A stretch of 64,000 bases of DNA from an uncultured Bryobacter sp. (GTDB taxonomy: Bacteria; Acidobacteriota; Terriglobia; Bryobacterales; Bryobacteraceae). The stretch covers positions 7,149-71,148 of the forward strand of contig CAYLXK010000024.1 of NCBI GenBank assembly GCA_964387685.1, given 5' to 3'. Under the pieces are notes generated by a model. That model searched no databases, was not told the DNA's origin, and saw only the letters and a program-made list of their open reading frames with translations. Both the position numbers and the translations under genes were made by a program. Shown piece after piece: positions 1 to 64,000 of this stretch (positions within the stretch are counted from its first letter, which is position 1; every line of letters starts with the position of its first letter).

Positions 1-34
1 TTGGAACCGAACGTGCAGCATCGCCGTCGAGGAG

Positions 35-1435
35 ATGTCGGCGATGATGAAGACGATAATCAAGACGATGAGACTTTCTGTAACGTTGCTGCTTCTGGCG
101 GCGAGCATGGCAGCGCAAGTCCCCCCCGCCAAAAAGCGTAGCGTCCCTCGGCCCACGCCCGTCCAGGTGGCCGAAGTGCCCGTTTCCCGTGGGCCTTTCC
201 CGCTTCGTTCCATTCAAGTGGATGGGCTTAAGGTCTTGAGTCCCGCGCAGGTGATTGCCGCCACCGGTCTGCCCGTCGGCACGCCCGTCACGAATCAAGA
301 ACTGGATGCGGCGTTGCAGAAATTGCTCACCTGTGGCTACTTCGATCGCGCGGCCTACCGTTACGCCCCTTCCGACGGGGGCTATGCGCTCACCTGGGAA
401 GTGCAGGAGGTGAGCGTGTTTTACCCCGTCGTCTTTGCCGACCTTCCCGTCAAAGAATCCGAAGCGCGCAAGATCCTGGCGGCCTTCGATCCTTTGTTCG
501 GGCCCAAAATCCCCGGTACCGAAGAAGTGTTGCGCAAATACGCCGCGGAGCTGAATCGCGCGCTGAACCTGCGCATCGAGACGGAGGAATTGCACGCCAA
601 GGTGGCCGCGAATGACAAGAACGAACTGTTTGTCGAGGTCCGCGCCAACCGGCCGCTACCGACCGTCTACAAGGTGGATTTCAAGGGCAACAAGCTGCTG
701 TCGGCGGAAGAACTACGGGCCGCCGCCTCGGCTTCTGCCGTAGGCCTGGTCTACGACGAGGCGCGTTTCCGGCAGGTGCTGGATCTGCGCATCATCCCCA
801 TCTTCGAAGCCCGGGGACGCTTGCGTGTGAAGTTCCCCTCGATCACGGTCACGCCTTCGCCGGGATTGAACGCCGTCGATGCCGTGGTCACCGTGGAGGA
901 AGGCGAGGAATACAAACTTCGCAATGTTGTGGTGGAAGGCGTGGGCGACAGCGCCGACGAGATGAAGCGGGCGGGGGAATTCCTGCAGGATCAGACCGCC
1001 AACATGACGCTGGTGGCTGAGGGCGGCCGGAAGATCCAGGCGGCGGTGCGGCGCAACGGGTTTCTCGATACGAAGATCAGCGAGTCCCGGACCATCGACG
1101 ACAAAGACAAAGTGGTGGACGTGAAATTTACGGTCGAGCCGGGGGAGCGCTACAAGTTCGACAAGCTGGAAATCAAGGGCCTGGATATCTTGTCCGAACC
1201 GGAGATACGAAAGATGTGGGGCATGAAGACGGGGGCGCCGTTTAACCCCGAATACCCCGACGCGTTTCTCGACAAGGTGCGCGCGGACGGCGTCTTCGAT
1301 AACTTGGGTGAAACCAAGAGCCGCTATGACATCAACGAGGCCGAACACAGCGTGATCGTGACCCTGACCTTCAAAGGCGCGCCGCCTCCGGATCCGAAGA
1401 AAGCAAGGCAGCCCGGGGGCATCCCCCCTTTCTAG
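35..1435 (+). CDS. Secreted POTRA-repeat protein (BamA/surface-antigen N-terminal-like) without an obvious beta-barrel
   Basis: 466-aa ORF. Signal-like N-terminus MKTIIKTMRLSVTLLLLAASMAAQ. Repeated POTRA-like modules (IQVDGLKVLSPAQVIAATGL..., FDKLEIKGLDILSEPEIRKMWGMKTGAPF). Too short for a C-terminal 16-strand barrel. Confidence 0.6.
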   Translation: MSAMMKTIIKTMRLSVTLLLLAASMAAQVPPAKKRSVPRPTPVQVAEVPVSRGPFPLRSIQVDGLKVLSPAQVIAATGLPVGTPVTNQELDAALQKLLTCGYFDRAAYRYAPSDGGYALTWEVQEVSVFYPVVFADLPVKESEARKILAAFDPLFGPKIPGTEEVLRKYAAELNRALNLRIETEELHAKVAANDKNELFVEVRANRPLPTVYKVDFKGNKLLSAEELRAAASASAVGLVYDEARFRQVLDLRIIPIFEARGRLRVKFPSITVTPSPGLNAVDAVVTVEEGEEYKLRNVVVEGVGDSADEMKRAGEFLQDQTANMTLVAEGGRKIQAAVRRNGFLDTKISESRTIDDKDKVVDVKFTVEPGERYKFDKLEIKGLDILSEPEIRKMWGMKTGAPFNPEYPDAFLDKVRADGVFDNLGETKSRYDINEAEHSVIVTLTFKGAPPPDPKKARQPGGIPPF

Positions 1436-1474
1436 CTCCACCGAATTGCAGTGAGACAATATGGCGAATCCCGT

Positions 1475-2728
1475 ATGACTCGCCGAACTTTACTCGCCTT
1501 GACGCCCGGCTTCCTCGCCGCGGCCAATGAACGCATCAACGTCGGCTTTATCGGCGTGGGCGGCATGGGTATGAACCGTCTGCGCGGCTTTCTGCGGCAT
1601 GCCGACGTAAACGCGGCGGCCATCTGCGACCTCGATGCGACGCACGTAGACCAGGCAGTCGCCTACGTGCAAAAGGAACGCAACGAAACTCCCGAACGCT
1701 TTACCGACTACCGGAAGCTTCTCGCGCGCAAGGGTCTGGACGCCGTCTGCATTGCCACGCCGGACCACTGGCACGCACTTCCCGCGATGCAGGCCTGTGA
1801 GGCCGGTCTGGACGTCTTTGTGGAAAAGCCGCTCAGCTACTCGATTGGCGAAGGCCGGGCGATGCTGCGGGCCGCGCGCAAAGCCAAGCGCGTAACGCAG
1901 ATGGGCAATCACATCCACAACGATCTGCCCAACTACCGGCGCGTGGTGGAGCTGCTGCGCAGCGGCGTCATCGGCAAAGTGACGCGCGTCTCCGTCTGGA
2001 AGACTTCCGAGAACAAAGGCATCGGCGCGCCGGCCGACACCGCCCCGCCGAAAGAACTCGATTACGACTTCTGGCTGGGCCCCGCGCCGAAGCGCCCGTA
2101 CAATCCCAACCGCTCCCATTTCAAATACCGCTACTTCTGGGATTATTCGGGCGGGATGTTCATCGACTTCTGGTGCCACATCACCGACGTAGTCTACTGG
2201 GGCCTGGACCTGCAAGCGCCCAAGTTTGTCTCGGCCACTGGACGTCGCGCGCTCGAGAATTTGGCCGAGGGGGACAATGCGGAAACGCCCAACCATCTGG
2301 AAGTCCAGTATGAGTTTCCCGGTCTGACCATGGTCTGGAGCATGAATCCGCAAGGTCCGCCGGGGATGGAGGATTGGGGCATCGGCGCGGCCTTCCAGGG
2401 CTCCGAAGGCACGCTGGTGACCGATTACACGCGGCATAAGATCTTCGTGAAGGGCAAAGAAGTAGTGGACTTCAAGCGCCCGGACCCAAGCATCCCCGAT
2501 AGCCCCGGCCACATTCGCGAGTTCCTCAACAGCATCAAGAGCCGCGAGTTGCCCACCTGCGACATCGAATACGGGCATCGGCTGAACAAAGGGGGGCTCT
2601 TGGGCAATATCGCGCTGCGCACGGGACGCAGGATCGCTTGGGACGACGCCTTCGAGCGCATTGTGAACGATAAAGAGGCCGACCGCATGGTGACCCGCCG
2701 CTACCGGAAGCCCTGGAAGCTGGCCTAG
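1475..2728 (+). CDS. Gfo/Idh/MocA family oxidoreductase with Tat-type signal
   Basis: MTRRTLLALTPGFLAAA twin-arginine N-terminus. Rossmann motif INVGFIGVGGMG. EKPL motif (VFVEKPLSY). The ORF opens at 1451 (GTG); ATG 1475 is chosen so the Tat motif is N-terminal. Confidence 0.85.
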   Translation: MTRRTLLALTPGFLAAANERINVGFIGVGGMGMNRLRGFLRHADVNAAAICDLDATHVDQAVAYVQKERNETPERFTDYRKLLARKGLDAVCIATPDHWHALPAMQACEAGLDVFVEKPLSYSIGEGRAMLRAARKAKRVTQMGNHIHNDLPNYRRVVELLRSGVIGKVTRVSVWKTSENKGIGAPADTAPPKELDYDFWLGPAPKRPYNPNRSHFKYRYFWDYSGGMFIDFWCHITDVVYWGLDLQAPKFVSATGRRALENLAEGDNAETPNHLEVQYEFPGLTMVWSMNPQGPPGMEDWGIGAAFQGSEGTLVTDYTRHKIFVKGKEVVDFKRPDPSIPDSPGHIREFLNSIKSRELPTCDIEYGHRLNKGGLLGNIALRTGRRIAWDDAFERIVNDKEADRMVTRRYRKPWKLA

Positions 2729-2741
2729 AAGATGGCATAGG

Positions 2742-3581
2742 ATGGCGGCTATGACAAGACGAAGCATGCTGGCGGCCTCGGGAGTAGCGGCAATGGCGCA
2801 AACGAAGATCCGATTGATCGTCCAGGGCGACGACATGGGCGTCGCGCGGGCAGTGAACCAAGGCAGCATCGCGGCTTACCGCGAGGGCGTGATGCGCACG
2901 ACGAACGTGATCGTGCCGGGAGCCTGGTTTCTGGACGCCGTGCGGGAATTGAACGAGAACCCTGGCCTCGACGTGGGCGTGCACTTGGCCTTGAGTTCCG
3001 AATGGGACCGCGTAAAGTGGGGACCTCTCACCAAAGCCAAAAGCCTGGTGGACCCGAATGGCTATTTTCCGCCCCTGATTCGAGGCGCGGCGGGCGGGCC
3101 CAGGCTGGCCTTGAACCAGATGCCTTTCGCGCTGGCCGATGTCGAGGCAGAGTTCCGCGCGCAGATCGAACTGGCCCGGAAGCATCTGCCGCGCGTCAGC
3201 TATCTCTGGGGGCACATGGGCTGTACCAGCGTCACGCCCGAGGTCGCGACGCTCACGGCCAAACTTTCCCAGGAATACAAGCTAAAAGTGCCGGGGCCGG
3301 CGAATGGCGTCGAGTCCCTGCGCGGCGTCTGGAAGCGGGAAATGAACGCCGACCAGCGTGCCGCCGCCATGGTAGAAAAGCTGGAGAGCTTGAAGAGCGG
3401 CACTTGGCTCTTCGTGGAGCACGCCTCGCTCGACACGGAAGAATCCCGTGCCATGGGGCATCCGGGCTATGAAGACGTGGCGCGGGACCGGCAAGCGGTG
3501 CTGGATGCCTGGCGGCACCCAAAAGTGCGCGACGCGGTAGCCCGTTTAGGCATCGAACTGTCTGGACATTCCAAACTATGA
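2742..3581 (+). CDS. ChbG/YdjC-family carbohydrate deacetylase-like protein
   Basis: 279 aa. LIVQGDDMGVARAVNQGSIAAYREGVMRTTNVIVPG resembles the YdjC-like N-terminal metal site. Signal-like MAAMTRRSMLAASGVAAMAQ. Confidence 0.65.
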   Translation: MAAMTRRSMLAASGVAAMAQTKIRLIVQGDDMGVARAVNQGSIAAYREGVMRTTNVIVPGAWFLDAVRELNENPGLDVGVHLALSSEWDRVKWGPLTKAKSLVDPNGYFPPLIRGAAGGPRLALNQMPFALADVEAEFRAQIELARKHLPRVSYLWGHMGCTSVTPEVATLTAKLSQEYKLKVPGPANGVESLRGVWKREMNADQRAAAMVEKLESLKSGTWLFVEHASLDTEESRAMGHPGYEDVARDRQAVLDAWRHPKVRDAVARLGIELSGHSKL

Positions 3582-3961
3582 ATCTAAACTCCCCGAAAGC
3601 CGTAAACACGATTTATTGGGGCACGACGGGCTTGTTTTCGGCCTTTATGCTCTTCAGCGCCTACATGTACTTCACGATGCCGGAGGCGCGGGAAGGCTTT
3701 ACGAAGCTCGGTTTTCCGCAGTGGTTCCGGGTCGAACTGGGTACGGCCAAGGCTTTGGGCGCAATCGCTTTGCTAGCCCCATTGCCGCGTTGGCTGAAGG
3801 AATGGGCCTACGCTGGCTTCTTCATCAACATCGTCTCGGCCATGATTGCCCACGCCGTTAGCGACGGACCGGCCACCGCGGGCGGACCCGCGCCGTTTCT
3901 CCTGGTTCTGCTTTTGTCAAGAGTGTATTGGGGAAAGCGGCATGCTAATTTACAGAGGTAG
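3578..3961 (+). CDS. DoxX-like small integral membrane protein
   Basis: 127 aa with about 4 hydrophobic helices. ATGA start/stop overlap with the upstream gene. Confidence 0.55.
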   Translation: MNLNSPKAVNTIYWGTTGLFSAFMLFSAYMYFTMPEAREGFTKLGFPQWFRVELGTAKALGAIALLAPLPRWLKEWAYAGFFINIVSAMIAHAVSDGPATAGGPAPFLLVLLLSRVYWGKRHANLQR

Positions 3962-4743
3962 TGTCCTCGTTTAATATTCAACTACAGCAGTACGAGGGCC
4001 CCCTGGACCTCCTGCTGGATCTGATCCGCAAGCAGCAGATCAACATCTACGACATTCCCATCGCTCAAATCACGTCGCAGTACCTGGAATATATGAAACA
4101 GGCTGTGGCGATGGACATTGAGTTGAGCTCGGAATTCGTGTACATGTCGGCGACCTTGATCCACATCAAGAGCCGCTTGCTGTTGCCGCGCGATCCGGAA
4201 CTGGAAAAAATCTCGCCCGAGGAAGATCCCCGCAAAGAATTAGTGGACCGTCTGCTTGAGCATGAGCGCTTTAAGAATGCGGCGCAAATGCTCGAGCAAA
4301 AGCGGATGATCGAGGAAGCGATCTGGACCAATCCGCAGGTGGAAAAGCTGCTGGGGCCGGACCCCGACCCCGGCCTGGCTGTGACGCTTTTTGACCTGGT
4401 TAAGACCCTCGAAAGCGTGCTGGAGCGGGCCAAGAACCGTCCGGTTTACGAAGTGACCGGCGAAGAGGTGAGCGTTCCGGATATGATCGAGCAATTGCGC
4501 GCGGCGTTCCGGGATTCCCCGGCGGGCCGGAAAATCAGCGCGCGCGATCTTTTTGAAATGCAGCGTAGCCGGCGGGCGATGATCTGCCTATTCCTGGCTA
4601 TTTTGGAAATGGTAAAGCGGCAGGCCTTGGGCTTGGCGCAGGACGAACTTTTTGGCGAGATTATGCTGGAACGCCAAGCGCAGTTTGACGCGGCCTTCGA
4701 CCAGGACAGCGAGCTGGCCGCAGTGGAACAAGAATACAAGTAG
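3961..4743 (+). CDS. scpA: Segregation and condensation protein A
   Basis: GPLDLLLDLIRKQQINIYDIPIAQITSQYLEYM is the kleisin ScpA N-terminal signature. GTG start overlaps the upstream stop by 1 nt. Followed by scpB. Confidence 0.85.
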   Translation: MSSFNIQLQQYEGPLDLLLDLIRKQQINIYDIPIAQITSQYLEYMKQAVAMDIELSSEFVYMSATLIHIKSRLLLPRDPELEKISPEEDPRKELVDRLLEHERFKNAAQMLEQKRMIEEAIWTNPQVEKLLGPDPDPGLAVTLFDLVKTLESVLERAKNRPVYEVTGEEVSVPDMIEQLRAAFRDSPAGRKISARDLFEMQRSRRAMICLFLAILEMVKRQALGLAQDELFGEIMLERQAQFDAAFDQDSELAAVEQEYK

Positions 4744-4754
4744 ACGAAAAGCGA

Positions 4755-5510
4755 ATGGAAGAATTGAAGACGGAAGTGGAAGAGGTAGTAGACCAGACGG
4801 CGGAAGACAACGCGCTCGATGTAAGCGCTTTTGTCGAAGAAAAGACGGTTCTAAGCGAACGCGACCAGTTGAAGCCGGTCGTGGCGGCGATCCTCTACGT
4901 GACCAAGGAACCGATGCCGGCCGCGGCCATTGCGCAGGGCCTTGGCCGGGACGCGACCCTGATCGAAGAAGTGGTGGCCGCACTGATCGCGGAATATGAA
5001 GGACCACAGCATGGCTTCCAGATTCACACCAAGGCCGGCGGCTATTACTTTGGCACCAAGCCCGAGTTTGACGAGTCTTTGCGGCAGTTTTTCGAAAGCC
5101 AGAAGCAGCCGCTGAAGCTCAGCGCGGCGGCGCTGGAAACCCTCTGCATCATTGCCTACAAGCAGCCGGTGACGGCGCCGGAAATTGCCCAGATCCGCGG
5201 CACCCAGGGCGTGGGCAGCTTGAAGCCGCTGCTCGATCGCAAGTTGATCACCACGGCCGGCCGCAAGGAGGTCGTGGGCAAGCCCGTGCTCTACCGGACC
5301 TCGCCCGAGTTTCTCATTCAGTTTGGCCTCAAAGATCTGAAGGAATTGCCAACCCTCAAGGAATTCGAAGAGCTCCGGCGCCTGGCCATGGACGACGACA
5401 TGATTCCCCCTGCGGAGCCCATGCCGCCCCAGCAGGAGACGGCTGTGGCGGAAGAAGCGGCCGCCGCCGAAACTAAGTCCGAGCCGGTAGACAAAGCCGA
5501 GAGCGCCTAA
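4755..5510 (+). CDS. scpB: Segregation and condensation protein B
   Basis: LKPVVAAILYVTKEPMPAAAIAQGL and ETLCIIAYKQPVTAPEIAQIRG (two winged-helix repeats). Sits directly after scpA. Confidence 0.85.
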   Translation: MEELKTEVEEVVDQTAEDNALDVSAFVEEKTVLSERDQLKPVVAAILYVTKEPMPAAAIAQGLGRDATLIEEVVAALIAEYEGPQHGFQIHTKAGGYYFGTKPEFDESLRQFFESQKQPLKLSAAALETLCIIAYKQPVTAPEIAQIRGTQGVGSLKPLLDRKLITTAGRKEVVGKPVLYRTSPEFLIQFGLKDLKELPTLKEFEELRRLAMDDDMIPPAEPMPPQQETAVAEEAAAAETKSEPVDKAESA

Positions 5511-6256
5511 TGGCCGAAGAGCGGCTGCAAAAAATCATCGCGCAAGCTGGCCTCGCCAGCCGCCGTAAGGCCGAGCAGATGATTAGCGAAGGGCGCGTCA
5601 AGGTGAATGGCCAGGTCATCGTCGAGCTGGGCACGAAGGCGGACTTGGCCCGGGACCACATCAAGGTCGACAACAAGCTCATCCACGCGCCCCATCGCCT
5701 TTTGTATTTCGCGATGAACAAGCCGCGCGACGTCGTAACGACCATGAGCGACCCCGAAGGCCGCACCACCGTCGCCGAATACCTGCGCGGCATCAAGGAG
5801 CGCGTTTATCCCGTGGGCCGGCTGGACTATCACAGCGAGGGCCTCCTGCTCTTTACCAACGACGGCGAATTCGCGAACCGCATCCTGCTCAAACGCAGCA
5901 ACATCGTCAAAACCTACGTCGTCAAAACCAATGGCTCTTTGACGCTGGAACAAATGGCGGAATTCCGCACCGGCGTTCCCTTAAGCGGTAAGCGCACCAA
6001 GCCCGCCGGCCTGAAACAGTTGAGTAAAGCCAACAATCCCTGGTATGAGGTTCAGCTTACCGAAGGCCGGCAGAACCAGATCCGCATGATGTTCAAACAT
6101 TTTGGCTACCTGGTCGAAAAATTGAAGCGCGTGCGCATCGCCTTTCTGGAGCTCGGTCTACTGAAGCCCGGCGAGATCCGGCCCTTGAATGTCGCCGAGA
6201 TCGCCAAATTCAAACACATTCTCAAAATGGACCAGGAAGATGCCGCGGACAATTGA
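5510..6256 (+). CDS. rluB: RsuA/RluB-family 23S/16S rRNA pseudouridine synthase
   Basis: S4 domain RLQKIIAQAGLASRRKAEQMISEGRVKVNG. Catalytic VYPVGRLDYHSEGLLLFTNDGE. TAATG overlap with scpB, the classical scpAB-rluB arrangement. Confidence 0.85.
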   Translation: MAEERLQKIIAQAGLASRRKAEQMISEGRVKVNGQVIVELGTKADLARDHIKVDNKLIHAPHRLLYFAMNKPRDVVTTMSDPEGRTTVAEYLRGIKERVYPVGRLDYHSEGLLLFTNDGEFANRILLKRSNIVKTYVVKTNGSLTLEQMAEFRTGVPLSGKRTKPAGLKQLSKANNPWYEVQLTEGRQNQIRMMFKHFGYLVEKLKRVRIAFLELGLLKPGEIRPLNVAEIAKFKHILKMDQEDAADN

Positions 6257-6635
6257 ACAGATCTTACGCGAGGCGAAAACCATTGCTGTGGTGGGCCTCT
6301 CCAACGACTCCTCTAAGGCTAGCTACAACGTCGGCAAGACCCTGCAACGCATCGGCTACCGCGTTATTCCCGTAAATCCCAAGGAAAACGAAGTCCTCGG
6401 GCAGAAGGCTTACGCGCGTCTGGAAGACATCGCCGAACCCATCGACATTGTGAACGTATTCCGGCGACCGGAGCATACTCCGGAAGTAGCGCGCAGCGCC
6501 GTCTCCGTGGGTGCGAAGGCCTTGTGGCTCCAACTCGACATTGCTAACGAAGAGGCGAAACAGATCGCCGAGGCTGGCGGCCTGGACGTAGTGATGGACA
6601 CGTGCATTCTCGTCGAGCACAGTCGTCTGCTTTAG
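6240..6635 (+). CDS. CoA-binding domain protein (YccU-like)
   Basis: TIAVVGLSNDSSKASYNVGKTLQRIGYRVIPVNPK and VNVFRRPEH. Start set to internal ATG 6240 to avoid overlap with rluB. Confidence 0.8.
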   Translation: MPRTIEQILREAKTIAVVGLSNDSSKASYNVGKTLQRIGYRVIPVNPKENEVLGQKAYARLEDIAEPIDIVNVFRRPEHTPEVARSAVSVGAKALWLQLDIANEEAKQIAEAGGLDVVMDTCILVEHSRLL

Positions 6636-6792
6636 CGCAGCGCCGTTTTTTTCTTGCTGCGGTTAATTCCTCTCTTGCATTTCATACGGACTGCCTATAT
6701 TCTCTGTGTGACAGAAGAATGACTATCTCGTAAATAGTTCGTGAAACTGTCGGGCTTGGCGGATCATTCAAAAGGGCCCAGAGGAGCTTTCG

Positions 6793-7761
6793 ATGCGGCT
6801 TTTCATGCGACGCGCGGCTTTTCTATGGATTTTGGCGGTCTCCTCCTGGGCGGCCAGCCATACGGCCGAAGGCCGACGGCTGCAGTCCCTAGGCCGCTAC
6901 GTGGAAGCTCGGGAGGAATTCCTGGCCGCTTGGCGGGATGAAGAAAGCGCCGCTCCGGAAAGTGCCCGGGCCGCCACCACCCTGGACGATCTCGCCAGCG
7001 TTCACGAAGACCTGGGCCAGTTTACGCAAGCCGAAAGGTACTGCCGCAAGGCGCTTCTGATTCTCGAAAAATCCTTAGGTGCCGAGCACCCCAGCGTGGC
7101 TGCGGTCCTGGCGCATCTCGGCGGAATCTACATCCAAATGGGCCAAGGGTCCAAAGCCGAGCCACTCCTGCGGCGGGCCCTGGAAATTCGCTGGCAGCAT
7201 GGACATGCCAGCCCTTTGGAGCAGGCGGAGATTCTGAACGAGGGCGCCATTCTCGATGTGGTGCAGGGCAACAAGCTCGGGGCCGAGGCCTTGCTGCACC
7301 GGGCGCTGGCGCTGTTTGAGCAAGAGCTAGGCCCGGAGCACGAACGCGTTGCCTCCGCGCTCAGCAGCCTGGCTTGTCTCGCCCTCGATTCCGCCCGCGA
7401 TCGCGAAGCGGCCGCTTATGCCGAAAGGGCCTGGAAAATCCTCGGCAAAATTCCGCAGGCGCCGGCTCCGCCCATGGTTAAGTCGCTGACCGTGCTGGGG
7501 CTCGTTTATGCTCGCACCGAAAGAGTGCTCGAGGCCGAATGGCATATCAAACGGGCGCTGCAGATCGCGGAAACTTCACTAGGGCCGGAAAGCCTGATCA
7601 CCGCCGGCGTGCTGGGCGACTATGCCACGGTGCTGCGCAAGCTGAAGCGCAAGCGCGAGGCGGAGACTCTTGAGAAGCGCGCGGCGGAGATTCTCACCGT
7701 CAACGCCCATCGCCATGGCTTTGGCCTGACGGTGGACGCCAAAGCGCTGCGGCCGCGCTAG
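6793..7761 (+). CDS. Tetratricopeptide-repeat protein (TPR_10/12-like), signal peptide
   Basis: 322 aa with repeated A-x-x-Y-x-x-AL TPR helices (AERYCRKALLILEKSLGAEHPSVA, LLHRALALFEQELGPEHERVA). Confidence 0.7.
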   Translation: MRLFMRRAAFLWILAVSSWAASHTAEGRRLQSLGRYVEAREEFLAAWRDEESAAPESARAATTLDDLASVHEDLGQFTQAERYCRKALLILEKSLGAEHPSVAAVLAHLGGIYIQMGQGSKAEPLLRRALEIRWQHGHASPLEQAEILNEGAILDVVQGNKLGAEALLHRALALFEQELGPEHERVASALSSLACLALDSARDREAAAYAERAWKILGKIPQAPAPPMVKSLTVLGLVYARTERVLEAEWHIKRALQIAETSLGPESLITAGVLGDYATVLRKLKRKREAETLEKRAAEILTVNAHRHGFGLTVDAKALRPR

Positions 7762-7768
7762 CCACCCC

Positions 7769-8551
7769 TTAGCCTTCTTCGGCTACCTTCTCCAGCGCGC
7801 GGCGAAGCGTGTATTCGTACGCCGCCGTTCCCACAATGCCACCTAGAATCGGCGCCACGATCGGCACCCACCATACGTGCGAGCCGTCGCTCAACCCGTT
7901 GTTGCGAAAGCCCGCCACCACCGTAAACAAGCGGGGCCCGAAATCCCGCGCCGGGTTGATGGCATAACCGTGCAGTGCCCCGAAACTCATCCCGATTACC
8001 ACCACCACTCCACCCACCAGAAAGGGGCTCAGCCAATTCGGCGCCTGCAGGTTGTTTTCATCCCCGATGGCCATAACCAGAAAAAGCAGCAGCGCCGTGC
8101 CGATTACCTGGTCCACAAAGCCCGGCGCCGGGTAATCGGCGAAGTAGGGAAAAGTGGTGAAGACCCCAGCCGTTTTCTCCAGCGTCGGGTCCGTCTTCAG
8201 GATGACGGCCCGGTAATTCAAAAACACCAGCGCCGAACCGCAAAACGCTCCTAGCACCTGGGCGGCAATATAGGGACCCACCTTGGCCCACGGAAAGCCG
8301 CGGAAGACCGCCACCGAGATCGTGACGGCGGGGTTCAGGTGCGCTCCCGAAACCTTTCCCGCCACCACAATTCCTAGCGCCACCGAGAGCCCCCAGGCGA
8401 GCGTAATGTTCGTGAATCCCCCGTGGACGATTTCTCCCGCCGATCCCGTCCCAAATAGAGCCACCATGGCGACCACCCCTCCGCCCAACGTCAGAATGAT
8501 CAAGGTACCCAAAAATTCGGCGATCGCTTCGCGCCATACGGAAGGTGACAT
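7769..8551 (-). CDS. MIP-family channel (aquaporin / glycerol facilitator)
   Basis: Two NPA boxes (SGAHLNPAVT and YAINPARDFGPR) and six hydrophobic helices. Start trimmed to MSPSVWREAIAEFLGT (ATG at 8551). Confidence 0.9.
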   Translation of the reverse strand: MSPSVWREAIAEFLGTLIILTLGGGVVAMVALFGTGSAGEIVHGGFTNITLAWGLSVALGIVVAGKVSGAHLNPAVTISVAVFRGFPWAKVGPYIAAQVLGAFCGSALVFLNYRAVILKTDPTLEKTAGVFTTFPYFADYPAPGFVDQVIGTALLLFLVMAIGDENNLQAPNWLSPFLVGGVVVVIGMSFGALHGYAINPARDFGPRLFTVVAGFRNNGLSDGSHVWWVPIVAPILGGIVGTAAYEYTLRRALEKVAEEG

Positions 8552-8566
8552 AGGTTGAATTCTATA

Positions 8567-10453
8567 ATGGCGCTTATGCTTCGACTCGCAATCTTGCTCT
8601 CGCTGCCGGCATTCGTGGCCTTCTCTCAGCCGATGACCCCGCAGGCCCAAGCCGAGTACGTGAAGGCGAACTACACCAAATACGAGTACCGCGTGCCCAT
8701 GCGCGACGGCAAGAAGCTCTTCACCTCCGTCTATGTCCCCAAGGACGGCGCTAAAAGCTATCCCTTTCTGCTCACCCGCACGCCTTACTCTTGCGCCCCC
8801 TACGGCGCCGATAAATACCGCTCTTCTCTAGGGCCAAATGAGCAGTTCCTCAAAAGCGGCTACATTTTCGTCTGCCAGGACGTCCGCGGTCGCTACTTAA
8901 GCGAGGGGGAATTCGTCGAAATGACGCCGCATAAAGCCGTCAAACGCAGCCCTCAGGATATCGACGAGTCCTCCGATACCTACGACACCATTGATTGGCT
9001 GCTGAAGCATGTCCCTGGCAACAACGGCCGCACGGGTATTCTCGGAATCTCTTACCCCGGCTTCTATGCCGCCGCCGGCATGATCGACGCTCACCCGGCG
9101 CTGAAGGCCGCTAGCCCCCAAGCGCCGATTGTCGACCTCTTCCTAGGCGATGACGGCTACCATAACGGGGCGTTTTTCCTGACCGCCAACTTTGGCTTCT
9201 ATGCTTTCTTTGGCAAGAAGAAAACCGAACCGGAACTGCCCGACCCCGGCGCCAAGCGCTTCAGCTTCAATACTCCCGACGGCTATGATTTCTATCGCAA
9301 CCTTGGGCCGCTGGCCAATGCCGACGAAAAATACTTCAAGCGCGAAAGCGAGTACTGGACCGATCTGCTCACCCACACCACCTACGACGACTTCTGGAAG
9401 GCCCGCGGCCTCGCCCAACACGTCAAGAACATCAAACCCGCCGTTTTAACCGTGGGTGGCTGGTTCGATGCCGAAGACTTGCATGGCCCTTTGCGTTTAG
9501 ACCGCGCGCTGGACTCGCAAAGCCCCTCCACGCCCCACACTCTGGTGATGGGCCCGTGGGTGCACGGCGGTTGGGCGCGTGGGGACGGGGACCGGCTTGG
9601 CGCTGTTTCCTTCAATCTCAAGGCCTCACCCTGGTTTCGCGAAAAAGTCGAGTTTCCCTTTTTCGAACATCATTTGAAGGAGAAGCCAGATCCCAAGCTC
9701 GCTCGCGCCTACGCCTTTGAAACAGGCACCAACCGCTGGCGCAGTTTTTCCCAGTGGCCCCCCAAAGCCGAACCGCGAAAACTGTATTTCCGCGCCGGCG
9801 GAAAGCTAAGCCTCGATCCTCCGGCCGCTGGCGAGGCGTCCTACGACGAATATGTCGCCGACCCCAACAAGCCCGTCCCCTTTGTCGGCTACACCACGCT
9901 CGGCATGGCGCAGGAGTATATGGTTAGCGATCAACGCTTCGCCTCCTCGCGCCCCGACGTCCTTAGCTATGTCAGCGACGTCCTGACCGAAGATTGGGTG
10001 GTTGCCGGGCCCGTCCTGCCCAAACTGCACCTTTCGTCCACCGGCACCGATTCCGACTTCGTCGTTAAACTGATCGACGTCTACCCGGACGACCTGCCGG
10101 ACCCGAACCCCAACCCCAGCGGCGTGCGGCCTGGCGGCTACCAACAACTGGTGCGCGGAGAGCCCTTCCGCGCCAAGTTCCGCGATGGATTTGAAACGCC
10201 CAAGCCTCTCCAGCCCTCTCAACCCTTCACGCTCGATTTCTCCCTCCCGGATATCTGCCATGTTTTTCGCCGTGGGCACCGGGTGATGGTCCAGGTGCAA
10301 AGCTCCTGGTTTCCGCTCGCGGACCGGAACCCTCAAAAGTTTGGGGACATCCCCAATATGAAAGCCGCCGATTTCCAAAAAGCGACCCAGCGGCTCTTCC
10401 ATGAGGCCGCCCGCCCCAGCCACCTTGTCCTGCAGTCCAATCCCCTGGAATAA
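8567..10453 (+). CDS. CocE/NonD-family hydrolase (S15 X-Pro dipeptidyl-peptidase-like), secreted
   Basis: About 628 aa. Signal MALMLRLAILLSLPAFVAFSQ. GISYPGFYA nucleophile-elbow context. C-terminal beta-sandwich region typical of PepX_C. Confidence 0.8.
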   Translation: MALMLRLAILLSLPAFVAFSQPMTPQAQAEYVKANYTKYEYRVPMRDGKKLFTSVYVPKDGAKSYPFLLTRTPYSCAPYGADKYRSSLGPNEQFLKSGYIFVCQDVRGRYLSEGEFVEMTPHKAVKRSPQDIDESSDTYDTIDWLLKHVPGNNGRTGILGISYPGFYAAAGMIDAHPALKAASPQAPIVDLFLGDDGYHNGAFFLTANFGFYAFFGKKKTEPELPDPGAKRFSFNTPDGYDFYRNLGPLANADEKYFKRESEYWTDLLTHTTYDDFWKARGLAQHVKNIKPAVLTVGGWFDAEDLHGPLRLDRALDSQSPSTPHTLVMGPWVHGGWARGDGDRLGAVSFNLKASPWFREKVEFPFFEHHLKEKPDPKLARAYAFETGTNRWRSFSQWPPKAEPRKLYFRAGGKLSLDPPAAGEASYDEYVADPNKPVPFVGYTTLGMAQEYMVSDQRFASSRPDVLSYVSDVLTEDWVVAGPVLPKLHLSSTGTDSDFVVKLIDVYPDDLPDPNPNPSGVRPGGYQQLVRGEPFRAKFRDGFETPKPLQPSQPFTLDFSLPDICHVFRRGHRVMVQVQSSWFPLADRNPQKFGDIPNMKAADFQKATQRLFHEAARPSHLVLQSNPLE

Positions 10454-10471
10454 ATAATAGCTTCCAAGCAA

Positions 10472-10497
10472 AAGGCCGCTCCCGGTGGAGCGGCCTT
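10472..10497. terminator. Bidirectional hairpin between convergent peptidase and csp genes
   Basis: AAGGCCGCTCC-cggt-GGAGCGGCCTT, a perfect 11-bp stem with a 4-nt loop. No long T-run. Confidence 0.5.
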
Positions 10498-10528
10498 GGC
10501 CTTCGATTTGGAAGTAGCGGCGCTGGGC

Positions 10529-10732
10529 TTAGGCGCGCATCACGTTTTCGGCCATCAGTCCTTTAGGGCCTTGCTTGACCTCAAACTCGACATCGACGCC
10601 TTCGTCGAGCGAACGGTATCCGTTCATGCTAATCGCCGAGAAATGCACAAATACATCCTCGCCCGTGGAACGCTGTATGAAGCCGAAGCCCTTGGCGTTG
10701 TTGAACCACTTCACTTTACCTTTTTCTTTCAC
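10529..10732 (-). CDS. Cold-shock protein (CspA family)
   Basis: [17 protein letters not shown]...DVFVHFSAI carries the RNP1/RNP2 motifs. GTG start at 10732 lies 7-8 nt downstream of AGGAGA and gives the canonical 67 aa. The longer ORF to 10822 has no csp-like sequence. Confidence 0.9.
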
Positions 10733-10859
10733 TTCTGATTCTCCTGACTGCGCGGCTACTCTTGGGAGGGGAGTGCCGCCAAAACTTCGCTTGATTCTCT
10801 CAAACTCTTTTTTTCTACGCAATAAAAAATTGCATCAATATTTGTAAGGCTAATGAGTT

Positions 10860-11528
10860 TCAATCTTTCTCGATGGCGATGAAATAGCGAAATGAGGGAA
10901 AATGCCATTCGATGGTAGCGCGGGGCAGGTAGCCCGCCGCTCGAAGAAGGCATTTTAATTCCGGGCGCGTCCATCCTGCGGCCACGCTTAGCATCCCGTC
11001 GGAAACCGTCATCGGATGCCACCCCAGCAGCCAGCGCGTCAGGGGTAGGAACCAGTAAGAAAGTGGATGCCGATGTAAGTCCTGAATCAGCACCAGGCGA
11101 CGCGCCACGCGATGCATTTCCAACAGCAGTTCCCGGCAGGCTTCATCGGAAAAGTGATGCAAAAATAACGAGCAATGCACCACGTCGCAGGAACGGTCCG
11201 CAAAGGGCAGCCGAAAGGCGTCCGCCGCAATTTTCGGCGCGTCGGCTTCTCGCAGGTGGTCCGGGTTGAGATCGAGCACCATAGCCCGCGCCTCGGGAAA
11301 GCGTTGGCCCACACTACGGGACAAATCCCCAGAGGCCCCGCCCACGTCCAGAAATGAAAAGCCGGCCGAGGCGGGGAAGTACCCGGCCAGCAAGCTTCCC
11401 AGCTTCCAGCGTGCGCCCGTCCAGGAGTTGATGCGGCGGATATCCCTTAGATTCCGGGCCACTTCCTCAGCCGGGGCAGACGCCAAGGCTTCGGTGCTAA
11501 GTCTTCGGGTACGCAAACTCCTGATCAT
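10860..11528 (-). CDS. Class I SAM-dependent methyltransferase
   Basis: Motif [12 protein letters not shown]. Motif post-I MVLDLNP. FLHHF region. Confidence 0.75.
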
Positions 11529-11595
11529 CTCATTGATGCGGACCCGGTGTCCGCTTCATGCCACACTGGCCCTTATGGACTTTTTGGCAGGCAAC

Positions 11596-12177
11596 ATGGG
11601 GTGGATCGAGGTGATCTGCGGCCCCATGTTCTCCGGCAAGAGCGAAGAATTGATTCGCCGCCTGCGCCGGGCGATGATCGCACGCAAGCGCGTGCAAGTC
11701 TTTAAGCCGTGCCTGGACACGCGCTACTCCGTGGATGAAATTGTCAGTCATAGCGAAATGCGCCTTCCTTCCACGGTGGTGGGCGGCGCCAGCGAGATTC
11801 TCACCCACCTCGATTGGCGCACCCAGGTGGTGGGCGTGGACGAGGCCAACTTTATCGGTCCGGGCCTGGTTGAAGTTGCCAACCAACTGGCCGATGGCGG
11901 AAAACGGGTCATCGTTGCCGGCCTCGATACAGATTATCTGGGCCGTCCTTTCCCTCCCATACCGGATTTGCTCGCTATGGCGGAAAGCATCACCAAAACG
12001 CTCGCCATATGCATGCGCTGTGGTAATCCTGCAAAACAGACGCAACGCTTGTTCGACAGCGGGGATCTAATCGTGGTAGGAGCGGGCGGCCTTTATGAAG
12101 CCCGCTGCCGGGCTTGCTTTGAAGCCGGCGTGCCCCGCCAGGAGTTTTTGCCTTTCGTGCGGGAAATGCACGGTTAA
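11596..12177 (+). CDS. tdk: Thymidine kinase
   Basis: [22 protein letters not shown] (P-loop), VGVDEANF, and zinc ribbon CMRCG...ARCRAC. The long N-terminal ORF extension from 11266 is antisense to the methyltransferase and was discarded. ATG 11575 is an alternative start. Confidence 0.9.
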
Positions 12178-12231
12178 GGCCCGGGCGCTTCCAGTTTTGT
12201 TAGAGTAGCCAACGAGGAGAATACGAGTAGA

Positions 12232-13113
12232 ATGTCAGAGAACCAATTTGGTCAGGCCCCGCAAGAGGGCGAAGGAGGCGGATTGAAGATCGCGATTTTG
12301 TTCGGGGCGGTGATCGCCCTTTTAGCGTCCAACGTTTACATGTTTATCCAGTTGGATAAGATGCGCGGCGAAATGGACACCGTCCAGAGATCGCTGGAAG
12401 AGAAGCTGACCGACGTGCGCCAGACCGCGCAGGCCAGCACGCAGACGAGCCGCCGCAATATCGAGTCCATGCAGGAACAGTTGGAAACGGCCCGCCGTCA
12501 GGCGGCCATGGCCGTGGGCCAAGCCAAGGTGGAAGCCGATCAAAAGGTAACCGATATGGCTCGCCGTCTGCAGACCGAGCAGCAGAAAACCAAGGAACAG
12601 CTCTCGACGGAAATCCAGCAAAAGACAGCCGAAGTTTCCGCCGCCGCCGACACCAAGATCGGCGAAGTGAAAACGGAAGTATCTACGGTCAAGTCGGAAG
12701 TTTCCAACACCAAGTCGGAGTTGGACAAGACGATTGCGGACTTAAAGACCGTCCGCGGCGACCTCGGCATGCAAAGCGGGCTGATTGCCACCAACGGCAG
12801 CGAATTGCAAGCCCTGAAGCGCCTGGGCGAACGCAATTACTATGAATTCAACCTCGGCAAGACCAAGCAGCCTCAACGCATCGGCGACATCATGGTCCAG
12901 TTGAAGAAAACGGACATGAAACGCAACCGCTATACCGTCGAGGTGACAGTGGACGACAAGCGCATCGAGAAGAAAGACAAGACGACTAACGAGCCCGTTC
13001 AGTTCCTTACTTCCAAGGCCCGCCAACCCTACGAATTCGTGGTGAACGAAGTTAAGAAAGACGTGATCGTTGGATACCTCGCCACGCCCAAAGTAATGGA
13101 ACCCCGCAAATAG
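12232..13113 (+). CDS. Membrane-anchored coiled-coil protein, function unknown
   Basis: 293 aa. One TM helix (LKIAILFGAVIALLASNVYMFI), then about 150 aa of Q/E/K-rich heptad-like sequence and a C-terminal globular region. Confidence 0.5.
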   Translation: MSENQFGQAPQEGEGGGLKIAILFGAVIALLASNVYMFIQLDKMRGEMDTVQRSLEEKLTDVRQTAQASTQTSRRNIESMQEQLETARRQAAMAVGQAKVEADQKVTDMARRLQTEQQKTKEQLSTEIQQKTAEVSAAADTKIGEVKTEVSTVKSEVSNTKSELDKTIADLKTVRGDLGMQSGLIATNGSELQALKRLGERNYYEFNLGKTKQPQRIGDIMVQLKKTDMKRNRYTVEVTVDDKRIEKKDKTTNEPVQFLTSKARQPYEFVVNEVKKDVIVGYLATPKVMEPRK

Positions 13114-13140
13114 CGCTGGGAAAAAATTCCTCATTTGGAA

Positions 13141-13178
13141 CGCCACGGCCCCACCCAGGGCGGTGGCGTTTTTCTTTG
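13141..13178 (+). terminator. Intrinsic terminator after the coiled-coil gene
   Basis: CGCCAC...(loop)...GTGGCG stem followed by TTTTTCTTT. Confidence 0.5.
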
Positions 13179-13342
13179 TAGAGAAGAATAGTTCGCCTCA
13201 TTTCCCGTTCGATGACACATCCGCGTGTCGAAAATGCGCGTTCTCTAGTGAGGGTGCTGATGCCAAAGCCGAGGCGATTCCTCGCCGTATCCTTTGGCCA
13301 TCCAATTGCATCCAACAGGTAACTAGTCGAGGCTAGTCAAAA

Positions 13343-13663
13343 ATGTCAGTAAAGGTCTTAGTTCGCTCGCTTCCTATCCAGCGCCTGGAATTCGCCTGGG
13401 GAGACGACTTTATGGAGGCGTTCCGGCTGGTGGTGCACTTATTAAAACCGGCCTCTGCGGCGGCGTTCCTGCTTGCTCTCTGGCGGTTTGGCGCTGACCT
13501 TGGGTGGTCGTCTGACTTTCTGGTGGCGGAAGGGCTTTTTTCCCGCTGGCAGATTTGGCTGGGCTTGGGTTTTGCCATGATCGGCATGCAGCAGACGCTA
13601 GAGAAGCGCCTGGAAACGGCTCCCGAGTACGATTCCACCGCGGCCTTGCGGGTACGAAAATAA
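13343..13663 (+). CDS. Hypothetical small membrane protein
   Basis: 106 aa with two hydrophobic segments (AAAFLLALWRFGADLGW, IWLGLGFAMIGM). No recognisable family. Confidence 0.3.
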   Translation: MSVKVLVRSLPIQRLEFAWGDDFMEAFRLVVHLLKPASAAAFLLALWRFGADLGWSSDFLVAEGLFSRWQIWLGLGFAMIGMQQTLEKRLETAPEYDSTAALRVRK

Positions 13664-13702
13664 AGTAATCCGGTGGTGGCCCCCGGTCATCCTCACGCCT
13701 GA

Positions 13703-14731
13703 ATGCGTTACATTCCTTTCTTGCGGGGCCAGTTAGCCGGGCGCCTCCCCCAAATCGTGAACGAGCGCGAAGAGGCAGCGCTAGAACTTTTTGGATTTTC
13801 TGAGTACATTGTCGATCCCTCTCCCGCGCACATCGACAAGATCAATGAGTTAGCGGAAAAGATAATCCGATCCCAACAAACCAAAGATCCGATCGTGGAT
13901 TTTCGCGTGGAGGGCCACGCCGATGTGCCGCTTAAGGTTCCCATCGAGGAACGGAAGCAGTTTGCGGAAGAAATTAGCACGGACCGGGCGGATAACGCTT
14001 TTTTGATGTTGGTAGAAGCGCTGAAGCAAAAGGGTGGTGAGGCCGCTGCCAAGCGCATTGCCAAGTACTCTAAGGCCTTTGGTATGGGTTTCCAACACCT
14101 GAAAGTGAAGGGAGCCTTCACCGAAGAGCAGTTTGCGATGAACCGGCGGGTGGTCTTTTTCACCCGCCGGGTAACAGTGATTCCCCCTCCCCCGGAGCCC
14201 GCCCCTCCGGCGCCCTCGATTGTCGAGGAGCGATTCAGCGTCCGCCTCTTGAAGGCCGTCAACCTTACCGTGGGAGCCTTGCATGTCCTTGAATCTTTCA
14301 CTCTGGGCGCCCATCTCGAAGTCACGGACTTGATCGACAAAAAGAAAGCAACGTTCCATGTGCTGGCAACCGGAGGTGGCTTCTCCGTTGGACCGGGAAG
14401 GGCGGGTGGACAGGCTACCTTTTCGCCCGGGCCCGCCGTGAAGTTCAAAGTATTTCGCTTGCTAGGGTCGGGCCGCCCCAACATCAACCTGAAGAGCTTT
14501 GAGGGCGCCGTGACGGTATTCGTGGATTGGGGCGCCGGTGCTGGCACGGTGAGTCAAGGCGGTACACTGTCTTTTTCTTTTGACGCTCTTGAAACCGCGG
14601 GCTGCAATACACAACCGCAGGTCATTCCGCTCCCAGGCGGTTCCGATAGCCACTCCACTCCCTCCGCCGGCCTCGGCGATGTACTTCCCTTGGGGCGCAT
14701 GACCATGATCGGGGAGCCGACTTCGATTTAG
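13703..14731 (+). CDS. OmpA/MotB-like (peptidoglycan-binding type) domain protein with unknown beta-rich C-terminal domain
   Basis: FRVEGHADV...STDRADNAFLMLVEAL...AMNRRVVFF matches the OmpA_C-like pattern (GHTD...RA...NRRV). PPPPEPAPPAP linker. The 170-aa Gly/Ser/Thr-rich C-terminus is unassigned. No signal peptide seen. Confidence 0.5.
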   Translation: MRYIPFLRGQLAGRLPQIVNEREEAALELFGFSEYIVDPSPAHIDKINELAEKIIRSQQTKDPIVDFRVEGHADVPLKVPIEERKQFAEEISTDRADNAFLMLVEALKQKGGEAAAKRIAKYSKAFGMGFQHLKVKGAFTEEQFAMNRRVVFFTRRVTVIPPPPEPAPPAPSIVEERFSVRLLKAVNLTVGALHVLESFTLGAHLEVTDLIDKKKATFHVLATGGGFSVGPGRAGGQATFSPGPAVKFKVFRLLGSGRPNINLKSFEGAVTVFVDWGAGAGTVSQGGTLSFSFDALETAGCNTQPQVIPLPGGSDSHSTPSAGLGDVLPLGRMTMIGEPTSI

Positions 14732-14772
14732 GGGCCCTTCTCTCAAGCTTTGTTAGACTGCAAATAGAATCT

Positions 14773-15564
14773 ATGCGTTATTCAGCCGGAGGGCCCGCTT
14801 ATGTTAGCTCCGGATTCTCCGTTCCCCGGGGCGTCAAATGGCTGATGATCGTAAACGTGGCCTTCTTCCTGGCCTACTTCTTTGCGGACCTGTGGCGCTG
14901 GGACGCGCTTTTCGCACCCTTCCAGTTGGTTCCTTCCGATACCGTAGAGCGCCTCCACATCTGGCAACCCTTCACCTACCTGTTTCTGCACGATCCGCGC
15001 GGCGTCAGCCACATCCTTTTGAACATGTTAATGCTCTTCTTTGTGGGGAAGACCTTGGAGGAAACCTGGGGACTGGAAAAGTTCCTCCGTTTCTACTTCC
15101 TTTGCGGCATCGGCGCGGCCTTCTGTGTGATTGTCGTCGGATATCTCATTGGAGAGAAGAACGTCCCCACCATCGGCGCTAGCGGCGCGATCTTTGGCCT
15201 CTTGCTGGCCTTTGGCATGCTCTTTCCCGACGCCACCATCCTCTTCGGCATGGTCTTTCCCATCAAGGCAAAATACGCTGTGATGATTCTGGGCGCCATC
15301 GCTTTTCTGGGAACCCTAAAGGGAGGAGGAGCCATTAGCCACATCGCCCACCTTGGGGGGATGCTCTGCGGCTTTCTGGTTTTGCGCGCCGATCGCGACC
15401 CGTTGCGGGGCCCTCGTCGCGCGTCTTCGAGTGGCCTTTCCCTTAGCCGTCGCGTGCAGGATTTTTGGGCGGACCTCAAGATGCGCCGCGCTAAGCGCAA
15501 GTTTGAGGTCTACATGAATCGGCAAAACAAGCAAAACCGCGGCGGCGGTCCGTACGTCAACTGA
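14773..15564 (+). CDS. Rhomboid-family intramembrane serine protease
   Basis: GASGAIFGLL catalytic Ser motif, HLGGML catalytic His, and WQPFTYLFLH. Confidence 0.85.
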   Translation: MRYSAGGPAYVSSGFSVPRGVKWLMIVNVAFFLAYFFADLWRWDALFAPFQLVPSDTVERLHIWQPFTYLFLHDPRGVSHILLNMLMLFFVGKTLEETWGLEKFLRFYFLCGIGAAFCVIVVGYLIGEKNVPTIGASGAIFGLLLAFGMLFPDATILFGMVFPIKAKYAVMILGAIAFLGTLKGGGAISHIAHLGGMLCGFLVLRADRDPLRGPRRASSSGLSLSRRVQDFWADLKMRRAKRKFEVYMNRQNKQNRGGGPYVN

Positions 15565-15596
15565 GATAGAGTTGCATTTGTGGCAGCTATGCTACG

Positions 15597-16796
15597 GTGA
15601 TCGGCAGGTATAACGTGCTTTCTCGCATTCCATTTCGGATTCATTCCTTCTTTGCTTTGCTCCTGACGGCGGCCTTCACTACATCGGCTTTGCTGTTCTT
15701 CTTCCCGGCCATCGAAGCCTCCGCGCAGGGCCCGAAGAAAGAAGGATCCGAGACCGTCGCGCGGCCGCGCAAGAAGGGCGCCGCGGGCGAGCCCGCCCCC
15801 GAGCCCGAACAGCCAAAAATCCCTTCCAAGCTCAACAAGAAGGGTCAGGTTGAATTGCCCGAGGGCGTACCCACTTTTCGCTCCGACGCGCTGAGCGTCA
15901 ATGTCGATGTGGCCGTCATCGACAACAAGGGCCGCTTCATCCCCAATATCCCGCCTGGCAACTTTCGCATCATCGAGGACGCCGTACCGCAAAAGGTTTC
16001 CAACTTCGCCATGGGTGAAGCTCCCATGACGGTTTGCATGGTCATCGAGTTCTCTAATCTTTACCAGCAGTACTGGAGTTCCGGTTGGTATGAAACCCTG
16101 CAAGCCAGCTATGGCTTCCTGGAGACCCTCAAGCCGGAAGACTACGTGGCCGTGGTCGCCTACGACCTCCGCCCCGAAATCTTAAGCGATTTCTCCGCCG
16201 ATAAGCGCAAGGCCCAGGAGGCCATGGCACGCTTGCGTATTGCCGCTTTCAGCGAATCGAATCTCTACGACGCGCTGACCGATACGGTGGACCGCATGAG
16301 CGAGATCGAAGGACGCAAAGCCGTCGTGCTGATCGCCTCCGGTATCGATACCTTTTCCCGGCAAACCTTCGATCAGGCCCGCAAAAAGATCCAGGCCGCC
16401 GGCGTGCCCATCTACGCCGTAGGAATCATGCAGGCTCTCCGCGAATGGCTGGACTCCCGCGGCGCCATGGGACCCATTGCTCGTCTGGACTTTCTCCAGG
16501 CCGACAACCAGATGCGCACCTTCGCCAAGGAGAGCGGCGGCATGAGCTTCTTCCCCCGTTTCTTCGGAGAGTTCCCCGGCATCTATGGCGCGATTCACCA
16601 GGCTCTGCGCAATCAGTATTCGCTCACTTACTCCCCAACCAATCAGGCCCGCGACGGCAAGTTTCGTAAGATCAAGGTGGAACTGATCAACCCGGAAACG
16701 AACGAACCGCTCCGCATCGTCGACGAAAAGAATAAGCCCATCAAATACCAGATCGTTGCCAAGATGGGCTACAACGCTCCGCGCGAAGTGGAATAA
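15597..16796 (+). CDS. VWA-domain protein (acidobacterial VWFA-related type), secreted or anchored
   Basis: 399 aa. N-terminal hydrophobic helix. VWA core (TVCMVIEFSN..., AVVLIASGIDT). A domain layout common in Acidobacteria. Confidence 0.7.
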   Translation: MIGRYNVLSRIPFRIHSFFALLLTAAFTTSALLFFFPAIEASAQGPKKEGSETVARPRKKGAAGEPAPEPEQPKIPSKLNKKGQVELPEGVPTFRSDALSVNVDVAVIDNKGRFIPNIPPGNFRIIEDAVPQKVSNFAMGEAPMTVCMVIEFSNLYQQYWSSGWYETLQASYGFLETLKPEDYVAVVAYDLRPEILSDFSADKRKAQEAMARLRIAAFSESNLYDALTDTVDRMSEIEGRKAVVLIASGIDTFSRQTFDQARKKIQAAGVPIYAVGIMQALREWLDSRGAMGPIARLDFLQADNQMRTFAKESGGMSFFPRFFGEFPGIYGAIHQALRNQYSLTYSPTNQARDGKFRKIKVELINPETNEPLRIVDEKNKPIKYQIVAKMGYNAPREVE

Positions 16797-16814
16797 AGGC
16801 GCTACTCTCGGGAA

Positions 16815-17430
16815 CATGGGATCTCTTCCGACCGTCGTGTTCGAAACTCTCCCTGCCACTTACACGCCCCAACTGGCCACTCAGAATCTGTTCCTCTTAA
16901 CGGTGGAACAGTACCAGGCTATGGGCCGCGCCGGCTTGCTGCCGGAAGACAGCAGCATCGAGCTCCTTAGGGGGATCTTGGTAAATCGTATTCCTACAGG
17001 ACCAGAACATGCCTATCTGGTGGGACGCATTGCCCGCCTGCTTGAGTCCCTGATTTCCTCAAGTTGGTCGGTCCGGCAGCAAGCGCCACTTGCTCTCTCC
17101 GGCAGTGAGCCTGTGCCCGATGTCCTCATCTTGCGCGGCCCAGACAATTCCTATCGTCACCGGCTTCCGAGCCGCGAGGACACAGTACTCGTTATCGAGG
17201 TCTCCGACTCGTCCCTCGCCCGCGACCTAGGCCTGAATTCCCGAATTTATGCCGAAGAAGGCATTGCGCAATACCTGGTTGTGCACATCGAAGAAAAGGC
17301 CCTCACCCACTTCCGCGAGCCTAGCCCGGACGGCTATCGTCGCATCGTCAAATATGCACTAAACGACGAGATCGCCCTCGATTTCGAAGGCGAGCCGCAT
17401 TGTCTGTCCGTCGAGCGCTTCTTCGAGTGA
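16815..17430 (+). CDS. Uma2-family (DUF820) putative endonuclease
   Basis: ELLRGILVNRIP, PVPDVLILRG and VLVIEVSDSS form a PD-(D/E)xK-like core. Start trimmed to ATG 16815. Confidence 0.7.
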
Positions 17431-17541
17431 GGTGTGCGCAAAGCGCGCCCTCGCTGTCAAGCAAAACATCTCCCACATATTGAATCTCATAGCGGCCCAT
17501 TGACGCCGCATTTTTCTCTCTGCTACCTTGACGAAGTTCAC

Positions 17542-18003
17542 ATGCCAACTTCTCCGTCTGCCGCAAAGCCAACGCGGGCTTTCATACTCCTGGTAGACGA
17601 TCACAAACACGGGCTCGCGGCCCGTCGCTCTCTACTGGAAGAACTCGGTCACACCGTCGTTACCGCCTCGAATGGACAGGCTGCTTTGGAACTGGCCGGC
17701 GCGCAAACCTTCGACCTTGTGGTCACCGATTGGAAGATGCCGAAGATGGACGGCTTAGAACTCATACGCCAATTGCGCGCGCAAGATTTCCTGTCGCCCA
17801 TCATCCTGATCTCCGGCTTTGCCGACGGCGTGGGCCTCGAGGAGGGGCGCACCGGCGCCGACGCCATTTTGCAGAAAAGCGCCAGCGAAGTTCCGCAATT
17901 GCTTAACGCCGTCAAACGGCTGCTGAACAAGAAGCCGCCTCGCAAGTCCGCTTCCAGTCAGGCGGCTCTCAAAGCGGTACGGCCGAAGAGCAAGACCTCC
18001 TAA
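17542..18003 (+). CDS. Stand-alone response-regulator receiver (CheY-like)
   Basis: ILLVDDHKHG, DLVVTDWKMPKMDG (phospho-acceptor Asp) and ILISGF. No output domain. Confidence 0.8.
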   Translation: MPTSPSAAKPTRAFILLVDDHKHGLAARRSLLEELGHTVVTASNGQAALELAGAQTFDLVVTDWKMPKMDGLELIRQLRAQDFLSPIILISGFADGVGLEEGRTGADAILQKSASEVPQLLNAVKRLLNKKPPRKSASSQAALKAVRPKSKTS

Positions 18004-18039
18004 GCGCGTCCCATCCGGTATTGGATGCACAATTAGAAC

Positions 18040-19848
18040 ATGAACCGTGTTTGGATCGGCGCCGTCGCCGCGTTGCTGCTTCTGGCCGCCGCCAGCCCTG
18101 GACAAAGAAAAGCCTCGTCTCCGAAAACCAAGTCCACCAAGACGCGCACGGTTTCCGCCCCGGCTGCCTTACCGATTCACTTTCCCCGCCAGACGCCGAT
18201 TGAAGTCCGCAATGCCCTTCGCAAAATGACCCTGCGCGAAATGGTCGCGCAGTTGGTCGTCATTCCTTTCTACGGCGACAACCCCGCACGCAAGCGCCGC
18301 GAGTACCAGGACTTTTTGCGCCTCGTCAAGCAGACCGGCGTTGGCGGTCTGATCCTGCTCAACCGGGTGCAAAACGGCGTGGTCCGCAACGCCGAGCCCC
18401 TGGCCGTCGCCGCCTTTCTGAATCGCATGCAGAAAGAGGCCAAACTGCCTTTGATCGTCGGCGGAGATTTCGAACGCGGCGCGTCGATGCGCGTCTCGAA
18501 TACCGCCCGTTTCCCCCACGCCATGGCCTTCGGGGCGGCGAACGATCTGGCCGCCACGCGCGCCACCGGCGCCGCCACCGCGCGCGAAGCCCGCGCCTTG
18601 GGCGTGCACTGGGTCTTCGCACCCGTCGCCGATGTAAACAACAACCCCGACAATCCGATCATCAACACGCGCAGCTTCGGCGAAGATCCCAAGCTCGTCG
18701 CCGCGCACGTCAAAGCCTTTATCGAGGGCGCCCACGCCGCCAAGCGCGATGGCATCCTGGTCACTGTTAAACACTTTCCCGGCCACGGCGATACGGCCAC
18801 CGATACGCACATCGGGCTGGCCAGAATCACCGCCGACCGTACGCGCCTCGACGCTCTCGAACTGATTCCTTTCCAGGCAGCCATCGCCGCGGGAGTCGAT
18901 GGCATTATGACCGGGCATCTGGCCGTGCCCGCGCTCGAAGAACAAGAGATTCCGGCCACCATTTCGCAAAAGGTCGTCTCAGGTCTGCTCCGGAAAGAGC
19001 TGGGCTATGAAGGCCTGATCGTCACCGACGCCATGGACATGCAAGGCCTTACCAAACAATTCCCGCCGGGCGAAGCGGCTGTGCGCGCCCTCGAAGCCGG
19101 TGTCAACGTTCTCCTGGTGCCCACCAATCCGGATCTCGCCATCAAAGGTGTGTTGGAGGCGATCGCCTCCGGCCGCCTGGGCGCCGAGCGCATCCACGCA
19201 AGCGTCATCCAGCTCTTAAGCGCCAAGCACCGTCTGGGCCTGTTCCAGAACCGCCTCGTCAATGTCGAAGAAGTCAGCGAGCAAATCGACGCTCCCGAGC
19301 TCCAGGAACTGGCCCAGCGAGTCGCCGAGAAGGCGCTCGCCCTGGTCAAGAACGAGGGTGCGGAAATACCGTTGCGCGAGCCCGCCAGCGCCTGCCTGGT
19401 CACGCTGGCCGAAGGCCGCTATTCGACCTCCGGTAAGCGCATGATCGAAGAAGTCCTGGCCCGTGCCCCCAAGATGAAAACGCTTTGGCTCGACGCGAGC
19501 CTGAAGGCGGCGGAGCTGGAAGAGTTTGTTACGCAGCTAGAGCCCTGCCGCGCCATCGTGATTGCCGCCTTTGTTAGCGCGGCATCTTATCGCGGCGATG
19601 TCTCCCTGCCCGGCAACTATACGGCGTTTGTCGAAGCAGTCCTTCGCGGCGGCAAGCCCGTGGTTTTTTGCGCGCTTGGCAGCCCCTATGTGCTGCGGAA
19701 GTTCCCCCAGGCGGCAGCCCAGGCCGCCACCTTTTCCACCACCGTCACCAGTGAGCTGGCTCTCGTGCGGGGCCTCTTTGGTGAGGTGCCCATGAAGGCG
19801 ACGCCGCCCGTTACGATCTTCCCGGTTTCTTCCCTCGCAGCGCAGTAG
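18040..19848 (+). CDS. Glycoside hydrolase family 3 (NagZ/beta-hexosaminidase-like) with C-terminal extension
   Basis: KHFPGHGDT motif, GGDFERG, and ITDAMDM nucleophile region. Signal peptide. Confidence 0.85.
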   Translation: MNRVWIGAVAALLLLAAASPGQRKASSPKTKSTKTRTVSAPAALPIHFPRQTPIEVRNALRKMTLREMVAQLVVIPFYGDNPARKRREYQDFLRLVKQTGVGGLILLNRVQNGVVRNAEPLAVAAFLNRMQKEAKLPLIVGGDFERGASMRVSNTARFPHAMAFGAANDLAATRATGAATAREARALGVHWVFAPVADVNNNPDNPIINTRSFGEDPKLVAAHVKAFIEGAHAAKRDGILVTVKHFPGHGDTATDTHIGLARITADRTRLDALELIPFQAAIAAGVDGIMTGHLAVPALEEQEIPATISQKVVSGLLRKELGYEGLIVTDAMDMQGLTKQFPPGEAAVRALEAGVNVLLVPTNPDLAIKGVLEAIASGRLGAERIHASVIQLLSAKHRLGLFQNRLVNVEEVSEQIDAPELQELAQRVAEKALALVKNEGAEIPLREPASACLVTLAEGRYSTSGKRMIEEVLARAPKMKTLWLDASLKAAELEEFVTQLEPCRAIVIAAFVSAASYRGDVSLPGNYTAFVEAVLRGGKPVVFCALGSPYVLRKFPQAAAQAATFSTTVTSELALVRGLFGEVPMKATPPVTIFPVSSLAAQ

Positions 19849-19860
19849 CTTCGACGTGCC

Positions 19861-20676
19861 TTAGCTTTGGCACTGCGCGCAATAGAACGTGCTGCGTCCC
19901 GCCTGGGGACGGCGCTCGACGGCGCTCCTCCGGCAACGCGGGCAAGGCTCCCCCTCGCGTCCATACACTCGCGTGCTCAAGAGGTCGGCCTCCGGGAATT
20001 GTTCCGCGCTCTTCGTCACCGCGAAGGTCCCCTCGATGGCTCGCGTCAAGACCTTGCCGATGGCCGTGTGCAGCCGCTTCCATTCCGGGTCCGTCACATG
20101 GGCGACGCTCCGCCAGGGATCGAGGCGCGCCTCCCAGAGGGCCTCGGCGGCCCAGATATTCCCCAGCCCCACCACCTTGGACTGATCGAGCAAAAAGGGC
20201 TTGATGGCAATGCGGGAGCGAAGTGCGGAATCTCGCAGGTGGCTCCACGCAAAGCCGGGGTCCAGCGGCTCCGGCCCATATTCGGCCAAGGCCGTAGCCA
20301 GTTCCGCCTGGTTCAGGCAATGCAAGCAGCCAAAGGTGCGCGCATCTTCAAACACGATCGAGCGCCCGTCTGTGAGCTCCAGCAGGACCCGCGTGAAGCG
20401 GGGCGGGGAATGCGGCTCCGCCCAAGCGTAGACGTGGCCCGTCATGCCAAGCTGGATGCGAATCACCGACGAGTTGTCCAGGTGGATCAAAACGTTCTTG
20501 GCGCGCCGCGAGTAGCCCTCAATCCGGCGGCCGCGCAAGCGGCGCACGAGGGACGCCGTCGTTTGCGGCGCCACCAGGCTCTCCCGCAGCACGCGAGTTC
20601 GCGCGATCCCCACGCCGCTCCCCGGCTCTACCGTCAGCCGCCGAACCATGTATTCCGCTTCGGGCAGTTCCGGCAC
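19861..20676 (-). CDS. mutM: Formamidopyrimidine-DNA glycosylase
   Basis: MPELPEAE N-terminus, H2TH region, and C-terminal zinc finger CPRC...CAQCQ. Confidence 0.9.
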   Translation of the reverse strand: MPELPEAEYMVRRLTVEPGSGVGIARTRVLRESLVAPQTTASLVRRLRGRRIEGYSRRAKNVLIHLDNSSVIRIQLGMTGHVYAWAEPHSPPRFTRVLLELTDGRSIVFEDARTFGCLHCLNQAELATALAEYGPEPLDPGFAWSHLRDSALRSRIAIKPFLLDQSKVVGLGNIWAAEALWEARLDPWRSVAHVTDPEWKRLHTAIGKVLTRAIEGTFAVTKSAEQFPEADLLSTRVYGREGEPCPRCRRSAVERRPQAGRSTFYCAQCQS

Positions 20677-20678
20677 TT

Positions 20679-21329
20679 CTAGCCGAGATCCTTCAAGCGG
20701 ATATTGCGAAACTCCACCCGCGTCCCATGTCCCAAAAAGCCGATATGCCCGCTCTTGCGCAACAGTCCAGGGTGCTTCTTCAGGACCGCCTCGTCTTGGA
20801 CCGTGGACAGGTCGGCGTCGCTGATCAATACGCCATTGAGCGTGACGCGAATGCGCATGCCTTCGGCGGCAATCTCATAGGCGTTCCAGACTCCTGCGCG
20901 CTTCACGTATCCGGGCTTGGCCGCGAAAACATCGTAGACCGAGCCTGTATGTTGCTCGGGCCGCAGCATGCTGACGCCGTTCTTCTTGTACTTGTCCGAC
21001 GTCTCGTCTAAGATCTGGATCTCCATGCCCTGGTAGGCGGCGTCGCCTTCGAGCGGTGCGCGGATGCCCACGCCGTTATTGCCGCCATCCCACAGGCGCC
21101 AGTCCAGGCGCAGAATGAAGTTCGCGTATTCTTTCTCGGTGTAAAGATTGCCGCCGCCATCGGCTGGGCATAACAAGCTGCCGTTCTCGACGATGTAGCC
21201 TTTACCGCGCCCATTCACGAGCTTCCATCCGCTCAGGTCTCGGCCGTTAAACAAATCCACAAAGCCCGTTTCGGCGGCCCCGGCCGGCAACGCCGCCAGG
21301 GAAACTTGGAGCCAATTTCGGCGTGTCAT
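20679..21329 (-). CDS. DUF1080 (3-keto-disaccharide hydrolase-like) periplasmic protein
   Basis: [22 protein letters not shown] and [18 protein letters not shown] are typical DUF1080 ends. Signal [18 protein letters not shown]. Confidence 0.8.
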
Positions 21330-21388
21330 TTTTCGAGATTATCAAAGCCCAAACGGTAATAAGATGAAGCTGCCCGTTAGAGGCCTTT

Positions 21389-22924
21389 ATGACCGATTCT
21401 CTTTCCCGCCGCTACTTTTTCTTTGGCTCGCTACTCAGCGGAGCCGTTCCCTCCGCCGGCTTTGGCAGCGTCGCCTCTCTGCGCGCCCTTGGCTACAAGC
21501 CTTTCTATAACAAGCTGAACGTTGCGGCCATCGGTTGCGGAGGCCAGGGTGGCGTGATCCTCAATCAAGCCGCCCAAACGGAAAACATCGTCGCCCTCTG
21601 CGACGTGGATCTCGACCGCGCCGCGCCCAATCTGAAACGCTTCGAGAAGCTGCCTCTGTATCGCGACTTCCGCGTCCTGCTGGACAAGGAAGACAAAAAC
21701 ATCGACGCGCTCACCATTGCGATTCCCGACTTCATGCACGCCACGGTCGCGCTGGCGGCCATGCAGCGCGGCAAGCACGTTTATCTCGAAAAGCCGCTCA
21801 CACGGACCCCTTGGGAGGCGCGCCTGCTGGCCGATGCCGCCGTAAAGTACAAGGTCGCAACGCAAATGGGCAACCAGGGCTACTCACACGAGTCCCACCG
21901 CGTGGCGGCCGAAATTCTCTGGTCCGGCGAGATCGGCGAGGTGAGGGAGGTCCACGTCTGTGTCACCCCCGGCACCCATCCCACGGGCTTGAAGGAGCCC
22001 CCGCCCGAGGCGAGCGTGCCGGCCAACCTCGATTGGCAGGCCTGGCTGGGCAATACGCCCATGCGCGCCTTCAGCCCCTACTATGTGCCCTACAACTGGC
22101 GAGGCTTCTACGATTTCGGCACCGGCCAAATCGGCAACTGGGCTACGCACACCGCCGGCCCCGTTCACCACGCACTGATGCTGGGCGCCCCATCCAGCGT
22201 TGAATGCGTTTCGCAGTTCAACCCCAGCAAGTACACCTTCCCGGACCGCGCCGTCATTCGCCTGGACTTCCCGGCGCGCGGGGAGATGCCCGCCGTCTCG
22301 GTCTTCTATCACGATTCGGCCCGGGCGACGGACCCCGACGTCTATCGCGTCCCCGGCATGGAGAACGAAACCATCCTGCCGCCCCCCAATAACCTTTCTG
22401 AAAAGGGGCGGCCCATGGGGAATCGAGGCCCCGGATTCGGCGCTGGTGGACCGGGCGCTCGTCCTCCCGGCGCGGCACGCCCCGCCGGCCCGCGGCAAGG
22501 CGCCGGCGGTCCGGGTGTTACCGTCTTCGGCGGCGAACGTGGCGGCCCTCAGGCAGGCCTGCTCACCGGCAACGGCGCGGTCTTCATCGGCTCTAAGGGC
22601 ATCATGGCTACCGTCGAGCGAGGCGAAGGCGTGTGGCTGCTTCCGTCGGCGCGCTGGGCCGAGTACAAGCTGCCGCCGCAACTGCTCACCCGTTCCCCCG
22701 GCCACATGGCAGACTTCTGCCGTGCCGCCAAAGGCGGCGATGCGGCGTGTTCGCATTTTGGTATATCCGGTCCCTATGCCGAGTGGCTGGCCTTAGCCGC
22801 CATCGCCTTCCGTGTGGAAGGCAAGCTCAATTGGGACGCGAAAACCCTTCGCTTCACCAACAGCCCCGAAGCCAACAAGTACGTCAAGCCAAACTTCCGC
22901 CCGGGTTGGGAACTAAAGCTTTAG
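21389..22924 (+). CDS. Gfo/Idh/MocA oxidoreductase with Tat-like signal and Gly/Pro-rich insert
   Basis: SRRYFFFGSLLSGA, NVAAIGCGGQGG and YLEKPLT. Low-complexity insert GNRGPGFGAGGPGARPPGAARPAGPRQGAGGPG. Confidence 0.85.
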   Translation: MTDSLSRRYFFFGSLLSGAVPSAGFGSVASLRALGYKPFYNKLNVAAIGCGGQGGVILNQAAQTENIVALCDVDLDRAAPNLKRFEKLPLYRDFRVLLDKEDKNIDALTIAIPDFMHATVALAAMQRGKHVYLEKPLTRTPWEARLLADAAVKYKVATQMGNQGYSHESHRVAAEILWSGEIGEVREVHVCVTPGTHPTGLKEPPPEASVPANLDWQAWLGNTPMRAFSPYYVPYNWRGFYDFGTGQIGNWATHTAGPVHHALMLGAPSSVECVSQFNPSKYTFPDRAVIRLDFPARGEMPAVSVFYHDSARATDPDVYRVPGMENETILPPPNNLSEKGRPMGNRGPGFGAGGPGARPPGAARPAGPRQGAGGPGVTVFGGERGGPQAGLLTGNGAVFIGSKGIMATVERGEGVWLLPSARWAEYKLPPQLLTRSPGHMADFCRAAKGGDAACSHFGISGPYAEWLALAAIAFRVEGKLNWDAKTLRFTNSPEANKYVKPNFRPGWELKL

Positions 22925-23238
22925 AAATCAGCCCGTAGGTTTATGTCCGTTCAGGGGTTGTGCTGGCAGCGGCCCTGCGATACGCTTAGGCGTCTACGGA
23001 GCCAGAGGTGGCTTTCGAATAACTGCAGACACCTCTCGGGCGGACTTACCTACGGACCAGGTTAAAGTGCGGTTTACCCGGGCGCTACTCGCGCGGTATT
23101 GTGGGCACCTACTACGCCAGGCGCCATGTCCTATTCAAAACACGGCCATAGACCGCTCAACCGCCCTGGAGTTGCGCCGTGATCGGGGCAAGGCGGCGTG
23201 TGCCCCGGCGCAGATGCTTCGTCTTCGAAACCAGAACT

Positions 23239-25458
23239 CTAGAATTGGCCCTTAGGCCCTTGCGCCCGCTCAAGATGTGCCTTGAATTGCGGGTTCTCCG
23301 GGGCGAGTGCGACGGCCTCACGAAATAGCGGGAGTGCCGCCTCTCTTTGCTGCCGCCGCAAGTAAAGCAGCCCCAAGGTATCGGCAATGGTGGGGTTCTT
23401 GGGCGCGGCGGCACGGGCCGCCAAAGCCAAACCGAAGGCTTCCGATAGCTCAGCGTCCGTTCCGCTTTCGGCGATCAGGTTGGCTAATCCGTTTTGCGCG
23501 ACCAGATGCTTGGGGCTGGTCCGAAGTACCTCCCGGTAAAGCGCTTTGGCTTCGTTTTGTTGGCCGGCCCCTTCCAGCAGTTGGGCCAGGAGGGCTGTGA
23601 TTTCCGGCTCTTTGGGCGCGCTGTTCCGGAGCCGTCGCAATCTCGCGATGGCCGCCGCGGAATTGCCGCGCCGGGCTTCCAGTTCGGCGACGCGCATGCC
23701 GGCCAGCGGAAAGGCGGGCTGCTCGTTAGCGATCCGCTCCAGTTCGGCGAAGCCTTCGGCTTGCTGGCCTAACGCCAGCCGGGTCTCCGCCCGCATGTAC
23801 CGCAACTCGGCGCGGGCGGGGCTTAAGCGCAACTCGCTTTCAAGCAGCCGCAGCGCCTCGTCCAAGCGTCCTTGGGCCCCCAGACTACGCGCAAGCCCGC
23901 TGATTACCCTCAAGTTTTCCGACCCCGGCTGGTAGCGCTTCCGAAAGAGAGCTTCGGCCGAAGCGAACTTAGCTTCCCGCAGTTCGAGATAGCCCTGCTC
24001 GACGTCCAGACCCGCGCTTTGGGGATGCTCCCGGCGCAGGCTTTGCAGTAAGGTCCGGGCTTCCTGGTTCCTGCCCAGACCCTCGAGCGCGGCCACGCGG
24101 GTCAGTAACGCTTGCGGATTCCCCGCGGCTACCGAAAGGGCGGCATCGGCAGCCACTAACGCGTCGTTAAAGCGGCTCCCATCCAGCGACGCGGTGGCGA
24201 TGGCCAACAGCGGGTCCAGGAAGCCGGGAGCTCTCCGTGCGGCTTCCCTCCAGGCGGCGATCGCCTCCGCGCCCTTGCCGGCCAGCGCTAGCGCGCGGCC
24301 GTGATGGAAGTGCAGCGAGGCGCTATCGGGATTTTCCTTAACCAGGGCGTCCAGTTGCGTCTCTGCCTCTCCGACGGCACGCCGCGCCAACTCCAGTAGG
24401 GCGCGGGCCGTACGAAGATCGAGATCCCGAGGAGCGAGGGCGAGGCTTTGCTCCACGATGTTGCGGGCTTCCTCCAGTCGCCCCAAGGCGTTCAGGGCGG
24501 CGACCATTCGCTTCCCATAGGTGGGCTTCAGCGTGCTGTCCACGGCCCAGCCTTTTTGGTAGGCGGCCAAGGCTTCAGCCCATTGCCCCTGACGGGCGTA
24601 GTAGTTGCCGGCCTCGAGCGGGGCGCTGGGGTTTGTCTTGGGGCTGGCCAGCAAGGTTTGGATGCGGGCTTCGGCCATTTGCGCCTGGCCGCGCTGGCGG
24701 TAGAAATCAGCAAGCTGCGCGACCGCCGCCGCATTGCCGGGAAGGGCCTCAATTTTTTGCCGCAACACCAGCTCGGCCTCGTCCGGGCGGCTCGCCTTTA
24801 GGAGCTGCGTGGCTAGGTCGTCGTAGGTGGCCGCCAAGCTTGGCTGCGCCCGAATCAACCCCCGCAGCAGCGACTCGGCTTCGTTTTGTCCGCCCTCGGT
24901 CTCGGCGAGCAGATAGGCCAGGGAGCGGGTCATCTCGGGCTCGCCTGGGCGGGTGGTCAGGGCTTGGCGAAATGCCGCAATGGCTTCGTTATTTTTGCCA
25001 TCCGTGCGAGCCAGTAGCCCCCGGATACGCCAGCCGTCAAAAGATTTCGGGTCGGCTGCAAGGGCTTCGGCCGCGAGCTTGTTCAACGTCTCATAGAAGC
25101 GGACGGGCCGGCGCTCGCTCTGTAAGTACGCGGCCAAGGCGAACTCCGTCAACAGGTGCCTGGCCTCCTGGTTGCCGGCCTCCAGCGTCACGGCCTGCTG
25201 GAGCGAACGAAAAAGCTCTTCCCCTTTGGGCCCGCCCAACAGAGCTTTGGCTAGACCGAGGTGAGCGGCGGCAGACTGACCGTCGATTTGGATCGCCTTA
25301 CGAAAACTGATTTCGGCATCCGCCATTTGCTGGGCGGCCAACTGCCGCTGTCCATCCTCGACAAGGCGGGTCGCGCTTTTTCCACAGGAGAGGAGGCCCC
25401 ACGCCGCGAGGTAAATGATTGCAGTTCTAGTACTTTTTGCTCGAATAATATCCAACAC
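23239..25458 (-). CDS. Large TPR-repeat lipoprotein (PEP-CTERM-system PrsT-like)
   Basis: 739 aa. Lipobox LLSCG near the N-terminus. Wall-to-wall TPR repeats. Divergent from a PEP-CTERM gene. Confidence 0.65.
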   Translation of the reverse strand: MLDIIRAKSTRTAIIYLAAWGLLSCGKSATRLVEDGQRQLAAQQMADAEISFRKAIQIDGQSAAAHLGLAKALLGGPKGEELFRSLQQAVTLEAGNQEARHLLTEFALAAYLQSERRPVRFYETLNKLAAEALAADPKSFDGWRIRGLLARTDGKNNEAIAAFRQALTTRPGEPEMTRSLAYLLAETEGGQNEAESLLRGLIRAQPSLAATYDDLATQLLKASRPDEAELVLRQKIEALPGNAAAVAQLADFYRQRGQAQMAEARIQTLLASPKTNPSAPLEAGNYYARQGQWAEALAAYQKGWAVDSTLKPTYGKRMVAALNALGRLEEARNIVEQSLALAPRDLDLRTARALLELARRAVGEAETQLDALVKENPDSASLHFHHGRALALAGKGAEAIAAWREAARRAPGFLDPLLAIATASLDGSRFNDALVAADAALSVAAGNPQALLTRVAALEGLGRNQEARTLLQSLRREHPQSAGLDVEQGYLELREAKFASAEALFRKRYQPGSENLRVISGLARSLGAQGRLDEALRLLESELRLSPARAELRYMRAETRLALGQQAEGFAELERIANEQPAFPLAGMRVAELEARRGNSAAAIARLRRLRNSAPKEPEITALLAQLLEGAGQQNEAKALYREVLRTSPKHLVAQNGLANLIAESGTDAELSEAFGLALAARAAAPKNPTIADTLGLLYLRRQQREAALPLFREAVALAPENPQFKAHLERAQGPKGQF

Positions 25459-25553
25459 GAAACTCCCTTATCACTCGTTGCTGCCCTACACTTCAAGATT
25501 ACAGATGCCTTTCGGAAATGTGAAAGGCCAGTTTGATTCGAGGTTAGTTTACA

Positions 25554-26309
25554 GTGAATCTTCGTTCCCTTCTTGCCCTGACTTTCTTCCTGGCGGCCTC
25601 CTCCACGGTGGCTCTGGCCGGCCCTTGTGCAACCAATACCCTAGCCTTTTACCGGGACACACACTTTGACGGGAATGCCTGCTCCAACGGCAACCTGTTC
25701 TTTTTCAACTTCGTCTTCGCGCAGATTTCCGGTCCCGCGAATGTGAACGCAAACTCAATTGTGGTGTCCCCCAGCACGGCTGGCATCGGGTTGGACTTTT
25801 CGGGCACGACGGAGTCGATTTTCAACCGCGTCGTCACCGAGCGCGAGCAATACTACATCAGCTACACGGTGGACCCGCCTCCGGTCGTGGCGGGCGACGA
25901 CCTGTACCTGGACCCGCCCACCGGGCCGATCGTGGTCAGCCGCTGGACCTGTCCCGACGACGTGTTTAACCAAAGCGTCGGCTTCATGAGCTTGAGCGGG
26001 CTCGCTACCGCCTCTTACTCGACGACCTTCCAGTGCCTGAATCGGGGCGAGGGTTCGGCACCGTTCTTTATTCAGGCTACGAGCGGAAGCGAAGACGCTT
26101 TGCGCGATTCAGTCACCTACCCGAACCTGGCTTCGTCGGTAACGGTCCGCATGGTAATTGATCTTTTCCCTGGCGTACATACGGGCCTCGAAGCGATCCA
26201 GGCCACGCAACAGGTGGTGCCGGAACCGGCGGCCTTCCTTCCACTAGCGGCAGGCGTGGCGGGCTTGGTGGCCTTCGTCCGCCGTCGCCGCAAAATGGTA
26301 AAGTCTTAG
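25554..26309 (+). CDS. PEP-CTERM sorting-domain secreted protein
   Basis: Signal MNLRSLLALTFFLAASSTVALA. C-terminus VVPEPAAFLPLAAGVAGLVAFVRRRRK is the PEP motif, a TM helix and a basic tail. Confidence 0.8.
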   Translation: MNLRSLLALTFFLAASSTVALAGPCATNTLAFYRDTHFDGNACSNGNLFFFNFVFAQISGPANVNANSIVVSPSTAGIGLDFSGTTESIFNRVVTEREQYYISYTVDPPPVVAGDDLYLDPPTGPIVVSRWTCPDDVFNQSVGFMSLSGLATASYSTTFQCLNRGEGSAPFFIQATSGSEDALRDSVTYPNLASSVTVRMVIDLFPGVHTGLEAIQATQQVVPEPAAFLPLAAGVAGLVAFVRRRRKMVKS

Positions 26310-26357
26310 CCTGGACTGCACTCCGGCTTTCCCCGGATAATTGAGTCCGGGAAAGGG

Positions 26358-29300
26358 ATGGCGTTTTCATTGACCGCTTGGGTTCCGCGGCTGGCTGTAG
26401 TTCCGCTCTTGTGCCACGCTGCCTTGGCGTCGATTTCTCCAGAAGCCGGCCAATACTCGATTCGCAACTACGCCCCGAAGGATTACGGCGCTTCGCCCCA
26501 GAATTGGGCGGTGGCCGAGGATTCCCGGGGCGTAATGTATTTTGGCAACACGGACGGCTTGCTGGAATTCGACGGTGTGCATTGGCGGCGGGTCGAATAT
26601 CCCGGCAACGGCACCGTGCGTTCTTTGGCGGTGGGCCCGGATGGGGCGGTCTATGTCGGAGGCCAGAACGAAGCCGGTTATCTCAGCACCGGCGCATCGG
26701 GCCGGACGCGCTATGTCTCGTTGCTGGACCGGCTCGACCCCAAAGAACGCCGCTTCGGTGAGGTCTGGTCCATTGTTGCCACGCCGGACGGAATTTACTT
26801 CAGCACCACAGAGCGCCTCATCCTCTGGAACCGCCAAGCGGGCGTGCGGACCTGGACCAGTGGAGGCCGCTTTCGGCGCGCCTTTTGGATCGAGGGCACT
26901 CTTTATGCGCAGGTGACCGGAAAGGGCCTGCTTCGTCTGGACCGCGAGACGCTGGTGCCGGCCGCCGGCGGCGAGAAGTTGGAAAAGGTAGACGTGCGGG
27001 GTGTCTTTAACTCCTCGCGCGGACCGGTGCTGGCGACAGGAAAGGGATTCTTCTTAAAGACTGCCACTGGCTTTGAAGAGCTAAGTACGGAAGCAAGCCG
27101 CGCCGCGGGCGAGGCTTTACTCTATCGACTCGCGCAGCTTCCAAACAACGTGGTCGCCCTCGGGACCGCGCGCGCGGGTTTGATACTTGCCGATAGCGAG
27201 GGGCGGGTCCTCCGTACTATACGCAAGGAATCGGGCCTGCCCAGCGACTATATCGCCGCGATCGCCGCAGACCGCCAGGGCGGAGTGTGGCTGGCCACCG
27301 GGAACGGGATTGCACGGTTTGTGCCTCGCTTCACCGAATACAGCGAAGCCAATGGACTACGCGGCTCGCTGTACACCTTGGGACGCTGGCGAGGAAGCCT
27401 CTATGCGGGAACAACGAGCGGCCTGTTTCGTTTGGACGGATCGGCACAAGGCGGCGTCTTCGTTCCAATGCCTGGGGTGATGGAAACGGTATGGGTAATG
27501 CTGTCGGGGCCCGACGGTTTATACATTGGGACCCAGCGGGGCCTCTATGTTTTGCGCGAGGATCGGCCGGAGTTGATTTGGCCGAGCGAAGTGGTCTACG
27601 ACCTGGCGTTTCCGCGCGGTTCTAAGGACCGTCTACTCCTGGCCGGGCGCGGCGGCGCCACGATCTTGCGCCGGCAGGGAAGCAAATGGGAGAAGGCGGC
27701 CGAGATTCCCAGTAAGGGCGAAGAATACCGGACGATTGCCGAGGGCGAGGACGGCTCGCTTTGGGCGACCACGCGGACCGCGATTCTGCGCGCCGATGCC
27801 AATACGGACCGGCCCACGGTAAAAACGTACCGCGCGGCCGAAGGGGTGCCGACGGGCTGGACAAATCTGTTTCGCATTGGCGCCAGTTTGTATTTCGCTA
27901 CCGAAAATGGCCTGATCCGGCCCACTGGCGATGGCCAGCGATTTGCAGCGGACGAGCGTCTGGGCCGGCCATGGGCCGACGGCTCGCGGGGCATTTTGTT
28001 GATGCGGCCGGATGCACGCGAAAACATCTGGATCAGCGGCCGGAACTATCATGGTGTCCTGACGAGACCGGCAAACAAGGAAGCCGAATGGCAGCCGATG
28101 CCGCTCGCGGGGGCGGGCCTAGATGAGCTGTGGGTGCTGCATGGAGACACGGACGGCGTGGTTTGGGCCAGTGGTTCCGAGGGGCGCCTGGTCCGCTACG
28201 ACCCGGCCTTTGCAAGCCCTATCCGGGAACCTTTGCGGGTACTTTTAACGGGCCTGCTGGATGCGAGGACGCGGCAGAGCCTGGGCGCCGGCGCCGGCGA
28301 GGGCGAGGGCCGCGCGCCGCTGCGTCTACCCTACAGCCTGAACAGCTTGCGGGCCGAGTTTTCCGCGCCGTTTTATGACGTTCAAGGGCGTGTCGAGTAT
28401 CAGGTCAGCACCCAGGACACGTTCAGCGATTCCGATCCCTGGTCCAACGAACCCTGGAAGGACTTGAGCAACCTGTGGGAAGGCCGTTACGAGCTCAAGG
28501 TCCGGGCTCGCAGCCCGTACGGCGACCGTAGCGAGGCGGCGACGTTGGCCTTCCGCATCGATCCCCCCTGGTACCGGGCCTGGTATGCGTATTTGCTCTA
28601 TGGTTTGTCTGGTGGGACGCTGGTCTGGGCGATCATACGATGGCGCTTGAGCGCCCTCAAGGCGAGCAACCTGGAGCTTGAAAGATTGGTGGATGAACGC
28701 ACAGCGGAAATTCGCCGTCAGCGCGACCAGATTTTCGAACAAGAGCAAAAGACCGAGGCCTTGTTGCTGAACATTCTGCCCGCGACCGTGGCCGAAGAGT
28801 TGCGGGCCAATGGGTCGGTGGAGCCGATGTACTTTGACGACGTCACAGTTTGCTTCACGGACTTTGTAGGCTTCACGGTATCGAGCGAAAAAATCGAGGC
28901 CGGAGCCCTCGTGGCGCGGCTGCATGAATACTTCACCGCCTTCGATCACATTGTGGCGCGCTATGGCTTGGAGAAGCTGAAGACGATCGGCGACTCTTAC
29001 ATGTTTGTGGCGGGCCTGCCGGAGGCGGACTCAGAACACGCCAGCAAAGCGGTGTTGGCCGCGCTGGAGATTGTCGCCGCAGCCCAAGCCATTGGAGCCC
29101 GTCAAACCGGCTTGAGCTGGTCTTTGCGCGTGGGATTGCATTCCGGGCCCGTGGTGGCCGGCGTGGTGGGGCAAAAGAAGTTTGCCTTCGACGTTTGGGG
29201 AGATACGGTGAATCTGGCCTCGCGCATGGAATCCAGTGGATCGCCTAATCGAGTAAACCTCTCGCGGCAGACTTACGATTTAGTCCGGCACGCGGTGCGT

Positions 29301-29417
29301 TGCGAAGCGAGGGGACCGGTGCGCACCAAAGACGGGCGGGACTTAGAGATGTTTTTTGCCGTGGAGCCGTTGGCGGCGCCGGAGCAGGTCGAGAGCCGGA
29401 GCGCGACGAAAGCCTGA
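26358..29417 (+). CDS. Sensor adenylate/guanylate cyclase: periplasmic beta-propeller (Reg_prop) + Y_Y_Y + TM + class III cyclase
   Basis: 1019 aa. Repeated propeller blades. YELKVRARSPYG (Y_Y_Y). TM helix AWYAYLLYGLSGGTLVWAII. Cyclase core VTVCFTDFVGFT...KTIGDSYMFVAGLP...VWGDTVNLASRMES. Confidence 0.85.
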   Translation: MAFSLTAWVPRLAVVPLLCHAALASISPEAGQYSIRNYAPKDYGASPQNWAVAEDSRGVMYFGNTDGLLEFDGVHWRRVEYPGNGTVRSLAVGPDGAVYVGGQNEAGYLSTGASGRTRYVSLLDRLDPKERRFGEVWSIVATPDGIYFSTTERLILWNRQAGVRTWTSGGRFRRAFWIEGTLYAQVTGKGLLRLDRETLVPAAGGEKLEKVDVRGVFNSSRGPVLATGKGFFLKTATGFEELSTEASRAAGEALLYRLAQLPNNVVALGTARAGLILADSEGRVLRTIRKESGLPSDYIAAIAADRQGGVWLATGNGIARFVPRFTEYSEANGLRGSLYTLGRWRGSLYAGTTSGLFRLDGSAQGGVFVPMPGVMETVWVMLSGPDGLYIGTQRGLYVLREDRPELIWPSEVVYDLAFPRGSKDRLLLAGRGGATILRRQGSKWEKAAEIPSKGEEYRTIAEGEDGSLWATTRTAILRADANTDRPTVKTYRAAEGVPTGWTNLFRIGASLYFATENGLIRPTGDGQRFAADERLGRPWADGSRGILLMRPDARENIWISGRNYHGVLTRPANKEAEWQPMPLAGAGLDELWVLHGDTDGVVWASGSEGRLVRYDPAFASPIREPLRVLLTGLLDARTRQSLGAGAGEGEGRAPLRLPYSLNSLRAEFSAPFYDVQGRVEYQVSTQDTFSDSDPWSNEPWKDLSNLWEGRYELKVRARSPYGDRSEAATLAFRIDPPWYRAWYAYLLYGLSGGTLVWAIIRWRLSALKASNLELERLVDERTAEIRRQRDQIFEQEQKTEALLLNILPATVAEELRANGSVEPMYFDDVTVCFTDFVGFTVSSEKIEAGALVARLHEYFTAFDHIVARYGLEKLKTIGDSYMFVAGLPEADSEHASKAVLAALEIVAAAQAIGARQTGLSWSLRVGLHSGPVVAGVVGQKKFAFDVWGDTVNLASRMESSGSPNRVNLSRQTYDLVRHAVRCEARGPVRTKDGRDLEMFFAVEPLAAPEQVESRSATKA

Positions 29418-29433
29418 GGGCGGCGGCACGGGC

Positions 29434-29480
29434 GCGCGGCGCGACTGCTGCGCGGCGCGACTGCTGCGCGGCGAGACTGG
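29434..29480. repeat. 16-bp tandem repeat, about 2.9 copies
   Basis: GCGCGGCGCGACTGCT twice, then degenerate GCGCGGCGAGACTGG, in the 73-bp gap between convergent genes. Confidence 0.8.
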
Positions 29481-29490
29481 GGTCGTAGCC

Positions 29491-30330
29491 TTAAATCCGG
29501 TAGGCGCGGCCCTCGCGGGCGATTTCGACGGCCGGGAAATGCTCGCGCGCTTCGGCCAAGACGGCATCCATAAACTCGTCGGTGTGTGAGGGGTCGTGGT
29601 GGGACAAGATCAGAAGTTTGACCTGTGCGTCCTGGGCGACCTTGACGCCTTCGAGCCAAGTACTGTGGCCCCAGCCTTGCTTGGATGCATATTCGGCGGG
29701 AGTGAACTGGGAATCGTAGATGAGGATGTCGGCGCCTTCGGCATGCTCGCGGATGGAGCGGTCCAGCCGAGGGTCGCCGTGCTCGTGATCGCAGGCGTGG
29801 ACGATGACGGCTCCGCCGGCTTCGAGGCGAAAGCCGGTTGCGCCCTGGGGATGATTTAACTCAAAAGGCACCACGTGCAAGGCGCCGCCGCGGAGGCTTT
29901 TGCCGCCTTGGTCGAACGAAGAGAAAGCCCGTTGCGCGCCAAGAAGTTCGAACTGCACTGGGAAATAGGGGTGAGTCATTTGGCCCTCCAGGATATTGCG
30001 GACTTCTTCCGGAGGGCGGGAGGTGTGAAAGGTGATGCGGTTCTTGGGGCTATACAGAGGCGCAAAGAAGGGGATGCCCTGGATGTGATCCCAGTGAAAA
30101 TGGGTCATCAAGATTTCGAGATCGATGCTCTGGCCGGCGGACGCTTCAACGAGATGCAGGCCGAGTTTGCGGGCCCCGGTGCCGCCGTCGATCACCACGG
30201 ATTCGCCCGTAGGGAGGCGCAATTCCAGACAGGTGGTATTGCCGCCGTAACCTAAGTTTTCCGGGGCTGGGGTGGGGATGGAGCCTCGAACGCCCCAAAA
30301 TTTCAACTCCAAGCGAAAGTCTGTATTCAT
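29491..30330 (-). CDS. MBL-fold metallo-hydrolase (candidate class II cyclic-nucleotide phosphodiesterase-like)
   Basis: LKFWGVRGSIPTP, THFHWDHIQG (HxHxDH) and ILSHHDPSH. Start trimmed to MNTDF (ATG 30330). Confidence 0.75.
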   Translation of the reverse strand: MNTDFRLELKFWGVRGSIPTPAPENLGYGGNTTCLELRLPTGESVVIDGGTGARKLGLHLVEASAGQSIDLEILMTHFHWDHIQGIPFFAPLYSPKNRITFHTSRPPEEVRNILEGQMTHPYFPVQFELLGAQRAFSSFDQGGKSLRGGALHVVPFELNHPQGATGFRLEAGGAVIVHACDHEHGDPRLDRSIREHAEGADILIYDSQFTPAEYASKQGWGHSTWLEGVKVAQDAQVKLLILSHHDPSHTDEFMDAVLAEAREHFPAVEIAREGRAYRI

Positions 30331-30438
30331 GCCGGTGCTGGAGTCTCCATTGCGAATGAAAAACGGGCGATCAATCTTTCGATTGTAATGGACAAATCGC
30401 GGCGCGTCCGTGGGGCAGTCGGTACAATACAAAAACCG

Positions 30439-31668
30439 ATGCAAAGAGAGCATATCTCCCGGGTTATCTTCGAGTACGCCGGCAAGATCGGCGGGGCCCG
30501 CGAGACTGGGGCCACCCTACGCCTGAACGCCGACATGGCGCGCGATTTAGTGGGGGCGGACCGTTGCAGCATTTGGCTGGTGGATTCAAGAGCGGCCCAG
30601 TTATGGACCATGGTGGCGCACGGCGTATCGGAATTGCGCATTCCGCTGGGGCAGGGCATTGTGGGCGCGGCGGTGGAGGCCAACGAGACGATTCTGGTGA
30701 ACGACGCTGCGGCGGACCCTCGTTTTTTACAGTCGGCGTCGAGCGGATACGAGACGAAGTCGTTGCTGGTGATTCCGCTGCATGCAAGCGACGGGGCCGT
30801 CATTGGGGCGCTGCAGGCTTTGAATAAGCCGGGCGGCTTCACGGAAGAAGACGTGAACCTGCTGGCGCTCGCGGCCACCTATTCAGCTTCGGCGATTGAA
30901 ACGCAAAGACTGCGTATGGAAGCGGAAGCCGCGCGCCTGATGCTGCGCGAGATGGAAATCGCCCGCGATGTGCAGCAGCGGCTTTTCCCCGCTGAGCATC
31001 CCAAGCTGGCGGCTCTGGAAGCGACGGCCTACTGCCGGCCGGCGAAATCGGTGGGCGGCGACTACTACGATTTCGTCGCAATGTCGGACGGGGGATTGTT
31101 CTTCACCTTGGGCGACGTGGCGGGGAAGGGCATCGCGGCGGCGGTGCTGATGGCGAGCATTCAGGCGTCGATCCGTTCGCAGGTGATGAGTCCGCCGGAA
31201 TCGTTGGCCCGGTTGGTGGGCACGTTCAACAAGGCGGTGGAATCCTTTTCGCGTTCGGAGCGCTACTCCACTTTATTCTGCGGTAAGTTTGACGCGACGT
31301 TGCGTAAGTTGACCTATGTGAATGCCGGGCAAGTGGAGCCGATGTTACTGCGCGCGGCGACCGGAGAGGTGGAGCGTCTTTCGACGGGCGGCCCGCCGGT
31401 GGGCTTGCTGTCCTTCGCCACTTATGAGCAGGCGGAAGTGACGCTGGCTGAAGGGGATATCGTACTGGGTTACTCCGACGGCATCAGCGAAGCGACGAAT
31501 GTGGCGGGCGAAATGTGGGACGACATCGAGGTACGGCGGATCCTGAAGGGCTCTGGACAACTGAGCGCGGCCGAGCTGCAGGCGCGCGTGATTGCGGCGG
31601 CGGACGCCTTTGCGGGCGAGGCCGAACAAGCCGACGACTTGACGGTGATGGTGCTGAAGGCGGTCTAG
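30439..31668 (+). CDS. GAF-domain PP2C/SpoIIE-family protein phosphatase
   Basis: GAF region (CSIWLVDSRAAQLWT...LVIPL). PP2C region (ARDVQQRLFP, GGDYYDF, LGDVAGKG, DDLTVMVL). Confidence 0.85.
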   Translation: MQREHISRVIFEYAGKIGGARETGATLRLNADMARDLVGADRCSIWLVDSRAAQLWTMVAHGVSELRIPLGQGIVGAAVEANETILVNDAAADPRFLQSASSGYETKSLLVIPLHASDGAVIGALQALNKPGGFTEEDVNLLALAATYSASAIETQRLRMEAEAARLMLREMEIARDVQQRLFPAEHPKLAALEATAYCRPAKSVGGDYYDFVAMSDGGLFFTLGDVAGKGIAAAVLMASIQASIRSQVMSPPESLARLVGTFNKAVESFSRSERYSTLFCGKFDATLRKLTYVNAGQVEPMLLRAATGEVERLSTGGPPVGLLSFATYEQAEVTLAEGDIVLGYSDGISEATNVAGEMWDDIEVRRILKGSGQLSAAELQARVIAAADAFAGEAEQADDLTVMVLKAV

Positions 31669-31675
31669 CCTCGCG

Positions 31676-32542
31676 TTAGGGTTTGTGTTCGGCGCCTTCG
31701 GTGGGAGCGACGCCTTTTTTGGCTTCACTGCCCGCGCCCATGCCCAACTCAATGCGGACTCCGGTACGGATCAGAGAGGCTTCGCTCGGTCCCTGGAAGA
31801 AAGAATAACCGGTGCGCGTGGCTTTCCATGCGAGCGGTCCCGCGACTTTCTTGCCGGCTTTGGTGACGGCATCTAAGACCTTAGTGACCATAGCTTCATA
31901 TTTGGGGTCGCCTTGCTTCAGGCCGGTGAAGCTGCTTAAGTCCGTGCTGGCGATAAAGACGACATCCACGCCGGGAACGGCGGCGAGTTCCGCGGCAATG
32001 TTGACGCCAAGCTGGGATTCGACCATGGCCACGATCATGATGTTGTCGTTGGCGATCTGGCGATAGTCCGGCCCCCAAAGCGCCCCGTACTGGCCGCCGC
32101 CCTGGCTGCGCTTGCCGCGGGGTGGGTACATGGCGAACTTGATGGCGTTCTTGATTTTTTCCACGTCGTCCACCATCGGGACGATGATGCCGGCGGCGCC
32201 CATATCGACGGCCTTTTGGATGTCGCCTTCGGTGGCATCGGGAACACGGATGAAGGGCATGGCGGGAGCGCCCTTGCAGGCCATGATCATATGCGCGACG
32301 TCCTGGTAGCTCATGGGGCTATGCTGCATTTCGATCCAGAGGAAGTCGAAGCCGGAGTTGGCCATGGCGCAATAGGTATCGGGGTCGGCCACCTGGACGG
32401 TGCCGCCGACGACCTGTTTGCCGGCGGCCAGCTTTTGCTTGACGGTGTTAAAGATGCGTGGGCCCGGTTGCTGCGCAAGCAGGCCAGAGGCGGGGAAGGA
32501 GAGCAGCGCCAGGGCGGCGGCGGATAGGAAGCGCTTCGTCAT
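31676..32542 (-). CDS. HpcH/HpaI-family aldolase with N-terminal signal peptide
   Basis: GFDFLWIEMQHSP, PFIRVP and MVESQLGV. Signal MTKRFLSAAALALLSFPASGLLAQ. Confidence 0.8.
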   Translation of the reverse strand: MTKRFLSAAALALLSFPASGLLAQQPGPRIFNTVKQKLAAGKQVVGGTVQVADPDTYCAMANSGFDFLWIEMQHSPMSYQDVAHMIMACKGAPAMPFIRVPDATEGDIQKAVDMGAAGIIVPMVDDVEKIKNAIKFAMYPPRGKRSQGGGQYGALWGPDYRQIANDNIMIVAMVESQLGVNIAAELAAVPGVDVVFIASTDLSSFTGLKQGDPKYEAMVTKVLDAVTKAGKKVAGPLAWKATRTGYSFFQGPSEASLIRTGVRIELGMGAGSEAKKGVAPTEGAEHKP

Positions 32543-32566
32543 ACCCGCCGATCATATACCTCTTGG

Positions 32567-35089
32567 CTAGAACGCGGTGCAACTGAGAGTGCCGCGGCGC
32601 AAGGAGCGGCCGTCGGTTTCGCTGTCGTCGGCCCAGAAGACGGGTTTGCGGTTATTGGAGCAAAGTGCGGCGGGGGCGATGGCAAAGCCTTCGTTGTTGA
32701 GATCGGGCAGGCCCGACGGGCGTTCAAAGCGGCGAGCCACGGTGAACTTGGCCGTCGCATCGATGCGCAGGACGACCGAGCGGCCTTGGCAGGTGTTGTC
32801 GCAGACGGCCCAGAGGTCGTTGAGGTCGCGGTCGAATTGGAGGTCCATGACGCCGGCGAGGCCTGTGGTGATGGTGGCCACGCGCGTGAAGCCATTGCTG
32901 GTGTGATCGAGCGCGTACGCGTAAACGATGCCATTGGCTTCGACGCCCACAAAGAAAAGGCCCGTGCCGTGATTGGCATAGTCGGCCGGGTTGTAGGCGC
33001 GGTTCTTGCTTTCGTCGAAGAAATTGCGGGCCGTGAGATAGGAGTCGGGGATCCAGGTAATAGCTTCGAGACCCAAATTGGGGCCGACCGCCGGAAGATC
33101 GGCCGTGAGGTTCCATTCATTGGTGGCGGTCAGGACGGCGCCGGTGGCCGAGGGATCGAAACGCAGGATGCTGTTGCGGCTGACGCCGTTGTTTGCGTTA
33201 TCGCGCTCGGAGGCGATGTAGATGCCGGCGCTAGACGCGGCGCCGGCGAAGGTTACGCCTTCGGCATCGACGTCGCCCATACCGTTGGGATAGCGCAGAG
33301 CCTTGCCGGTGCTCCAGTTGTTGGCGGGGTCGGGAGTCCAGATGCTGCCGTCGAAGATCAGGCGGAAGAGAGTTCCCGGGCCGTTGCGGGCAGCCCAGAG
33401 TACGCCGGGGGTGGCGGAGCCCGAGCCTTCATAGACCAAGCCGCTCATGTTGCCGTTGAAGACGCGAAGGCCATCGACGGCGCTAACGGCGCTGTCGCCG
33501 GGCCAGGTGTCGAAGGTGACGTCGCCCGCGCAGGCATTTACCACGCCCTTTGTAGAAGAGACGGTGGTGGCGAAGGCACCGCTGCCATTGGGGCAGCGGC
33601 CATAGGTGGTGGTGGCGTGGGCGGTCCAGGAGTAGGAATCGACAACGGCACCACGGGGATCAAAGAGGCGCACGCTGTCTTCGCCGCCCAGGCCATAACC
33701 GAGCGACGATTCCTCAACGACTAGATAAGCACCGGCAGCGACCGTGGAGCCCGCCGGGAGAACGTAGGTATTGGCGTCATTGTTGTCGCGGAGAAGGAAG
33801 CCGGAGAGATCAAGCGGGCTGGCGCCTGTGTTCAATAGCTCCACCCAATCTCCGGGCGTGCCCCCATTGGATTCGATTTCGTTGATGCGGATGGGCGGTG
33901 TGCAATCGTTAGCGGCACCCTTAGTGGAGGAGGTGGTGGTGGTGAGGGCGCCGCTGGCATTCGGGCAGCGGCCATAGGTGGTGGCGGCATGGGGAGTCCA
34001 GTTGTACGAATCGGCGAGCGTGCCGTCCGGGCGAAAAAGGCGCGCCGCGTCCGGCGTGCCGAGGCCGAAGTTGAAGGCCGCTTCTTCGAGAAGATAGTAG
34101 CCGCCGGCCGGGACGGAAACGCCCGCAGCCACGCGGAAGGTGCGGGAGTCGTCGTTATCTTTGAAGCCGTAGCCGGATAGGTCGACCGAGCCGGGGCCGG
34201 GGTTGTAGAGTTCGACCCAATCGCCGGGCGTGCCGCCGTTAGACTCTACTTCGTTGATGCGGATGTTGGCGGGAAGGCAGGCATCGGTGCTGGACGTCGC
34301 GATGGTGACGTTGTTGCTGAGGACGCCGCCAGAGCGGACTTGGATATCGACCAGGCAACTGAGCGCGGTCGAGGCGGGAAGGTTGAAGACGATTTGGTCA
34401 AGGCCGGGGTAGCCCTGGGAACGGCCCGCATAGAGGGGCGTGACTTCGAGGCCGTTGACGAGGACGCGGATCTGCGCGGCGTTAGTTTGATCGCCGGAAG
34501 TGCCGCCCGTGTCGGAGGCGAGGTCCGCACCGAGACCCGTGCCCCAAAGATCGACACGTTCGCCTGGCCGGGCGGGACGGGTTTCAAAGTCTCCCAGGCG
34601 GCCGAGGTTCGAATTGCGCTGCAGAATGAGTTTGGCGTCGAGCGTGGCTTGGGCGATACCGTTGCCATCGCTGCTGGCGGTGACGATGCCGGGCTTGCGT
34701 GCGACTACGGACGTGCGAAAGGGCGCCGAGACGGCGCTGCCGTTTTCGACGCGCAGATCGTAGGCGCCCAAAGCGGCGTTAGAGGGAAGTATGGCCGCGA
34801 GTTGGTTTACGCCGCCTGCGTTGAATGTGTAAACCATGAGCGGAGAGACGACCGTGCCCCCCGTGACCGCGGTGAGGGAGAGCTTCACGTTGTTCAGCGT
34901 GGTGGGATAGAGCGGAGCGGGCGCGGTGACCGTGCCGGCCGCGCTGAGCCCGGTGCCTTTGACTACGAAAACGGAGCCTTGGGCGAGGTTATTCGTATAG
35001 GCGGCGCCGTCGAGTACGGCGCTTACTACGGGCTGGGCCAGAGCCGTTAGGGTGCTGCAGGCCAGGATCGCGAGAAGTCGTTTCATCAT
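32567..35089 (-). CDS. Large secreted protein: two Ig-like N-terminal modules, two lamin-tail domains, C-terminal propeller/phytase-like domain
   Basis: 840 aa. Signal MMKRLLAILACSTLTALAQ. Two copies of INE(V/I)ESNGGTPGDWVEL-N-G...DLSG. C-terminal 320 aa with repeated beta-strand motifs. Confidence 0.65.
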   Translation of the reverse strand: MMKRLLAILACSTLTALAQPVVSAVLDGAAYTNNLAQGSVFVVKGTGLSAAGTVTAPAPLYPTTLNNVKLSLTAVTGGTVVSPLMVYTFNAGGVNQLAAILPSNAALGAYDLRVENGSAVSAPFRTSVVARKPGIVTASSDGNGIAQATLDAKLILQRNSNLGRLGDFETRPARPGERVDLWGTGLGADLASDTGGTSGDQTNAAQIRVLVNGLEVTPLYAGRSQGYPGLDQIVFNLPASTALSCLVDIQVRSGGVLSNNVTIATSSTDACLPANIRINEVESNGGTPGDWVELYNPGPGSVDLSGYGFKDNDDSRTFRVAAGVSVPAGGYYLLEEAAFNFGLGTPDAARLFRPDGTLADSYNWTPHAATTYGRCPNASGALTTTTSSTKGAANDCTPPIRINEIESNGGTPGDWVELLNTGASPLDLSGFLLRDNNDANTYVLPAGSTVAAGAYLVVEESSLGYGLGGEDSVRLFDPRGAVVDSYSWTAHATTTYGRCPNGSGAFATTVSSTKGVVNACAGDVTFDTWPGDSAVSAVDGLRVFNGNMSGLVYEGSGSATPGVLWAARNGPGTLFRLIFDGSIWTPDPANNWSTGKALRYPNGMGDVDAEGVTFAGAASSAGIYIASERDNANNGVSRNSILRFDPSATGAVLTATNEWNLTADLPAVGPNLGLEAITWIPDSYLTARNFFDESKNRAYNPADYANHGTGLFFVGVEANGIVYAYALDHTSNGFTRVATITTGLAGVMDLQFDRDLNDLWAVCDNTCQGRSVVLRIDATAKFTVARRFERPSGLPDLNNEGFAIAPAALCSNNRKPVFWADDSETDGRSLRRGTLSCTAF
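33530..34264 (-). repeat. Tandem intragenic duplication (2 x about 124 aa lamin-tail domain)
   Basis: Residues about 276-399 and 400-520 align end to end (IRINEVESNGGTPGDWVELYNPG... / IRINEIESNGGTPGDWVELLNTG..., both ending TTYGRCPN-SGA..TT.SSTKG). Confidence 0.85.
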
Positions 35090-35176
35090 TCTGTGGTTGC
35101 CAAATCGTGCCCTTTACGTTCTCGTGTTTTCATTAACGGACGATGACGGTTGGATGAAATTGCGGAGCGGCGGGCT

Positions 35177-35836
35177 TCAGGCGATGCGGAGGGAAATCAG
35201 GTAATCGCAAAACTCGACGACGCCGGAGCCGCGCTTGGCCGAGGTCGGCCAAATGGAAACGTCGGGGCGGATGGCGCGGATGTTGAGTTCGGCGAGGGCT
35301 TGGTCGAATTCGCAGGCGGCGGCCAAGTCCATTTTGGTGAGAACGACCACGTCGGCACTATGGAAGAGCTTCGGATACTTCAAGGGTTTGTCTTCGCCTT
35401 CGGTGGCGCTGAGCAAAACGATACGCGCGGTTTCTCCCAGATCCCAGGCGGCGGGGCAGACCAGATTGCCGATGTTTTCAATAAAGAGGAAATCAAGTTC
35501 GGAGAGGGACCAGCCTTCGAGGTGGCGCTCGACCATATCGGCTTCCAGATGGCAAAGGGTGTGCGTTTCAATCTGGCGGGCGGGGGCGCCGCTTTCGGCA
35601 AGACGGCGGGCATCGAGATCGGTTTCCAGGTCTCCAACCAGGGCGGCGGGGCGGAAGCCTTGGGTGCGGAGGTGAATAAGGACCTGCTTGAGGAGCGCTG
35701 TCTTACCGGTGCCGGGACTGGAGACCCAATTGAAGACCGTTAGGTGGGCGGCGCGGAAGCGTTGGCGGAGTTCGTGGGCCAGAGTATCGTTCTTGTGCAG
35801 AACGTTCTTGCGGATTTCCACGATGCGGGTGGTCAT
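35177..35836 (-). CDS. hypB: Hydrogenase nickel-incorporation GTPase HypB
   Basis: SSPGTGKTALL P-loop, ENIGNLVCPA and LTKMDL. No His-rich or CxxCGC N-terminal tail. Confidence 0.9.
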   Translation of the reverse strand: MTTRIVEIRKNVLHKNDTLAHELRQRFRAAHLTVFNWVSSPGTGKTALLKQVLIHLRTQGFRPAALVGDLETDLDARRLAESGAPARQIETHTLCHLEADMVERHLEGWSLSELDFLFIENIGNLVCPAAWDLGETARIVLLSATEGEDKPLKYPKLFHSADVVVLTKMDLAAACEFDQALAELNIRAIRPDVSIWPTSAKRGSGVVEFCDYLISLRIA

Positions 35837-35857
35837 AAATGAGGAGGAGCGGAGAGC

Positions 35858-36232
35858 TCAGGGGGCGGCGCCGCGGTCGTCTTCCACCTCCATTGACTCT
35901 AACCTAATGTGCTCGCCGCTGCGCAGATCGGCGGTGGGCAGCCCGCAGAGCGGGCAACGGAAGGACTGCAAGCTCGCCAAGGGAGACGTGGCGTTACAGG
36001 CGCGGCAAAAGACGGTGACGGCTTCGGGTTCGATCAGCAAAGCGGCGCCTTCGAGCGGGGTGCCGGCCGCGGCGAGGGGAAAGCTGAAGCGCAGTGCGTC
36101 CCTTGAGACGCCGCAGAGATCTCCGGCGAGGACGGTGAGGGAGAGGACGCGCGGGGTGGCGTGGCCCTCGGCTGTGTTCAGAGCCTGTAGGGCTGAATCC
36201 ACCAGGGCGTAGCTGACCGAGAGTTCATGCAT
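35858..36232 (-). CDS. hypA: Hydrogenase nickel-insertion protein HypA
   Basis: MHE N-terminal Ni motif. Zn site CRAC...CPLC. About 124 aa from ATG 36232. The upstream ORF extension was discarded. Confidence 0.85.
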   Translation of the reverse strand: MHELSVSYALVDSALQALNTAEGHATPRVLSLTVLAGDLCGVSRDALRFSFPLAAAGTPLEGAALLIEPEAVTVFCRACNATSPLASLQSFRCPLCGLPTADLRSGEHIRLESMEVEDDRGAAP

Positions 36233-36242
36233 CGAGCGCTTG

Positions 36243-36258
36243 TGGACTAGCTTATGCT
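36243..36258 (+). promoter_or_regulatory. Candidate sigma-54 (-24/-12) promoter for hypF
   Basis: TGGACTAGCTTATGCT, with GG and GC separated by 10 nt, about 26 nt upstream of ATG 36284 and with AAGG in between. Confidence 0.3.
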
Positions 36259-36283
36259 GCCGGGGCTGAGCTAAGGTTTGGGG

Positions 36284-38554
36284 ATGAGCTCCGAAGGCGA
36301 GAGGCGGCACCGCTGGCGAATGCGCGTCAGGGGGGTGGTGCAGGGAGTGGGATTCCGGCCTTTCGTGGCGCGGCTTGCGGGGGAACTCGGGCTGGATGGC
36401 TGGGTGCGCAATCGGACCGGGGCGGTGGACCTAGAGGTGGAGGGAAGTCTTGCGGCACTGCGGCGCTTTCAGGAACGGATGGAGGAGGAAGCACCGCCGG
36501 CGGCCACGATTGAGCATGTGGAGAGGGAGGACTGCAGCGTCACAGGAGCGCCGGGCTTTCAGATTGGCTCGAGCCTGGAAGGCGAGAGCCAGAGTGGCGG
36601 CCTGCCGGCGGACTTGTCGATGTGCGAGGAGTGCCGGCGAGAGCTGGGCGATCCAGGGGATCGCCGTTACGGTTATGCGTTTTTGAACTGCACGGCGTGT
36701 GGGCCGCGTTATTCGATTGTGCGGGCCTTGCCCTATGACCGTGTGCGCACTTCGATGGACGTGTTTCCGCTTTGCCCGCGGTGCCGGGAGGAGTATGAAG
36801 ACCCCCGGGATCGGCGCTACCATGCGGAGCCGATCGCTTGCCCGCAATGTGGTCCGCAACTGGAGTATGCCGGAACAGTGGAAAAGTCAGCAGGGACGGC
36901 GGTTGAACTGGCGGCGGAGGCGCTGCGGGCGGGCCAAACGGGAGCGATCCAAGGAATTGGCGGCTTTCATCTCGCGGTGAATGCGCGCGACGGAGCGGCG
37001 GTGGGACGGTTGCGGGAGCGCAAAGGGCGGGGCGAACAGCCTTTGGCTTTGATGGTGCGTGATCTGGCGACGGCGAGGGAGTTTGTGGAGCTGGATGAGC
37101 AGGCGGTGGGACTGCTAAAGGCGTCGAGTGCGCCGATTGTCCTGTTGCCCAAGAGGGGGCTGACGCAGGTGGGGGAGGCTCTGGCGCCGGGGAACGGGTA
37201 CCTGGGCGTGTTGCTTCCGTATAGCCCGATGCACTGGCTGCTGCTGCATCAGGAGGAAGACCTGGATGCCTTGGTGATGACGTCTGGCAATCGGCATGGG
37301 GAGCCGATGGCCACGAGTAGGCAGGAGGCGAGGGAGAAGCTGGGGGCGTTGGCGGATTTTTTTCTCACGCATAACCGGGAGATTGTGGCGGCGGCGGACG
37401 ACTCTGTGGTGCGGCTGTATCGAGGGAGGGCGCTGGCGATCCGGCGGGGGCGGGGATATACCCCGCTGATGTTGCAGATTCCGGTGGAAGGGGGAACGGT
37501 GGTAGCGGCGGGGGCGGAACTGAAGGCGGCGGTGGGAGTGGCGAAAGGAGAGCGGGTGTGGCTGGGGCCGCACTTAGGGGATGTGGAGAATTTGGCGACC
37601 TTGGAGGCATTGGAGAAGAATGTGAATCACCTGAGCGGCTTGTTTCGGGTGGAGGCCGAAGCGGTGGTGCACGATGCGCATCCGGGCTACCTGTCGACGG
37701 AATGGGCCCAGCGCTATGCGGCCAAGAGGGGAATTGTGGCTTGGGGGGTGCAGCATCACCGGGCGCATGTTGCTTCCGTGCTGGCGGAGTATGGCGTGGG
37801 GCCGGAGGAGCGAGTGGTGGCGGCGGTCTTTGATGGGACGGGCTATGGGGACGACGGCGCGATCTGGGGTGGGGAGTTCTTTTGTGGACCGGTGGCGGCG
37901 CTGAAACGGCGAAGGCATTTGCCCTATGTGCTGCTGCCCGGGGGCGATGGGAGTGCCAGAAGGCCCGCGCTGGCCGCGGTGGCGCACTTGGCGGCGTGCG
38001 GAATCGACTGGGAGGATACGGCGGCCGGGCGAGGGCTGGGGGCGGTGGAGAAGAGTTTGCTTGCGCGGCAGATGGAGCGGGGATTCCATTGTCATGCCAC
38101 GTCGAGTATGGGAAGACTGTTCGATGCGGCGGCGAGCCTGCTGGGGGTGCGGCAGCGGATTCGGTACGAGGCGCAAGCGGCCATCGAGATGGAGGCCCGC
38201 GCGGCGGCCTGGGGCAGGGAGGAGAGCTACGGGGCGGGGTTGTGGCGACTGGACGAACTGTGGCGGGAGTTGTTGGACGATGGAGCGGAAATAGAAGCGC
38301 GGGCGCGGCGCTTTGGGGGATGCGTGACGCGCTGGACGATGGAGACTGTGACGAATTTGTGTGCCGGGGAGGGATCGGAGACGGTGGTGCTGGCGGGCGG
38401 GGTATTTCAGAACGTGTTGCTGCTGCAGGAGCTAACGCGAAAGCTGGAAATGGCGGGATTGCGGGTATTAGTGCCGCGCTGGTTGCCGCCCAACGATGGA
38501 GGTCTGGCGCTAGGTCAGTTGTACCTGGCGGCAACCCAGTGCGGGCCACGCTAA
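36284..38554 (+). CDS. hypF: [NiFe] hydrogenase maturation carbamoyltransferase HypF
   Basis: Acylphosphatase RVRGVVQGVGFRPFV. Two zinc-finger pairs CxxC-x18-CxxC (CEEC...CTAC; CPRC...CPQC). YrdC-like and Kae1-like regions. ATG 36320 is an alternative start. Confidence 0.9.
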   Translation: MSSEGERRHRWRMRVRGVVQGVGFRPFVARLAGELGLDGWVRNRTGAVDLEVEGSLAALRRFQERMEEEAPPAATIEHVEREDCSVTGAPGFQIGSSLEGESQSGGLPADLSMCEECRRELGDPGDRRYGYAFLNCTACGPRYSIVRALPYDRVRTSMDVFPLCPRCREEYEDPRDRRYHAEPIACPQCGPQLEYAGTVEKSAGTAVELAAEALRAGQTGAIQGIGGFHLAVNARDGAAVGRLRERKGRGEQPLALMVRDLATAREFVELDEQAVGLLKASSAPIVLLPKRGLTQVGEALAPGNGYLGVLLPYSPMHWLLLHQEEDLDALVMTSGNRHGEPMATSRQEAREKLGALADFFLTHNREIVAAADDSVVRLYRGRALAIRRGRGYTPLMLQIPVEGGTVVAAGAELKAAVGVAKGERVWLGPHLGDVENLATLEALEKNVNHLSGLFRVEAEAVVHDAHPGYLSTEWAQRYAAKRGIVAWGVQHHRAHVASVLAEYGVGPEERVVAAVFDGTGYGDDGAIWGGEFFCGPVAALKRRRHLPYVLLPGGDGSARRPALAAVAHLAACGIDWEDTAAGRGLGAVEKSLLARQMERGFHCHATSSMGRLFDAAASLLGVRQRIRYEAQAAIEMEARAAAWGREESYGAGLWRLDELWRELLDDGAEIEARARRFGGCVTRWTMETVTNLCAGEGSETVVLAGGVFQNVLLLQELTRKLEMAGLRVLVPRWLPPNDGGLALGQLYLAATQCGPR

Positions 38555-38563
38555 ACTTTCGAG

Positions 38564-39946
38564 GTGTCCTTGCCCCCGCAACTTTCGCTTGCCATTGTGG
38601 ACGATAACCTGGACAGCCTGGAGCTCATGCAGGAGGCACTGCACGAGGAAGGAATCGAGGTTCACTACTTCAGCGTGCCTGAAGAGGGGCTGGAGTTCAT
38701 TCTGCAAAAGCGGCCGCAGATCGTTATGACGGACTTGGTGATGCCGCGCCTGGACGGTATGGCCATGCTGGATCGCATCATGGCGGTGGATCCGACGATC
38801 GATGTGATCCTGATGACCGCCTACTATTCGACGGAGTCCGCGGTGGAGGCGATCCGGAAGGGTGCGACAGACTATCTGGACAAGCCGATTTCCGTAGAGA
38901 CGTTGCGCAAGAGGGTGGGCAATTTAGCGCGGATGCATCGGGCGAGATTGCGGGCGCTGGATCCGCAACAGAACTACCCAAATGGCCACGAGTTTGAAGG
39001 GATGATCGGCAATAGTCCGGAAATGTGGAAACTCTACGCGCAAATCCAGCGGGTGGCGCCGCATTTTCGGACGTTGCTGGTTCAGGGAGCGACCGGGACC
39101 GGTAAGGAACTGGTGGCAAGAGCGCTACATCGTTTAAGCGGAGTGCGGGGAGAGCTGGTGGCGCTGAATTGCTCGGCGGTGGTGGAGACGTTGTTTGAGA
39201 GCGAGCTATTCGGGCACGTGAAGGGGGCCTTCACGGGAGCGACGGGAAACAAAACGGGCCTGTTTGAGCACGCGCACGAGGGTACCCTGTTTCTCGACGA
39301 GATTGGGGATATGCCGCTGGCGACGCAAGCCAAGCTGTTGCGCGCGGTGCAGCATCAGGAGGTGCAGGCCTTGGGGGCGCTAACGGCGCGGAAGGTGGAG
39401 GTGCGGGTGATTGCGGCCACGCACCGGGATCTGCGGGCGATGATTCTGGAAGGACGATTCCGCGAAGATTTGTTTTACCGTTTGGCGATGGTGGAGTTGC
39501 ATGTGCCGAGCCTGCTGCAGCGCAACGGGGATGTGGAATTGCTGGCGCGTAGCCTGACGCGGAAGTGGGCTAAACAATATGGGCGGGAACTACAGGGTTT
39601 GACGCCCCGAGCCATGACGGTGTTGAAGCGCCATTTGTGGCCGGGCAACGTGCGGGAACTGGAGAACGTAATTGGGCACGCGGCGATGATGACGCGGGGG
39701 CCGCAAATTGATGTGGCGGATTTTCCGGGATATTTGATTCGGGGCGAGCCAGGAATGGGCGAAGGGAAGCGGCGCGCGGGGGCCGGGGAGGACGCGGGCG
39801 GCCTGGCGGGTCTGGCGGAGCGGGAAAAGGAATTGCTGGTTGAGGCCTTGAATAAGAGCGGAGCCAACCAGAGCCGCGCGGCCCGGATTCTACAGATTAG
39901 CCGGGATAAGCTGCGCTACCGGATGAAGAAGTACGACCTGGACTAG
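38564..39946 (+). CDS. Sigma-54-dependent NtrC-family response regulator (HupR/HoxA-like position)
   Basis: Receiver ([13 protein letters not shown]). AAA+ ([27 protein letters not shown]). Fis-type HTH ([21 protein letters not shown]). GTG start 9 nt after the hypF stop. Confidence 0.85.
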
Positions 39947-39983
39947 GGGGCCAGGCTAGGGGGGCGAGGCTAGGGGGGCGAGG

Positions 39984-41900
39984 TTAACGGCCGAGGTGCA
40001 GGCCGACGGTAATTTGCTGCACGCCAAAGGCCTCGTATGCGAATAGGCTTTGGCCGTAAGAGATGTTACGCCATTCGGCCAGGAAGCCCAATTGGGAATG
40101 GAGGGGGATGCGCAGACGGCCCAAGGGTTGGTAGTAGCGGCTGGGGCGGCTGCCGGAGGAGCGAAAGACACTGCCGCCGAGCGTGAGGAGGCTGTGGCGG
40201 GGGAGGCGCAGGTCTGCGGCGAGAGTGCCGGTGTGTGCGTTGTCGCGGTAGAGGCTGCGCTCGGGATCGTAGCCGACGGGGTCAAGATAGGTGAGGTCGG
40301 AAAAGATGGTGGAGCGGGTGTAGTCCGCCATGACGGAGAAGGCTTTGCGGGTCCACTGGAGAGTGAGGTTGGATTGCTGGGAACGGAAATCGAGACCGAC
40401 GCCCAGGGTGGGATTGGAGTTGTTGAGGCGCACGAAGCGGGAATTGAGCTGCCAGGAATCGGAAATCTGGTAGCGGGCGCGCAGGCGGAGTTGTTCAAAG
40501 TTTTGGAGGCTAGTGCGGAAGTAGGTTTGATCGCCGCGGCCGACTTCGGTTTCGGCATTGAAGGTGAGCTTAGTAGTGGGCCGGAAGACGAAGCCACCCA
40601 GGGCGGAATGGCGGCGAAGCGCGGCGCCTTCGAGGACGGGGCCGGGAGCGAGCGAGGCGCGGCGCACCTCGGAGTCTCCCCAGAGAAAGCGGTGGCCGCC
40701 AAAGAGGGTAAAGCGCTTGCTGAAGTCGTAGAAGACCTGGAGGCGCTGTTCGTTTTGCCGCCAGATGAGGCGGTCGTTGGAATTGACCGGAGGCAGCGAG
40801 CGCGCGTCTACGGTGCTCTGGAGGAAAAGCGAACCCGCGTTGTGGGTGCGTTCGATTTGCCAGGAATCGAGGACGCGCAGGCGCGCCAGGGGCCGGACTT
40901 CGAGGGTGAGGCCGCCGGCGGTCCTGGGCTGGCTGGCATAGCCGGTGGCGAGGGATTGTTGGCCGTTAACGAAACGCAAAGTGTCCAGGCGAAGGATCGT
41001 GCCTTGCGCGGACTCATTGAACGTGACTTCGGAGCGAGGGCGGGAATAGTAGAATTCGGCGCTGATGTCGAGCCAAGCGAGGGGAGAGAGGGTGAGGTCC
41101 GCGGAGGAGTAGATGTGCCCACCGTTCACGTCATAAAGCTGCGTGGCGCGGTCTATGAGGAGAGGGCGGCCGAAGTAAGTGGATTCTCGATTGCCGGTGT
41201 TGCGCAGGGTGTTAACGAGAGAGCTTTCATCGCGGAAGCGGGCGCCGCCTTGTTCGAGGGAGAGGTGGAGCTTTTCCAGTTCCAGGCGCAGGCCACCGCG
41301 TACGACGGTGTAGCCGTAATCGATGCGGCTGGCGGCGGGGTAGCTGTTTTCGTCGAGGACGAAGGGGCTGACGCCGGAGCCGAGGCCCGTATTCTGAGCG
41401 ACGCCGAAGAAGGGGGTCCAGCGGCGGCCGGGAAGGAAGTCGAAGTCGGCGTTCCAGAAGCGCTGGCGGGTATCGGTGGCGCGCTGGTTGGTGGTGTAGG
41501 CCTCGGGGCCGAGCTTGGCGAGTTGGGGACTGGCGAAGGAAGGCAAGGCGTTGAAATAGGCGAGGTTGCGGTAACTGAAGGTGGCCCGGTAGAGGGCGGA
41601 CTTTTCCGCATTTAACAGAAAGGTGTTAAGAGGGTCGCCCCAGTTGGCGCCATGGAGGCGCAGCTCATCGAGAAAGGCGAAGGAAGGGGGCTTGTAGGTG
41701 GTCTGGAACTGGAGCAGGCGAGGACCTTCGCCGAGATTGACGATGCTGCGATAAGTGTTAAAGCTGCCGTGCTGGCCGGCAAGGGCGCGGTAGCCGATGT
41801 CGCTGGAGGCTTGGAAGGGGGATTCCGCAGGCGTGGGGGCCGCGGCTGGCTCCTGGGGGTGCATCAGGACGGCAAGGAGGAGGGACGCGAGGAGTCTCAT
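39984..41900 (-). CDS. MtrB/PioB-like outer-membrane beta-barrel (porin partner of decaheme cytochrome)
   Basis: 638 aa. Short signal peptide. Alternating hydrophobic/polar beta-strand pattern throughout with Y/F/W/R-rich girdles. ATGA overlap with the MtrA-like gene. The call rests mainly on size, composition and synteny. Confidence 0.6.
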   Translation of the reverse strand: MRLLASLLLAVLMHPQEPAAAPTPAESPFQASSDIGYRALAGQHGSFNTYRSIVNLGEGPRLLQFQTTYKPPSFAFLDELRLHGANWGDPLNTFLLNAEKSALYRATFSYRNLAYFNALPSFASPQLAKLGPEAYTTNQRATDTRQRFWNADFDFLPGRRWTPFFGVAQNTGLGSGVSPFVLDENSYPAASRIDYGYTVVRGGLRLELEKLHLSLEQGGARFRDESSLVNTLRNTGNRESTYFGRPLLIDRATQLYDVNGGHIYSSADLTLSPLAWLDISAEFYYSRPRSEVTFNESAQGTILRLDTLRFVNGQQSLATGYASQPRTAGGLTLEVRPLARLRVLDSWQIERTHNAGSLFLQSTVDARSLPPVNSNDRLIWRQNEQRLQVFYDFSKRFTLFGGHRFLWGDSEVRRASLAPGPVLEGAALRRHSALGGFVFRPTTKLTFNAETEVGRGDQTYFRTSLQNFEQLRLRARYQISDSWQLNSRFVRLNNSNPTLGVGLDFRSQQSNLTLQWTRKAFSVMADYTRSTIFSDLTYLDPVGYDPERSLYRDNAHTGTLAADLRLPRHSLLTLGGSVFRSSGSRPSRYYQPLGRLRIPLHSQLGFLAEWRNISYGQSLFAYEAFGVQQITVGLHLGR

Positions 41901-42883
41901 CGCAAGAAGTCCCGGCTAATGTGAGAGCCATGCACCTTGGAGTGGCACACCGTGCAGTTTTGGTAGACGGGCAAGCGCAGGTCGTGAAAGCCGGTGGGAA
42001 CGGTTCCAAGCGTGCCGGAGCGGTTAGAGAGGGCAGGGGTGTTGGCGTGGCATTCGAGACAGAGGTTGCTGACTTGGGCGCGATTCAGAAGGCGGGGATT
42101 GGCCGAGCCATGATTCTCGTGGCAAGCGGAGCAGCCTTCGAGGCGAATAGGGGCGTGCTCAAAGACGAAGGGACCGCGCTTGTCGGCGTGGCACTTGAAG
42201 CAACCGGGTTCGGCGTTCGTGGTGCGGGCGGTAGTGTTAAGGCCGAAGGGCCGTGAAGTGCCGTGGGGATTGTGGCAATCGATGCAGGACATGGCGCCCG
42301 CGGGGACGGCGTGGCCATGGGGGCGCTGGAAGGAAGCCCAGGCGCTGGCGTGGCAGGTGGAACAGAGTTCATTGACGCGCGTGGCCCGGGAGGTAGGAAG
42401 AGCCAAGCGGCTCAGTGACGCGGGGGATTGAGGCGTGAAATCCCGAAAGAGGGGAACGGAGGAATCGTTTAAGGCATGGTGAACCGAGTGACAAGAGACG
42501 CAGGAGACTTGTACCTTGGCGTGGGAACCGCTGATGCGGCCGGCGTGGGTGGCCTGATTCTTGTGGCAGGACAAGCAGGAAGAGTCCGCCTCGCGGGGCG
42601 TGGCTTTGCTGTGATTGAGAATGAACTTGGCTTCGGCGGCTTCGCCGTGCTTTAAGCCCGGCCCGTGGCAGGATTCGCAGGACTGGCCTTTCCAGCCGCG
42701 GACGGTGTCCGTTTCCACTTTGCCGTGGCGAGATTTCAAGAAGGCCTTGCCGAGGTCCTCATGGCAAACCAGGCAGGCTTCGGTGCCGGCGTAGCCCTCT
42801 TTGTCCGTGCGCGCTTTTTTGGGCGCAGCGAAGGTGGCGGCAGCCAGCACAAAGAAAATCGCCGAGGCGACCAGGGGCCGCAT
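41897..42883 (-). CDS. MtrA/DmsE-family periplasmic decaheme c-type cytochrome
   Basis: 328 aa, signal peptide, ten CxxCH sites. Blocks collinear with Shewanella MtrA as I recall it: CESCHGPGLKH, CIDCHNPHG, CFKCHADKRGPFVFEHAP...CSACHENHGS...CLECHA, and C-terminal CTVCHSKVHGS. Confidence 0.85.
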   Translation of the reverse strand: MRPLVASAIFFVLAAATFAAPKKARTDKEGYAGTEACLVCHEDLGKAFLKSRHGKVETDTVRGWKGQSCESCHGPGLKHGEAAEAKFILNHSKATPREADSSCLSCHKNQATHAGRISGSHAKVQVSCVSCHSVHHALNDSSVPLFRDFTPQSPASLSRLALPTSRATRVNELCSTCHASAWASFQRPHGHAVPAGAMSCIDCHNPHGTSRPFGLNTTARTTNAEPGCFKCHADKRGPFVFEHAPIRLEGCSACHENHGSANPRLLNRAQVSNLCLECHANTPALSNRSGTLGTVPTGFHDLRLPVYQNCTVCHSKVHGSHISRDFLR

Positions 42884-42884
42884 G

Positions 42885-44924
42885 CTATTGAGCGTGAACT
42901 CTGGCCACGGAGAACTCGGCGTTGGGGCCGTGGCAGACGGTGCAGCTCTCCCCCAGCGGCGCGGTGTTCAGTTGCGCGTGGGCCGCCGCCTCCTTGGAGG
43001 TGTGGCAACTGAGGCAGGCGGCCGAGGTGGCCCCGGGCGTGGTCAGCCAAGCTCGCGGGTCCGTGACGGGCAGCAGATTTGGCCGCAGGGGCAGGTTCTG
43101 CGAATTATTGACGTGGCAGGTGCTGCAATTGGCGGCGGTGGTGGGGAAGCCGATGTTACTGAAGTCGTTGACGGAGGCGTTAAAACCGTAAATGATGAGC
43201 GGCCGGCCCTGTTCCTTGCCGGTATGGATCCGGTGGATCATCGAGGCAAAGCTGATGCTTTCATTGGGGGCCTGGGCGGCGGGACGGCGAGCGGAGTCCG
43301 TCATGGTGGAGTTGTGGCAAACAACGCACTCGGAAATTTCATTGCGGTTGCGGCCGTGGGCTTCGATGCGCGTGTGGCAGACATTGCACTTCTCGGTGGT
43401 TACGACTTGGCGACGGGGCTCGACCCGGGAAGAGTCCACGCTGAAATAGGTAATGACATTTTTGAGGGGATCGCGGACGGTGGTGGGAATGCGGCCGGGA
43501 CCTTCAAAAGAAACGTTGCGGTAGCCTTCGGCGCTGATGGAGTAGGTGCCCTGGGCGTCGCTGGGGATGGCGCGAGCAAAGCGGTGCGACGCGGTGCCGC
43601 TGGGGGAAAGGGTATCGGTGCGGGAGGCTTCCGACCAGTACGCGGTGTAATCGGGCGCGGGCCCGGCGAGAATGAGCGAAAGCGCCGTCATATCTGTTGG
43701 GGCAAGAATCTTGCCTTCGGAATCCTTGAGGCGATAGGTAATCGTCGGGTTTTGGCCGGGCGCGGTATCGCGTACCTCAAGCAGCTCGATCGTCTGGCCT
43801 TTGAGATTTTTCGAAAACTCGGGAACGACATGGGCGCCCTTGACGGAGATATCCCACTCGCGTTCTCCCTCGGGCCGGTGGCACTGGGAGCAACGGGAAT
43901 CGTCGGTCTGGGCAATGTGACCTTTGCCGGCGGCGAAATCAATGCCGTCGTGGCAGGAGCCGCAAGCGGCGCGGGTCGGGTTAAACAGGGCCGTGGCCTG
44001 GGACGCCGCGTTGGGGCCGGATTGGGTATGGCAAGCGGCACAATTGCGTGGGTTGGCCGGGAAGCCGATGGTGGAGTAATCGTGAAGGGTCTGCTGGTTT
44101 CCGATGATGGTGTACTTCGTGCCGGCCCGGACGCTGGGCAGATCCTTACCCATGTGGATCTTATGGGTCAGCACGGTCATGTCGACGGTATTGCCGGTGT
44201 CGGGGTCTACGGTTTGGGGGGTATGGCAGAGAACGCACATTTCCATGCCGCGGCGGGAGCCGCCATGGGCGGATAGCGTCACGTGGCAGGTTGTGCACGA
44301 AGCGGTTTTGATGACGTCGCGCACCTGAGTGACAGGGCTGCCGTCGGGGACGAAATCGAAGGTGGCGCTGGCGTAGTTGGTGCCGAGGTCGAAGGCGGTG
44401 AGGTTACGGTTGGAGTAGGCCCCAATAGTGTGAGTAGCGGTGCGGTCGAAATTGGCGGGGGCGCGGGTGCGGAAGGTGTAAGTGTACTCGCCGTCGTCGT
44501 TCTTGACCCAGGTGCCACCGGTGTCGGCGGCCGCCTGCGTGGCCGAGACGCGGGTAATGGGACTGGTTTGGATGCGCGTGGTGTAGGAGGTGTAAACGGA
44601 TTGATCTTTGGGCAAGAAGGCGGCGACAAAACTGATGGAGACGGGGCCGGGCGTGAAGACGCCTTCGCGGTCGAGAGGAACCCCCAAGGGATCGGTGATG
44701 CGGACCCGCGCCGCCATCGAGCCGTCGGGATTGACGACGGCGGCGACGATCTTCAAGTTAAGGCCCGGCCGGACGAAATTGATCGTCTTTTCGTCGGCGT
44801 AGAAGGCCTTCTCCAGTTCGCTGAAACTGCGCTTGCCCAGGCCTGTGGCGAGAGAGGCGGCGGCGAGAAGCAGCCCCACGACGGTGGGCCAGAAGTATCG
44901 ATGGGTTCGAAAAAACATGCTCAT
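42885..44924 (-). CDS. MtrC/OmcA-like decaheme c-type cytochrome (5+5 heme architecture)
   Basis: Ten CxxCH in two clusters of five (ORF residues 269-408 and 572-724), each preceded by a 160-210 aa heme-free region. Paralogous halves (THKIHMGK / IHRIHTGK). Start MSMFF overlaps the upstream stop (ATGA). ATG 44918 is an alternative start with GGAGGA 5 nt upstream. Confidence 0.65.
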   Translation of the reverse strand: MSMFFRTHRYFWPTVVGLLLAAASLATGLGKRSFSELEKAFYADEKTINFVRPGLNLKIVAAVVNPDGSMAARVRITDPLGVPLDREGVFTPGPVSISFVAAFLPKDQSVYTSYTTRIQTSPITRVSATQAAADTGGTWVKNDDGEYTYTFRTRAPANFDRTATHTIGAYSNRNLTAFDLGTNYASATFDFVPDGSPVTQVRDVIKTASCTTCHVTLSAHGGSRRGMEMCVLCHTPQTVDPDTGNTVDMTVLTHKIHMGKDLPSVRAGTKYTIIGNQQTLHDYSTIGFPANPRNCAACHTQSGPNAASQATALFNPTRAACGSCHDGIDFAAGKGHIAQTDDSRCSQCHRPEGEREWDISVKGAHVVPEFSKNLKGQTIELLEVRDTAPGQNPTITYRLKDSEGKILAPTDMTALSLILAGPAPDYTAYWSEASRTDTLSPSGTASHRFARAIPSDAQGTYSISAEGYRNVSFEGPGRIPTTVRDPLKNVITYFSVDSSRVEPRRQVVTTEKCNVCHTRIEAHGRNRNEISECVVCHNSTMTDSARRPAAQAPNESISFASMIHRIHTGKEQGRPLIIYGFNASVNDFSNIGFPTTAANCSTCHVNNSQNLPLRPNLLPVTDPRAWLTTPGATSAACLSCHTSKEAAAHAQLNTAPLGESCTVCHGPNAEFSVARVHAQ

Positions 44925-46318
44925 CCTCCAAGTTCCTGTATTGCCTTCAGATTCTTCTCTTCGACGCCCAGGACCTTGTGGCAGGCCTCGCAATCCTGGG
45001 TAATGGCTTTGCCGGGCGTTTTTGCCTTCAAGTCGTCGCCATGACAGCGGAAGCAACCGGGTGAGGCCGTGTGCCCGACATGTTGGGGATAGGTTCCCCA
45101 AGTGATTTTCATTTCCGGAAAGACGTTGCGGCGGTGGAGTGTGGCCAGTTCCTGGCTGGCTTGGCCGAGCGTGGAGGCGTGGGTCGCGAGGGCCGCCGGT
45201 TGATGAAGGCGGTAGTAGCGATTCAGCTCCTCGGCGATGGCTTTAGAGGGGTCGGGCTTGGAGGCGTAGTCTTTGGCCAGGACTTCCAAGGCGGCCCGAC
45301 GGAAGAAAGGAATCGATTGGGGAAGCCGGCCCTGGGTCATGGCGAGATCGATGGCCCGTTCAGGATTCTCAAATTCATGGGCGGGCCGATTGTGGCAATC
45401 GAGACAATCCATGCGCCGGCTAAAGGCGGCTTTGGCTTTGCCCGAGCTAAAGTCGGCCGACTCATAGGTGTCGGTTTGACCTCCCTTGGTCACGCGAACG
45501 GCCAGGATGGTTTCGCGCTTAGGGTCGGCGGCGTCATAGTCGATGCTCAGGCCGCGGCCCATGTGGGCGCCGTGAATGCCTTGGCCCTCGGCGCCCCCCA
45601 GTTTTAGCAGTAGCGCGGTCTCCAGGCGTTCGCCCTGGTCGTCGAACTGGGTGCGCCGCCAGAGGCGATTGCCGTAGTCGTGATTGCGGGAGTGGCAGTT
45701 CTCACAGGTTTCCGAGGCCGGTTTGAGGGCATGAGGTGGAGAGGGAATGGGACGGTTGTATCCGCCGGTCATCACGAGAAAGAGTTGCCGGGTTCCATTG
45801 AGCTTGGCGCGGATGGCGTTGCCCGCGCCTTCGCCAATGTGGCAGGCGACGCATTTAACTTGCGCATGGGAACCAGCCTGATAGGCGCGATGTTCGGGAT
45901 CCATGACATGGCAAGCGGTGCCGCAGAAGTTGGTGCTCTCCATGTAATGGACGGCCTGGTAGGTAAGCGCCCCGCCGATGACGAGATTGACAAAGGTTGC
46001 TCCCGCGATAAAGACGAGAAAGCGCCGGATCTTGGGGTTGCTGAGCTCGATTTTTTCCGGCCAGTGGATTTGGTGATCCGGGGCCTCGCGCCGGCGCTGC
46101 ATGCTGATGCCGATGGGCACCAGGAGGAGCCCTAGGAAGAAGGCGGCGGGTAGAGCGACAAACTGGAGAATGCCGAGGTATCCGGAGGCCTCGCTCGCGC
46201 CCGTCAGGAAGATCCAGAGGACCATAGCCGAAAGCACGAAGAAGAAGCCGGTGCGGCTGATCCAGTTGTCGGTTAAATAGAGTACCGGCAAGAGCCAGCG
46301 CTGTGCGAATTTCCCCAT
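44921..46318 (-). CDS. Membrane-anchored NapC/NirT-like multiheme cytochrome (candidate quinol dehydrogenase)
   Basis: 465 aa with three N-terminal TM helices. NapC-like TNFCGTACHVM...SHAQVKCVACH. Five CxxCH (CVACH, CENCH, CLDCH, CFRCH, CEACH) plus one CxxxCH (CGTACH). Confidence 0.7.
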   Translation of the reverse strand: MGKFAQRWLLPVLYLTDNWISRTGFFFVLSAMVLWIFLTGASEASGYLGILQFVALPAAFFLGLLLVPIGISMQRRREAPDHQIHWPEKIELSNPKIRRFLVFIAGATFVNLVIGGALTYQAVHYMESTNFCGTACHVMDPEHRAYQAGSHAQVKCVACHIGEGAGNAIRAKLNGTRQLFLVMTGGYNRPIPSPPHALKPASETCENCHSRNHDYGNRLWRRTQFDDQGERLETALLLKLGGAEGQGIHGAHMGRGLSIDYDAADPKRETILAVRVTKGGQTDTYESADFSSGKAKAAFSRRMDCLDCHNRPAHEFENPERAIDLAMTQGRLPQSIPFFRRAALEVLAKDYASKPDPSKAIAEELNRYYRLHQPAALATHASTLGQASQELATLHRRNVFPEMKITWGTYPQHVGHTASPGCFRCHGDDLKAKTPGKAITQDCEACHKVLGVEEKNLKAIQELGG

Positions 46319-46357
46319 TTTGCGTGTCTGAAGTTTGCGTGGTCCGAGGGAATTGGA

Positions 46358-46675
46358 CTATTGCTTGAGAGTGCGGACGTAGGCCAAGATGTTGGCGACA
46401 TCCTTTTCGACGGCGGGCATGGCCTTCATCTTGCCGACGCCTTCGAGGGTTTCTTTCTTCAGGGCAGCGTCGGACTTAGCCTGGACCTCTTTCGAGCCGA
46501 GGTGCTTCATTTCGACCTTGAGCATTTTGCCGATGGCGGCGTTGGGGGCGCCGTCGGCGCCATGGCACTTCTTGCAGGCGGCGTCATAAGCGGTCTTACC
46601 GGACGCCAAGTCGGCGGCGGAGGCCAAAGCGGACACCCAGACGAGAGAAAGCAGCAAGGGCAGAGTTCGTTTCAT
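46358..46675 (-). CDS. Periplasmic monoheme class I cytochrome c
   Basis: 105 aa from ATG 46675. Signal MKRTLPLLLSLVWVSALASA. Single CKKCH. Distal Met candidate in GKMKAMP. Confidence 0.8.
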   Translation of the reverse strand: MKRTLPLLLSLVWVSALASAADLASGKTAYDAACKKCHGADGAPNAAIGKMLKVEMKHLGSKEVQAKSDAALKKETLEGVGKMKAMPAVEKDVANILAYVRTLKQ

Positions 46676-46687
46676 CGCGGCTCTACA

Positions 46688-46703
46688 AGCAAGTGAGTGG
46701 CCA
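46688..46703 (-). promoter_or_regulatory. Sigma-54-like -24/-12 element upstream of the cytochrome operon (weak; implies a near-leaderless mRNA)
   Basis: The minus strand reads TGGCCACTCACTTGCT with correct GG-N10-GC spacing. The GC lies only 13 nt before the ATG. Confidence 0.2.
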
Positions 46704-46766
46704 TTCAAAAGTAGCTGGAAAGTTGAAGCTTGACGATAGTTGGGTGGGGGAAAATACACAAAGATT

Positions 46767-46780
46767 GGGGAAAATTCCCC
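46767..46780. promoter_or_regulatory. Inverted repeat GGGGAA-aa-TTCCCC in the divergent control region (candidate activator site)
   Basis: 6-bp arms with a 2-nt spacer, preceded by a partial direct copy TGGGGGAAAAT. Located about 60-75 bp upstream of the hyaA sigma-54-like promoter. Confidence 0.25.
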
Positions 46781-46840
46781 AAGCGGGAAATCGTTTAGTG
46801 GAGAACAGGGGCAATCTCGCAGAGAGAAGGAGGTTTTTAT

Positions 46841-46856
46841 TGGCCCCCTGATTGCA
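46841..46856 (+). promoter_or_regulatory. Candidate sigma-54 (-24/-12) promoter for the hydrogenase operon
   Basis: TGGCCCCCTGATTGCA against the consensus TGGCAC-N5-TTGCA. About 28 nt upstream of ATG 46885, with AAAGGAAG as RBS. Confidence 0.45.
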
Positions 46857-46884
46857 CAGTAGGGACTGGCTGAAAGGAAGTGGA

Positions 46885-48000
46885 ATGATGCTGGCCACCG
46901 CACCCGCTTCAACGTCTCAAGTTCTTCAACGGCGAGGAATTAGCCGCCGCGACATACTCACTTTTTGCACTATGACGGCCGCGTCCCTCGGCCTGCCCCC
47001 GGAGGCGGCGGCGCAAATCGCCGAGGCGCTGGAAACAAAGCCGCGCATCCCGGTGCTTTGGATTCATGGGTTGGAATGCACGTGTTGCAGCGAATCGTTT
47101 CTGAGGTCGACGCACCCGGTTGCGCAGGACATTCTGTTCAACATGATTTCGCTGGATTATGACGACACGCTCCAGGCCGCGGCGGGCCATCAGGCCGAAG
47201 AGATCCGCAAGCGAATCATGAAGGAGTACAAAGGCCAATACCTGCTGGCGGTGGAAGGCAACGCGCCTACCAACGACGGGGGCGTCTATTGCACGGTGGG
47301 CGGCGAAACGTTTACGAGCATTCTGGAAGAGGCCGCGGCGGGCGCCAAGGCCATCCTGGCCTGGGGCAGCTGCGCGTCCAACGGATGTGTGCAGGCGGCT
47401 TACCCAAACCCGACCGGCGCGAAGCCCGTGTACAAGATGATCACCGACAAGCCGGTCATCAACGTGCCCGGATGCCCGCCGATTGCGGAAGTGATGACCG
47501 GGGTATTGAGCTATCTCCTGACCTTCGACCGGATTCCGGAACTGGATGCGTTCCGGCGGCCGAAGATGTTTTACGGGCAGCGGATTCATGACCGCTGCTA
47601 CCGAAGGAGCTACTTTGACGCGGGGCAATTTGTTGAGAAGTGGGACGACGAGGGGGCGCGGAAGGGTTGGTGCCTTTACAAGATGGGGTGCCGCGGTCCG
47701 TCAACCTACAATGCCTGCGCTTCGATGAAGTGGAACGAGTGTGTTTCGTTCCCGATCGGTTCTGGGCATGGCTGTTTCGGATGCTCGGAAGACAATTTTT
47801 GGGATAACGGACCGTTCTATGAGCGCTTGGCGAATATTCCGGTGCCGACCACGGACCTGACGGCGGACCGGGTAGGTCTGGGCTTGAGCGCCGTGGTAGC
47901 CGGGGCGATTGCCGCGCATGGAGTGGCGGCGCTAGCCAAACACAATCTGACGCAGATCAAAGCAGCCCCCGCAAGCAGTACGACGAAGCCGGAAGCCTAG
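46885..48000 (+). CDS. hyaA: [NiFe] hydrogenase small subunit, group 1 (Hyd-1/MBH-like), Tat signal, C-terminal TM anchor
   Basis: [12 protein letters not shown] Tat motif. [33 protein letters not shown]-terminal helix [20 protein letters not shown]. Near-collinear with E. coli HyaA as I recall it. Confidence 0.9.
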
Positions 48001-48009
48001 GAGCCAGCT

Positions 48010-49737
48010 ATGTCTACCCGAGTCGTAGTAGACCCGATTACCCGCATTGAAGGACATCTGCGGGTGGAAGCGATCCTGAACGATCGGAATGTGATTGGCG
48101 ACGCCTTGTCCAGCGGGACGATGTGGCGCGGGATCGAATTGATTGTGCAGGGGCGGGACCCAAGAGAGGTATGGGCCTTCGCCGAACGGATTTGCGGGGT
48201 GTGTACGACGATCCACGCGCTGGCCAGCGTGCGCAGCGTGGAGAACGCGCTCGGAATCGAGATCCCGAAAAACGCAAGCATTATCCGCCAACTGATGAAC
48301 TTTACGCAGATCGTGCAGGATCACGTGATTCACTTTTATCACCTGCATGCGTTGGACTGGGTGGATGTGGTGTCGGCGCTGAAAGCGGATCCGGCGGCGA
48401 CCTCGGCGCTGGCGCAGAAGGTGTCGCCGCACTGGCCCAAGTCCTCGCCGGGCTACTTTGCCGATACGGCGGCGACGTTGAAGAAGTTTGTCGATTCCGG
48501 TCAACTCGGTATCTTTCAGAATGCCTACTGGGGCCATCCCGCCTACAAGCTGCCGCCAGAGGCGAATCTGATGGCGGTGGCGCACTATCTCGAAGCGCTG
48601 CAGTGGCAAAAGGAAGTGGCCAAGATCCACACGGTATTTGGAGGCAAGAATCCGCATCCCAACTATCTGGTGGGGGGCGTGGCGTGCGCGATCAGTCTCG
48701 AGGGCGACAACGCGCCGATCAATATGGAGCGGCTGAATTTTGTCAAGGATCTGATCACGGAAGCGATCCGGATCGTCGAGCAGCTTTATATTCCGGACCT
48801 AGTGGCGATCGCGAGCTTTTATCCGGAATGGACGAAGATCGGCGGGGGGCTGGGTAGCTTCATGTCCTACGGCGACATGCCGACGGACTACGATTTGGGC
48901 AATCCGTCGAAGTTCCGTTTTCCGCGCGGGGTGATTCTGAACAAGAAACTGGGCGAAGTGCTGCCGCTGGACCTGGCGGACTTTGGCCAGGTGCAGGAGG
49001 AGGTGACGCACTCCTGGTACGAGTACGGGAACGGGAAGCAGACCTTGCACCCATGGGAAGGCGAGACGAAGGCAAAGTATTCGGGGCCGAAACCGCCTTA
49101 TAAGCAATTGGATGAAACGCAAGGATACTCCTGGGTGAAGACCCCTCGCTGGCGAGGGCACGCGGTGGAAGTAGGGCCGCTGGCGCGGATGGTGATCGGC
49201 TATGCCTCGGGCAATGGGCCGATTCGGGATGCCGTCAAGTGGGGATTGGAGACGACGAAATTGCCGATCGAGGCGTTGTTTTCGACACTCGGACGGACCT
49301 TTGCGCGGGGCCTCGAGACGAAGCTGGCCGTGCACTGGATGAGGGACGAGTTCAACAACTTGATGGCGAATCTGAAAGCGGGCGATTTGACGACTGCGGC
49401 GACAGCGAAATGGGATCCGTCCAGTTGGCCGAAGGAGGCCAAGGGAGTGGGCTTTGTGGAGGCGCCGCGCGGCTCGTTGGGACATTGGATCCGGATCCAG
49501 GATCAGAAGACGGCGTCCTACCAGATCGTGGTGCCGTCGACATGGAACGCCTCGCCTCGCGATGCCAAGGGCCAGCACGGCGCCTATGAGGCTGCGCTGA
49601 TTGGCACGCCAATGGTGGACGGGATGAAGCCCGTCGAGATACTGCGGACGATTCATTCGTTCGACCCCTGCCTGGCCTGCGCGACGCATGTAATGGGCGC
49701 GGGCGGTGAAACCCTGGCCAAGGTAATTGTGCGTTAG
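48010..49737 (+). CDS. hyaB: [NiFe] hydrogenase large subunit, group 1
   Basis: VVDPITRIEGH. L1 motif ERICGVCTTIH. L2 motif SFDPCLACATH followed by a 15-aa tail for endopeptidase cleavage. Confidence 0.95.
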   Translation: MSTRVVVDPITRIEGHLRVEAILNDRNVIGDALSSGTMWRGIELIVQGRDPREVWAFAERICGVCTTIHALASVRSVENALGIEIPKNASIIRQLMNFTQIVQDHVIHFYHLHALDWVDVVSALKADPAATSALAQKVSPHWPKSSPGYFADTAATLKKFVDSGQLGIFQNAYWGHPAYKLPPEANLMAVAHYLEALQWQKEVAKIHTVFGGKNPHPNYLVGGVACAISLEGDNAPINMERLNFVKDLITEAIRIVEQLYIPDLVAIASFYPEWTKIGGGLGSFMSYGDMPTDYDLGNPSKFRFPRGVILNKKLGEVLPLDLADFGQVQEEVTHSWYEYGNGKQTLHPWEGETKAKYSGPKPPYKQLDETQGYSWVKTPRWRGHAVEVGPLARMVIGYASGNGPIRDAVKWGLETTKLPIEALFSTLGRTFARGLETKLAVHWMRDEFNNLMANLKAGDLTTAATAKWDPSSWPKEAKGVGFVEAPRGSLGHWIRIQDQKTASYQIVVPSTWNASPRDAKGQHGAYEAALIGTPMVDGMKPVEILRTIHSFDPCLACATHVMGAGGETLAKVIVR

Positions 49738-49746
49738 GAGCGGCTT

Positions 49747-50487
49747 ATGTCCTCACAAATTCAGGACCCGCAGACTCAAGCCATGGCCGCGCCGGGCGAG
49801 GCGGAAAGGCCGGAATCCCGCTACGTGTGGGAGAGCCCGGTGCGGATCTTTCATTGGATGATTGCGCTGGCGATTCCCGTGCTGCTGGCCACGGGCTTTT
49901 ATATAGCCTGGCCTTTTGCCTCCGTGCAGGGGGAGGCGACGGGAAACTTCTTGATGGGGAGGATGCGGCAGATTCATTTTGGGGCGGGCTACGTGTTGCT
50001 GGCCGCGTTTGCCATTCGGATTTACTGGTTTTTTGCGGGCAATCATTATGCGCGGTCGGGTTTTCCCTTCGTCTGGAAGAAGGCCTGGTGGACGCATCTG
50101 GGCGAGCAGGCGCGCGAGTACCTCACAATTCGCCTCACGAAGCGCTTTGTGGGCCACAACCAGTTGGGCGCCTTGAGCTACCTGCTCTTTGTGGGACTCA
50201 TGGGCGGCGCAGAAATCGCCACCGGCTTTGCGATGTATAGCGAATCGAATCCGGGAGGATTCTGGAGCCGGGTCTTCGGCTGGGTGATTCCGTTCTGTGG
50301 CGGTTCCTATCAAACCCACCAATGGCATCATTTCTTTGCCTGGGGCATTCTGCTGTTTATTGCGATTCACATTTATATCGTGGTGCTGGACAGCATTTAC
50401 CTCGATAACGGAATGGTGGGCAGTATCTTTACCGGACGCAAGTTTGTAAGGAGCACGGATGCCGACAGCAAGACCTGGATCAGTTAA
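49747..50487 (+). CDS. hyaC: Ni/Fe-hydrogenase b-type cytochrome subunit
   Basis: PVRIFHWMIALAIPVLLATGFYI. Four TM helices with conserved His (HFGAGY, HQWHHFF). Confidence 0.85.
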   Translation: MSSQIQDPQTQAMAAPGEAERPESRYVWESPVRIFHWMIALAIPVLLATGFYIAWPFASVQGEATGNFLMGRMRQIHFGAGYVLLAAFAIRIYWFFAGNHYARSGFPFVWKKAWWTHLGEQAREYLTIRLTKRFVGHNQLGALSYLLFVGLMGGAEIATGFAMYSESNPGGFWSRVFGWVIPFCGGSYQTHQWHHFFAWGILLFIAIHIYIVVLDSIYLDNGMVGSIFTGRKFVRSTDADSKTWIS

Positions 50488-50965
50488 GCCGGTGCTGGTG
50501 TTGGGCTTGGGCAATGTCTTATTGACCGACGACGGCTTTGGGCCCACGCTACTCGAGCGGTTGCGGAGGCGGAGCGCCGCCGGGGCGAAGGTGGAGTTTG
50601 TCGATGGGGGAACGATGGGTTTGGGGTTGCTAAGCTTGCTGGCCGAGCGGCGATGCCTGCTAATTTTGGATGCGTTTCGCGCGGGCCGGCCGGCGGGGAC
50701 GCTGATGGTGGAGCGGAACTTCGAGTGGCAGCAGGCGGGCAAGGTCTTGGGTCGAAGCGCGCACGACGGGAACGCGGCTGGTTTGCTGGCGGTGGCGACG
50801 CTGACGGGCGACTTGCCGCCGCGTCTGGCTTTGGTGGGGGTCGAACCGCAGACCTTGGATACCGGGGTGGGCTTAAGCGACACGGTGGAAGCGCAGCTGC
50901 CCGAGGCGGAGCGGGAAGCCTGGCGATTGATTGAGGAATTGGTGGAGTTGTCCGTATGTGTTTAG
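50459..50965 (+). CDS. hyaD: Hydrogenase maturation endopeptidase (HyaD/HybD/HupD family)
   Basis: [17 protein letters not shown] and LILDA motifs. Confidence 0.85.
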
Positions 50966-51225
50966 CGATACCGGGGCAGGTGATGCGGATCGAGGAGATT
51001 GGCTTCCACCGGGTAGCCCAGGTCTGCTTTGGCGGAGTGGAGCGGCCGGTGTTTGTGGATTTCGTGCCCGAGGCGGTAGCGGGCGACTATGTGCTGGTAC
51101 ACGTGGGCTTCGCGCTCAGCAAGATCGACGAAGAAGAGGCCAAGGCGAGCTTCGCATTAATGGAACGACTGGGATTCATGGAGCCGCTGGACGAGGCCGA
51201 AGAAGTGACGCAGGAGGACCCATGA
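50956..51225 (+). CDS. hypC: HypC/HybG/HupF-family hydrogenase chaperone
   Basis: [10 protein letters not shown]-terminus with the essential Cys2. 89 aa. Confidence 0.9.
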
Positions 51226-52325
51226 GATACGTCGATGAGTATCGGGACCCGGCGCTAGCTCAGGCGGTACTGCGTGAGATCCGCGCGCGCGTAACGCGGC
51301 CTTGGGTGTTGATGGAGATCTGCGGCGGGCAGACCCACAGCCTGATGCGCTATGGAATCGACGAGCTGCTGCCGCCGGAACTGGAACTGGTGCATGGGCC
51401 GGGCTGCCCGGTTTGCGTTACGCCGCTGGAAATGATCGATAAGGCGCTGGAGATCGCCGCGCGGCCCGAAGTGATTTTTCTCACCTATGGCGACATGATG
51501 CGCGTGCCGGGATCGGCGAGCGATTTATTGGAGGTGAAGGCGCGCGGAGGCGACGTTCGCTTTGTGTACTCGCCCATGCAGGCTGTGGAGGTGGCGCGAA
51601 AGAATCCGGGGCGGCAGGTGGTTTTCTTTGCGGTGGGATTTGAGACGACGGCGCCCGCTAACGCCATGGCCGTCTGGCGGGCGGCGAAGGAAGGGATCGG
51701 AAATTTTTCGTCGCTGGTCTCGCATGTGCTGGTGCCGCCGGCGTTAATGGTGCTGCTCGGTTCAGCCCAGAACCGGGTGCAAGGGTTGATCGCGCCGGGC
51801 CACGTATGTACGGTGGAAGGCTGCCGCGATTATGAGGCGCTGGTGGAGCGCTTCCGAGTGCCGGTGGTGGTGGGGGGCTTTGAACCATTGGATTTGTTGG
51901 AAGCGATTCTGCTGCTGGTAAGGCAGTTGGAGGAAGGGCGCTGGCTGCTGGAGAACCAGTACAAGCGAGCCGTGAGCGCGGAAGGCAATGCGGTGGCGCG
52001 CGGGCTGGTGGCGGAAGTCTACGAGGTGTGCGATCGGAAGTGGAGAGGGATCGGAGAGTTGGCGCGGAGCGGCATGCGGCTGCGGGAAAAGTATGCGGGA
52101 TTTGACGCCGAAAGGGTTTTCGGGCTGACGGGGGAAGGCGTGGCCGAAGATGTGGAGTGCCGGAGCGCGCAGGTGCTGATGGGCCAAATGAAACCGACGG
52201 ATTGCCCCGCCTTCGGAGTGCGCTGCACGCCGGAAAAGCCCCTGGGCGCGCCCATGGTCTCGAGCGAAGGGGCCTGCGCGGCCTACCATCGCTATAAGCC
52301 GCAACTGGTGCAGGTGGCGCGGTGA
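51222..52325 (+). CDS. hypD: Hydrogenase maturation factor HypD
   Basis: [27 protein letters not shown] and FETTAP. ATGA overlap with hypC. The long ORF from 50931 is an artefactual extension. Confidence 0.9.
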
Positions 52326-53392
52326 AGCGCGTGGACGCCGACGATGTGACGAATTGGACCTGCCCGCTGCCGCTGCGCCAGTACGGGCAGATCGTGATGG
52401 GGCATGGAGGAGGGGGCAAGCTTTCCGCGGATCTGGTAGAGCATCTGATTTTGCCGGCCTTGGGCGGGCAGAGCGCGGATTGTCTGGGGGACTCCACCGT
52501 CCTGCCGCCGCTGACCGGGCGCATGGCGATTTCGACGGACTCCTACGTCGTGCGGCCGATCCTGTTTCCGGGCGGCAGTATTGGCGAGTTGGCCGTGAAC
52601 GGGACGGTTAACGATTTAGCGATGTCCGGAGCGTGGCCCCTGTATATGACCGCCGGGCTGATTCTGGAGGAGGGCTTGGCGCTAACCACGCTGGCCGAGG
52701 TGCTGAACAGAATGGGGCAAGCCGCGCGGCAGGCGGGGGTGCGGATCGTCGCCGGCGATACCAAGGTGGTGGGCCGGGGGCAGGCGGACGGCATCTTTAT
52801 TCATACGGCGGGCGTGGGGGAAGTGCCGGAAGGTGTGGAGATCGGGCCTGGGAACGCGCGGCCTGGCGACGTGATTCTCTTGTCGGGAAGCGTGGGAGAT
52901 CATGGGATGGCGATCCTCTGCGCGCGGGAGGAACTGGAGTTTGACGGCGTCATCCAGAGCGACTGCGCCGCTTTGCACCGGTTGGTGCGGGCGATGCTGG
53001 AGGCGGCAGGACCGGGCGCCGTGCGGGTGTTGCGGGATCCAACTCGCGGAGGGCTCGCGGCAGCGCTGCATGAGATTGCGCGTAGTAGCCGGGTAGGGAT
53101 GGAGATTGAGGAAGGGACGGTGCCGGTAGACGACGCGGTCCGTTCCGCGTGCGAATTGATGGGGCTGGACCCTCTTCAGGTCGCCAGCGAGGGCAAGTTG
53201 GTGGCGATGGTAGACGCGGGGGCCGCCCGCCAAATCCTGGCCGCGATGCGGCTGGATCCCTTGGGAGAGAGAGCCGTCGAGATCGGCCGCGTGACGGACC
53301 GGCATCCTGGGATGCTGACGGCGCGAACGGCGATAGGAGGGCAACGCGTGATCCCCATGCCAATCGGGGAGCAGTTGCCGCGGATCTGCTAA
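52322..53392 (+). CDS. hypE: Hydrogenase maturation carbamoyl dehydratase HypE
   Basis: AIR-synthase-like fold ([21 protein letters not shown]) and the diagnostic C-terminal PRIC. GTG start overlaps the hypD stop. Confidence 0.9.
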
Positions 53393-53539
53393 AGCCAGCG
53401 CCGTAGGGGGAAAGTTCGCTCCGAAAGAGCAAGGCAGGGTTCGAAGTGGGGTCGTGATGGCTGCGACACGCAATCGTCATTCGATCGTGATGCCGGAATG
53501 TTACTTTCTGGAGACCTTTGGAATTCTCCAGGAGCTAAG

Positions 53540-54727
53540 ATGCGAAATACAGAAAAGATAGTAGTACTGGCCTTGTTTGCCGGCGCAATGGCCCAGGCCC
53601 AGGAAGCCGATCTGAAGCCGGGTAAGTGGAAAACCCTCGACGGCAACGCGCCGCTCGTGATTGGACACCGCGGGGCAAGCGGTTATTTGCCGGAGCACAC
53701 GCTCGAGGCTTACCGCCGCGCGATTGAACTGGGCGCGGACTTCATCGAGCCCGATCTCGTAATTACTAAGGACGGGGTATTGATTGCGCGCCACGAGCCG
53801 CTGCTGGACGGCACGACGGACGTGGCTTCGCGTTCGGAGTTCGCGAGCAAAAAAACGACCAAGCTGCTGGACGGCATTCCGACGCCGGGATTCTACGCAA
53901 GCGACTTCACGCTGGCGGAAATTAAGCGGCTGCGCGCCGTTCAACCCAATGGGGCGCGCTCGAAGGCCTTCGACGGACTGTATGAAATCCCCACCTTCGA
54001 TGAGATCCTCGACATGGTGCAGCGCCAACGCTATGCGACGCGCCGCACGATTGGCGTGTATCCGGAAACCAAGCATCCCAGCTTCCACTACGCGCTTGGC
54101 TTGCCGCTCGAGGATGAATTGGTCCGCCTGCTGGAGAAATACGGTCTGAACTTTAAGGGTGCGCCGGTGTTTATCCAGTCCTTTGAGACGGCGAATCTGG
54201 TTTACTTACGCCAACGCACCAAGGTGCGCCTGGTACAACTAATCGACGCCGACGACGTGGGTCCGGACGGTAAGTTAACTTACGCGAAGCCCTACGATAA
54301 GCCCTATAACTACGCGATCACGGGGGACCCGCGCGGCTTTGCGGATCTGGTGACGGCGGCGAGCTTGGCCGACATTGCCAAGTATGCCGACGGCATCGGT
54401 CCCTGGAAGCGCTACATCGTGAGCGTGAAGATTGTCGACGCCAACAACGACGGACGGGCCGACGACGTCAATGGCGATGGCAGCGTGAACGACGCCGATA
54501 AGCCGACCACGACGCCCACGAATCTGATCACCCTGGCCCATCAAGCGGGCCTGTTGGTGCACGCCTACACCTTCCGGAACGAAAAGAACACGCTCGGCGC
54601 CGACTATCGCACCGACCCGCGCAACGAATACATTCAGTTCTTCCTGCTCGGCGTGGACGGAGTCTTTTCCGACTTCCCGGATACGGGTGTAGCGGGACGC
54701 GCAGCCGCCGCCGGCATGCTGCCCTAA
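53540..54727 (+). CDS. Glycerophosphodiester phosphodiesterase (GlpQ-like), secreted
   Basis: PLVIGHRGASGYLPEHTLEAY, IEPDLV and YPETKHP. Signal MRNTEKIVVLALFAGAMAQA. Confidence 0.85.
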   Translation: MRNTEKIVVLALFAGAMAQAQEADLKPGKWKTLDGNAPLVIGHRGASGYLPEHTLEAYRRAIELGADFIEPDLVITKDGVLIARHEPLLDGTTDVASRSEFASKKTTKLLDGIPTPGFYASDFTLAEIKRLRAVQPNGARSKAFDGLYEIPTFDEILDMVQRQRYATRRTIGVYPETKHPSFHYALGLPLEDELVRLLEKYGLNFKGAPVFIQSFETANLVYLRQRTKVRLVQLIDADDVGPDGKLTYAKPYDKPYNYAITGDPRGFADLVTAASLADIAKYADGIGPWKRYIVSVKIVDANNDGRADDVNGDGSVNDADKPTTTPTNLITLAHQAGLLVHAYTFRNEKNTLGADYRTDPRNEYIQFFLLGVDGVFSDFPDTGVAGRAAAAGMLP

Positions 54728-54753
54728 AGACGGAGACTTCCGCAAGGCCAAGT

Positions 54754-54809
54754 GGGCCCCTTCTCATCCGGCTGAGTGCAGGCCCGGTGAAAAGGGGCCC
54801 TTTTCGTTT
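54754..54809 (+). terminator. Intrinsic terminator candidate after the GDPD gene
   Basis: GGGCCCCTT...AAGGGGCCC (with inner GGCCC-N9-GGGCC) followed by TTTTCGTTT. Confidence 0.45.
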
Positions 54810-54823
54810 GGGCGCGGGCTGCC

Positions 54824-54982
54824 CTACCAGGCGGCGACGCTGCCGTCGGGGTGGAAGACGCGGGCCATCGAACTTGTATTTGGCGACTTGTTTTTCGTCG
54901 AGGTCGAAGCCGAGGCGGGGCTTGGTGGGAAGCGGATATTTGCCGTTGACCATGCGCATGGCGGGGAAGCCGAACGATTCGG
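54824..54982 (-). pseudogene. Frameshifted relic of the 3' end of the enolase-superfamily gene at 55642-56976
   Basis: About 158 bp near-identical to 55643-55814, apart from a 14-nt deletion that shifts the frame and a few substitutions. It encodes ...FGFPAMRMVNGKYPLPTKP-LGFDLDEKQVAKYKF... / ...MARVFHPDGSVAAW split across two frames. Confidence 0.75.
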
Positions 54983-55083
54983 GGGTGAAGGGCATTTGCA
55001 CAGCAGTGCGCCGTTGGCCGTAGCGATCGCTACGGGCCGAGACAAAACGAGGCATCATCACTTATCTTGGGCTTTACCCACGA

Positions 55084-55464
55084 TCACTTTACTGGCATGC
55101 AGAAGTACAGAGTGTTCCCGTCTGGATCAGTCACCGCGAATTCCCGAAGGCCCCATGTTTGATCCAGTGGCGCCGTGTGAATAGGAGACTCAGGTCGCTG
55201 TGTCGTGTCTAGGCCCCGCGTGCGAAAGGTCGCAAAACGCTCATCAACGTCATCCACAAACATTCGGTTGACCGAACCGAAAACGCCGTCGCCCGAATGG
55301 CTGGAAAGCTGTATTTCAGCGCCGTCTCGAACCAGACCAATCACTCCGCTGGCCATCTCTCGATCTTCGTATCCGGGCCATTTGCGCTCGAAGTCAAGAA
55401 ATCCTGTGTAGAAGTGTAAGGATCTTTCCAAATTGCTCGATTTGATCACCGGTACAATCTTCAT
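55084..55464 (-). CDS. Glyoxalase/bleomycin-resistance (VOC) family protein, Ble-like
   Basis: VPVIKSSNLERSLHFYTGFLDFERKW ... QTWGLREFAVTDPDGNTLYF parallels the Sh ble / Tn5 Ble pattern (VPVLTARDV..FW...LGF ; QPWGREFALRDPAGNCVHF). Visibly more AT-rich than its flanks. Confidence 0.75.
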   Translation of the reverse strand: MKIVPVIKSSNLERSLHFYTGFLDFERKWPGYEDREMASGVIGLVRDGAEIQLSSHSGDGVFGSVNRMFVDDVDERFATFRTRGLDTTQRPESPIHTAPLDQTWGLREFAVTDPDGNTLYFCMPVK

Positions 55465-55641
55465 GACTGAAGTCCTCAGCCAATTAGGATACTCTCTCGT
55501 CACCATAAATCGCCGCAGGCTGCGGGATGACTCGTGTGAAGTCGCAGAGTTTAGAGTTATCGAAATCGATACCCGAGAAATCTGCGAGGGACAGATTGGC
55601 CGAATGGTTGGTTCCGGTTGGAGTAAGCGATCGGTGTGAAG

Positions 55642-56976
55642 TTACCAGGCGGCGACGCTGCCATCGGGGTGGAAGACGCGGGCCATCGGGCGCGTGCCCT
55701 CGAACTTGTATTTGGCGACTTGTTTTTCGTCGAGGTCGAAGCCGAGGCCGGGCTTGGTGGGAAGCGGATACTTGCCGTTGACCATGCGCATGGCCGGGAA
55801 GCCGAACCATTCGGCCCAGATCTTCTCCTTCACGCCGGCGTCGACGCCGGAGCAGATTTCCTGGACGAGGAAATTCGGCATGGCGGCATCGACATGAACG
55901 CTGGCCAGGGCGCCGATGGGGCCTTCGCAGGCGTGGGGGGCGACCTTTACGCCCGAGGCGTCGCAGAGCGCGCCAATCTTCCACAGGGCCGTAATGCCCC
56001 CGCAGTGGTTGATGTCCGTTTGGATGATGTCGACGATGCCGAGCTCGACAAGCTCGCGGCAGTTGTAGCTGGCGACGAGGCGTTCGCCCGTGGCAATCGG
56101 CACCTTGGTGCGTTTGGCGATGCGCTGCATGGCCTTGACGTTCTCGGGCGGGCAGGGCTCTTCGATGAAGAGGAGCTTGAAGGGCTCCATTTCGCGGCAG
56201 AGGATGCTGGCGACGGCGGGGGAGGTCTTGGCGTGGAAGTCGATGCCGATGTCGATGTCGTCGCCTAAATTGACGCGCAGGGTTTCGACATGCTTGACGG
56301 CGCGGGAGATGGCCGAGTGCGTCTCGATCCATTCGTAATATCCCGGGATGCCGCCCTTGATGGCCGTGACGCCGAGCTCCTTGGCCTTGGCGCGAACTTC
56401 GCGCATTTGCTCGGGCGTATTGGCGCGGACGTGATAATAGCCGCGGACCCCGGCGGGATCGTAGGGGCCGCCGAGCAGCTTGTAAACGGGTTGGTTCAGG
56501 ATTTTGCCGCGGATATCCCAAAGCGCCTGATCGATGGCGGCCATGGCGGAGCCAATGACGGGCCCCGCGCGGTAGAAGCTATGCACGTACATGGATTGCC
56601 AGTGGTGCTCCACCGGCATGGGGTCGGCTCCAATGAGCAATTCCTTGAAATCCTCGATGCAGGAAAGCGTCGCGGCGGCTTTGCCCTCCAGAGTGCCTTC
56701 GCCCCAGCCGTAGACGCCCTGGTTGGTTTCTATTTTGACGAAGACATAAGGCCGGTCGGCTTGTTCCGGAGTAGGCAGGGTGACGCCAAAAGTCTTGATC
56801 GCCGTGATGCGGAAGTTGGAGCCGAGGGGATAGAGCGCCGCGGCGCCTAAGGGGCCGGTGGCCGCGCGGTTGGGATCGTTTTGGGGGGATTGCGGCGCGA
56901 GCGCGCAAGCGCAGCCGAGGCCCGCGTTAATCGAGAAAAAGTCGCGGCGGTTGAGGGGTTTCAGAGGGGATTTCAT
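55642..56976 (-). CDS. Enolase-superfamily dehydratase (galactonate/mannonate dehydratase-like) with Tat-type signal
   Basis: GVYGWGEGTLEG, AIDQALWDIRGK, IDFH, FIEEP and ERL motifs. N-terminus MKSPLKPLNRRDFFSINAGLGCACALA. Confidence 0.85.
   Translation of the reverse strand: MKSPLKPLNRRDFFSINAGLGCACALAPQSPQNDPNRAATGPLGAAALYPLGSNFRITAIKTFGVTLPTPEQADRPYVFVKIETNQGVYGWGEGTLEGKAAATLSCIEDFKELLIGADPMPVEHHWQSMYVHSFYRAGPVIGSAMAAIDQALWDIRGKILNQPVYKLLGGPYDPAGVRGYYHVRANTPEQMREVRAKAKELGVTAIKGGIPGYYEWIETHSAISRAVKHVETLRVNLGDDIDIGIDFHAKTSPAVASILCREMEPFKLLFIEEPCPPENVKAMQRIAKRTKVPIATGERLVASYNCRELVELGIVDIIQTDINHCGGITALWKIGALCDASGVKVAPHACEGPIGALASVHVDAAMPNFLVQEICSGVDAGVKEKIWAEWFGFPAMRMVNGKYPLPTKPGLGFDLDEKQVAKYKFEGTRPMARVFHPDGSVAAW
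55643..55814. repeat. Direct-repeat partner (intact copy) of 54825-54982
   Basis: TACCAGGCGGCGACGCTGCC(A/G)TCGGGGTGGAAGACGCGGGCCATCG...GCCGAAC(C/G)ATTCGG. The copies are spaced about 818 bp apart. Confidence 0.85.
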
Positions 56977-58007
56977 TGAGCGCTTCTCCGGACCAGAGTT
57001 TCGTTGATTTGGAGGCCAAGGCCGGGTTTGGTGTTAAGCGTGAAGTAGCCGTCGGTGGGTGTTTCGATCGCGCCGCCGACAAGCTGGTCGCGGAATTGGC
57101 GCGTCTCGCGGTCGAGAACAGCGGGGACCTCCTGGATGAAGAAATTGGGCAGGCTAGCGGCCAAGTGGAGCGCGGCGGCGGTGGCCACGGGGCCGCCCGT
57201 ATGGTGGGGGGCAATCGCCGTGTAGTAGGTTTCGGCAATGGCTGCGGCGCGACGGAGCGGCGTAATGCCGAGGCGATTAACGCTCAGGCGAAGGATGTCG
57301 CAGATGCCGTCGCGAAGATAATTCTGCGCGGGCGCGAAATCGTTCAGGTCATGCCCAAGGCCCAGGGGTGTGGTGGATTCGGCGGCGATGCGGGCCAGCA
57401 CTTCCTCATTCGGTTCGCGCGTGGGCCGGTCAAACCAAAGAGGATGGTAAGGTTCGAGGGCCACGACAAGATCGGCCGCCTCGGCGGAGGGCAAGAGGGC
57501 TTGGCCATCGGGGGCGAAGTCTACATTTTGGCCGGAGGATTGGCGCAGGCTGGCGAACTGAGCGGCCGCGCGGCTTACGATGTTGGGCCGGGATGTAATC
57601 CCTGTGGGCAGCTGGATTGGCACCAGAAAGGCGCGGTGGCCTTGCGCGAGTAGGGCCTCGCGGTCCTCCAGGCGGGGCAGGGGAGTGAGGGCGCGGACCT
57701 TAAAGCGAGTAGGTCCGCCGAGCAGTTGGAAAACCGGTGCCTTCGCCTCCTGGCCATAGAGGTCGAGCAAGGCCATGTTCAGGGCCGCCGCGATGGGCTC
57801 ACCGGCAAGGTGCCGGGTGAGTACGTCGTAGCGCGACGGCTCCTGGCCCACGGCCATCGAGCGGGCCCGCGCGAGCGAAGCGGGGGACACCGCAGTGGCT
57901 TCGCCCCAACCGCTGAGGCCTTGGTCTGTGCTGACTTTGAGTAGCGTGTAGGTGCGCGCGGAACGCGGTTCCTGCAGCGCGAAAACTTCAAGCTGGGTGA
58001 TTTTCAT
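56973..58007 (-). CDS. Mandelate racemase/muconate lactonizing enzyme-family protein
   Basis: MKITQLEVFAL...LLKVSTDQGLSGWGEA and ALLDLYGQEAKAPVFQLLGG. ATGA overlap with the downstream paralogue. Confidence 0.75.
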   Translation of the reverse strand: MKITQLEVFALQEPRSARTYTLLKVSTDQGLSGWGEATAVSPASLARARSMAVGQEPSRYDVLTRHLAGEPIAAALNMALLDLYGQEAKAPVFQLLGGPTRFKVRALTPLPRLEDREALLAQGHRAFLVPIQLPTGITSRPNIVSRAAAQFASLRQSSGQNVDFAPDGQALLPSAEAADLVVALEPYHPLWFDRPTREPNEEVLARIAAESTTPLGLGHDLNDFAPAQNYLRDGICDILRLSVNRLGITPLRRAAAIAETYYTAIAPHHTGGPVATAAALHLAASLPNFFIQEVPAVLDRETRQFRDQLVGGAIETPTDGYFTLNTKPGLGLQINETLVRRSAQ

Positions 58008-58236
58008 GATGAACCCTTAAAGTGCCTGGCGCAAAGCCTTTTGCCGGAGACGATGAGCGGGCTGTGTAGAGATTATCGTAACTGCCCGGCCGGCGCCAGC
58101 CAGGCCACTACAATGCGCTTGCTACAATCGGAGTCGCGTCGGCGGCCCCCGTCTGGTCTTCCCTATCTAGCCCATCGCAATCCATTTGCCCTCCACAGCG
58201 GGGTCCCACACCCGGCTGGGAGACAGGAAGAGCCCC

Positions 58237-59610
58237 ATGAACTACACACCTCGACATATCCTCAGCGCCGCACTCCTGCTGCAGTTGACGGCGCATTCCA
58301 GCCCGGCACAGTCCGCGGATGCCGCGTTGCTGGCCAAGGCCAAAGGCATTCATGACCGCGTGCTGAAGCTGGATACGCACAACGACATCGACCCCTCCAA
58401 CTTCACCGCCGATTGCAATTACCTCAAGCGGCTGAATACCCAAGTGAACCTGCCGAAGATGGTGCAGGGCGATATGGACGTGGCCTTTCTGATCGTCTAT
58501 GTCGGCCAGGGCCTGCCTACGCCGGAAGAATACGATCACGCCTACCAACAGGCCATTGAGAAGTTCGAGGCCATTCATCGCTTCACGGAAAAGATCGCCC
58601 CCGATGTCATGGGCCTGGCTTTGACGCCAGAGGATGTGCGCCGCCTGCACCGCCAGGGCAAGCGCGTTGCGGTGATTGGCGTCGAAAATGGCTATCCCAT
58701 CGGTACCGAGCTGAAGCGCGTGAAGGAGTTCTACGATCGCGGCGGGCGCTACATGTCGCTCGCCCACAACGGCAACAGCCAACTGGCCGATTCGAACACC
58801 GGCGAAGCCACCGGCTACATTCACAACAACGGGTTGTCTCCCTTGGGCCGCCAAGTGATCGCCGAGATGAACCGCCTGGGGATGATGGTGGACCTTTCGC
58901 ATCCCTCAAAGGGCGCGAACCTCGAAGCCATTCGCCTTTCCAAAGCTCCGGTCATCGCTTCGCACTCCAGTGTCCGCGCGCTGGCCGACCATAGCCGCAA
59001 TATGGACGACGAACAACTGATGGCCTTGAAGAAAAATGGCGGCGTCATCCAGATCGTCGGCTTCGCTTCCTATGTGAAGGTGGATTCCAAAGAGCGCACA
59101 GAAGCCTTGGGCAAGCTCCGTACCGATTTCGGTTTCGGCGGAGGCGGCCGGGCCGCCGGTGGCGCTGGTTTCCGCCGGCCCACCGCGCCGCGACCCTGCG
59201 CCGTCGAAGAAGCCAAACCTTCTGAGGCCAATGCGGCGCCGGCCGCGCCTCGCCGCACTGCCGCCTTCCTGAACATGCTGCCCGCCGACCGCCGCGCCGA
59301 ATTTGAGAAGCGCATGGCGGAGATCGACGCGAAGTATCCGCCCACCACACGCGCGACCGTCAAGGATATGGTGGATCACATCGATTACGCCGTCAAAAAG
59401 ATCGGTATCGATCACGTCGGAATCTCCTCGGACTTCGACGGCGGCGGTGGCATCGACGGTTGGGACAGCGCCGCGGAAGCCTTCAATGTGACGCTGGAAC
59501 TCGTCCGCCGCGGCTACACCGAAGAGCAGATCGGCAAGATCTGGAGCGGCAACCTGTTGCGCGTTTGGGGCGAGGTCGAAAAGGTCGCGCAGAAACTAGC
59601 GAAGCAGTAA
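58237..59610 (+). CDS. Membrane dipeptidase (peptidase M19), secreted
   Basis: LKLDTHNDI, MSLAHNGNS, VDLSH, ASHSS and ISSDFDGGGG. Signal MNYTPRHILSAALLLQLTAHSSPAQ. Gly/Ala/Pro-rich insert at about 59131-59270. Confidence 0.85.
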   Translation: MNYTPRHILSAALLLQLTAHSSPAQSADAALLAKAKGIHDRVLKLDTHNDIDPSNFTADCNYLKRLNTQVNLPKMVQGDMDVAFLIVYVGQGLPTPEEYDHAYQQAIEKFEAIHRFTEKIAPDVMGLALTPEDVRRLHRQGKRVAVIGVENGYPIGTELKRVKEFYDRGGRYMSLAHNGNSQLADSNTGEATGYIHNNGLSPLGRQVIAEMNRLGMMVDLSHPSKGANLEAIRLSKAPVIASHSSVRALADHSRNMDDEQLMALKKNGGVIQIVGFASYVKVDSKERTEALGKLRTDFGFGGGGRAAGGAGFRRPTAPRPCAVEEAKPSEANAAPAAPRRTAAFLNMLPADRRAEFEKRMAEIDAKYPPTTRATVKDMVDHIDYAVKKIGIDHVGISSDFDGGGGIDGWDSAAEAFNVTLELVRRGYTEEQIGKIWSGNLLRVWGEVEKVAQKLAKQ

Positions 59611-59637
59611 CTTAGACGCTGCGGCGATGGCGCAAAA

Positions 59638-60267
59638 TCAGTAGCCAACGAGCGGCGCCCGGTGAAGATAGACGTCGCTATCCAACTGCGCCAGAACAAA
59701 AGCCGCCACATCGGCCCGGGAAATCTTCCGGATGGTGATACCTTCGAGATCGGTTACGGCCCGGAGGCCACCCCGCTGCGGGCCATTCGTAAAGGACGCC
59801 GGGCGCACGATGACCCAATCCAGCGCGCTCTCCCGGATTAAGGCCTCCTGACGGTCCTTGTCCACGTAGCTTTTTTTAGTGAAGAGCGGAAAGATGATGT
59901 GGTCGTAGAGGAAACCGCCGTGTCCCTTGCTATCACCGGCTCCAATCCCGGTAATGCAAACCAGGCGAGGCACCCCGCTTGCTTTCATCGCTTGGATCAA
60001 GATTCGGGTTGCATCCGAAAAAAGGGTGGTGGGCTTTCGCGTATTTGGGCTGCCGAGGGCGAAGACTACCGCTTGCTGTCCTACTACGGCTGCATCCACG
60101 TTCGCTGGGTTTAGCGCATCCCCGTTGAGGATGCGCAGCTCCGCGGGCTTGGCTTCGACTTTGGAGGGATCGCGAACCAGCACAGTGACGTCGTGACGCA
60201 GGGCGAGGGCTTGGCTCACCAGATGTTTACCAACACTGCCTGTCGCGCCCAATATCAGGATTTTCAT
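59638..60267 (-). CDS. NAD(P)H-binding atypical SDR (NmrA/BVR-B-like)
   Basis: MKILILGATGSVGKHLV Rossmann start. 209 aa. Confidence 0.8.
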   Translation of the reverse strand: MKILILGATGSVGKHLVSQALALRHDVTVLVRDPSKVEAKPAELRILNGDALNPANVDAAVVGQQAVVFALGSPNTRKPTTLFSDATRILIQAMKASGVPRLVCITGIGAGDSKGHGGFLYDHIIFPLFTKKSYVDKDRQEALIRESALDWVIVRPASFTNGPQRGGLRAVTDLEGITIRKISRADVAAFVLAQLDSDVYLHRAPLVGY

Positions 60268-60506
60268 AGCACTCGAGACTTACTCGTCTGTTCCCAATTG
60301 TCATTGAAACAGCTTGGCTCGGCAAGGTGCCGCTCCCCCCGGCCCACTGCCCTAGGCTGAGGATCAAGACAGCGGCCGCCAACGCGCTATCGTTAGGTCT
60401 CCATGGCGCGGCCCCTGGACGCGAAGGTACGACCGTTCTCCACGTGGAGGAACGGTACACCTGATAAAATCGCCCATGGCAGAAGTAGTAATTTAGGAGC
60501 CTCGTC

Positions 60507-61886
60507 GTGTCTTATCCCAATACCCGTAGATTCTTTATGGGCGCGCTCAGCGCCGCATCCGCCGTGCGCGTCTGGGGCGCCAACGAAAAGGTCAACATCG
60601 GCATCGTGGGCTTAGGCGGTCGCGGCAGCAGCCATCTCAATTCCTATACCGGCATCGCGGAAGCCCAGGTCGTGGGCCTGTGCGACGTCAACCAGGCTGC
60701 GCGCGAACGAGCTCAGGGCGTGCTGGCTCGCAAGAGCCTCGAGAAAGCCGCGGAGTTTGGCGACATGCGCGAGATGTACGCCGATCCTAAGGTGGAAGCG
60801 GTCTCTATCGCCACCCCGAACCATTGGCATGCGCTCTCTGCCATCTGGGCCATGCGCGCGGGCAAGGACGTCTACGGCGAAAAGCCTGCCAGCTACAACA
60901 TCTACGAAGGCATGCGGATGATTCAGGTACAACGCGAGACCAAGCGCCTGATGCAAGTGGGCTCGCAGCACCGCAGTTGGCCTTTCAAGGTTAAAGCGAT
61001 CGCGGCGCTGCAACAGGGCCTGATCGGCAAGCTGTATATGGCCAAGGGCTTGTGCTACAAATTGCGTCCCTCGATTGGACACACTCCCGACAGTCCGACG
61101 CCTCCAGGCCTGAACTGGGATCTTTTCCTGGGCGCGGCTCCTATGCGCCCCTTCAACCAGAAGCGCTTTGCCTACTATTGGCATTGGTTCTGGGATACCG
61201 GCAACGGGGATATCGGCAACCAGGGCGTCCACGAGACGGGCATCGCGCGCTGGGCTCTTGGCGATCCCATCTGGCCAAAAACCGCGATGGCCTTTGGCGG
61301 GAAGTTCGGGCTCGACGACGACACTGAGACGCCCAACACGCTTACGGCAGGCTTCAATTATGGCGAAGCGCAATTGGTGGTCGAGGTCCGCGGCCGCAGC
61401 ACGAACGGCGAAGGAGTTCGTCAGGCTCGGGTTGTGACCGCCGGTCCCACGCCCACTGCGGCGCCCCCCGGCGCTCCCGCTCCCACGCAGGTTGGAAGCG
61501 CGGCAAATCCCATCAACGTAGGCGTTGGAAACCTCTTTTATGGCAGCGAAGGCTGGGCCGCGATGAACGACCAAGGCTTCCAAGCCTACAAGGGCGATTC
61601 GAGCGAACTGATCATGGAAGAGCGCAACGACCGCAGCAGCGGCGACCCGACCGGCCTGCATATGAGGAACTTCCTGGCCGCTGTGAAATCACGCAGCGAG
61701 AAGGATCTGCGGGATCCAATCTCCAACGCCGTGCCCAGCGCGGACCTGTGCCATCTGGCCAACATCAGCTATCGCGTCGGGCGCGCGCTTAATATTGAGC
61801 CCGGCACGACGCCCCGTTTCCAGAACGACCCGGAAGCGACGAAGCTGATGACGCGGCCGGTCTACCGTAAGGGCTACGAAGTCTAG
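60507..61886 (+). CDS. Gfo/Idh/MocA oxidoreductase with Tat signal
   Basis: TRRFFMGALSAASAV, NIGIVGLGGRG and YGEKPAS. GTG start. Confidence 0.85.
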   Translation: MSYPNTRRFFMGALSAASAVRVWGANEKVNIGIVGLGGRGSSHLNSYTGIAEAQVVGLCDVNQAARERAQGVLARKSLEKAAEFGDMREMYADPKVEAVSIATPNHWHALSAIWAMRAGKDVYGEKPASYNIYEGMRMIQVQRETKRLMQVGSQHRSWPFKVKAIAALQQGLIGKLYMAKGLCYKLRPSIGHTPDSPTPPGLNWDLFLGAAPMRPFNQKRFAYYWHWFWDTGNGDIGNQGVHETGIARWALGDPIWPKTAMAFGGKFGLDDDTETPNTLTAGFNYGEAQLVVEVRGRSTNGEGVRQARVVTAGPTPTAAPPGAPAPTQVGSAANPINVGVGNLFYGSEGWAAMNDQGFQAYKGDSSELIMEERNDRSSGDPTGLHMRNFLAAVKSRSEKDLRDPISNAVPSADLCHLANISYRVGRALNIEPGTTPRFQNDPEATKLMTRPVYRKGYEV

Positions 61887-61898
61887 CGCCAGGGTCTG

Positions 61899-62666
61899 CT
61901 ATTTCAGGCGCTCCAGCTTGCCTTTTCTGCGGACGATGTTCTTGTAGTCCCACTGCAGTGCCTTGGACTTCTTCAACCATCTCCGCAAGTCGGCAAGGCG
62001 GATTGCCGCAGAGTCGTTATAAACGATGGAGGCGTCCTTAAACTTCTTGCCCTCTACGTTCAACCCCGGCTCCGCAAAGTCTTTGCCGCTCCAGAACATT
62101 AAGCGCACTCCCGCCCTCTGCTTGCTATAGCCGACGATGGGGTTGCCATCCAAAAACCAGACCGGATGCGCGTGCCAGATCTTGCTTTCCGCTTTTGGCA
62201 AGCCGCGGGTGATTTCATGGGCCAGACGGTCGCAGATATCTTGGAAGACCGGCTCCAGACCAGCGTTGTAATCTTGGATCTCCGCCGGCACTGCGCTGTT
62301 GCGCTGTGCGGGCACGCTGGCCTCCTGGCGCAGAATCTTCTCCATCGGCCGGCCCTTCGCCAACTCGTCCACTAGCTTGTCCAGGTAACGGATTTTTTGC
62401 ATCAGCGGATCCGCGACTTCTTCCACCCGGATGCCGCACACCACGCCCTGGATCAGCGTTCGATTTGGATGCATGGCGGGTGCCTGGGCGAAGAATGCCT
62501 CGAAATCCGTCTCCCGCTCAATTTGCCGCCGTAACCCGGCTTCGTCGTAGCCCGTCAGCCAGCGAATAACTTGGTCCACCTCGGTCCGCGTGCGGCTCTT
62601 GCGCTCCGCCTTCTGGACGTACATCGGATAGACCTTGGCGAAGGGAGTAGAGAAGATACGATGCAT
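61899..62666 (-). CDS. DUF2200-like N-terminal domain fused to a DUF1801/YdhG-like domain
   Basis: 255 aa. [32 protein letters not shown] is as in DUF2200. The C-terminal half resembles DUF1801. Assignment is from memory of these families. Confidence 0.55.
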
Positions 62667-63498
62667 GCGTTTATGCTAACCGACCCGGGGCTAAGCAGCT
62701 TAGGCTAAGTCTCTCGGCTTGGACTACGCTACGGATGCTGGCGATTACGGGTACTTGAGATACTTCGACAGCGCCTACGAAGTCCCGTCGCCGGAAGATT
62801 CACGCGAAGGCCTGAGACGGTGCCGCCACCAACGGCAAGGGTTCCAGCAAGCCAAGCAGAGACACAGATACTGTAGAGGGGTTGGGAATAGGATCCCCAA
62901 GGGGGCGCAGCTCCGAAGGCGGCTCGGAGAAGCGAAAGGCGCTCTATTCTCCGAGCCCTTAACCAAGCGGAAGCTTCGAAGACGGACTTTCGCTGTCAGT
63001 GGTTCAATTTTCGTGGTTCAACTTTCAATCATCAAACGGCAGACTTGAGCGTACTCAAAACGCCGGAAACGATCCACATGGCTGCTGCCTCCGACGATTG
63101 CCCTCGACATTCCCACTGCTGATTTTGGATCCATGCTGGCCACGTAGGCAAGGACAGGGAGCGTTACAGCTACGCCCGCGCTTGCTAACGGCATCCACCG
63201 ACATACTGAGTAACTGCGCCCACAGAGGTGCAGTGTTTGGAGCGGCCACTACTTTTTCCTCTTGGCGGGTGCGTGGACATCGGGGCAATCGGGGAGAAGG
63301 GCCTGCTCTTTTCTCATCTACCCAGCGTCAACCCAAATATTCGAAGAAGTCCAGCCGCGGGTCGGCTGCCGGGAAACAGCATGAGGTGGTGGACATTCCC
63401 TGCAGAAACGCGGCAGCCATTTGCCCGGAGTGTTCCCGGCACCGGCGCTACGACTCTTGGCATCGCGATCTCCTCCTTACCTGAATGGACTTTCGTGA

Positions 63499-63690
63499 TT
63501 AACCCTCTTTGACGCCAAATTTCCGCAGAATGGTCGACATCAGACACCAATTCGTCAAACCGGATTGAAACAGGTTGAGCCCGACGAACGCGGTGAAAAG
63601 GTAGAAGTACGAGCTGACCCAGTAGCCTAGAGCGAGGCTGACCACTACGAACGCCCCCGCAATCACGTGCAGATATCGATCCACTGTCAT
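63499..63690 (-). CDS. DUF2892 (YgaP-like) small membrane protein
   Basis: 63 aa with two TM helices and a conserved GLTNWC-type motif ([10 protein letters not shown]). Confidence 0.6.
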
Positions 63691-64000
63691 ACGAGTTTCC
63701 TTTCTTGGTTGAAGATGTAATACAGCACCGGTACCGCTATGCGTGAGAGAAGTAGAGATGCAATCTCGCCCGCCATTAAGGCGATAGCGAGACCCTGAAA
63801 GATGGGGTCGAACAGAATCACGGAAGAGCCGACAACAACGGCGGCGGCGGTCAGCATCATCGGGCGGAATCTCACAGCGCCGGCATCAATCACGGCCTCG
63901 TCGAGCGGCATGCCTTCGCTCAACCGTAACTCGATGAAATCGACCAGGATGATTGAATTTCGCACTACGATGCCCGCACCCGCGATGAAGCCGATCATCG
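63687..64000 (-). CDS. RND efflux permease (AcrB family), C-terminal fragment; gene continues beyond the window
   Basis: [20 protein letters not shown]...[16 protein letters not shown]...[12 protein letters not shown] is a typical TM10-12 region. The ORF is open to the window edge. Confidence 0.8.

Follow-up and report, generated by a model that had tools for sequence, protein, structure and literature searches.

Shewanella oneidensis and Geobacter sulfurreducens reduce metals with H2 while keeping the genes for hydrogenase and conduit at separate loci. Mtr-type conduits in general work in either direction. At the inner membrane of G. sulfurreducens, ImcH is the menaquinol oxidase for high-potential acceptors. 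All roles so far assigned to this menaquinol oxidase concern outward electron transfer (PMC6295460; 10.1101/2023.05.03.539133); ImcH homologues have so far been found in Fe(III) reducers only, and a 2018 survey recorded no imcH with adjoining mtrAB (PMC6295460). Among Acidobacteriia, mtrC-mtrA-mtrB clusters are described as 'Group 5' MtrCAB (Baker et al. 2022, PMC8805035) and 'EET2' (Fiorito et al. 2026, 10.64898/2026.05.27.727921). For Group 5, Baker et al. report that mtrB is followed by a tetrahaem gene and that the neighbourhood lacks an inner-membrane quinol oxidase; their text never uses the word hydrogenase (PMC8805035), and the hydrogenase groups in the main text of Fiorito et al. are 3c, 3d and 4e only (bioRxiv 10.64898/2026.05.27.727921).

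The locus described here shares the mtr gene order and the Bryobacterales affiliation of these clusters. It lies in a 64-kb stretch of DNA (64,000 nucleotides, hereafter the window) from a soil and freshwater acidobacterium of the Bryobacter lineage, in which hypBA, hypF with a sigma-54 response regulator, a five-gene cytochrome operon, a divergent intergenic region and hyaABCD-hypCDE follow one another from left to right. Because the identical sequence is present on at least nine contigs from independent public sequencing runs, the block is not an assembly artefact. Every gene named in the preliminary description was recovered by ORF, profile and motif checks as an intact reading frame in or close to the place assigned to it, and the divergent region is exactly 209 bp long (46676-46884), as first counted. 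Curated family cut-offs are exceeded by HyaA, HyaC, HypB, HypD, HypE, HypF, MtrA and MtrC. The cytochrome operon comprises:

39984-41900, minus strand: MtrB-like outer-membrane beta-barrel, 638 aa (fold match, and PF11854 in homologues)
41897-42883, minus strand: MtrA/DmsE-family periplasmic decaheme cytochrome (TIGR03508, 226.6 bits, cutoff 192.2)
42885-44924, minus strand: MtrC/OmcA-family decaheme cytochrome (TIGR03507, 477.8 bits, cutoff 209.3; 10 CXXCH)
44921-46318, minus strand: ImcH-like inner-membrane hexaheme protein, 465 aa (PF03264, 40.2 bits, cutoff 24.1)
46358-46675, minus strand: monoheme class-I cytochrome c, periplasmic (PF00034/PF13442; one CXXCH, signal peptide)

This operon is tightly packed for translation, imcH overlapping mtrC, and mtrA overlapping mtrB, by 4 nt each; its first gene, as in 23 related loci, encodes the monoheme cytochrome c. 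Like Shewanella MtrCAB (PDB 6R2Q), it has contiguous mtrC, mtrA and mtrB genes, two decahaem cytochromes and a barrel whose nearest fold is MtrB. The OmcA/MtrC and DmsE/MtrA assignments proposed at first hold, the TIGR03507 and TIGR03508 cut-offs being passed; the MtrC-like protein also carries PF22113 domains II/IV (188 bits) and matches MtrF (3pmq, 6e-33), OmcA and MtrC among PDB sequences, and the MtrA-like protein has 10 CXXCH motifs and a signal peptide. Unlike its Shewanella counterparts, the MtrC-like protein has no lipobox Cys in its N-terminal signal/anchor, and the barrel, which has no CXXC motif because it has no cysteines, is too diverged for the MtrB/PioB profiles. Direct placement of this 638-aa protein by TIGR03509 or PF11854 had been anticipated and fails, no Pfam or NCBIfam family being matched directly. 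It is probably MtrB-like, a placement by fold and transitive homology only: PF11854 MtrB_PioB is matched by 14 of its 33 homologues (best E 6.8e-9), and the top PDB fold match of its AF2 model (pLDDT 81.6, 27 DSSP strand elements) is MtrB (6r2q_B, E 2.7e-14, TM 0.69; runner-up TM at most 0.50). Compared with Group 5, the sub-clade of the window differs in having a monohaem cytochrome c and an ImcH-like gene upstream and a sigma-54 regulator after mtrB; in one clade, there is also a divergent hydrogenase operon.

The 465-aa protein had been called NapC/NirT-like, which stands in that PF03264 scores above its cutoff, but its CX3CH motif and three TM helices refine the assignment to the ImcH type. 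It is most probably an ImcH-type menaquinol:cytochrome c oxidoreductase of the NapC/NirT superfamily. The protein matches NrfH (2j7a_C, E 4e-4) and contains five CX2CH motifs and one CX3CH at C132-C136-H137; E127, H137, K172, Q178 and Y187 agree with the ImcH conserved residues as described (10.1101/2023.05.03.539133). Going by published descriptions, it resembles G. sulfurreducens ImcH (GSU3259) in its three N-terminal TM helices, the atypical CX3CH first haem motif, the His at 137, the NapC/NirT/NrfH homology and the surroundings of haem 1, where E127, K, Q and Y are conserved. It differs in having six haem motifs instead of seven and in sharing an operon with mtrCAB, and in relatives its homologue is fused to a hydrogenase cytochrome b.

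The hydrogenase and its maturation genes lie on both sides of the cytochrome operon:

35177-35836, minus strand: hypB, nickel-insertion GTPase (TIGR00073, 235.7 bits, cutoff 121)
35858-36232, minus strand: hypA, nickel metallochaperone (TIGR00100, 67.8 bits, below the cutoff of 88; PF01155 HypA recorded for the gene on an identical contig)
36284-38554, plus strand: hypF, carbamoyltransferase (TIGR00143, 696.6 bits; full Pfam domain set)
46885-48000, plus strand: hyaA, [NiFe] hydrogenase small subunit (TIGR00391, 507.5 bits)
48010-49737, plus strand: hyaB, [NiFe] large subunit (NF007550, 736 bits)
49747-50487, plus strand: hyaC, dihaem b-type cytochrome membrane subunit (TIGR02125, 184.2 bits, cutoff 121.5)
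50459-50965, plus strand: hyaD, large-subunit maturation endopeptidase (TIGR00072, 110.8 bits)
50956-51225, plus strand: hypC (PF01455 on the gene called in identical contig L001)
51222-52325, plus strand: hypD (TIGR00075, 477.6 bits)
52322-53392, plus strand: hypE (TIGR02124, 417.7 bits)

By its motifs and homology, the hydrogenase is a 6-Cys enzyme of the O2-tolerant, group-1d-like type. HyaA is Tat-exported, has six Cys at its proximal cluster and is anchored by a C-terminal TM segment; its best PDB matches are R. eutropha MBH HoxK, at 498 bits, and E. coli Hyd-1, at 476 bits. Tat export, the C-terminal anchor and both supernumerary Cys, which sit in ECTCCSES and SCASNGC, are shared with the group 1d enzymes (R. 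eutropha MBH HoxKGZ, E. coli Hyd-1 HyaABC), as are the dihaem cytochrome b subunit and the HyaD protease. Unlike in group 1d, the large subunit is equally near the group-1e A. vinosum enzyme, the operon is without hyaE/hyaF or hoxL/O/Q/R/T/V-type genes, and hya diverges from an EET operon across a common sigma-54 control region. HyaB has both the N- and the C-terminal Cys motifs; its placement is by Pfam NiFeSe_Hases (on an identical contig) and PDB homology (3myr_B, 769 bits; 4c3o_A, 768 bits), not by a curated cut-off. One block does contain, as first described, a full periplasmic H2-to-quinone enzyme (HyaAB plus cytochrome b) together with a full quinol-to-surface chain (ImcH-like protein, cytochrome c, MtrA, MtrB-like barrel and MtrC). 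The idea that the conduit is nested in a hyp locus is true here, where hypF and hypAB stand beside mtr, but does not extend to relatives: among the loci compared, hypF is on this side of the mtr operon in this genome only, and in relatives with the hya/mtr pair PMT_2/DUF4159/PEPCK occupy the place of hypF/hypAB.

The regulator gene and the elements between the divergent operons are:

38570-39946, plus strand: NtrC-type sigma-54-dependent response regulator (bEBP; REC, Sigma54_activat, AAA_lid and HTH_8 domains)
46688-46703, minus strand: predicted promoter of the cytochrome operon, sigma-54 -24/-12 type, TGGCCACTCACTTGCT; distance to the ATG 13 nt
46745-46760, no strand: candidate upstream activator site 2, 16-bp imperfect palindrome TGGGGGAAAATACACA, conserved in position
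46766-46781, no strand: candidate upstream activator site 1, perfect palindrome TGGGGAAAATTCCCCA, 21 bp from site 2
46841-46856, plus strand: predicted promoter of the hya operon, sigma-54 -24/-12 type, TGGCCCCCTGATTGCA; next come an SD sequence and the start codon (ATG, 46885)

The regulator, which has GAFTGA and the receiver Asp, starts 16 nt past the hypF stop codon (13 nt between, stop not counted) and had been listed together with hypF. It is not a feature of the hydrogenase locus: in relatives, whether or not they have the hydrogenase, orthologues (60-72% identity) are convergent with mtrB, adjoining it even where no hydrogenase is nearby, and the regulator is ancestrally part of the mtr module. 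Of 23 loci, 22 have YGG-N9-TGCW upstream of the cytochrome c gene, and in 18 it falls at -28 to -32, against a background of 5% per 120-nt window; the hya -24/-12 element lies at -42 to -44 in all seven hya-linked loci. These -24/-12 elements are kept although the spacer bases have diverged, and a sigma-70-like site was not found in the 209-bp region. The two 16-bp palindromes hold fixed positions between the outward-facing promoters. Site 1 is the sole perfect TGGGG-N6-CCCCA match in the window. Counted from the cytochrome c ATG, most related loci have its equivalent near -108 and that of site 2 near -87, the latter also in hydrogenase-free loci. From their position we infer that the palindromes are enhancer sites of the adjacent regulator; hya and mtr are apparently under one shared genetic switch.

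The two gene sets also meet elsewhere. At locus L057, the order on one strand is SSU, fusion, LSU, HycI, mtrC, mtrA, mtrB, where the 770-aa fusion protein begins with a HyaC homologue (window HyaC is 41% identical to this N-terminal half) and continues with a counterpart of the complete 465-aa protein (32% identity over 451 aa, E 3e-73). Its hydrogenase is of a different kind, 4-Cys and 1e-like, and L057 is a second, independent hydrogenase-mtrCAB association. HyaC::ImcH-like fusions of about 769 aa form at least 238 protein clusters (90% identity) in Bryobacterales and related lineages, and the fusion-bearing loci lie inside hydrogenase operons in 12 of 12 cases examined. An MtrC-family gene follows the fusion-type hydrogenase operon at L094, and an MtrA-like decaheme lies just upstream of one at L089. 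Within 10 kb of most fusion-type hydrogenase loci there is no Mtr gene, so what the fusion proves is a link from hydrogenase to cytochrome, not one to Mtr in particular; it suggests that the two membrane proteins may work as neighbours. Like CbcL, MtrH and MtoC, the relatives' protein fuses a b-type to a multihaem c-type cytochrome, but here the fusion gene belongs to a hydrogenase operon as one of its integral subunit genes; relative to CbcL, the order is reversed (b first, c second) and the c part resembles ImcH instead of c7. The group-1e Isp-type operons (hynS-isp1-isp2-hynL) likewise have a membrane-protein gene between those for the small and the large subunit, and the likeness extends to a large subunit nearest A. 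vinosum. Unlike in CbcL and Isp-type systems, both halves are separate genes of two divergent operons in the window.

We infer, with a probability of about 0.5, that the block encodes a co-regulated export route along which electrons from H2 pass by way of menaquinone and ImcH to Mtr. HyaAB, Tat-exported and membrane-anchored, would oxidise H2 at the periplasmic side, and the two b haems of HyaC would carry the electrons across the membrane to menaquinone, an electrogenic and energy-conserving step. At the periplasmic face, the ImcH-like hexaheme protein would re-oxidise menaquinol at an NrfH-type haem-1 site and pass electrons, directly or via the monoheme cytochrome c, to decaheme MtrA, which, threaded through the MtrB-like barrel, would reduce MtrC at the surface and, through it, Fe(III) or Mn(IV) minerals, humic matter or an electrode. 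As neighbours, HyaC and ImcH could form a local quinone loop or allow direct b-to-c haem transfer. The adjacent NtrC-type regulator would bind the common enhancer pair, from which the sigma-54 promoters of both operons face away, and so switch on hydrogenase and conduit together. The succession of uptake hydrogenase, menaquinone, multihaem quinol oxidase and outer-membrane conduit proposed here is that of S. oneidensis and G. sulfurreducens; in contrast to these bacteria, the gene sets share a control region in the window and, in relatives, an operon or even a polypeptide. A functional hydrogenase-conduit link thereby appears better supported than at first reading, by the sigma-54 promoter/enhancer architecture, the fusion and the L057 operon, and suggests mineral or humic respiration with hydrogen in these bacteria.

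Hydrogen could alternatively feed a general periplasmic cytochrome c pool by way of hydrogenase, HyaC, ImcH-like protein and monoheme cytochrome c, the main sinks being terminal oxidases or other periplasmic reductases; Mtr would then be an optional sink, or merely co-regulated by a signal of redox or energy limitation. Fusion-type operons are indeed usually Mtr-free, while a monoheme cytochrome c is often present (L091, L089/90); stand-alone members of the ImcH-like family are widespread and mostly without Mtr neighbours, and an O2-tolerant 6-Cys small subunit suits O2 respiration. Such hydrogenases and class-I cytochromes c are also typical of aerobic lithotrophs. We nevertheless hold this to be unlikely: the cytochrome c and ImcH-like genes head a tightly packed mtrCAB operon in more than 20 species, and at L057 the hydrogenase operon itself contains mtrCAB. 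Distinctly unlikely, in our view, are two parallel lithotrophic inputs, with Mtr working inward from Fe(II), reduced humics or a cathode, to an oxidase through the monoheme cytochrome c and to quinone through the ImcH-like protein, and the hydrogenase as a second co-regulated donor for aerobic or microaerobic growth. The surface MtrC, usually missing in iron oxidisers, argues against it, even though the set of monoheme cytochrome c, NapC/NirT-family protein and MtrAB resembles Sideroxydans mtoA-mtoB-mtoD-cymA (PMC6295460), HyaAB also occurs in Fe(II)-oxidising Gallionellaceae (PMC10734462), the hydrogenase is O2-tolerant and several relatives come from iron-rich lakes, going by locus titles. 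ImcH homologues, moreover, act as quinol oxidases, so far in Fe(III) reducers only (PMC6295460), and the cytochrome c has no detectable similarity to MtoD among solved structures. Fusing HyaC to a second quinone reducer would make little sense, whereas fusing successive steps does.

A neutral juxtaposition would mean that hya was inserted once beside mtr in an ancestor and passively inherited, with another activator for hya and two independent systems. The adjacency is not limited to this genome, the divergent hya/cytochrome arrangement recurring within one clade of the MtrCAB tree (five species-representative genomes and one metagenome contig; 5 of the 80 species-level loci fetched). It is missing in most Mtr-bearing Bryobacterales, including the close sisters L012-L014 and the nested L027, where it was lost, and is therefore not required for Mtr function. 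Other flanking genes are syntenic in the same clade, so the conserved adjacency by itself is weak evidence. There is also a proteobacterial precedent, uptake-hydrogenase promoters being sigma-54-dependent in several proteobacteria whatever the neighbours. Against this stand the single pair of enhancer-like palindromes in regions of 201-213 bp with both promoters facing away, and we judge passive inheritance very unlikely; the HyaC::ImcH-like fusions and the single operon of L057 tie both gene sets together independently.

Six-frame ORF listing and profile searches recovered, intact, every gene named in the preliminary description of the window, in the following arrangement:

35177-35836 (-), hypB
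35858-36232 (-), hypA
36284-38554 (+), hypF
38570-39946 (+), NtrC-type sigma-54 response regulator, its CDS starting 16 nt past the hypF stop codon
41900-39984 (-), 638-aa barrel
42883-41897 (-), MtrA-like decahaem cytochrome
44924-42885 (-), MtrC-like decahaem cytochrome
46318-44921 (-), 465-aa membrane multihaem cytochrome
46675-46358 (-), monohaem cytochrome c
46676-46884, 209-bp divergent gap between the hya and cytochrome operons
after the gap, to 53392 (+), hyaA, hyaB, hyaC, hyaD, hypC, hypD, hypE

The mtrC, mtrA and mtrB-like genes are contiguous and co-oriented on the minus strand (44924 down to 39984), with gaps or overlaps of at most 4 nt at their junctions. An identical barrel gene with the same neighbours occurs on at least nine contigs from independent sequencing runs, so the arrangement is not an accident of assembly. 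The remainder of the 64-kb window holds housekeeping genes only; a sensor kinase, a regulatory hydrogenase (HoxBC/HupUV) and further respiratory genes were looked for there and not found.

The window hydrogenase is, judging from its subunits, an O2-tolerant membrane-bound enzyme of 1d-like type. HyaA scores highest against R. eutropha HoxK (498 bits), then against E. coli Hyd-1 (476 bits), and carries both supernumerary cysteines (Cys19, Cys120) of the six-cysteine proximal [4Fe-3S] cluster: its ECTCCSES and SCASNGC motifs, kept in all hya-linked relatives, align with C17/C19/C20 and C115/C120 of HoxK. It also has a twin-arginine (Tat) motif, SRRDIL, and a C-terminal anchor (TM 330-351), and its partner HyaC is a HyaC-type cytochrome b (TIGR02125, 184 bits vs a cut-off of 121.5). 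The name "1d-like" reflects a tie for HyaB among PDB structures, between the group-1e enzyme of A. vinosum (769.5 bits) and the group-1d Hyd-5 of Salmonella (767.8 bits).

On the conduit side, the MtrA and MtrC assignments of the preliminary description held against their profiles. The MtrA-like protein matches TIGR03508 (226.6 bits vs a cut-off of 192.2) and has exactly ten CXXCH motifs and a signal peptide, as expected of a periplasmic decahaem cytochrome of the MtrA/DmsE family; the MtrC-like protein, also with exactly ten CXXCH motifs, matches TIGR03507 (477.8 bits vs 209.3), PF22113 (187.9 bits) and, among PDB sequences, MtrF (3pmq, E 6e-33). Its N-terminal hydrophobic segment (residues 11-29 of the protein encoded at 42885-44924) has no lipobox cysteine, whereas MtrC of Shewanella is a lipoprotein. 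The proposed MtrB profile check, in contrast, failed: the 638-aa barrel matches neither PF11854 nor TIGR03509, even at E<=1, and a profile built from 33 members of its family found no MtrB among PDB sequences. Membership was then judged by fold and by transitive Pfam matches. Fourteen of the 33 barrel homologues match PF11854 in their own right (best E 6.8e-9), and the AlphaFold2 model (pLDDT 81.6) is a large barrel of the MtrB fold (about 26 strands) with 27 DSSP strand elements, whose top Foldseek match in the PDB is 6r2q_B, the MtrB chain of the Shewanella Mtr complex (E 2.7e-14, TM 0.69/0.68), followed by 22-strand TonB receptors at TM 0.50 or below. On this modelled fold and the transitive matches, the barrel belongs with MtrB as a highly diverged relative and is predicted to work like it. 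A resemblance of the monohaem cytochrome to MtoD of iron oxidisers was considered and dropped; its PDB sequence matches include only generic class-I cytochromes and no MtoD.

The 465-aa protein had been called NapC/NirT-like, and PF03264 does match it (40 bits vs a cut-off of 24), but the call can be refined. Three N-terminal TM helices (hydropathy at about 19-44, 44-74 and 97-120) precede a periplasmic multihaem domain with an atypical first CX3CH motif (C132-x3-C136-H137) and five CX2CH motifs. ImcH homologues are defined by a CX3CH first haem followed by 5-9 CX2CH motifs (Zhong and Shi 2018, PMC6295460); since helices and haem motifs together reproduce this published signature, the protein appears to be, more precisely, ImcH-like. 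It carries E127, H137, K172, Q178 and Y187, which we matched by published residue number, and not through an alignment, to the conserved haem-1/quinol-site residues E127, H137, K173, Q179 and Y188 of G. sulfurreducens ImcH (10.1101/2023.05.03.539133). Its direct sequence matches are PF03264 and NrfH (4e-4); the likeness to ImcH comes from these motifs and residues and not from an alignment with GSU3259.

To place the locus among its relatives, we drew on species-representative genomes, in which 344 stretches encode a relative of the barrel, and surveyed 80 fetched loci by tblastn together with annotated contigs. All named lineages among the 80 are Bryobacterales or other Acidobacteriota. The mtrCAB genes are present throughout, and the five-gene form (cytochrome c, ImcH-like, mtrCAB) is found at all loci with barrel identity of at least 55% and at a few with about 41%. 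The divergent hyaABCD-hypCD operon occurs in the window, in five of the relatives (L005, L006, L007, L009 and L011) and in a metagenome contig (L088); in a neighbour-joining tree of MtrCAB these form one clade, with one hya-less locus (L027) nested inside it and sister loci (L012-L014) that have no divergent hya operon. The divergent hya/mtr pairing is thus conserved in relatives and is a clade-level trait. The enclosure of the cytochrome operon within a hyp locus, also put forward in the preliminary description, is true of the window but does not extend to relatives, where PMT_2, DUF4159 and PEPCK genes replace hypF, hypA and hypB; because these hyp genes lie on the far side of mtr only here, the nesting is a peculiarity of this genome.

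Many loci, some of them hydrogenase-free, have an orthologue of the sigma-54 regulator convergent to mtrB, which assigns the regulator to the mtr module. We had considered it a HoxA-type hydrogenase regulator by origin and rejected this on the same observation, one of the hydrogenase-free orthologues moreover having a PAS kinase of its own. In that locus (L087:11860-14995) a multi-PAS histidine kinase, encoded divergently, and a single-domain response regulator accompany the mtr-linked regulator; no kinase adjoins the regulator in the window or in the hya-linked relatives. The protein has the features of a sigma-54 activator (PF00158 at 212.8 bits, HTH_8 and a GAFTGA loop), and the control region contains candidate sites at which it would act:

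46703-46688 (-), putative sigma-54 promoter of the cytochrome operon, TGGCCACTCACTTGCT
46745-46760, palindrome
46766-46781, palindrome, the one copy in the window without a mismatch
46841-46856 (+), putative sigma-54 promoter of the hya operon, TGGCCCCCTGATTGCA

Directly upstream of the cytochrome c gene, a -24/-12 element (YGG-N9-TGCW) is present at 22 of 23 loci, in 18 of these at positions -28 to -32 relative to the ATG, against 5% of random 120-nt windows from the same loci. All seven hya-linked loci have a second such element before hyaA, at -42 to -44 relative to its ATG and with a Shine-Dalgarno sequence after it; the spacer bases vary among them, indicating that the conservation reflects constraint and not mere identity. 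Between the promoters stand two 16-bp palindromes (TGGGG-N6-CCCCA) 21 bp apart; their positions relative to the cytochrome c ATG, about -108 and -87, are shared by most loci, hydrogenase-free ones among them. No sigma-70-like site was found in the 209 bp. Neither the sigma-54 consensus (22 found vs 29.8 expected) nor the palindrome with up to two mismatches (34 vs 49) exceeds chance across the window, so the case for these sites rests on their positional conservation among loci. In the simplest reading, in which regulator binding and co-expression are inferred, an enhancer that ancestrally served the cytochrome operon through the adjacent regulator today lies between two outward-facing sigma-54 promoters and could drive both. 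The -12 element of the cytochrome operon ends only 13-17 nt before the ATG (46676-46703, and at the same position in 18 related loci), which leaves no room for a Shine-Dalgarno sequence and predicts a leaderless or near-leaderless mRNA; this seems unusual for a sigma-54 promoter. By comparison, transcripts from the hyaA promoter would have a leader of about 18 nt that includes such a sequence.

A second kind of hydrogenase-Mtr arrangement, which together with a gene fusion argues independently for a functional link, was found in L057, a distant Bryobacterales locus (38% barrel identity), where one strand encodes a small subunit, a 770-aa protein, a large subunit, a HycI protease, mtrC, mtrA and mtrB. 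The 770-aa protein consists of an N-terminal HyaC homologue (41% identity to the window's HyaC) and a C-terminal, full-length homologue of the 465-aa protein (32% over 451 aa, E 3e-73) that keeps the three TM helices and the haem motifs:

L057:1587-3899 (and about 238 related clusters, P0121-P0240), fusion of a PF01292 cytochrome b with an ImcH/NapC-like multihaem domain

Proteins about 769 aa long with this architecture make up at least 238 clusters, drawn from Bryobacteraceae, "Ca. Acidiferrum" and Terriglobales, so the fusion is not an error; source databases label it only "Ni/Fe-hydrogenase b-type cytochrome subunit". In all 12 loci examined by metagenome scan and contig look-ups, the fusion gene is inside a hydrogenase operon, between or after the genes for the small and large subunits. 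The enzyme belongs to another subgroup than that of the window, with a 4-Cys small subunit and a large subunit closest to group-1e A. vinosum, implying that hydrogenases have been joined to Mtr parts at least twice. The -24/-12 pattern is inconsistent upstream of fusion-type operons (two of six loci, and none in L057). Beyond L057, one fusion-type operon is followed by an MtrC-family gene (L094), and in "Ca. Acidiferrum" (L089:3563-7243, also L090) genes for an MtrA-like decahaem, an 876-aa protein and a monohaem cytochrome c lie just upstream of another. The 876-aa protein has no Pfam match and may be the porin, so far unrecognised, of a further porin-cytochrome conduit. In L094, a 551-aa CbcL-like protein (11349-13004), encoded a few kb downstream of the operon and the MtrC-family gene, has a c7-type multihaem part followed by Ni_hydr_CYTB, so that this locus holds both orientations of b/c cytochrome fusion.

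These components suggest a route for electrons. HyaAB, whose genes are present and whose activity we infer, would oxidise H2 in the periplasm, and HyaC would carry the electrons across the membrane to menaquinone, as cytochromes b of the HyaC/FdnI type do. The ImcH-like protein, with the motifs described here, would then oxidise menaquinol at the periplasmic face, as is known of ImcH and NrfH, and MtrA, inside the barrel, would receive the electrons, possibly via the monohaem cytochrome, and hand them to MtrC, as in the 6R2Q complex. The topology of the fused form fits, the four helices of HyaC plus three more placing the haem c domain in the periplasm; the stand-alone 465-aa protein retains exactly the three helices that follow HyaC in the fusion. 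We therefore tentatively propose, with a probability of about 0.3, that Bryobacterales and related Acidobacteriota possess an unrecognised kind of uptake hydrogenase, in which the cytochrome b is coupled to an ImcH-type quinol oxidase (widely fused; split and co-regulated here) and which, as a local quinone loop or a haem b-to-c wire, would deliver H2 electrons to periplasmic cytochromes and, in systems with mtrCAB attached, onward to the cell surface.

The fusion is also the main reason to favour the outward direction, since joining a quinone reductase to a quinol oxidase is sensible only if the two act in succession or exchange electrons directly. Were the conduit to run inward, H2 and Fe(II) would be parallel lithotrophic donors; the O2-tolerant enzyme and a Mto-like gene set agree with this, but MtrC, ImcH and the fusion fit it poorly and we consider it unlikely. 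At most fusion loci there is no Mtr gene within 10 kb, so the fusion shows coupling of hydrogenase to an ImcH-like protein in general, Mtr being one of several possible partners, and there is a small but appreciable chance that H2 electrons enter the general cytochrome c pool with oxidases as the main sink. That the juxtaposition of hya and mtr is simply neutral we regard as improbable.

MtrCAB in Bryobacterales, ImcH, group-1 hydrogenases and H2-driven metal reduction are all already known. Baker et al. 2022 (PMC8805035) described Acidobacteriia "Group 5" MtrCAB without a nearby inner-membrane quinol oxidase, and the word hydrogenase is absent from their text; Fiorito et al. 2026 (10.64898/2026.05.27.727921) named the Bryobacterales Mtr-like cluster "EET2", their main text weighing only group 3c, 3d and 4e hydrogenases as links to H2. 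Our literature search returned nothing relevant on hydrogenase-Mtr linkage or HyaC-NapC fusion in Acidobacteria, and no description of an ImcH-mtrCAB operon, of its divergent and apparently enhancer-sharing pairing with an O2-tolerant hydrogenase, of a widespread HyaC::ImcH-like fusion or of a single hydrogenase-mtrCAB operon as in L057. The module is a hybrid of Geobacter-type ImcH and Shewanella-type MtrCAB, a combination not found by the 2018 survey (PMC6295460).

Soils, peat and freshwater, where H2 is a ubiquitous fermentation product, harbour Bryobacterales in abundance, and the Mtr-like clusters of these bacteria were lately shown to be transcribed in peat. If hydrogenase and conduit are genetically hard-wired to each other, through an enhancer common to both, operons that combine them in relatives and the HyaC::ImcH fusion protein, H2 would directly feed the reduction of Fe(III), Mn(IV) and humics beyond Proteobacteria and Desulfuromonadia and, if the coupled-hydrogenase reading is true, would be a dedicated fuel for mineral and humic respiration in soils, peat and lakes. 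Such a link would supply a defined regulator, a promoter pair and a protein fusion for testing, and hundreds of entries now called "Ni/Fe-hydrogenase b-type cytochrome subunit" would stand out as a distinct device for coupling hydrogenase to cytochromes.

The island lies in a patch of G excess on the plus strand (26000-58000; GC skew up to 0.30, third-codon-position skew up to 0.6, strongest at 36000-46000) that is equal for genes of either strand, with negative skew at 8-26 kb and values near zero at 58-64 kb. We considered this a mark of a foreign island, which is not supported: over 20 kb, related loci are skewed just as strongly, with one sign or the other, so that it looks like an unusually strong, lineage-wide replication-strand bias, and the patch boundaries may mark an inversion or rearrangement. 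Near the island, with no evident link to it, are signalling genes for a 1019-aa protein with Reg_prop propeller repeats and an adenylate/guanylate cyclase domain (26358-29417, +) and, after it, a GAF-SpoIIE phosphatase (30388-31668). Adjoining hypB, an 840-aa protein (32567-35089, -) combines a lamin-tail (LTD) domain with TIGR03437, the "Solibacter uncharacterized C-terminal domain", which is placed N-terminally here (residues 25-264) despite its name.

What the first reader, a model, noticed from the sequence alone, without database searches (positions are those of the whole stretch)
39984..42883. MtrA-like decaheme plus MtrB-like barrel pair with 4-nt ATGA coupling
The 328-aa protein carries exactly ten CxxCH motifs: CLVCH, CESCH, CLSCH, CVSCH, CSTCH, CIDCH, CFKCH, CSACH, CLECH, CTVCH. 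Its conserved blocks are collinear with Shewanella MtrA as I remember it (CxxCHGPxxxH; CxDCHNPHG; CxxCHAxKRGPxxxEHAP; C-terminal CxxCHSxVHGS).

Its stop overlaps the start of a 638-aa protein that has a signal peptide and beta-barrel-like alternating sequence. That length would fit a barrel of roughly 26 strands. The barrel lacks the N-terminal CxxC seen in Shewanella MtrB and ends in ...VGLHLGR rather than an aromatic residue.

This porin-plus-insertable-decaheme pair is the defining core of Mtr/Mto/Pio conduits.
Basis: partly seen in the sequence, partly recalled or inferred. Interest (0 to 1): 0.8.

Follow-up and report, generated by a model that had tools for sequence, protein, structure and literature searches.

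The report
Acidobacterial MtrCAB electron conduit operon
The two genes are a real ten-haem cytochrome and its outer-membrane barrel, part of a complete MtrCAB-type system for passing respiratory electrons out of the cell; this kind of system is already described in this group of Acidobacteria, though here its gene neighbours differ.

Summary
Every sequence observation holds. The 328-aa protein has exactly the ten listed CxxCH motifs. Its stop overlaps the start of a Cys-free 638-aa ORF by ATGA, and that ORF ends in ...VGLHLGR.

The 328-aa protein passes NCBIfam's DmsE/MtrA decaheme cutoff and aligns with solved MtrA (E 1.5e-34).

The 638-aa protein hits no curated model. Even so, it is a remote MtrB/PioB homologue:
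- Its family profile matches a proteobacterial MtrB profile end to end (hhalign 98%, E 2.5e-13).
- Its AlphaFold model (pLDDT 85) is a large barrel whose best PDB match is MtrB (6R2Q_B, TM 0.70; next best ≤0.50).

The pair is the tail of a five-gene operon: monoheme cytochrome c, an ImcH-type inner-membrane cytochrome, an MtrC/OmcA decaheme, MtrA, MtrB. The operon has a conserved σ54-type promoter. It sits back to back with a [NiFe] uptake hydrogenase, and a σ54 response regulator gene lies just downstream.

Relatives occur in 420 GTDB species loci; the 80 inspected are all Bryobacterales/Acidobacteriota, and mtrA sits next to the barrel gene in every one.

MtrCAB in Bryobacterales is already published (Baker 2022, "Group 5"), so this is a new member of a known kind. 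What is new lies in the surroundings: ImcH adjacency, a non-lipoprotein MtrC, and the hydrogenase/σ54 linkage.

The parts
39984..41900 (-). mtrB-like outer-membrane beta-barrel, 638 aa, Cys-free, C-terminus ...VGLHLGR
   Evidence: No Pfam or NCBIfam hit of its own. AF2 model pLDDT 85.1, all-beta. Best PDB fold match 6r2q_B (MtrB), E 3.9e-14, TM 0.70/0.69; the next hits are 22-strand TonB-dependent receptors at TM <=0.50. hhalign of the family profile A1 against the proteobacterial MtrB profile A2: 98.0% probability, E 2.5e-13, 569 columns.
41897..42883 (-). mtrA-like periplasmic decaheme c-type cytochrome, 328 aa, ten CxxCH, 4-nt ATGA overlap with mtrB
   Evidence: Motifs and overlap confirmed. 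TIGR03508 226.6 bits > cutoff 192.2. 6R2Q_A E 1.5e-34. 29% identity, E 4e-37 to Photobacterium MtrA. 25 His in total, i.e. 15 besides the ten in the motifs.
42885..44918 (-). mtrC/omcA-family extracellular decaheme cytochrome, 677 aa from the ATG at 44918 (the mechanical ORF runs up to 45101); one base between its stop and the mtrA start
   Evidence: TIGR03507 477.8 bits > cutoff 209.3, aligned over the full profile. PF22113 MtrC/MtrF domains II/IV. MtrF 3PMQ E 6.4e-33, also OmcA and MtrC structures. Ten CxxCH, no other Cys in the 677-aa product, no lipobox. The gene caller in the public collection uses the same start.
44921..46318 (-). ImcH-type inner-membrane multiheme cytochrome (putative quinol oxidase), 465 aa: three N-terminal TM segments, CX3CH at residue 132, five CX2CH
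   Evidence: Motifs. TM-like segments about 19-44, 44-74 and 97-120. PF03264 NapC/NirT over residues 101-188. NrfH 2J7A_C E 4e-4, with a one-residue insertion that creates the CX3CH. Architecture and heme-motif spacing match the ImcH homologues tabulated in PMC6295460.
46358..46675 (-). monoheme class-I cytochrome c with signal peptide, 105 aa, first gene of the operon
   Evidence: One CxxCH. PF00034/PF13442 in the precomputed annotation. Conserved upstream of the imcH-like gene in 21 related loci.
46688..46703 (-). sigma54-type -24/-12 promoter element TGGCCACTCACTTGCT (GG-N10-GC) about 13 nt upstream of the cytochrome c start codon
   Evidence: A GG-N10-GC element lies within the ~300 nt searched upstream of the cytochrome c gene in all 21 related loci examined, about 30 nt from the mapped match start where that start is complete. 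The strict motif occurs only 9 times in 2 x 64 kb.
46841..46856 (+). second sigma54-type element TGGCCCCCTGATTGCA, facing the divergent hydrogenase operon
   Evidence: A back-to-back pair of oppositely oriented elements is present in all six loci that carry the divergent hydrogenase.
38564..39946 (+). sigma54-dependent (NtrC-family) response regulator, convergent with mtrB (37-nt gap), directly downstream of hypF
   Evidence: Full-length matches (386.7 and 371.4 bits, E 1e-115 and 6.5e-111) to the AtoC and NtrC sigma54-activator models, both below those models' curated cut-offs of 714 and 558.6 bits, so it is an NtrC-family member and not AtoC or NtrC itself. Response_reg + Sigma54_activat + HTH_8 domains. 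Same convergent position after mtrB in 12 related loci, including ones that lack the hydrogenase.
46888..50487 (+). context: membrane-bound [NiFe] uptake hydrogenase (small subunit, large subunit, b-type cytochrome), divergent from the mtr operon
   Evidence: TIGR00391 507.5 bits; large subunit NF007550 736 bits (below its equivalog cutoff); TIGR02125 184.2 bits. Same divergent arrangement in L005, L006, L007, L009 and L011.

Best explanation
The two genes are the MtrA and MtrB subunits of a complete MtrCAB-type porin-cytochrome conduit in a Bryobacter-like acidobacterium.

Proposed path of electrons:
1. Quinol in the inner membrane is oxidised by the ImcH-type cytochrome. In this genomic context the quinone pool could be reduced by the adjacent uptake hydrogenase.
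2. Electrons cross the periplasm, possibly through the monoheme cytochrome c.
3. They enter the ten-haem MtrA, which sits inside the roughly 26-stranded MtrB barrel and spans the outer membrane.
4. They leave through the surface decaheme MtrC to an extracellular acceptor such as Fe(III)/Mn(IV) oxide or humic substances.

The ATGA overlap couples translation of MtrA and MtrB, which fits a 1:1 complex. Transcription probably starts at a sigma54 promoter activated by the NtrC-type regulator encoded next to mtrB.

Shown here: family identity of MtrA and MtrC; remote homology and fold of MtrB; operon order; conserved synteny; the promoter motif.
Inferred: that MtrA threads the barrel; the direction of electron flow; the role of the monoheme cytochrome; the link to H2; sigma54 regulation.
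For: MtrA:
- ten CxxCH;
- TIGR03508 above its cutoff;
- 6R2Q_A E 1.5e-34.

MtrB:
- AF2 barrel, pLDDT 85;
- best fold hit is MtrB of the solved Mtr complex, TM 0.70 normalised either way, so the barrel is the same size; the next hits are TM <=0.50;
- profile-profile match to bona fide TIGR03509 MtrBs, 98% probability, E 2.5e-13 across 569 columns;
- five relatives about 40% identical to it pass Pfam PF11854's gathering cutoff with collinear partial matches, and 17 of 45 family members hit PF11854.

MtrC:
- TIGR03507 478 bits;
- MtrF, OmcA and MtrC structures hit.

Synteny:
- all 80 related genome loci have mtrA directly upstream of the barrel gene;
- 69 of the 72 loci with at least 1 kb upstream of mtrA also have mtrC.

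ImcH-type gene:
- it has the hallmark 3 TM + CX3CH + CX2CH architecture;
- its motif spacing (+24, +49, +100, +117, +21) is almost the same as that of Solibacter usitatus Acid_0432, listed as an ImcH homologue (+24, +49, +102, +117, +20).

Regulation: a sigma54-type element is conserved in 21 of 21 loci.

Literature: MtrCAB 'Group 5' in Bryobacterales (PMC8805035).
Against: - The barrel itself scores nothing against TIGR03509 or PF11854. It also scores nothing against MtrB of 6R2Q, either by phmmer or by a family HMM.
- It lacks the CXXC of gammaproteobacterial MtrB and a C-terminal aromatic residue.
- Its signal peptide is short and atypical.
- MtrC has no lipobox, so how it is held at the surface is unknown.
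- No co-fold or biochemical evidence shows that MtrA inserts into this barrel.
- The direction of electron flow is inferred only from the presence of MtrC and ImcH.
- No cultured close relative was examined.
Confidence: 0.85

Rival explanations
1. Same hardware, opposite direction. The conduit takes electrons in, from Fe(II), a cathode or a reduced mineral, as proposed for MtoAB/PioAB, and passes them to the quinone pool or the periplasm.
For: MtrA-family cytochromes work in both directions in known systems (established knowledge; PMC6295460 discusses CymA and CbcL homologues in both reducers and oxidisers). The monoheme class-I cytochrome c at the head of the operon resembles the periplasmic carriers of iron oxidisers such as MtoD.
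Against: Mto/Pio clusters lack an MtrC-type surface decaheme, which is present here. The inner-membrane partner is ImcH-type. PMC6295460 found that type only in Fe(III) reducers and interprets it as a quinol oxidase only. The neighbouring hydrogenase is an uptake type with a cytochrome b, which feeds electrons into the quinone pool.
Confidence: 0.12
2. A DmsEF-type conduit that serves a dedicated extracellular terminal reductase (for example for DMSO or another soluble compound), rather than mineral respiration.
For: The best NCBIfam model is named 'DmsE family'. MtrA/DmsE paralogues are interchangeable in Shewanella (established knowledge).
Against: No molybdopterin oxidoreductase genes lie next to the pair. 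The only neighbours in the operon are cytochromes, and the outer partner is an MtrC/OmcA decaheme.
Confidence: 0.02
3. Not a conduit: a periplasmic decaheme cytochrome that merely lies next to an unrelated large porin or transporter barrel.
For: The barrel has no curated family hit, and TonB-dependent receptors also appear among its fold matches.
Against: - Fold matches to TonB receptors are much weaker (TM <=0.50 against 0.70).
- No plug domain is predicted: the model is barrel strands from residue 29 on.
- The profile-profile match to MtrB runs the full length.
- The mtrA-barrel adjacency is invariant in 80 of 80 loci, and start/stop overlap recurs.
Confidence: 0.01

Closest known systems
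MtrCAB 'Group 5' of Acidobacteriia/Bryobacterales (Baker et al. 2022, mBio, PMC8805035)
   Same: - Same order of bacteria. The five published members include Ca. Solibacter usitatus Ellin6076 and Bryobacteraceae bacterium Spst337.
- Same C-A-B gene order.
- Same sizes: Spst337 has MtrC of 677 aa and MtrA of 326 aa.
- Same 4-nt mtrA/mtrB overlap, and MtrB is likewise annotated 'hypothetical protein'.
- No mtrC duplicates.
   Different: The paper says every Group 5 member has a periplasmic tetraheme cytochrome directly downstream of mtrB and no inner-membrane quinol oxidoreductase nearby.

In the window no cytochrome gene follows mtrB; a convergent sigma54 regulator does. An ImcH-type cytochrome plus a monoheme cytochrome c precede mtrC.

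The tetraheme arrangement is found in a more distant subclade, with about 40% barrel identity. Phylogenetic placement inside Group 5 was not computed here.
Shewanella MtrCAB (structure 6R2Q; S. baltica)
   Same: - Decaheme MtrA collinear with the solved chain.
- Barrel with the same fold and size as MtrB.
- MtrC-family surface decaheme.
- mtrC-mtrA-mtrB order.
   Different: - MtrB is beyond the reach of sequence-profile searches.
- It has no N-terminal CXXC. Photobacterium MtrB has CSDC at residue 39; 31 of 45 members of the acidobacterial family have no Cys at all.
- The C-terminal residue is basic (R in 26 of 45) instead of aromatic.
- MtrC lacks the lipoprotein lipobox and has no non-haem cysteines, so it has no domain-III disulfide.
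- The inner-membrane partner is ImcH-type, not CymA.
ImcH of Geobacter sulfurreducens and its homologues (Levar et al. 2014; Zhong and Shi 2018, PMC6295460)
   Same: - Three N-terminal TM helices.
- An atypical CX3CH right after TM3, followed by CX2CH motifs.
- NapC/NirT similarity limited to TM3 plus the first haems.
- Motif spacing as in the six-haem Solibacter homologue.
   Different: - Six haem motifs rather than the seven of Geobacter ImcH.
- PMC6295460 reports that no mtrAB/mtoAB was found next to any imcH. Here imcH is in the same operon as mtrCAB, and this holds in 26 of the 80 related loci.
- No direct alignment with GSU3259 could be made.
MtoAB / PioAB iron-oxidation conduits
   Same: A decaheme plus an MtrB/PioB-family barrel as an adjacent pair.
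   Different: Those clusters lack an MtrC-type surface cytochrome and pair with CymA/MtoC/PioC-type partners.

Membership tests
DmsE/MtrA family decaheme c-type cytochrome (TIGR03508) | Ten CxxCH haem-binding motifs in a protein of about 300-350 aa | tested here: met
   Exactly ten motifs, 20 Cys all inside them, 328 aa.
DmsE/MtrA family decaheme c-type cytochrome (TIGR03508) | Score at or above the curated cutoff of the family model | tested here: met
   226.6 bits against a cutoff of 192.2. The rival GSU2203-family model scores 196.8, below its cutoff of 325.
DmsE/MtrA family decaheme c-type cytochrome (TIGR03508) | Collinear alignment with structurally characterised MtrA | tested here: met
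   6R2Q_A E 1.5e-34, two stretches covering residues 30-138 and 171-321. Photobacterium MtrA E 4e-37.
DmsE/MtrA family decaheme c-type cytochrome (TIGR03508) | Enough histidines for bis-His ligation of ten haems, and export to the periplasm | tested here: inconclusive
   25 His, i.e. 15 outside the motifs. Hydrophobic N-terminus ...AAATFA|AP. No signal-peptide predictor and no ligand assignment.
MtrB/PioB family outer-membrane protein (TIGR03509 / PF11854) | Score at or above the curated cutoff of the family models | tested here: not met
   No hit at E <=1 to either model. Five relatives about 40% identical pass PF11854's 23-bit cutoff with partial matches of 27-35 bits, but none approaches TIGR03509's 240 bits.
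MtrB/PioB family outer-membrane protein (TIGR03509 / PF11854) | Homology to bona fide MtrB over the whole barrel | tested here: met
   hhalign of A1 (45 acidobacterial sequences) against A2 (30 proteobacterial MtrBs, including Shewanella, Vibrio and Aeromonas): probability 98.0%, E 2.5e-13, columns 37-655 against 40-688. The comparison against a single MtrB sequence was not significant.
MtrB/PioB family outer-membrane protein (TIGR03509 / PF11854) | Large (26-strand) beta-barrel without a plug | tested here: met
   AF2 pLDDT 85.1, with 27 DSSP strand elements between residues 29 and 637. Best PDB match 6r2q_B, TM 0.70/0.69. The exact strand number could not be counted from coordinates.
MtrB/PioB family outer-membrane protein (TIGR03509 / PF11854) | Gene directly follows the decaheme gene | tested here: met
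   ATGA overlap in the window. mtrA lies directly upstream in 80 of 80 related loci.
MtrB/PioB family outer-membrane protein (TIGR03509 / PF11854) | N-terminal CXXC (a feature of MtrB in metal-reducing Gammaproteobacteria, not of the whole family) | tested here: not met
   Zero Cys. 31 of 45 family members have none, whereas Photobacterium MtrB has CSDC at residue 39.
MtrB/PioB family outer-membrane protein (TIGR03509 / PF11854) | The decaheme is sheathed inside the barrel | not testable with these tools
This needs AF-Multimer/AF3 or an experiment.
OmcA/MtrC family decaheme cytochrome (TIGR03507) | Score above the curated cutoff, ten CxxCH, four-domain layout | tested here: met
   477.8 bits against a cutoff of 209.3, aligned to profile positions 5-672 of 672. 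Two PF22113 pentaheme domains. MtrF 3PMQ E 6.4e-33.
OmcA/MtrC family decaheme cytochrome (TIGR03507) | Lipoprotein signal (lipobox Cys) and the conserved domain-III disulfide of the Shewanella clade | tested here: not met
   No Cys outside the ten motifs in the 677-aa product. Bryobacterales MtrC N-termini lack a lipobox, whereas Photobacterium has LLAAC.
ImcH family inner-membrane cytochrome | Three N-terminal TM helices, CX3CH next to TM3, 5-9 CX2CH, NapC/NirT similarity around TM3 (definition from PMC6295460) | tested here: met
   Motif spacing matches listed ImcH homologues.
ImcH family inner-membrane cytochrome | Direct sequence homology to G. sulfurreducens ImcH (GSU3259) | not tested
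Baker et al. MtrCAB Group 5 | Bryobacterales/Acidobacteriia host with mtrC, mtrA and mtrB clustered | tested here: met
   The closest genomes are Bryobacter/Bryobacteraceae MAGs. Cluster confirmed.
Baker et al. MtrCAB Group 5 | Tetraheme cytochrome immediately downstream of mtrB; no inner-membrane quinol oxidoreductase nearby | tested here: not met
   The window has no cytochrome gene downstream and has an ImcH-type gene upstream.
Baker et al. MtrCAB Group 5 | Placement in the Group 5 clade of a concatenated MtrCAB tree | not tested
   The reference sequences of the paper were not retrievable here.

The most novel reading that the evidence does not exclude
In a freshwater Bryobacter lineage the outer-membrane MtrCAB module has been joined in a single sigma54-controlled operon to a Geobacter-type ImcH quinol oxidase and a monoheme cytochrome c. 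That operon is transcribed back to back with a [NiFe] uptake hydrogenase from a shared pair of sigma54 promoters. This would form a compact 'hydrogen-to-mineral' respiratory island.

Its MtrB clade is invisible to the curated models TIGR03509 and PF11854. If so, tools that require a match to those models would score hundreds of Bryobacterales species as lacking MtrB, and the capacity of soil and lake Acidobacteria for extracellular electron transfer would be underestimated.
Probability: 0.4. Interest if true: 0.55.

Novelty: new member of a known kind. Interest (0 to 1): 0.35.

Why it matters
Bryobacterales are abundant in soils, peat and lakes, yet few are cultured.

The locus shows that a full inner-membrane-to-surface electron path is encoded in one operon. 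It also shows that the barrel component escapes the standard annotation models: relatives sit in 420 species-level genomes, and wherever a source names them they are called 'hypothetical protein'.

That affects surveys of iron-cycling potential that depend on those models. It also offers a natural ImcH-MtrCAB hybrid for testing how modular these pathways are.

For the pair itself the result is mostly confirmatory. It extends a published group (five members in 2022) rather than revealing a new mechanism.

Tried and rejected
- phmmer of the barrel, and hmmsearch with its 45-sequence family profile, against PDB sequences found nothing meaningful. The only hits were a WD-repeat protein at E 1.7 and HslV at E 0.42; MtrB of 6R2Q was not recovered.
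- hhalign of the family profile against a single Photobacterium MtrB was not significant (probability 0.8%). Only the profile-profile comparison worked.
- The exhaustive representative search found 1743 cluster representatives. Only the best 150 were listed, so the distant tail, where proteobacterial MtrBs might appear, could not be read.
- Scanning ten of its more divergent full-length hits against Pfam gave no useful bridge: one weak PF11854 hit at E 0.006.
- Cluster look-ups returned no accession numbers, so the source genome and Baker's Spst337 protein could not be matched by identifier.
- tblastn of MtrA against plasmids gave a single record, a Photobacterium 2.1-Mb replicon. It served as the source of reference MtrCAB sequences.
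- Co-folding MtrA with MtrB is not possible with the single-chain predictor.
- The DmsEF-type and 'unrelated porin' readings were considered and rejected (see rival explanations).
- A replication origin was looked for at the GC-skew switch, but no dnaA or other hallmark gene lies there.

Full report
**1. Observation**

The minus strand between 39984 and 42883 carries two ORFs exactly as described.

- ORF 41897..42883 encodes 328 aa with ten CxxCH motifs. These are CLVCH, CESCH, CLSCH, CVSCH, CSTCH, CIDCH, CFKCH, CSACH, CLECH and CTVCH, at residues 37 to 310. There are no other cysteines.
- Its last codons read TTG CGA TGA. The ATG of the next ORF overlaps the stop, giving the ATGA overlap.
- ORF 39984..41900 encodes 638 aa with no cysteine at all. 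It ends ...VGLHLGR.

**2. The decaheme**

- The protein passes NCBIfam's curated cutoff for the DmsE/MtrA family (TIGR03508, 226.6 bits against 192.2).
- The related GSU2203-family model stays below its cutoff.
- phmmer against all PDB sequences returns chain A of 6R2Q, the solved Mtr complex, at E 1.5e-34.
- Against the MtrA of a Photobacterium mtrCAB cluster fetched as a reference, it shows 29% identity at E 4e-37.
- It has 25 histidines, enough for ten proximal and ten distal ligands.

**3. The barrel**

No Pfam or NCBIfam model hits the protein. MtrB of 6R2Q is not recovered either by single-sequence search or by a family-HMM search of PDB. Four other lines of evidence establish what it is.

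(a) Predicted structure. An AlphaFold2 model was built on 45 homologues.
- It is confident (mean pLDDT 85.1, pTM 0.72).
- It is all-beta from residue 29 to the C-terminus, with 27 DSSP strand elements and no plug domain.

(b) Fold comparison. Foldseek against PDB ranks MtrB (6r2q_B) first, with E 3.9e-14 and TM 0.70/0.69 normalised on either chain.
- This means the same fold and the same size.
- Every other hit is a 22-strand TonB-dependent receptor or a SusC-like barrel at TM 0.50 or less.

(c) Profile-profile comparison. I built a reference alignment of 30 proteobacterial MtrB/PioB proteins from Photobacterium, Vibrio, Aeromonas, Shewanella and more distant sequences.
- The Photobacterium seed scores 551 bits on TIGR03509.
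- The acidobacterial family profile matches this alignment with 98.0% probability and E 2.5e-13, over 569 columns from end to end.

(d) Weak direct hits among relatives.
- Seventeen of the 45 family members give weak PF11854 hits.
- Five relatives about 40% identical pass Pfam's gathering threshold with collinear partial matches.

The protein is therefore a remote but genuine MtrB/PioB homologue. It fails the curated models, so membership by the family's own cutoffs is not met. Membership by homology, fold and context is met.

**4. The rest of the operon**

- Directly upstream of mtrA, one base apart, lies a 677-aa OmcA/MtrC-family decaheme. It scores 478 bits on TIGR03507 over the full profile, and hits MtrF at E 6.4e-33 as well as the OmcA and MtrC structures. 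The system is therefore MtrCAB, not a two-gene Mto/Pio pair.
- Upstream of mtrC is a 465-aa cytochrome with three N-terminal hydrophobic segments, an atypical CX3CH (CGTACH at residue 132) right after the third segment, and five CX2CH motifs.
- Its NapC/NirT similarity is limited to residues about 100-190. This is the architecture that Zhong and Shi (PMC6295460) give as the signature of ImcH homologues.
- Its motif spacing is almost the same as that of Solibacter usitatus Acid_0432, which they list as an ImcH homologue.
- A 105-aa monoheme cytochrome c with a signal peptide heads the operon.
- These five are the only genes with a confirmed cytochrome c identity in the 64-kb window; one further 140-codon open frame, 31896..32318 (-), holds a single CxxCH and was not examined.

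**5. Regulation and neighbourhood**

- About 13 nt upstream of the cytochrome c start codon is a sigma54-type -24/-12 element, TGGCCACTCACTTGCT.
- A GG-N10-GC element lies upstream of the cytochrome c gene, within the ~300 nt searched, in all 21 related loci examined. The strict motif occurs only nine times in both strands of the window.
- A second element faces the other way, toward a divergent [NiFe] uptake hydrogenase operon (small subunit, large subunit, b-type cytochrome).
- The back-to-back pair is present in all six loci that share this arrangement.
- A sigma54-dependent NtrC-family response regulator is encoded convergently, 37 nt beyond mtrB.
- The regulator keeps that position in 12 related loci, including ones without the hydrogenase. 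It is therefore linked to the mtr operon more consistently than to the hydrogenase.
- Regulation by sigma54 and a functional link to H2 oxidation are inferences from these patterns, not demonstrated.

**6. Distribution**

- A scan of one genome per GTDB species found 420 loci encoding a relative of the barrel. The best 80 are all Bryobacterales/Acidobacteriota MAGs.
- The closest is a Lake Mendota Bryobacter MAG with 72% barrel identity, so the window comes from a different species of that lineage.
- The identical protein occurs on nine public contigs.
- In all 80 loci mtrA lies directly upstream of the barrel gene.
- mtrC is found in 69 of the 72 loci that have at least 1 kb upstream of mtrA.
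- Start/stop overlap of mtrA and mtrB recurs in several sublineages.
- The cytochrome c - imcH - mtrCAB order is shared by 26 loci.
- A more distant subclade, with about 40% barrel identity, instead carries a ~368-aa tetraheme cytochrome just after mtrB. In some of those loci an imcH-like gene and a monoheme gene follow it.

**7. Comparison with what is known**

Baker et al. 2022 (PMC8805035) surveyed MtrCAB and defined 'Group 5'.
- It consists only of Acidobacteriia/Bryobacterales, with five members, including Ca. Solibacter usitatus Ellin6076 and Bryobacteraceae bacterium Spst337.
- In their table Spst337 MtrB is a 'hypothetical protein' whose start overlaps the mtrA stop by four bases. MtrC is 677 aa and MtrA 326 aa. 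This is the same anatomy as here.
- They state that every Group 5 member has a tetraheme cytochrome downstream of mtrB and none has an inner-membrane quinol oxidoreductase nearby.
- Zhong and Shi state that no mtrAB/mtoAB was found next to any imcH.
- The window's sublineage departs from both statements.
- Searches of the open-access library found no paper that mentions ImcH, MtrC and Bryobacter together. That shows absence from that library only.

Differences from the Shewanella archetype, read directly from the sequences:
- no CXXC in MtrB;
- a basic rather than aromatic C-terminal residue (R in 26 of 45 family members);
- no lipobox and no non-haem cysteine in MtrC.

**8. Mechanism and confidence**

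Most likely (0.85) the pair forms the transmembrane core of a porin-cytochrome conduit. MtrA would sit inside MtrB, receive electrons from the ImcH-type quinol oxidase across the periplasm, and hand them to MtrC at the surface.

The outward (reducing) direction is favoured by two things:
- the presence of MtrC;
- the ImcH-type partner, which PMC6295460 found only in Fe(III) reducers.

Inward flow cannot be excluded (0.12).

Insertion of MtrA into the barrel is inferred from homology to 6R2Q and could not be modelled here.

**9. Verdict**

The finding is real and correctly interpreted, but it belongs to a published group, so it is a new member of a known kind.

The moderately new points lie around the pair:
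- the ImcH-MtrCAB operon;
- the sigma54/hydrogenase linkage;
- the fact that a widespread MtrB clade is missed by the curated models.

Interest 0.35.

Noticed in passing
window 32000-46000, with a sign change near 23000-26000: GC skew on the + strand is unusually strong (up to 0.30 in 2-kb windows) and does not depend on gene orientation. Third-codon-position skew is +0.44 to +0.52 in + strand genes (hypF, the response regulator) and -0.49 to -0.62 in - strand genes (mtrB, mtrA, mtrC, the LTD protein). Left of about 23 kb the sign is reversed. No dnaA or other origin hallmark lies at the switch; the genes there encode a TPR protein, an adenylate cyclase and a GAF-SpoIIE phosphatase.
   Followed up: partly
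window 46688-46703 (-) and 46841-46856 (+): Two oppositely oriented sigma54-type -24/-12 elements lie in the ~210-bp divergent region between the cytochrome operon and the [NiFe] hydrogenase operon. The back-to-back pair is conserved in all six loci with this arrangement. The element for the cytochrome operon lies so close to the ATG that the transcript would be nearly leaderless.
   Followed up: partly
window 39947-39983: The 37-nt gap between the convergent stops of mtrB and the response regulator is filled by three tandem copies of a ~14-nt unit (minus strand: CCTCGCCCCCCTAG CCTCGCCCCCCTAG CCTGGCCCCCTAG). No function was tested.
   Followed up: no
window 36278-39946 (+): hypF ends at 38554 and the sigma54 response regulator starts at 38564, so the two appear to be co-transcribed. 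In relatives that lack the hydrogenase, the regulator still sits after mtrB without hypF.
   Followed up: partly
window 32567-35089 (-): An 840-aa secreted-looking protein with two lamin-tail domains (PF00932, 118 bits) and a weak phytase-like/esterase region lies next to the hyp genes.
   Followed up: no
L061 and L063 (Bryobacterales MAGs SJ154 and SJ149), also L044: These loci have the mtrA-mtrB pair but no detectable MtrC homologue in the 1.4-7 kb upstream. They may be two-gene conduits or have a different surface partner.
   Followed up: no
L042, L047-L049, L051, L054, L058, L066, L069, L070, L072, L076, L077, L079, L081, L084: In the distant subclade a ~362-377-aa tetraheme cytochrome follows mtrB directly, as Baker et al. 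describe for Group 5. Several of these loci (L049, L070, L079) then continue with a six-haem imcH-like gene, and some carry further 9-11-haem cytochromes. An inner-membrane partner therefore seems commoner near Group 5 clusters than was reported from five genomes.
   Followed up: partly
window 44918-44924 (-): The stop of the imcH-like gene (TGA) overlaps an in-frame ATG of mtrC, giving a second ATGA. A second ATG six bases downstream has a better-placed GGAGG and is the start used by the public gene call. The true mtrC start is therefore ambiguous by two codons.
   Followed up: partly

Follow-up and report, generated by a model that had tools for sequence, protein, structure and literature searches.

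The mtrC gene of this Bryobacter operon encodes a genuine member of the OmcA/MtrC family: its ten hemes are grouped 5+5, and its fold has the four domains typical of these proteins. Its product is probably the outermost component of an Mtr-type conduit through the outer membrane, where it would be kept at the surface by contact with MtrAB, some shedding being possible. It lacks a lipobox. Judged from the homologs, this absence is real and extends over the clade of Bryobacterales and Acidobacteriota; it is not peculiar to the Bryobacter gene. The partners of such a conduit are encoded next to mtrC within the window, by which we mean the entire 64-kb stretch of DNA that was analysed.

Hemes, fold and start of the cytochrome

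The mtrC product contains exactly ten CxxCH motifs. They begin at residues 210, 230, 295, 321 and 345 and, after a gap, at residues 513, 533, 600, 637 and 661. Each cluster of five follows a heme-free segment, residues 1-209 (a signal peptide of about 26-30 residues included) and 350-512, respectively, as the original prediction had it. That the two halves are paralogous had been read from shared motifs, and all of these are in place: THKIHMGK at 253 corresponds to IHRIHTGK at 563, NCAACH at 294 to NCSTCH at 599, and the x15 spacing occurs in each half. BLASTP aligns one half with the other over 182 residues at 30% identity (E = 3e-22). Eleven histidines outside the motifs are invariant in an alignment of 51 sequences, a number that would suffice, as candidate distal ligands, for bis-His ligation of all ten hemes.

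Family membership is clear. A search with TIGR03507, the OmcA/MtrC family model that had been proposed as a check, yields 478.3 bits, where 209.3 would be enough, and covers positions 5-672 of its 672, i.e., practically the full length. PF22113 is matched twice, once by domain II and once by domain IV. By sequence the protein matches MtrF (3pmq, 6e-33) as well as OmcA and MtrC, and the ten heme motifs pair one-to-one with those of MtrF.

The AlphaFold (AF2) model (pLDDT 87, pTM 0.79) has the order beta/heme/beta/heme, and thus the two beta and two pentaheme domains that had been postulated. In Foldseek it matches OmcA (1.7e-29), MtrC, UndA and MtrF over its full length, with E values of 1e-24 to 1e-29 and TM scores of 0.60-0.70; nothing else is comparable. 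The four-domain fold, which is the basis of the staggered-cross arrangement of hemes, is accordingly present in the predicted structure. In this the protein resembles MtrC, MtrF, OmcA and UndA of Shewanella (4lm8, 6qyc, 3pmq, 4lmh, 3ucp), in which each of two pentaheme domains likewise follows a beta domain. The identity to these proteins is, however, only about 18-21%, and the conserved cysteine pair that forms a disulfide in domain III of Shewanella MtrC and OmcA is missing. A CX5-6C pair near residues 441-447 is found in about 20 of the 120 best homologs, which are acidobacterial, but not in the protein discussed here.

The start of the gene needs a correction. A GGAGG abuts the first ATG and lies 6 nt before the second one, at 44918, and an identical public protein (P0001) begins at this second ATG (677 aa, MFFRT...). 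The true start is probably the ATG at 44918 and the true product 677 residues long. The gene upstream ends in ...GGAGGATGA, which overlaps the first ATG of mtrC; with the second ATG, the junction probably becomes stop, 2 nt, start. Of the ATGA coupling claimed in the original prediction, the tight coupling of the two genes thus survives, whereas the overlap probably does not. At the other end, the spacing of a single nucleotide to the mtrA-like gene is as described: a single base separates the stop codon TAG from the next ATG. Residue numbers of the mtrC product, here and in the table, count from the first ATG.

Features of the mtrC region, with positions in the window
Feature	Positions	Strand	Remarks
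NtrC-type sigma-54-dependent response regulator	38564..39946	+	receiver, Sigma54_activat and HTH_8 domains; adjoins barrel gene
Divergent MtrB-like outer-membrane beta-barrel	39984..41900	-	638 aa; recognised by homologs, profile comparison and fold
MtrA/DmsE-family periplasmic decaheme cytochrome	41897..42883	-	328 aa; ten CxxCH; 1-nt gap to mtrC
mtrC, MtrC/OmcA-family decaheme c-type cytochrome	42885..44924	-	679 aa from first ATG
Domain IV of mtrC product, pentaheme, hemes 6-10	42888..43397	-	aa 510-679; paralog of domain II; PF22113 at 505-677
Domain III, heme-free beta domain	43440..43796	-	aa 377-495; AF2 strands; no non-heme Cys
Domain II, pentaheme, hemes 1-5	43830..44306	-	aa 207-365; PF22113, PF14522, PF09699; motifs one-to-one with MtrF
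Domain I, heme-free beta domain	44352..44759	-	aa 56-191; AF2 strands only, pLDDT >90; matched to OmcA and MtrC domain I in Foldseek
Clade-conserved mature start KAFYADEKTINFVRPGL	44760..44810	-	aa 39-55; replaces lipidated Gly-rich linker of proteobacterial MtrC
Sec-type signal peptide without lipobox	44838..44924	-	about aa 1-29; MSMFFRTHRYF-WPTVVGLLLAAASLATGL
ImcH-like inner-membrane multiheme quinol oxidase	44921..46318	-	465 aa; three TM helices, one CX3CH, five CX2CH
Monoheme class-I cytochrome c with signal peptide	46358..46675	-	105 aa; first gene of operon; PF00034, PF13442
Sigma-54-like -24/-12 element TGGCCACTCACTTGCT	46688..46703	-	2 mismatches; just upstream of operon
Second sigma-54-like site TGGCCCCCTGATTGCA	46841-46856	+	1 mismatch; faces hupS
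Group-1-type membrane-bound [NiFe] uptake hydrogenase	46852..50487	+	small subunit, large subunit, cytochrome b; divergent from operon

The missing lipobox and the way out of the cell

The original prediction rightly denied the protein a lipobox. All of its 20 cysteines are heme cysteines and none precedes the first heme, the first one being residue 210, so there is simply no residue that could be lipidated in the canonical way. In this respect it differs from the Shewanella proteins: instead of a lipobox and a Gly-rich lipidated linker, it has a signal peptide resembling type I and a mature start of the form KAFYAD...FVRPGL. The lipobox, which gives the Shewanella proteins their lipid anchor in the outer membrane, does not belong to the definition of TIGR03507. 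In the AF2 model, residues 11-26 of the signal peptide form a helix. Candidate sites for signal peptidase I, derived by rule, are AAA|S and SLA|T.

The nearest relatives are found in metagenome-assembled genomes of Bryobacter and other Bryobacterales, with up to 82% identity. Among the best 120 homologs and the Bryobacterales loci (41-82% identity) nearly all lack a lipobox. The canonical L-A-G-C is retained in relatives from Proteobacteria and Chloroflexi; the lipobox is also missing in about 40% of diverse representatives of the family.

This mature start is conserved in the clade. In the alignment of 51 sequences F50, R52, P53 and G54 are invariant, and A40, Y42, V51 and L55 nearly so. Residues 27-43 are modelled with low pLDDT despite the conservation. 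It is tempting to regard the motif as an element that docks to the barrel. Yet it occurs in all acidobacterial homologs, those without adjacent mtrAB included, so that this view is weakened and no specific docking function can be assigned to the motif.

How does such a protein get out? Pfam scans of 40 neighbouring ORFs revealed no type II secretion genes within the 64-kb window. The only lipobox-less MtrC homologs that we found in the literature are engineered Shewanella constructs. In S. oneidensis, the type II system still exports OmcA and MtrF deprived of their lipobox, and both proteins are then recovered from the supernatant (PMC6929479). Since export thus survives the deletion, the likeliest state of the Bryobacter protein would be a non-lipidated, exported one, which is then held by MtrAB through protein contacts and/or partly released. 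The expectation that both anchoring and export would have to differ from the Shewanella scheme thus holds for anchoring but need not hold for export. The constructs of Dietrich et al. 2019 (PMC6929479) are in fact of the same kind, decaheme cytochromes of the MtrC family with a signal peptide and no lipid anchor, though engineered there and natural here. Whereas those constructs appeared in the supernatant, compensating contacts with MtrAB may have evolved in the natural acidobacterial protein.

Operon partners and neighbourhood

The operon runs from the monoheme cytochrome c via the ImcH-like quinol oxidase, mtrC and mtrA to the divergent MtrB-like barrel. A scan for internal sigma-70 promoters and terminators found none above chance. 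With its MtrA homolog and its MtrB-like barrel, the operon repeats the order mtrC-mtrA-mtrB of the Shewanella Mtr system (complex 6r2q), and synteny of the mtr cluster extends to at least 30 loci of Bryobacterales.

MtrA poses no problem. Its product matches TIGR03508 with 226.6 bits (cutoff 192.2) and chain A of 6r2q, the MtrA of the solved complex, with E = 1.5e-34. The barrel is more demanding. No Pfam model is matched even at E <= 10, PF11854 (MtrB_PioB) included, with which proteobacterial MtrBs score 408-458 bits, and the NCBIfam models are not matched either. Its likeness to MtrB had therefore to be established through homologs, profile-profile comparison and fold. Fifteen out of 51 barrel homologs, 37-75% identical to the barrel of the window, do match PF11854. 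With a proteobacterial MtrB profile, hhalign aligns 502 columns at E = 3e-5. The AF2 model (pLDDT 87.6) has about 26-28 strands, and its best Foldseek match is MtrB itself (6r2q_B, E = 1.2e-14, TM 0.69); 22-strand TonB-dependent receptors remain below a TM of 0.5. The barrel is homologous to MtrB and, according to the model, shaped like it. It differs from its Shewanella counterpart in falling below the threshold of Pfam MtrB_PioB, and the inner-membrane partner also differs, being ImcH-like instead of CymA.

ImcH, the inner-membrane quinol oxidase that serves Geobacter with high-potential acceptors, has been defined by three TM helices at the N-terminus, an atypical CX3CH alongside and five to nine CX2CH motifs (PMC6295460). 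The protein encoded upstream of mtrC fits this published definition. It has hydrophobic segments at 23-41, 53-71 and 100-118, a CGTACH at 132 and then five CxxCH. With Geobacter ImcH it shares the CX3CH by the third helix and the NapC/NirT-like similarity around this helix and the first hemes; NapC/NirT (PF03264) and NrfH are matched at residues 101-211. Five CX2CH plus FCGxxCH are found in all of its 120 best homologs. In public databases these are called only 'NapC/NirT family cytochrome c', and none is labelled ImcH. Our designation "ImcH-like" follows from the architecture read from the sequence. The monoheme cytochrome c at the head of the operon, starting with the ATG at 46675 as judged from the sequence, resembles small soluble cytochromes c of the PDB and is kept upstream in related loci.

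The operon lies inside an island for a [NiFe] uptake hydrogenase, with hyp and hup maturation genes on both flanks. The hydrogenase is recognised by PF14720/PF01058, PF00374 (757 bits) and PF01292, and its small subunit carries a twin-arginine motif. Its adjacency to the operon is kept in loci L002, L003, L012, L013 and L031. The NtrC-type regulator at the other end keeps its position in L002, L003, L011, L012 and L031. Two sigma-54-like sites in the divergent intergenic region are backed by their position and by the adjacent gene for a sigma-54 activator. They are only suggestive, since 22 such sites occur in the window and 29.8 are expected from shuffled sequence, i.e., the count is lower than expected.

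Clusters of this kind are not new. Acidobacterial mtrCAB was published as "Group 5" (Acidobacteriia/Bryobacterales) by Baker et al. 2022 in mBio (PMC8805035), and a Mtr-like conduit of Bryobacterales appears as "EET2" in a 2026 preprint (bioRxiv 10.64898/2026.05.27.727921). The taxon and the core of mtrC, mtrA and barrel are the same, and the cluster of the window belongs to this already described group. The main texts of these two papers mention neither lipoprotein status nor type II secretion. Differences concern the surroundings. Group 5 clusters were described as having no nearby inner-membrane quinol oxidoreductase and a tetraheme gene downstream of mtrB (PMC8805035); here, mtrC is preceded within its operon by the genes for a monoheme cytochrome c and the ImcH-like protein, and a sigma-54 regulator is encoded downstream. 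Similarly, a survey of 2018 saw mtrAB adjacent to no imcH (PMC6295460), whereas the imcH-like gene of Bryobacter is directly coupled to mtrCAB.

Probable electron path, competing views and meaning

In the path that we consider probable, the ImcH-like quinol oxidase would take up electrons from the quinol pool, which the adjacent uptake [NiFe] hydrogenase, among others, would feed. The electrons would then cross the periplasm, perhaps with the monoheme cytochrome as carrier, to MtrA threaded through the MtrB-like barrel. The MtrC-like protein would finally reduce extracellular acceptors, e.g., Fe(III) or Mn(IV) oxides, humic or particulate organic matter. Fe(III) reduction by an isolate of the Bryobacteraceae, Paludibaculum fermentans, is on record as a citation in PMC8787282. 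As to its biogenesis, the MtrC-like protein would be exported by Sec, cleaved by signal peptidase I and loaded with heme in the periplasm; its most likely route across the outer membrane would be a type II system. Not being lipidated, it could be retained at the surface only by binding to the MtrAB proteins, and part of it may be shed.

The conduit could be the same and the cytochrome nevertheless be mostly released after type II secretion, as a soluble or matrix-bound extracellular carrier instead of a cap fixed to MtrAB. Lack of an anchor is conserved throughout the clade, and many of its members are encoded by orphan genes without adjacent mtrAB, which would suit a free carrier. However, the strict coupling to mtrA and mtrB in one operon and the synteny in most loci point to a stoichiometric complex, and a free 70-kDa protein with ten hemes would be costly in dilute freshwater habitats. 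We consider predominant release unlikely.

It is much less probable still that the cytochrome never reaches the surface, but stays tethered to the inner membrane by an uncleaved signal or dissolved in the periplasm, to store electrons or to relay them from the ImcH-like protein to MtrA. The absent lipobox and the lack of secretion genes nearby in the 64-kb window would fit. So would a hydrophobic stretch of 19-20 residues. Moreover, many clade members have a proline directly after the obvious ...SA cleavage site, at +1, where it disfavours signal peptidase I, so that an uncleaved signal anchor is conceivable for the family. Yet the hydrophobicity of segment 11-29 (Kyte-Doolittle 1.68) does not exceed that of the ordinary signal peptides of the operon partners (1.94 in the MtrA-like protein, 1.78 in the monoheme cytochrome c), and good sites of the AXA type are available. 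In its fold, the order of its domains and the layout of its hemes the protein agrees with surface cytochromes, the gene order is that of the solved Mtr complex, and for a periplasmic relay the monoheme cytochrome is at hand.

Equally improbable, in our opinion, is a conduit working inward like Mto or Pio, in which the cytochrome would be a cap that collects electrons for the quinone pool, their source being Fe(II), reduced humics or a cathode. The neighbouring hydrogenase is of the H2-uptake type, thus a supplier of electrons and not a sink, and we know of no MtrC partner in the iron-oxidising MtoAB and PioAB systems. Of course, conduits of the Mtr type are reversible and have homologs that serve Fe(II) oxidation (PMC6295460), and the monoheme cytochrome that heads the operon recalls the mtoD of betaproteobacterial clusters (PMC8805035). 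The only role so far attributed to ImcH homologs, however, is the oxidation of quinol in Fe(III) reducers (PMC6295460).

That the missing lipobox merely reflects a wrong start, or that a non-canonical acylation or sorting signal is used, is hardly credible: a minority of the clade (L016, P0076, P0082) does show L-L/V-G-C around residue 23, but the Cys-free N-terminus is common to more than 100 independent homologs, the only longer reading of mtrC (from TTG 45101) overlaps the upstream gene and adds sequence that is not signal-like and has no lipobox, and the protein ends 14 residues past the histidine of the tenth heme motif, which leaves no room for a C-terminal sorting domain.

Bryobacterales abound in soils, peat and humic lakes, and Mtr-like clusters have been invoked for anaerobic carbon turnover where dissolved acceptors are scarce. 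Whether a surface cytochrome is anchored by a lipid, held by protein or shed alters the reach of electrons from the cell and also the choice of assay, i.e., of cells or supernatants. The barrel adds a practical aspect: as it escapes the standard MtrB model, clusters of this kind are probably overlooked by surveys that demand a match to the MtrB/PioB HMM, among them the search of 2022 for clustered mtrCAB. The window may be read as a compact wiring diagram from H2 via hydrogenase, quinol pool, ImcH-like protein and MtrA/B to MtrC.

A bolder generalisation is offered with considerable reserve. Acidobacterial MtrC proteins might be naturally anchor-free, having lost an ancestral lipobox, and be secreted as shed or loosely bound carriers; in Bryobacter, MtrC might be the last component of a self-contained module under sigma-54 control, made up of uptake hydrogenase, ImcH-type quinol oxidase, MtrAB and MtrC itself. 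If this were true, the module would couple H2 oxidation to extracellular reduction of iron or humics in lakes and peat. It would also combine inner-membrane components of the Geobacter type with outer-membrane components of the Shewanella type, a combination absent according to two surveys. Taken together, the findings refine the current understanding and do not overturn it. The mtrC product is an ordinary member of its family, encoded in a complete cluster for electron export.

An OmcA/MtrC-family decaheme cytochrome

The open reading frame of the mtrC-like gene encodes 679 residues with exactly ten CxxCH motifs. All 20 cysteines of the protein reside in these motifs; hence there is no Cys before heme 1 and no lipobox. 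The translation thereby confirms the two five-heme clusters and the missing lipobox of the original prediction, and every motif quoted there is found. The two halves, which had been considered paralogous, share 30% identity over 182 residues (BLASTP, E = 3e-22).

The proposed search of TIGR03507 (OmcA/MtrC family) yielded 478 bits against a cutoff of 209, with the whole profile covered, and the Pfam model of MtrC/MtrF domain II/IV matches twice. Among solved structures, sequence matches are seen to MtrF (6e-33) and also to OmcA, MtrC and UndA; ten of ten heme motifs pair one-to-one with those of MtrF in the alignment. The AlphaFold2 model, built from an alignment of 51 homologs (pLDDT 87, pTM 0.79), contains two beta and two pentaheme domains. 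Searched against the PDB with Foldseek, it strongly matches only OmcA (1.7e-29), MtrC, UndA and MtrF, with full-length TM values of 0.60-0.70. The anticipated domain plan is thus present in the predicted structure. Outside the CxxCH motifs, 11 histidines are invariant in the 51-homolog alignment, a number that suffices for bis-His ligation.

The HMM score, the number of hemes, the motif alignment and the fold all place the protein in the OmcA/MtrC family. It differs from the Shewanella archetype in lacking both the lipobox and the Cys pair of domain III, neither of which belongs to the family definition. A CX5-6C pair in domain III (about residue 441-447) that resembles the Shewanella disulfide occurs in about 20 of the 120 closest homologs (P0047, P0054-P0060, P0073, P0077, P0078, P0091, P0094, P0101-P0104 and others in the public collection), whereas the MtrC-like protein and its close clade are devoid of it.

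The start of the gene deserves a remark. The upstream gene terminates ...GGAGGATGA, and GGAGG lies directly against the first ATG but 6 nt ahead of a second one (44918), where an identical public-collection protein of 677 aa (P0001) begins. Because of this spacing and the start of P0001, the second ATG is probably the true start and the junction probably reads stop, 2 nt, start. Of the ATGA coupling originally proposed, the tight coupling therefore stands, while the overlap itself probably does not. A longer reading from TTG 45101 was discarded; it overlaps the upstream gene and gains nothing signal-like.

Features of the mtrC-like locus (window positions) and of the MtrC-like protein (residues)
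Feature	Position	Strand	Remark
[NiFe] uptake-hydrogenase island	35177-53392
NtrC-type activator gene	38564-39946
MtrB-like barrel	39984-41900	-	638 aa; homologs, profile-profile comparison, fold
MtrA/DmsE-family decaheme	41897-42883	-	TIGR03508 226.6 bits vs cutoff 192.2
MtrC-like protein	42885-44924	-
Inner-membrane multiheme protein, ImcH-like	44921-46318	-	465 aa
Monoheme class-I cytochrome c	46358-46675	-
Sigma-54-like -24/-12 element	46688-46703	-	outward-facing; divergent region between cytochrome operon and hupS
Sigma-54-like -24/-12 element	46841-46856	+	outward-facing; same region
CxxCH, first five	residues 210, 230, 295, 321, 345
CxxCH, second five	residues 513, 533, 600, 637, 661
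Beta domain (AlphaFold2)	residues 56-191
Heme domain (AlphaFold2)	residues 207-365
Beta domain (AlphaFold2)	residues 377-495
Heme domain (AlphaFold2)	residues 510-677

Operon partners and the hydrogenase island

The mtrC-like gene is the third of five tightly packed co-directional genes, and a sequence scan for internal promoters or terminators in the operon revealed none standing out. Its TAG is separated from the ATG of the mtrA-like gene by a single base, as had been noted. The mtrA-like product matches chain A of the solved Mtr complex (1.5e-34).

The barrel is less easily recognised. It has zero matches in Pfam (including PF11854) and NCBIfam even at E <= 10, where proteobacterial MtrBs score >400 bits. 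PF11854 is matched by 15 of 51 sampled homologs, a comparison of its profile with that of proteobacterial MtrB gave E = 3e-5 over 502 columns, and the top structural match of its AlphaFold model (pLDDT 87.6, about 26-28 strands) is MtrB of 6r2q (E = 1.2e-14, TM 0.69), TonB-dependent receptors staying at TM <0.5. As judged from these homolog, profile and model comparisons, it is a divergent MtrB. HMM surveys requiring an MtrB match would probably miss this type of cluster. Homologs of the barrel are labelled 'hypothetical protein' in public records.

In the 465-aa protein, an atypical CX3CH (CGTACH) and five CX2CH motifs come after three hydrophobic helices, and similarity to NapC/NirT and NrfH is seen around helix 3. 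Zhong and Shi (PMC6295460) define ImcH by precisely this architecture, and five CX2CH plus FCGxxCH are found in 120/120 best homologs. With an ImcH-like partner in place of a CymA-type quinol oxidase, and with a barrel too divergent for the MtrB model, the MtrC-like protein again departs from the Shewanella archetype. The 2018 survey described mtrAB adjoining no imcH (PMC6295460), and Baker et al. saw no inner-membrane quinol oxidoreductase near the acidobacterial "Group 5" clusters (PMC8805035), whereas here an ImcH-type gene is directly coupled to mtrCAB in one operon; the arrangement is found again in the related loci L001-L014 and L031. In a further locus an mtrC homolog adjoins a gene for 877 aa and 17 hemes (L024:6618, +) that starts with an ImcH-like N-terminus; its product resembles the quinol oxidase fused to additional multiheme domains.

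The operon (-) is located inside a complete [NiFe] uptake-hydrogenase island, being preceded by hypB, hypA (-), hypF and a sigma-54 response regulator (+) and followed by hupS, hupL, cytochrome b, a maturation protease, hypC, hypD and hypE (+). Five related MAG loci display the same neighbourhood, and the adjacency to the hydrogenase is conserved in L002, L003, L012, L013 and L031. A hydrogenase is also near in the more distant loci L037, L050, L057 and L058. This arrangement suggests H2-driven extracellular respiration. The two sigma-54-like elements, with an NtrC-type activator gene close by, are only suggestive as promoters, since the count of such matches window-wide is not above chance.

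The region also shows a strong strand-asymmetric GC skew (about 26000-58000, up to +0.30 overall), largely independent of gene orientation. At third positions, most plus-strand genes from hypF through hypE have a skew of +0.25 to +0.52, with lower values for hupS and hupC, while minus-strand genes range from -0.34 to -0.62. The sign changes near 25 kb and the skew fades past 58 kb; it is shared by the closest relatives (L002, L013) and absent from distant ones. It might reflect a replication-related switch, an inversion or the boundary of an island.

Proposed electron path, export and retention

The operon would encode an outward conduit. Quinol would be oxidised by the ImcH-like protein, electrons would cross the periplasm via the monoheme cytochrome and/or MtrA, the latter seated within the MtrB-like barrel, and the MtrC-like protein on the outer face would reduce insoluble or polymeric acceptors. 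The adjoining H2-uptake hydrogenase with its cytochrome b could be one electron source. We give little weight to inward flow through the same conduit; ImcH homologs have so far been tied only to outward flow (PMC6295460).

In hydrophobicity, the N-terminal segment of the MtrC-like protein does not exceed the signal peptides of its operon partners MtrA and monoheme cytochrome, and it offers AXA-type sites (AAA|S and SLA|T); both features make cleavage by signal peptidase I likely. It had been argued that anchoring and export must differ from Shewanella, or that the protein may be released. For anchoring a difference is expected, as the lipidation signal is missing. Export, however, need not differ: in Shewanella the type II system still secretes lipobox-deleted OmcA and MtrF, which end up in the supernatant (PMC6929479).

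If not lipidated, the protein would have to be retained through contacts with MtrAB. A non-lipidated, exported cytochrome mainly held on MtrAB is the reading we lean towards, if with reservation. Partial release is plausible; a protein mainly released appears rather unlikely next to its co-encoded MtrA and barrel. Retention in the periplasm or inner membrane is improbable for a member of this family with likely cleavage sites, and so is a hidden anchor.

Lipobox state across the family

The best homologs stem from Bryobacter, Bryobacteraceae and Bryobacterales MAGs of lakes, peat, soil and groundwater (<=82% identity), and most of their loci keep the synteny of the cluster. Of the 120 best homologs (52-100% identity), nearly all lack a Cys before heme 1, as do Bryobacterales loci down to 41% identity. 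The lack of a lipobox, as read from these N-termini, is therefore neither peculiar to this gene nor due to a mis-called start. Throughout the clade, the n-region is basic, the hydrophobic core spans 15-20 aa and the c-region consists of small residues; the start of the mature protein is conserved as F/Y-T/S-x-x-D/E-K-A-F/Y-Y-A-D ... N-F-V-R-P-G-L. Within the core, L-L/V-G-C occurs in a small subset from Solibacteraceae, with ambiguous meaning.

Nearly all readable proteobacterial homologs (Burkholderiales, Woeseiaceae) and 4/4 Chloroflexi homologs have a canonical L-A-G-C lipobox, after which comes a Gly-rich or collagen-like linker. A rough neighbour-joining tree, midpoint-rooted and without support values, places the lipobox-bearing genes of Chloroflexi as sister to the acidobacterial clade and the Proteobacteria outside; parsimony thus suggests that the lipobox was lost at the acidobacterial base. 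The Dehalococcoidia/Chloroflexi MAG loci L053, L054, L074 and L078 contain stand-alone MtrC-like decahemes (about 40% identity to the MtrC-like protein; sister to the acidobacterial clade in the rough tree) with no adjacent mtrA or barrel.

The group has been published as "Group 5" MtrCAB (Baker et al. 2022, PMC8805035) and as "EET2", a Mtr-like conduit of Bryobacterales transcribed in peat (bioRxiv 10.64898/2026.05.27.727921). A further paper describes mtr homologs as common among Acidobacteria and notes iron reduction by Paludibaculum fermentans, an isolate of the Bryobacteraceae (PMC8787282). The main texts of PMC8805035 and the preprint mention neither lipoproteins nor type II secretion. 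Recognition of the anchor-less state as clade-wide, the imcH-like gene sharing an operon with mtrCAB and the embedding in a hydrogenase island go beyond these descriptions; they are refinements, not surprises.

HMMER, run over 1.84 billion cluster representatives, retrieved 2814 family members, of which the best 150 provided 108 full-length representatives (Met start, >=600 aa, >=9 hemes); classes were assigned by rule, and metagenomic N-termini can be mis-called. A lipobox is found in 62, an acidobacterial-type N-terminus without one in 14, another N-terminus without one in 30, and two are ambiguous. In 41 of the 62, collagen-like G-X-Y repeats directly follow the lipobox Cys (Chloroflexi, Woeseiaceae and others, e.g., L053:2210, L054:7524, L074:695, L078:6609, L060:3152, L061:3595, P0385, P0389, P0433, P0444; up to about 34 overlapping runs); they may form a stalk, perhaps trimerising, between lipid anchor and cytochrome. 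In P0392, P0395, P0408, P0409 and P0447, most without lipobox, the signal peptide is followed by a dockerin/EF-hand-like motif (ADLDQSGFVDAxDLLxFxxxW), which hints at yet another means of attaching the cytochrome extracellularly. Among these 108 representatives the anchor-less share of the neighbouring family diversity is about 40%; the lipid-anchored state of Shewanella is, thus, not universal.
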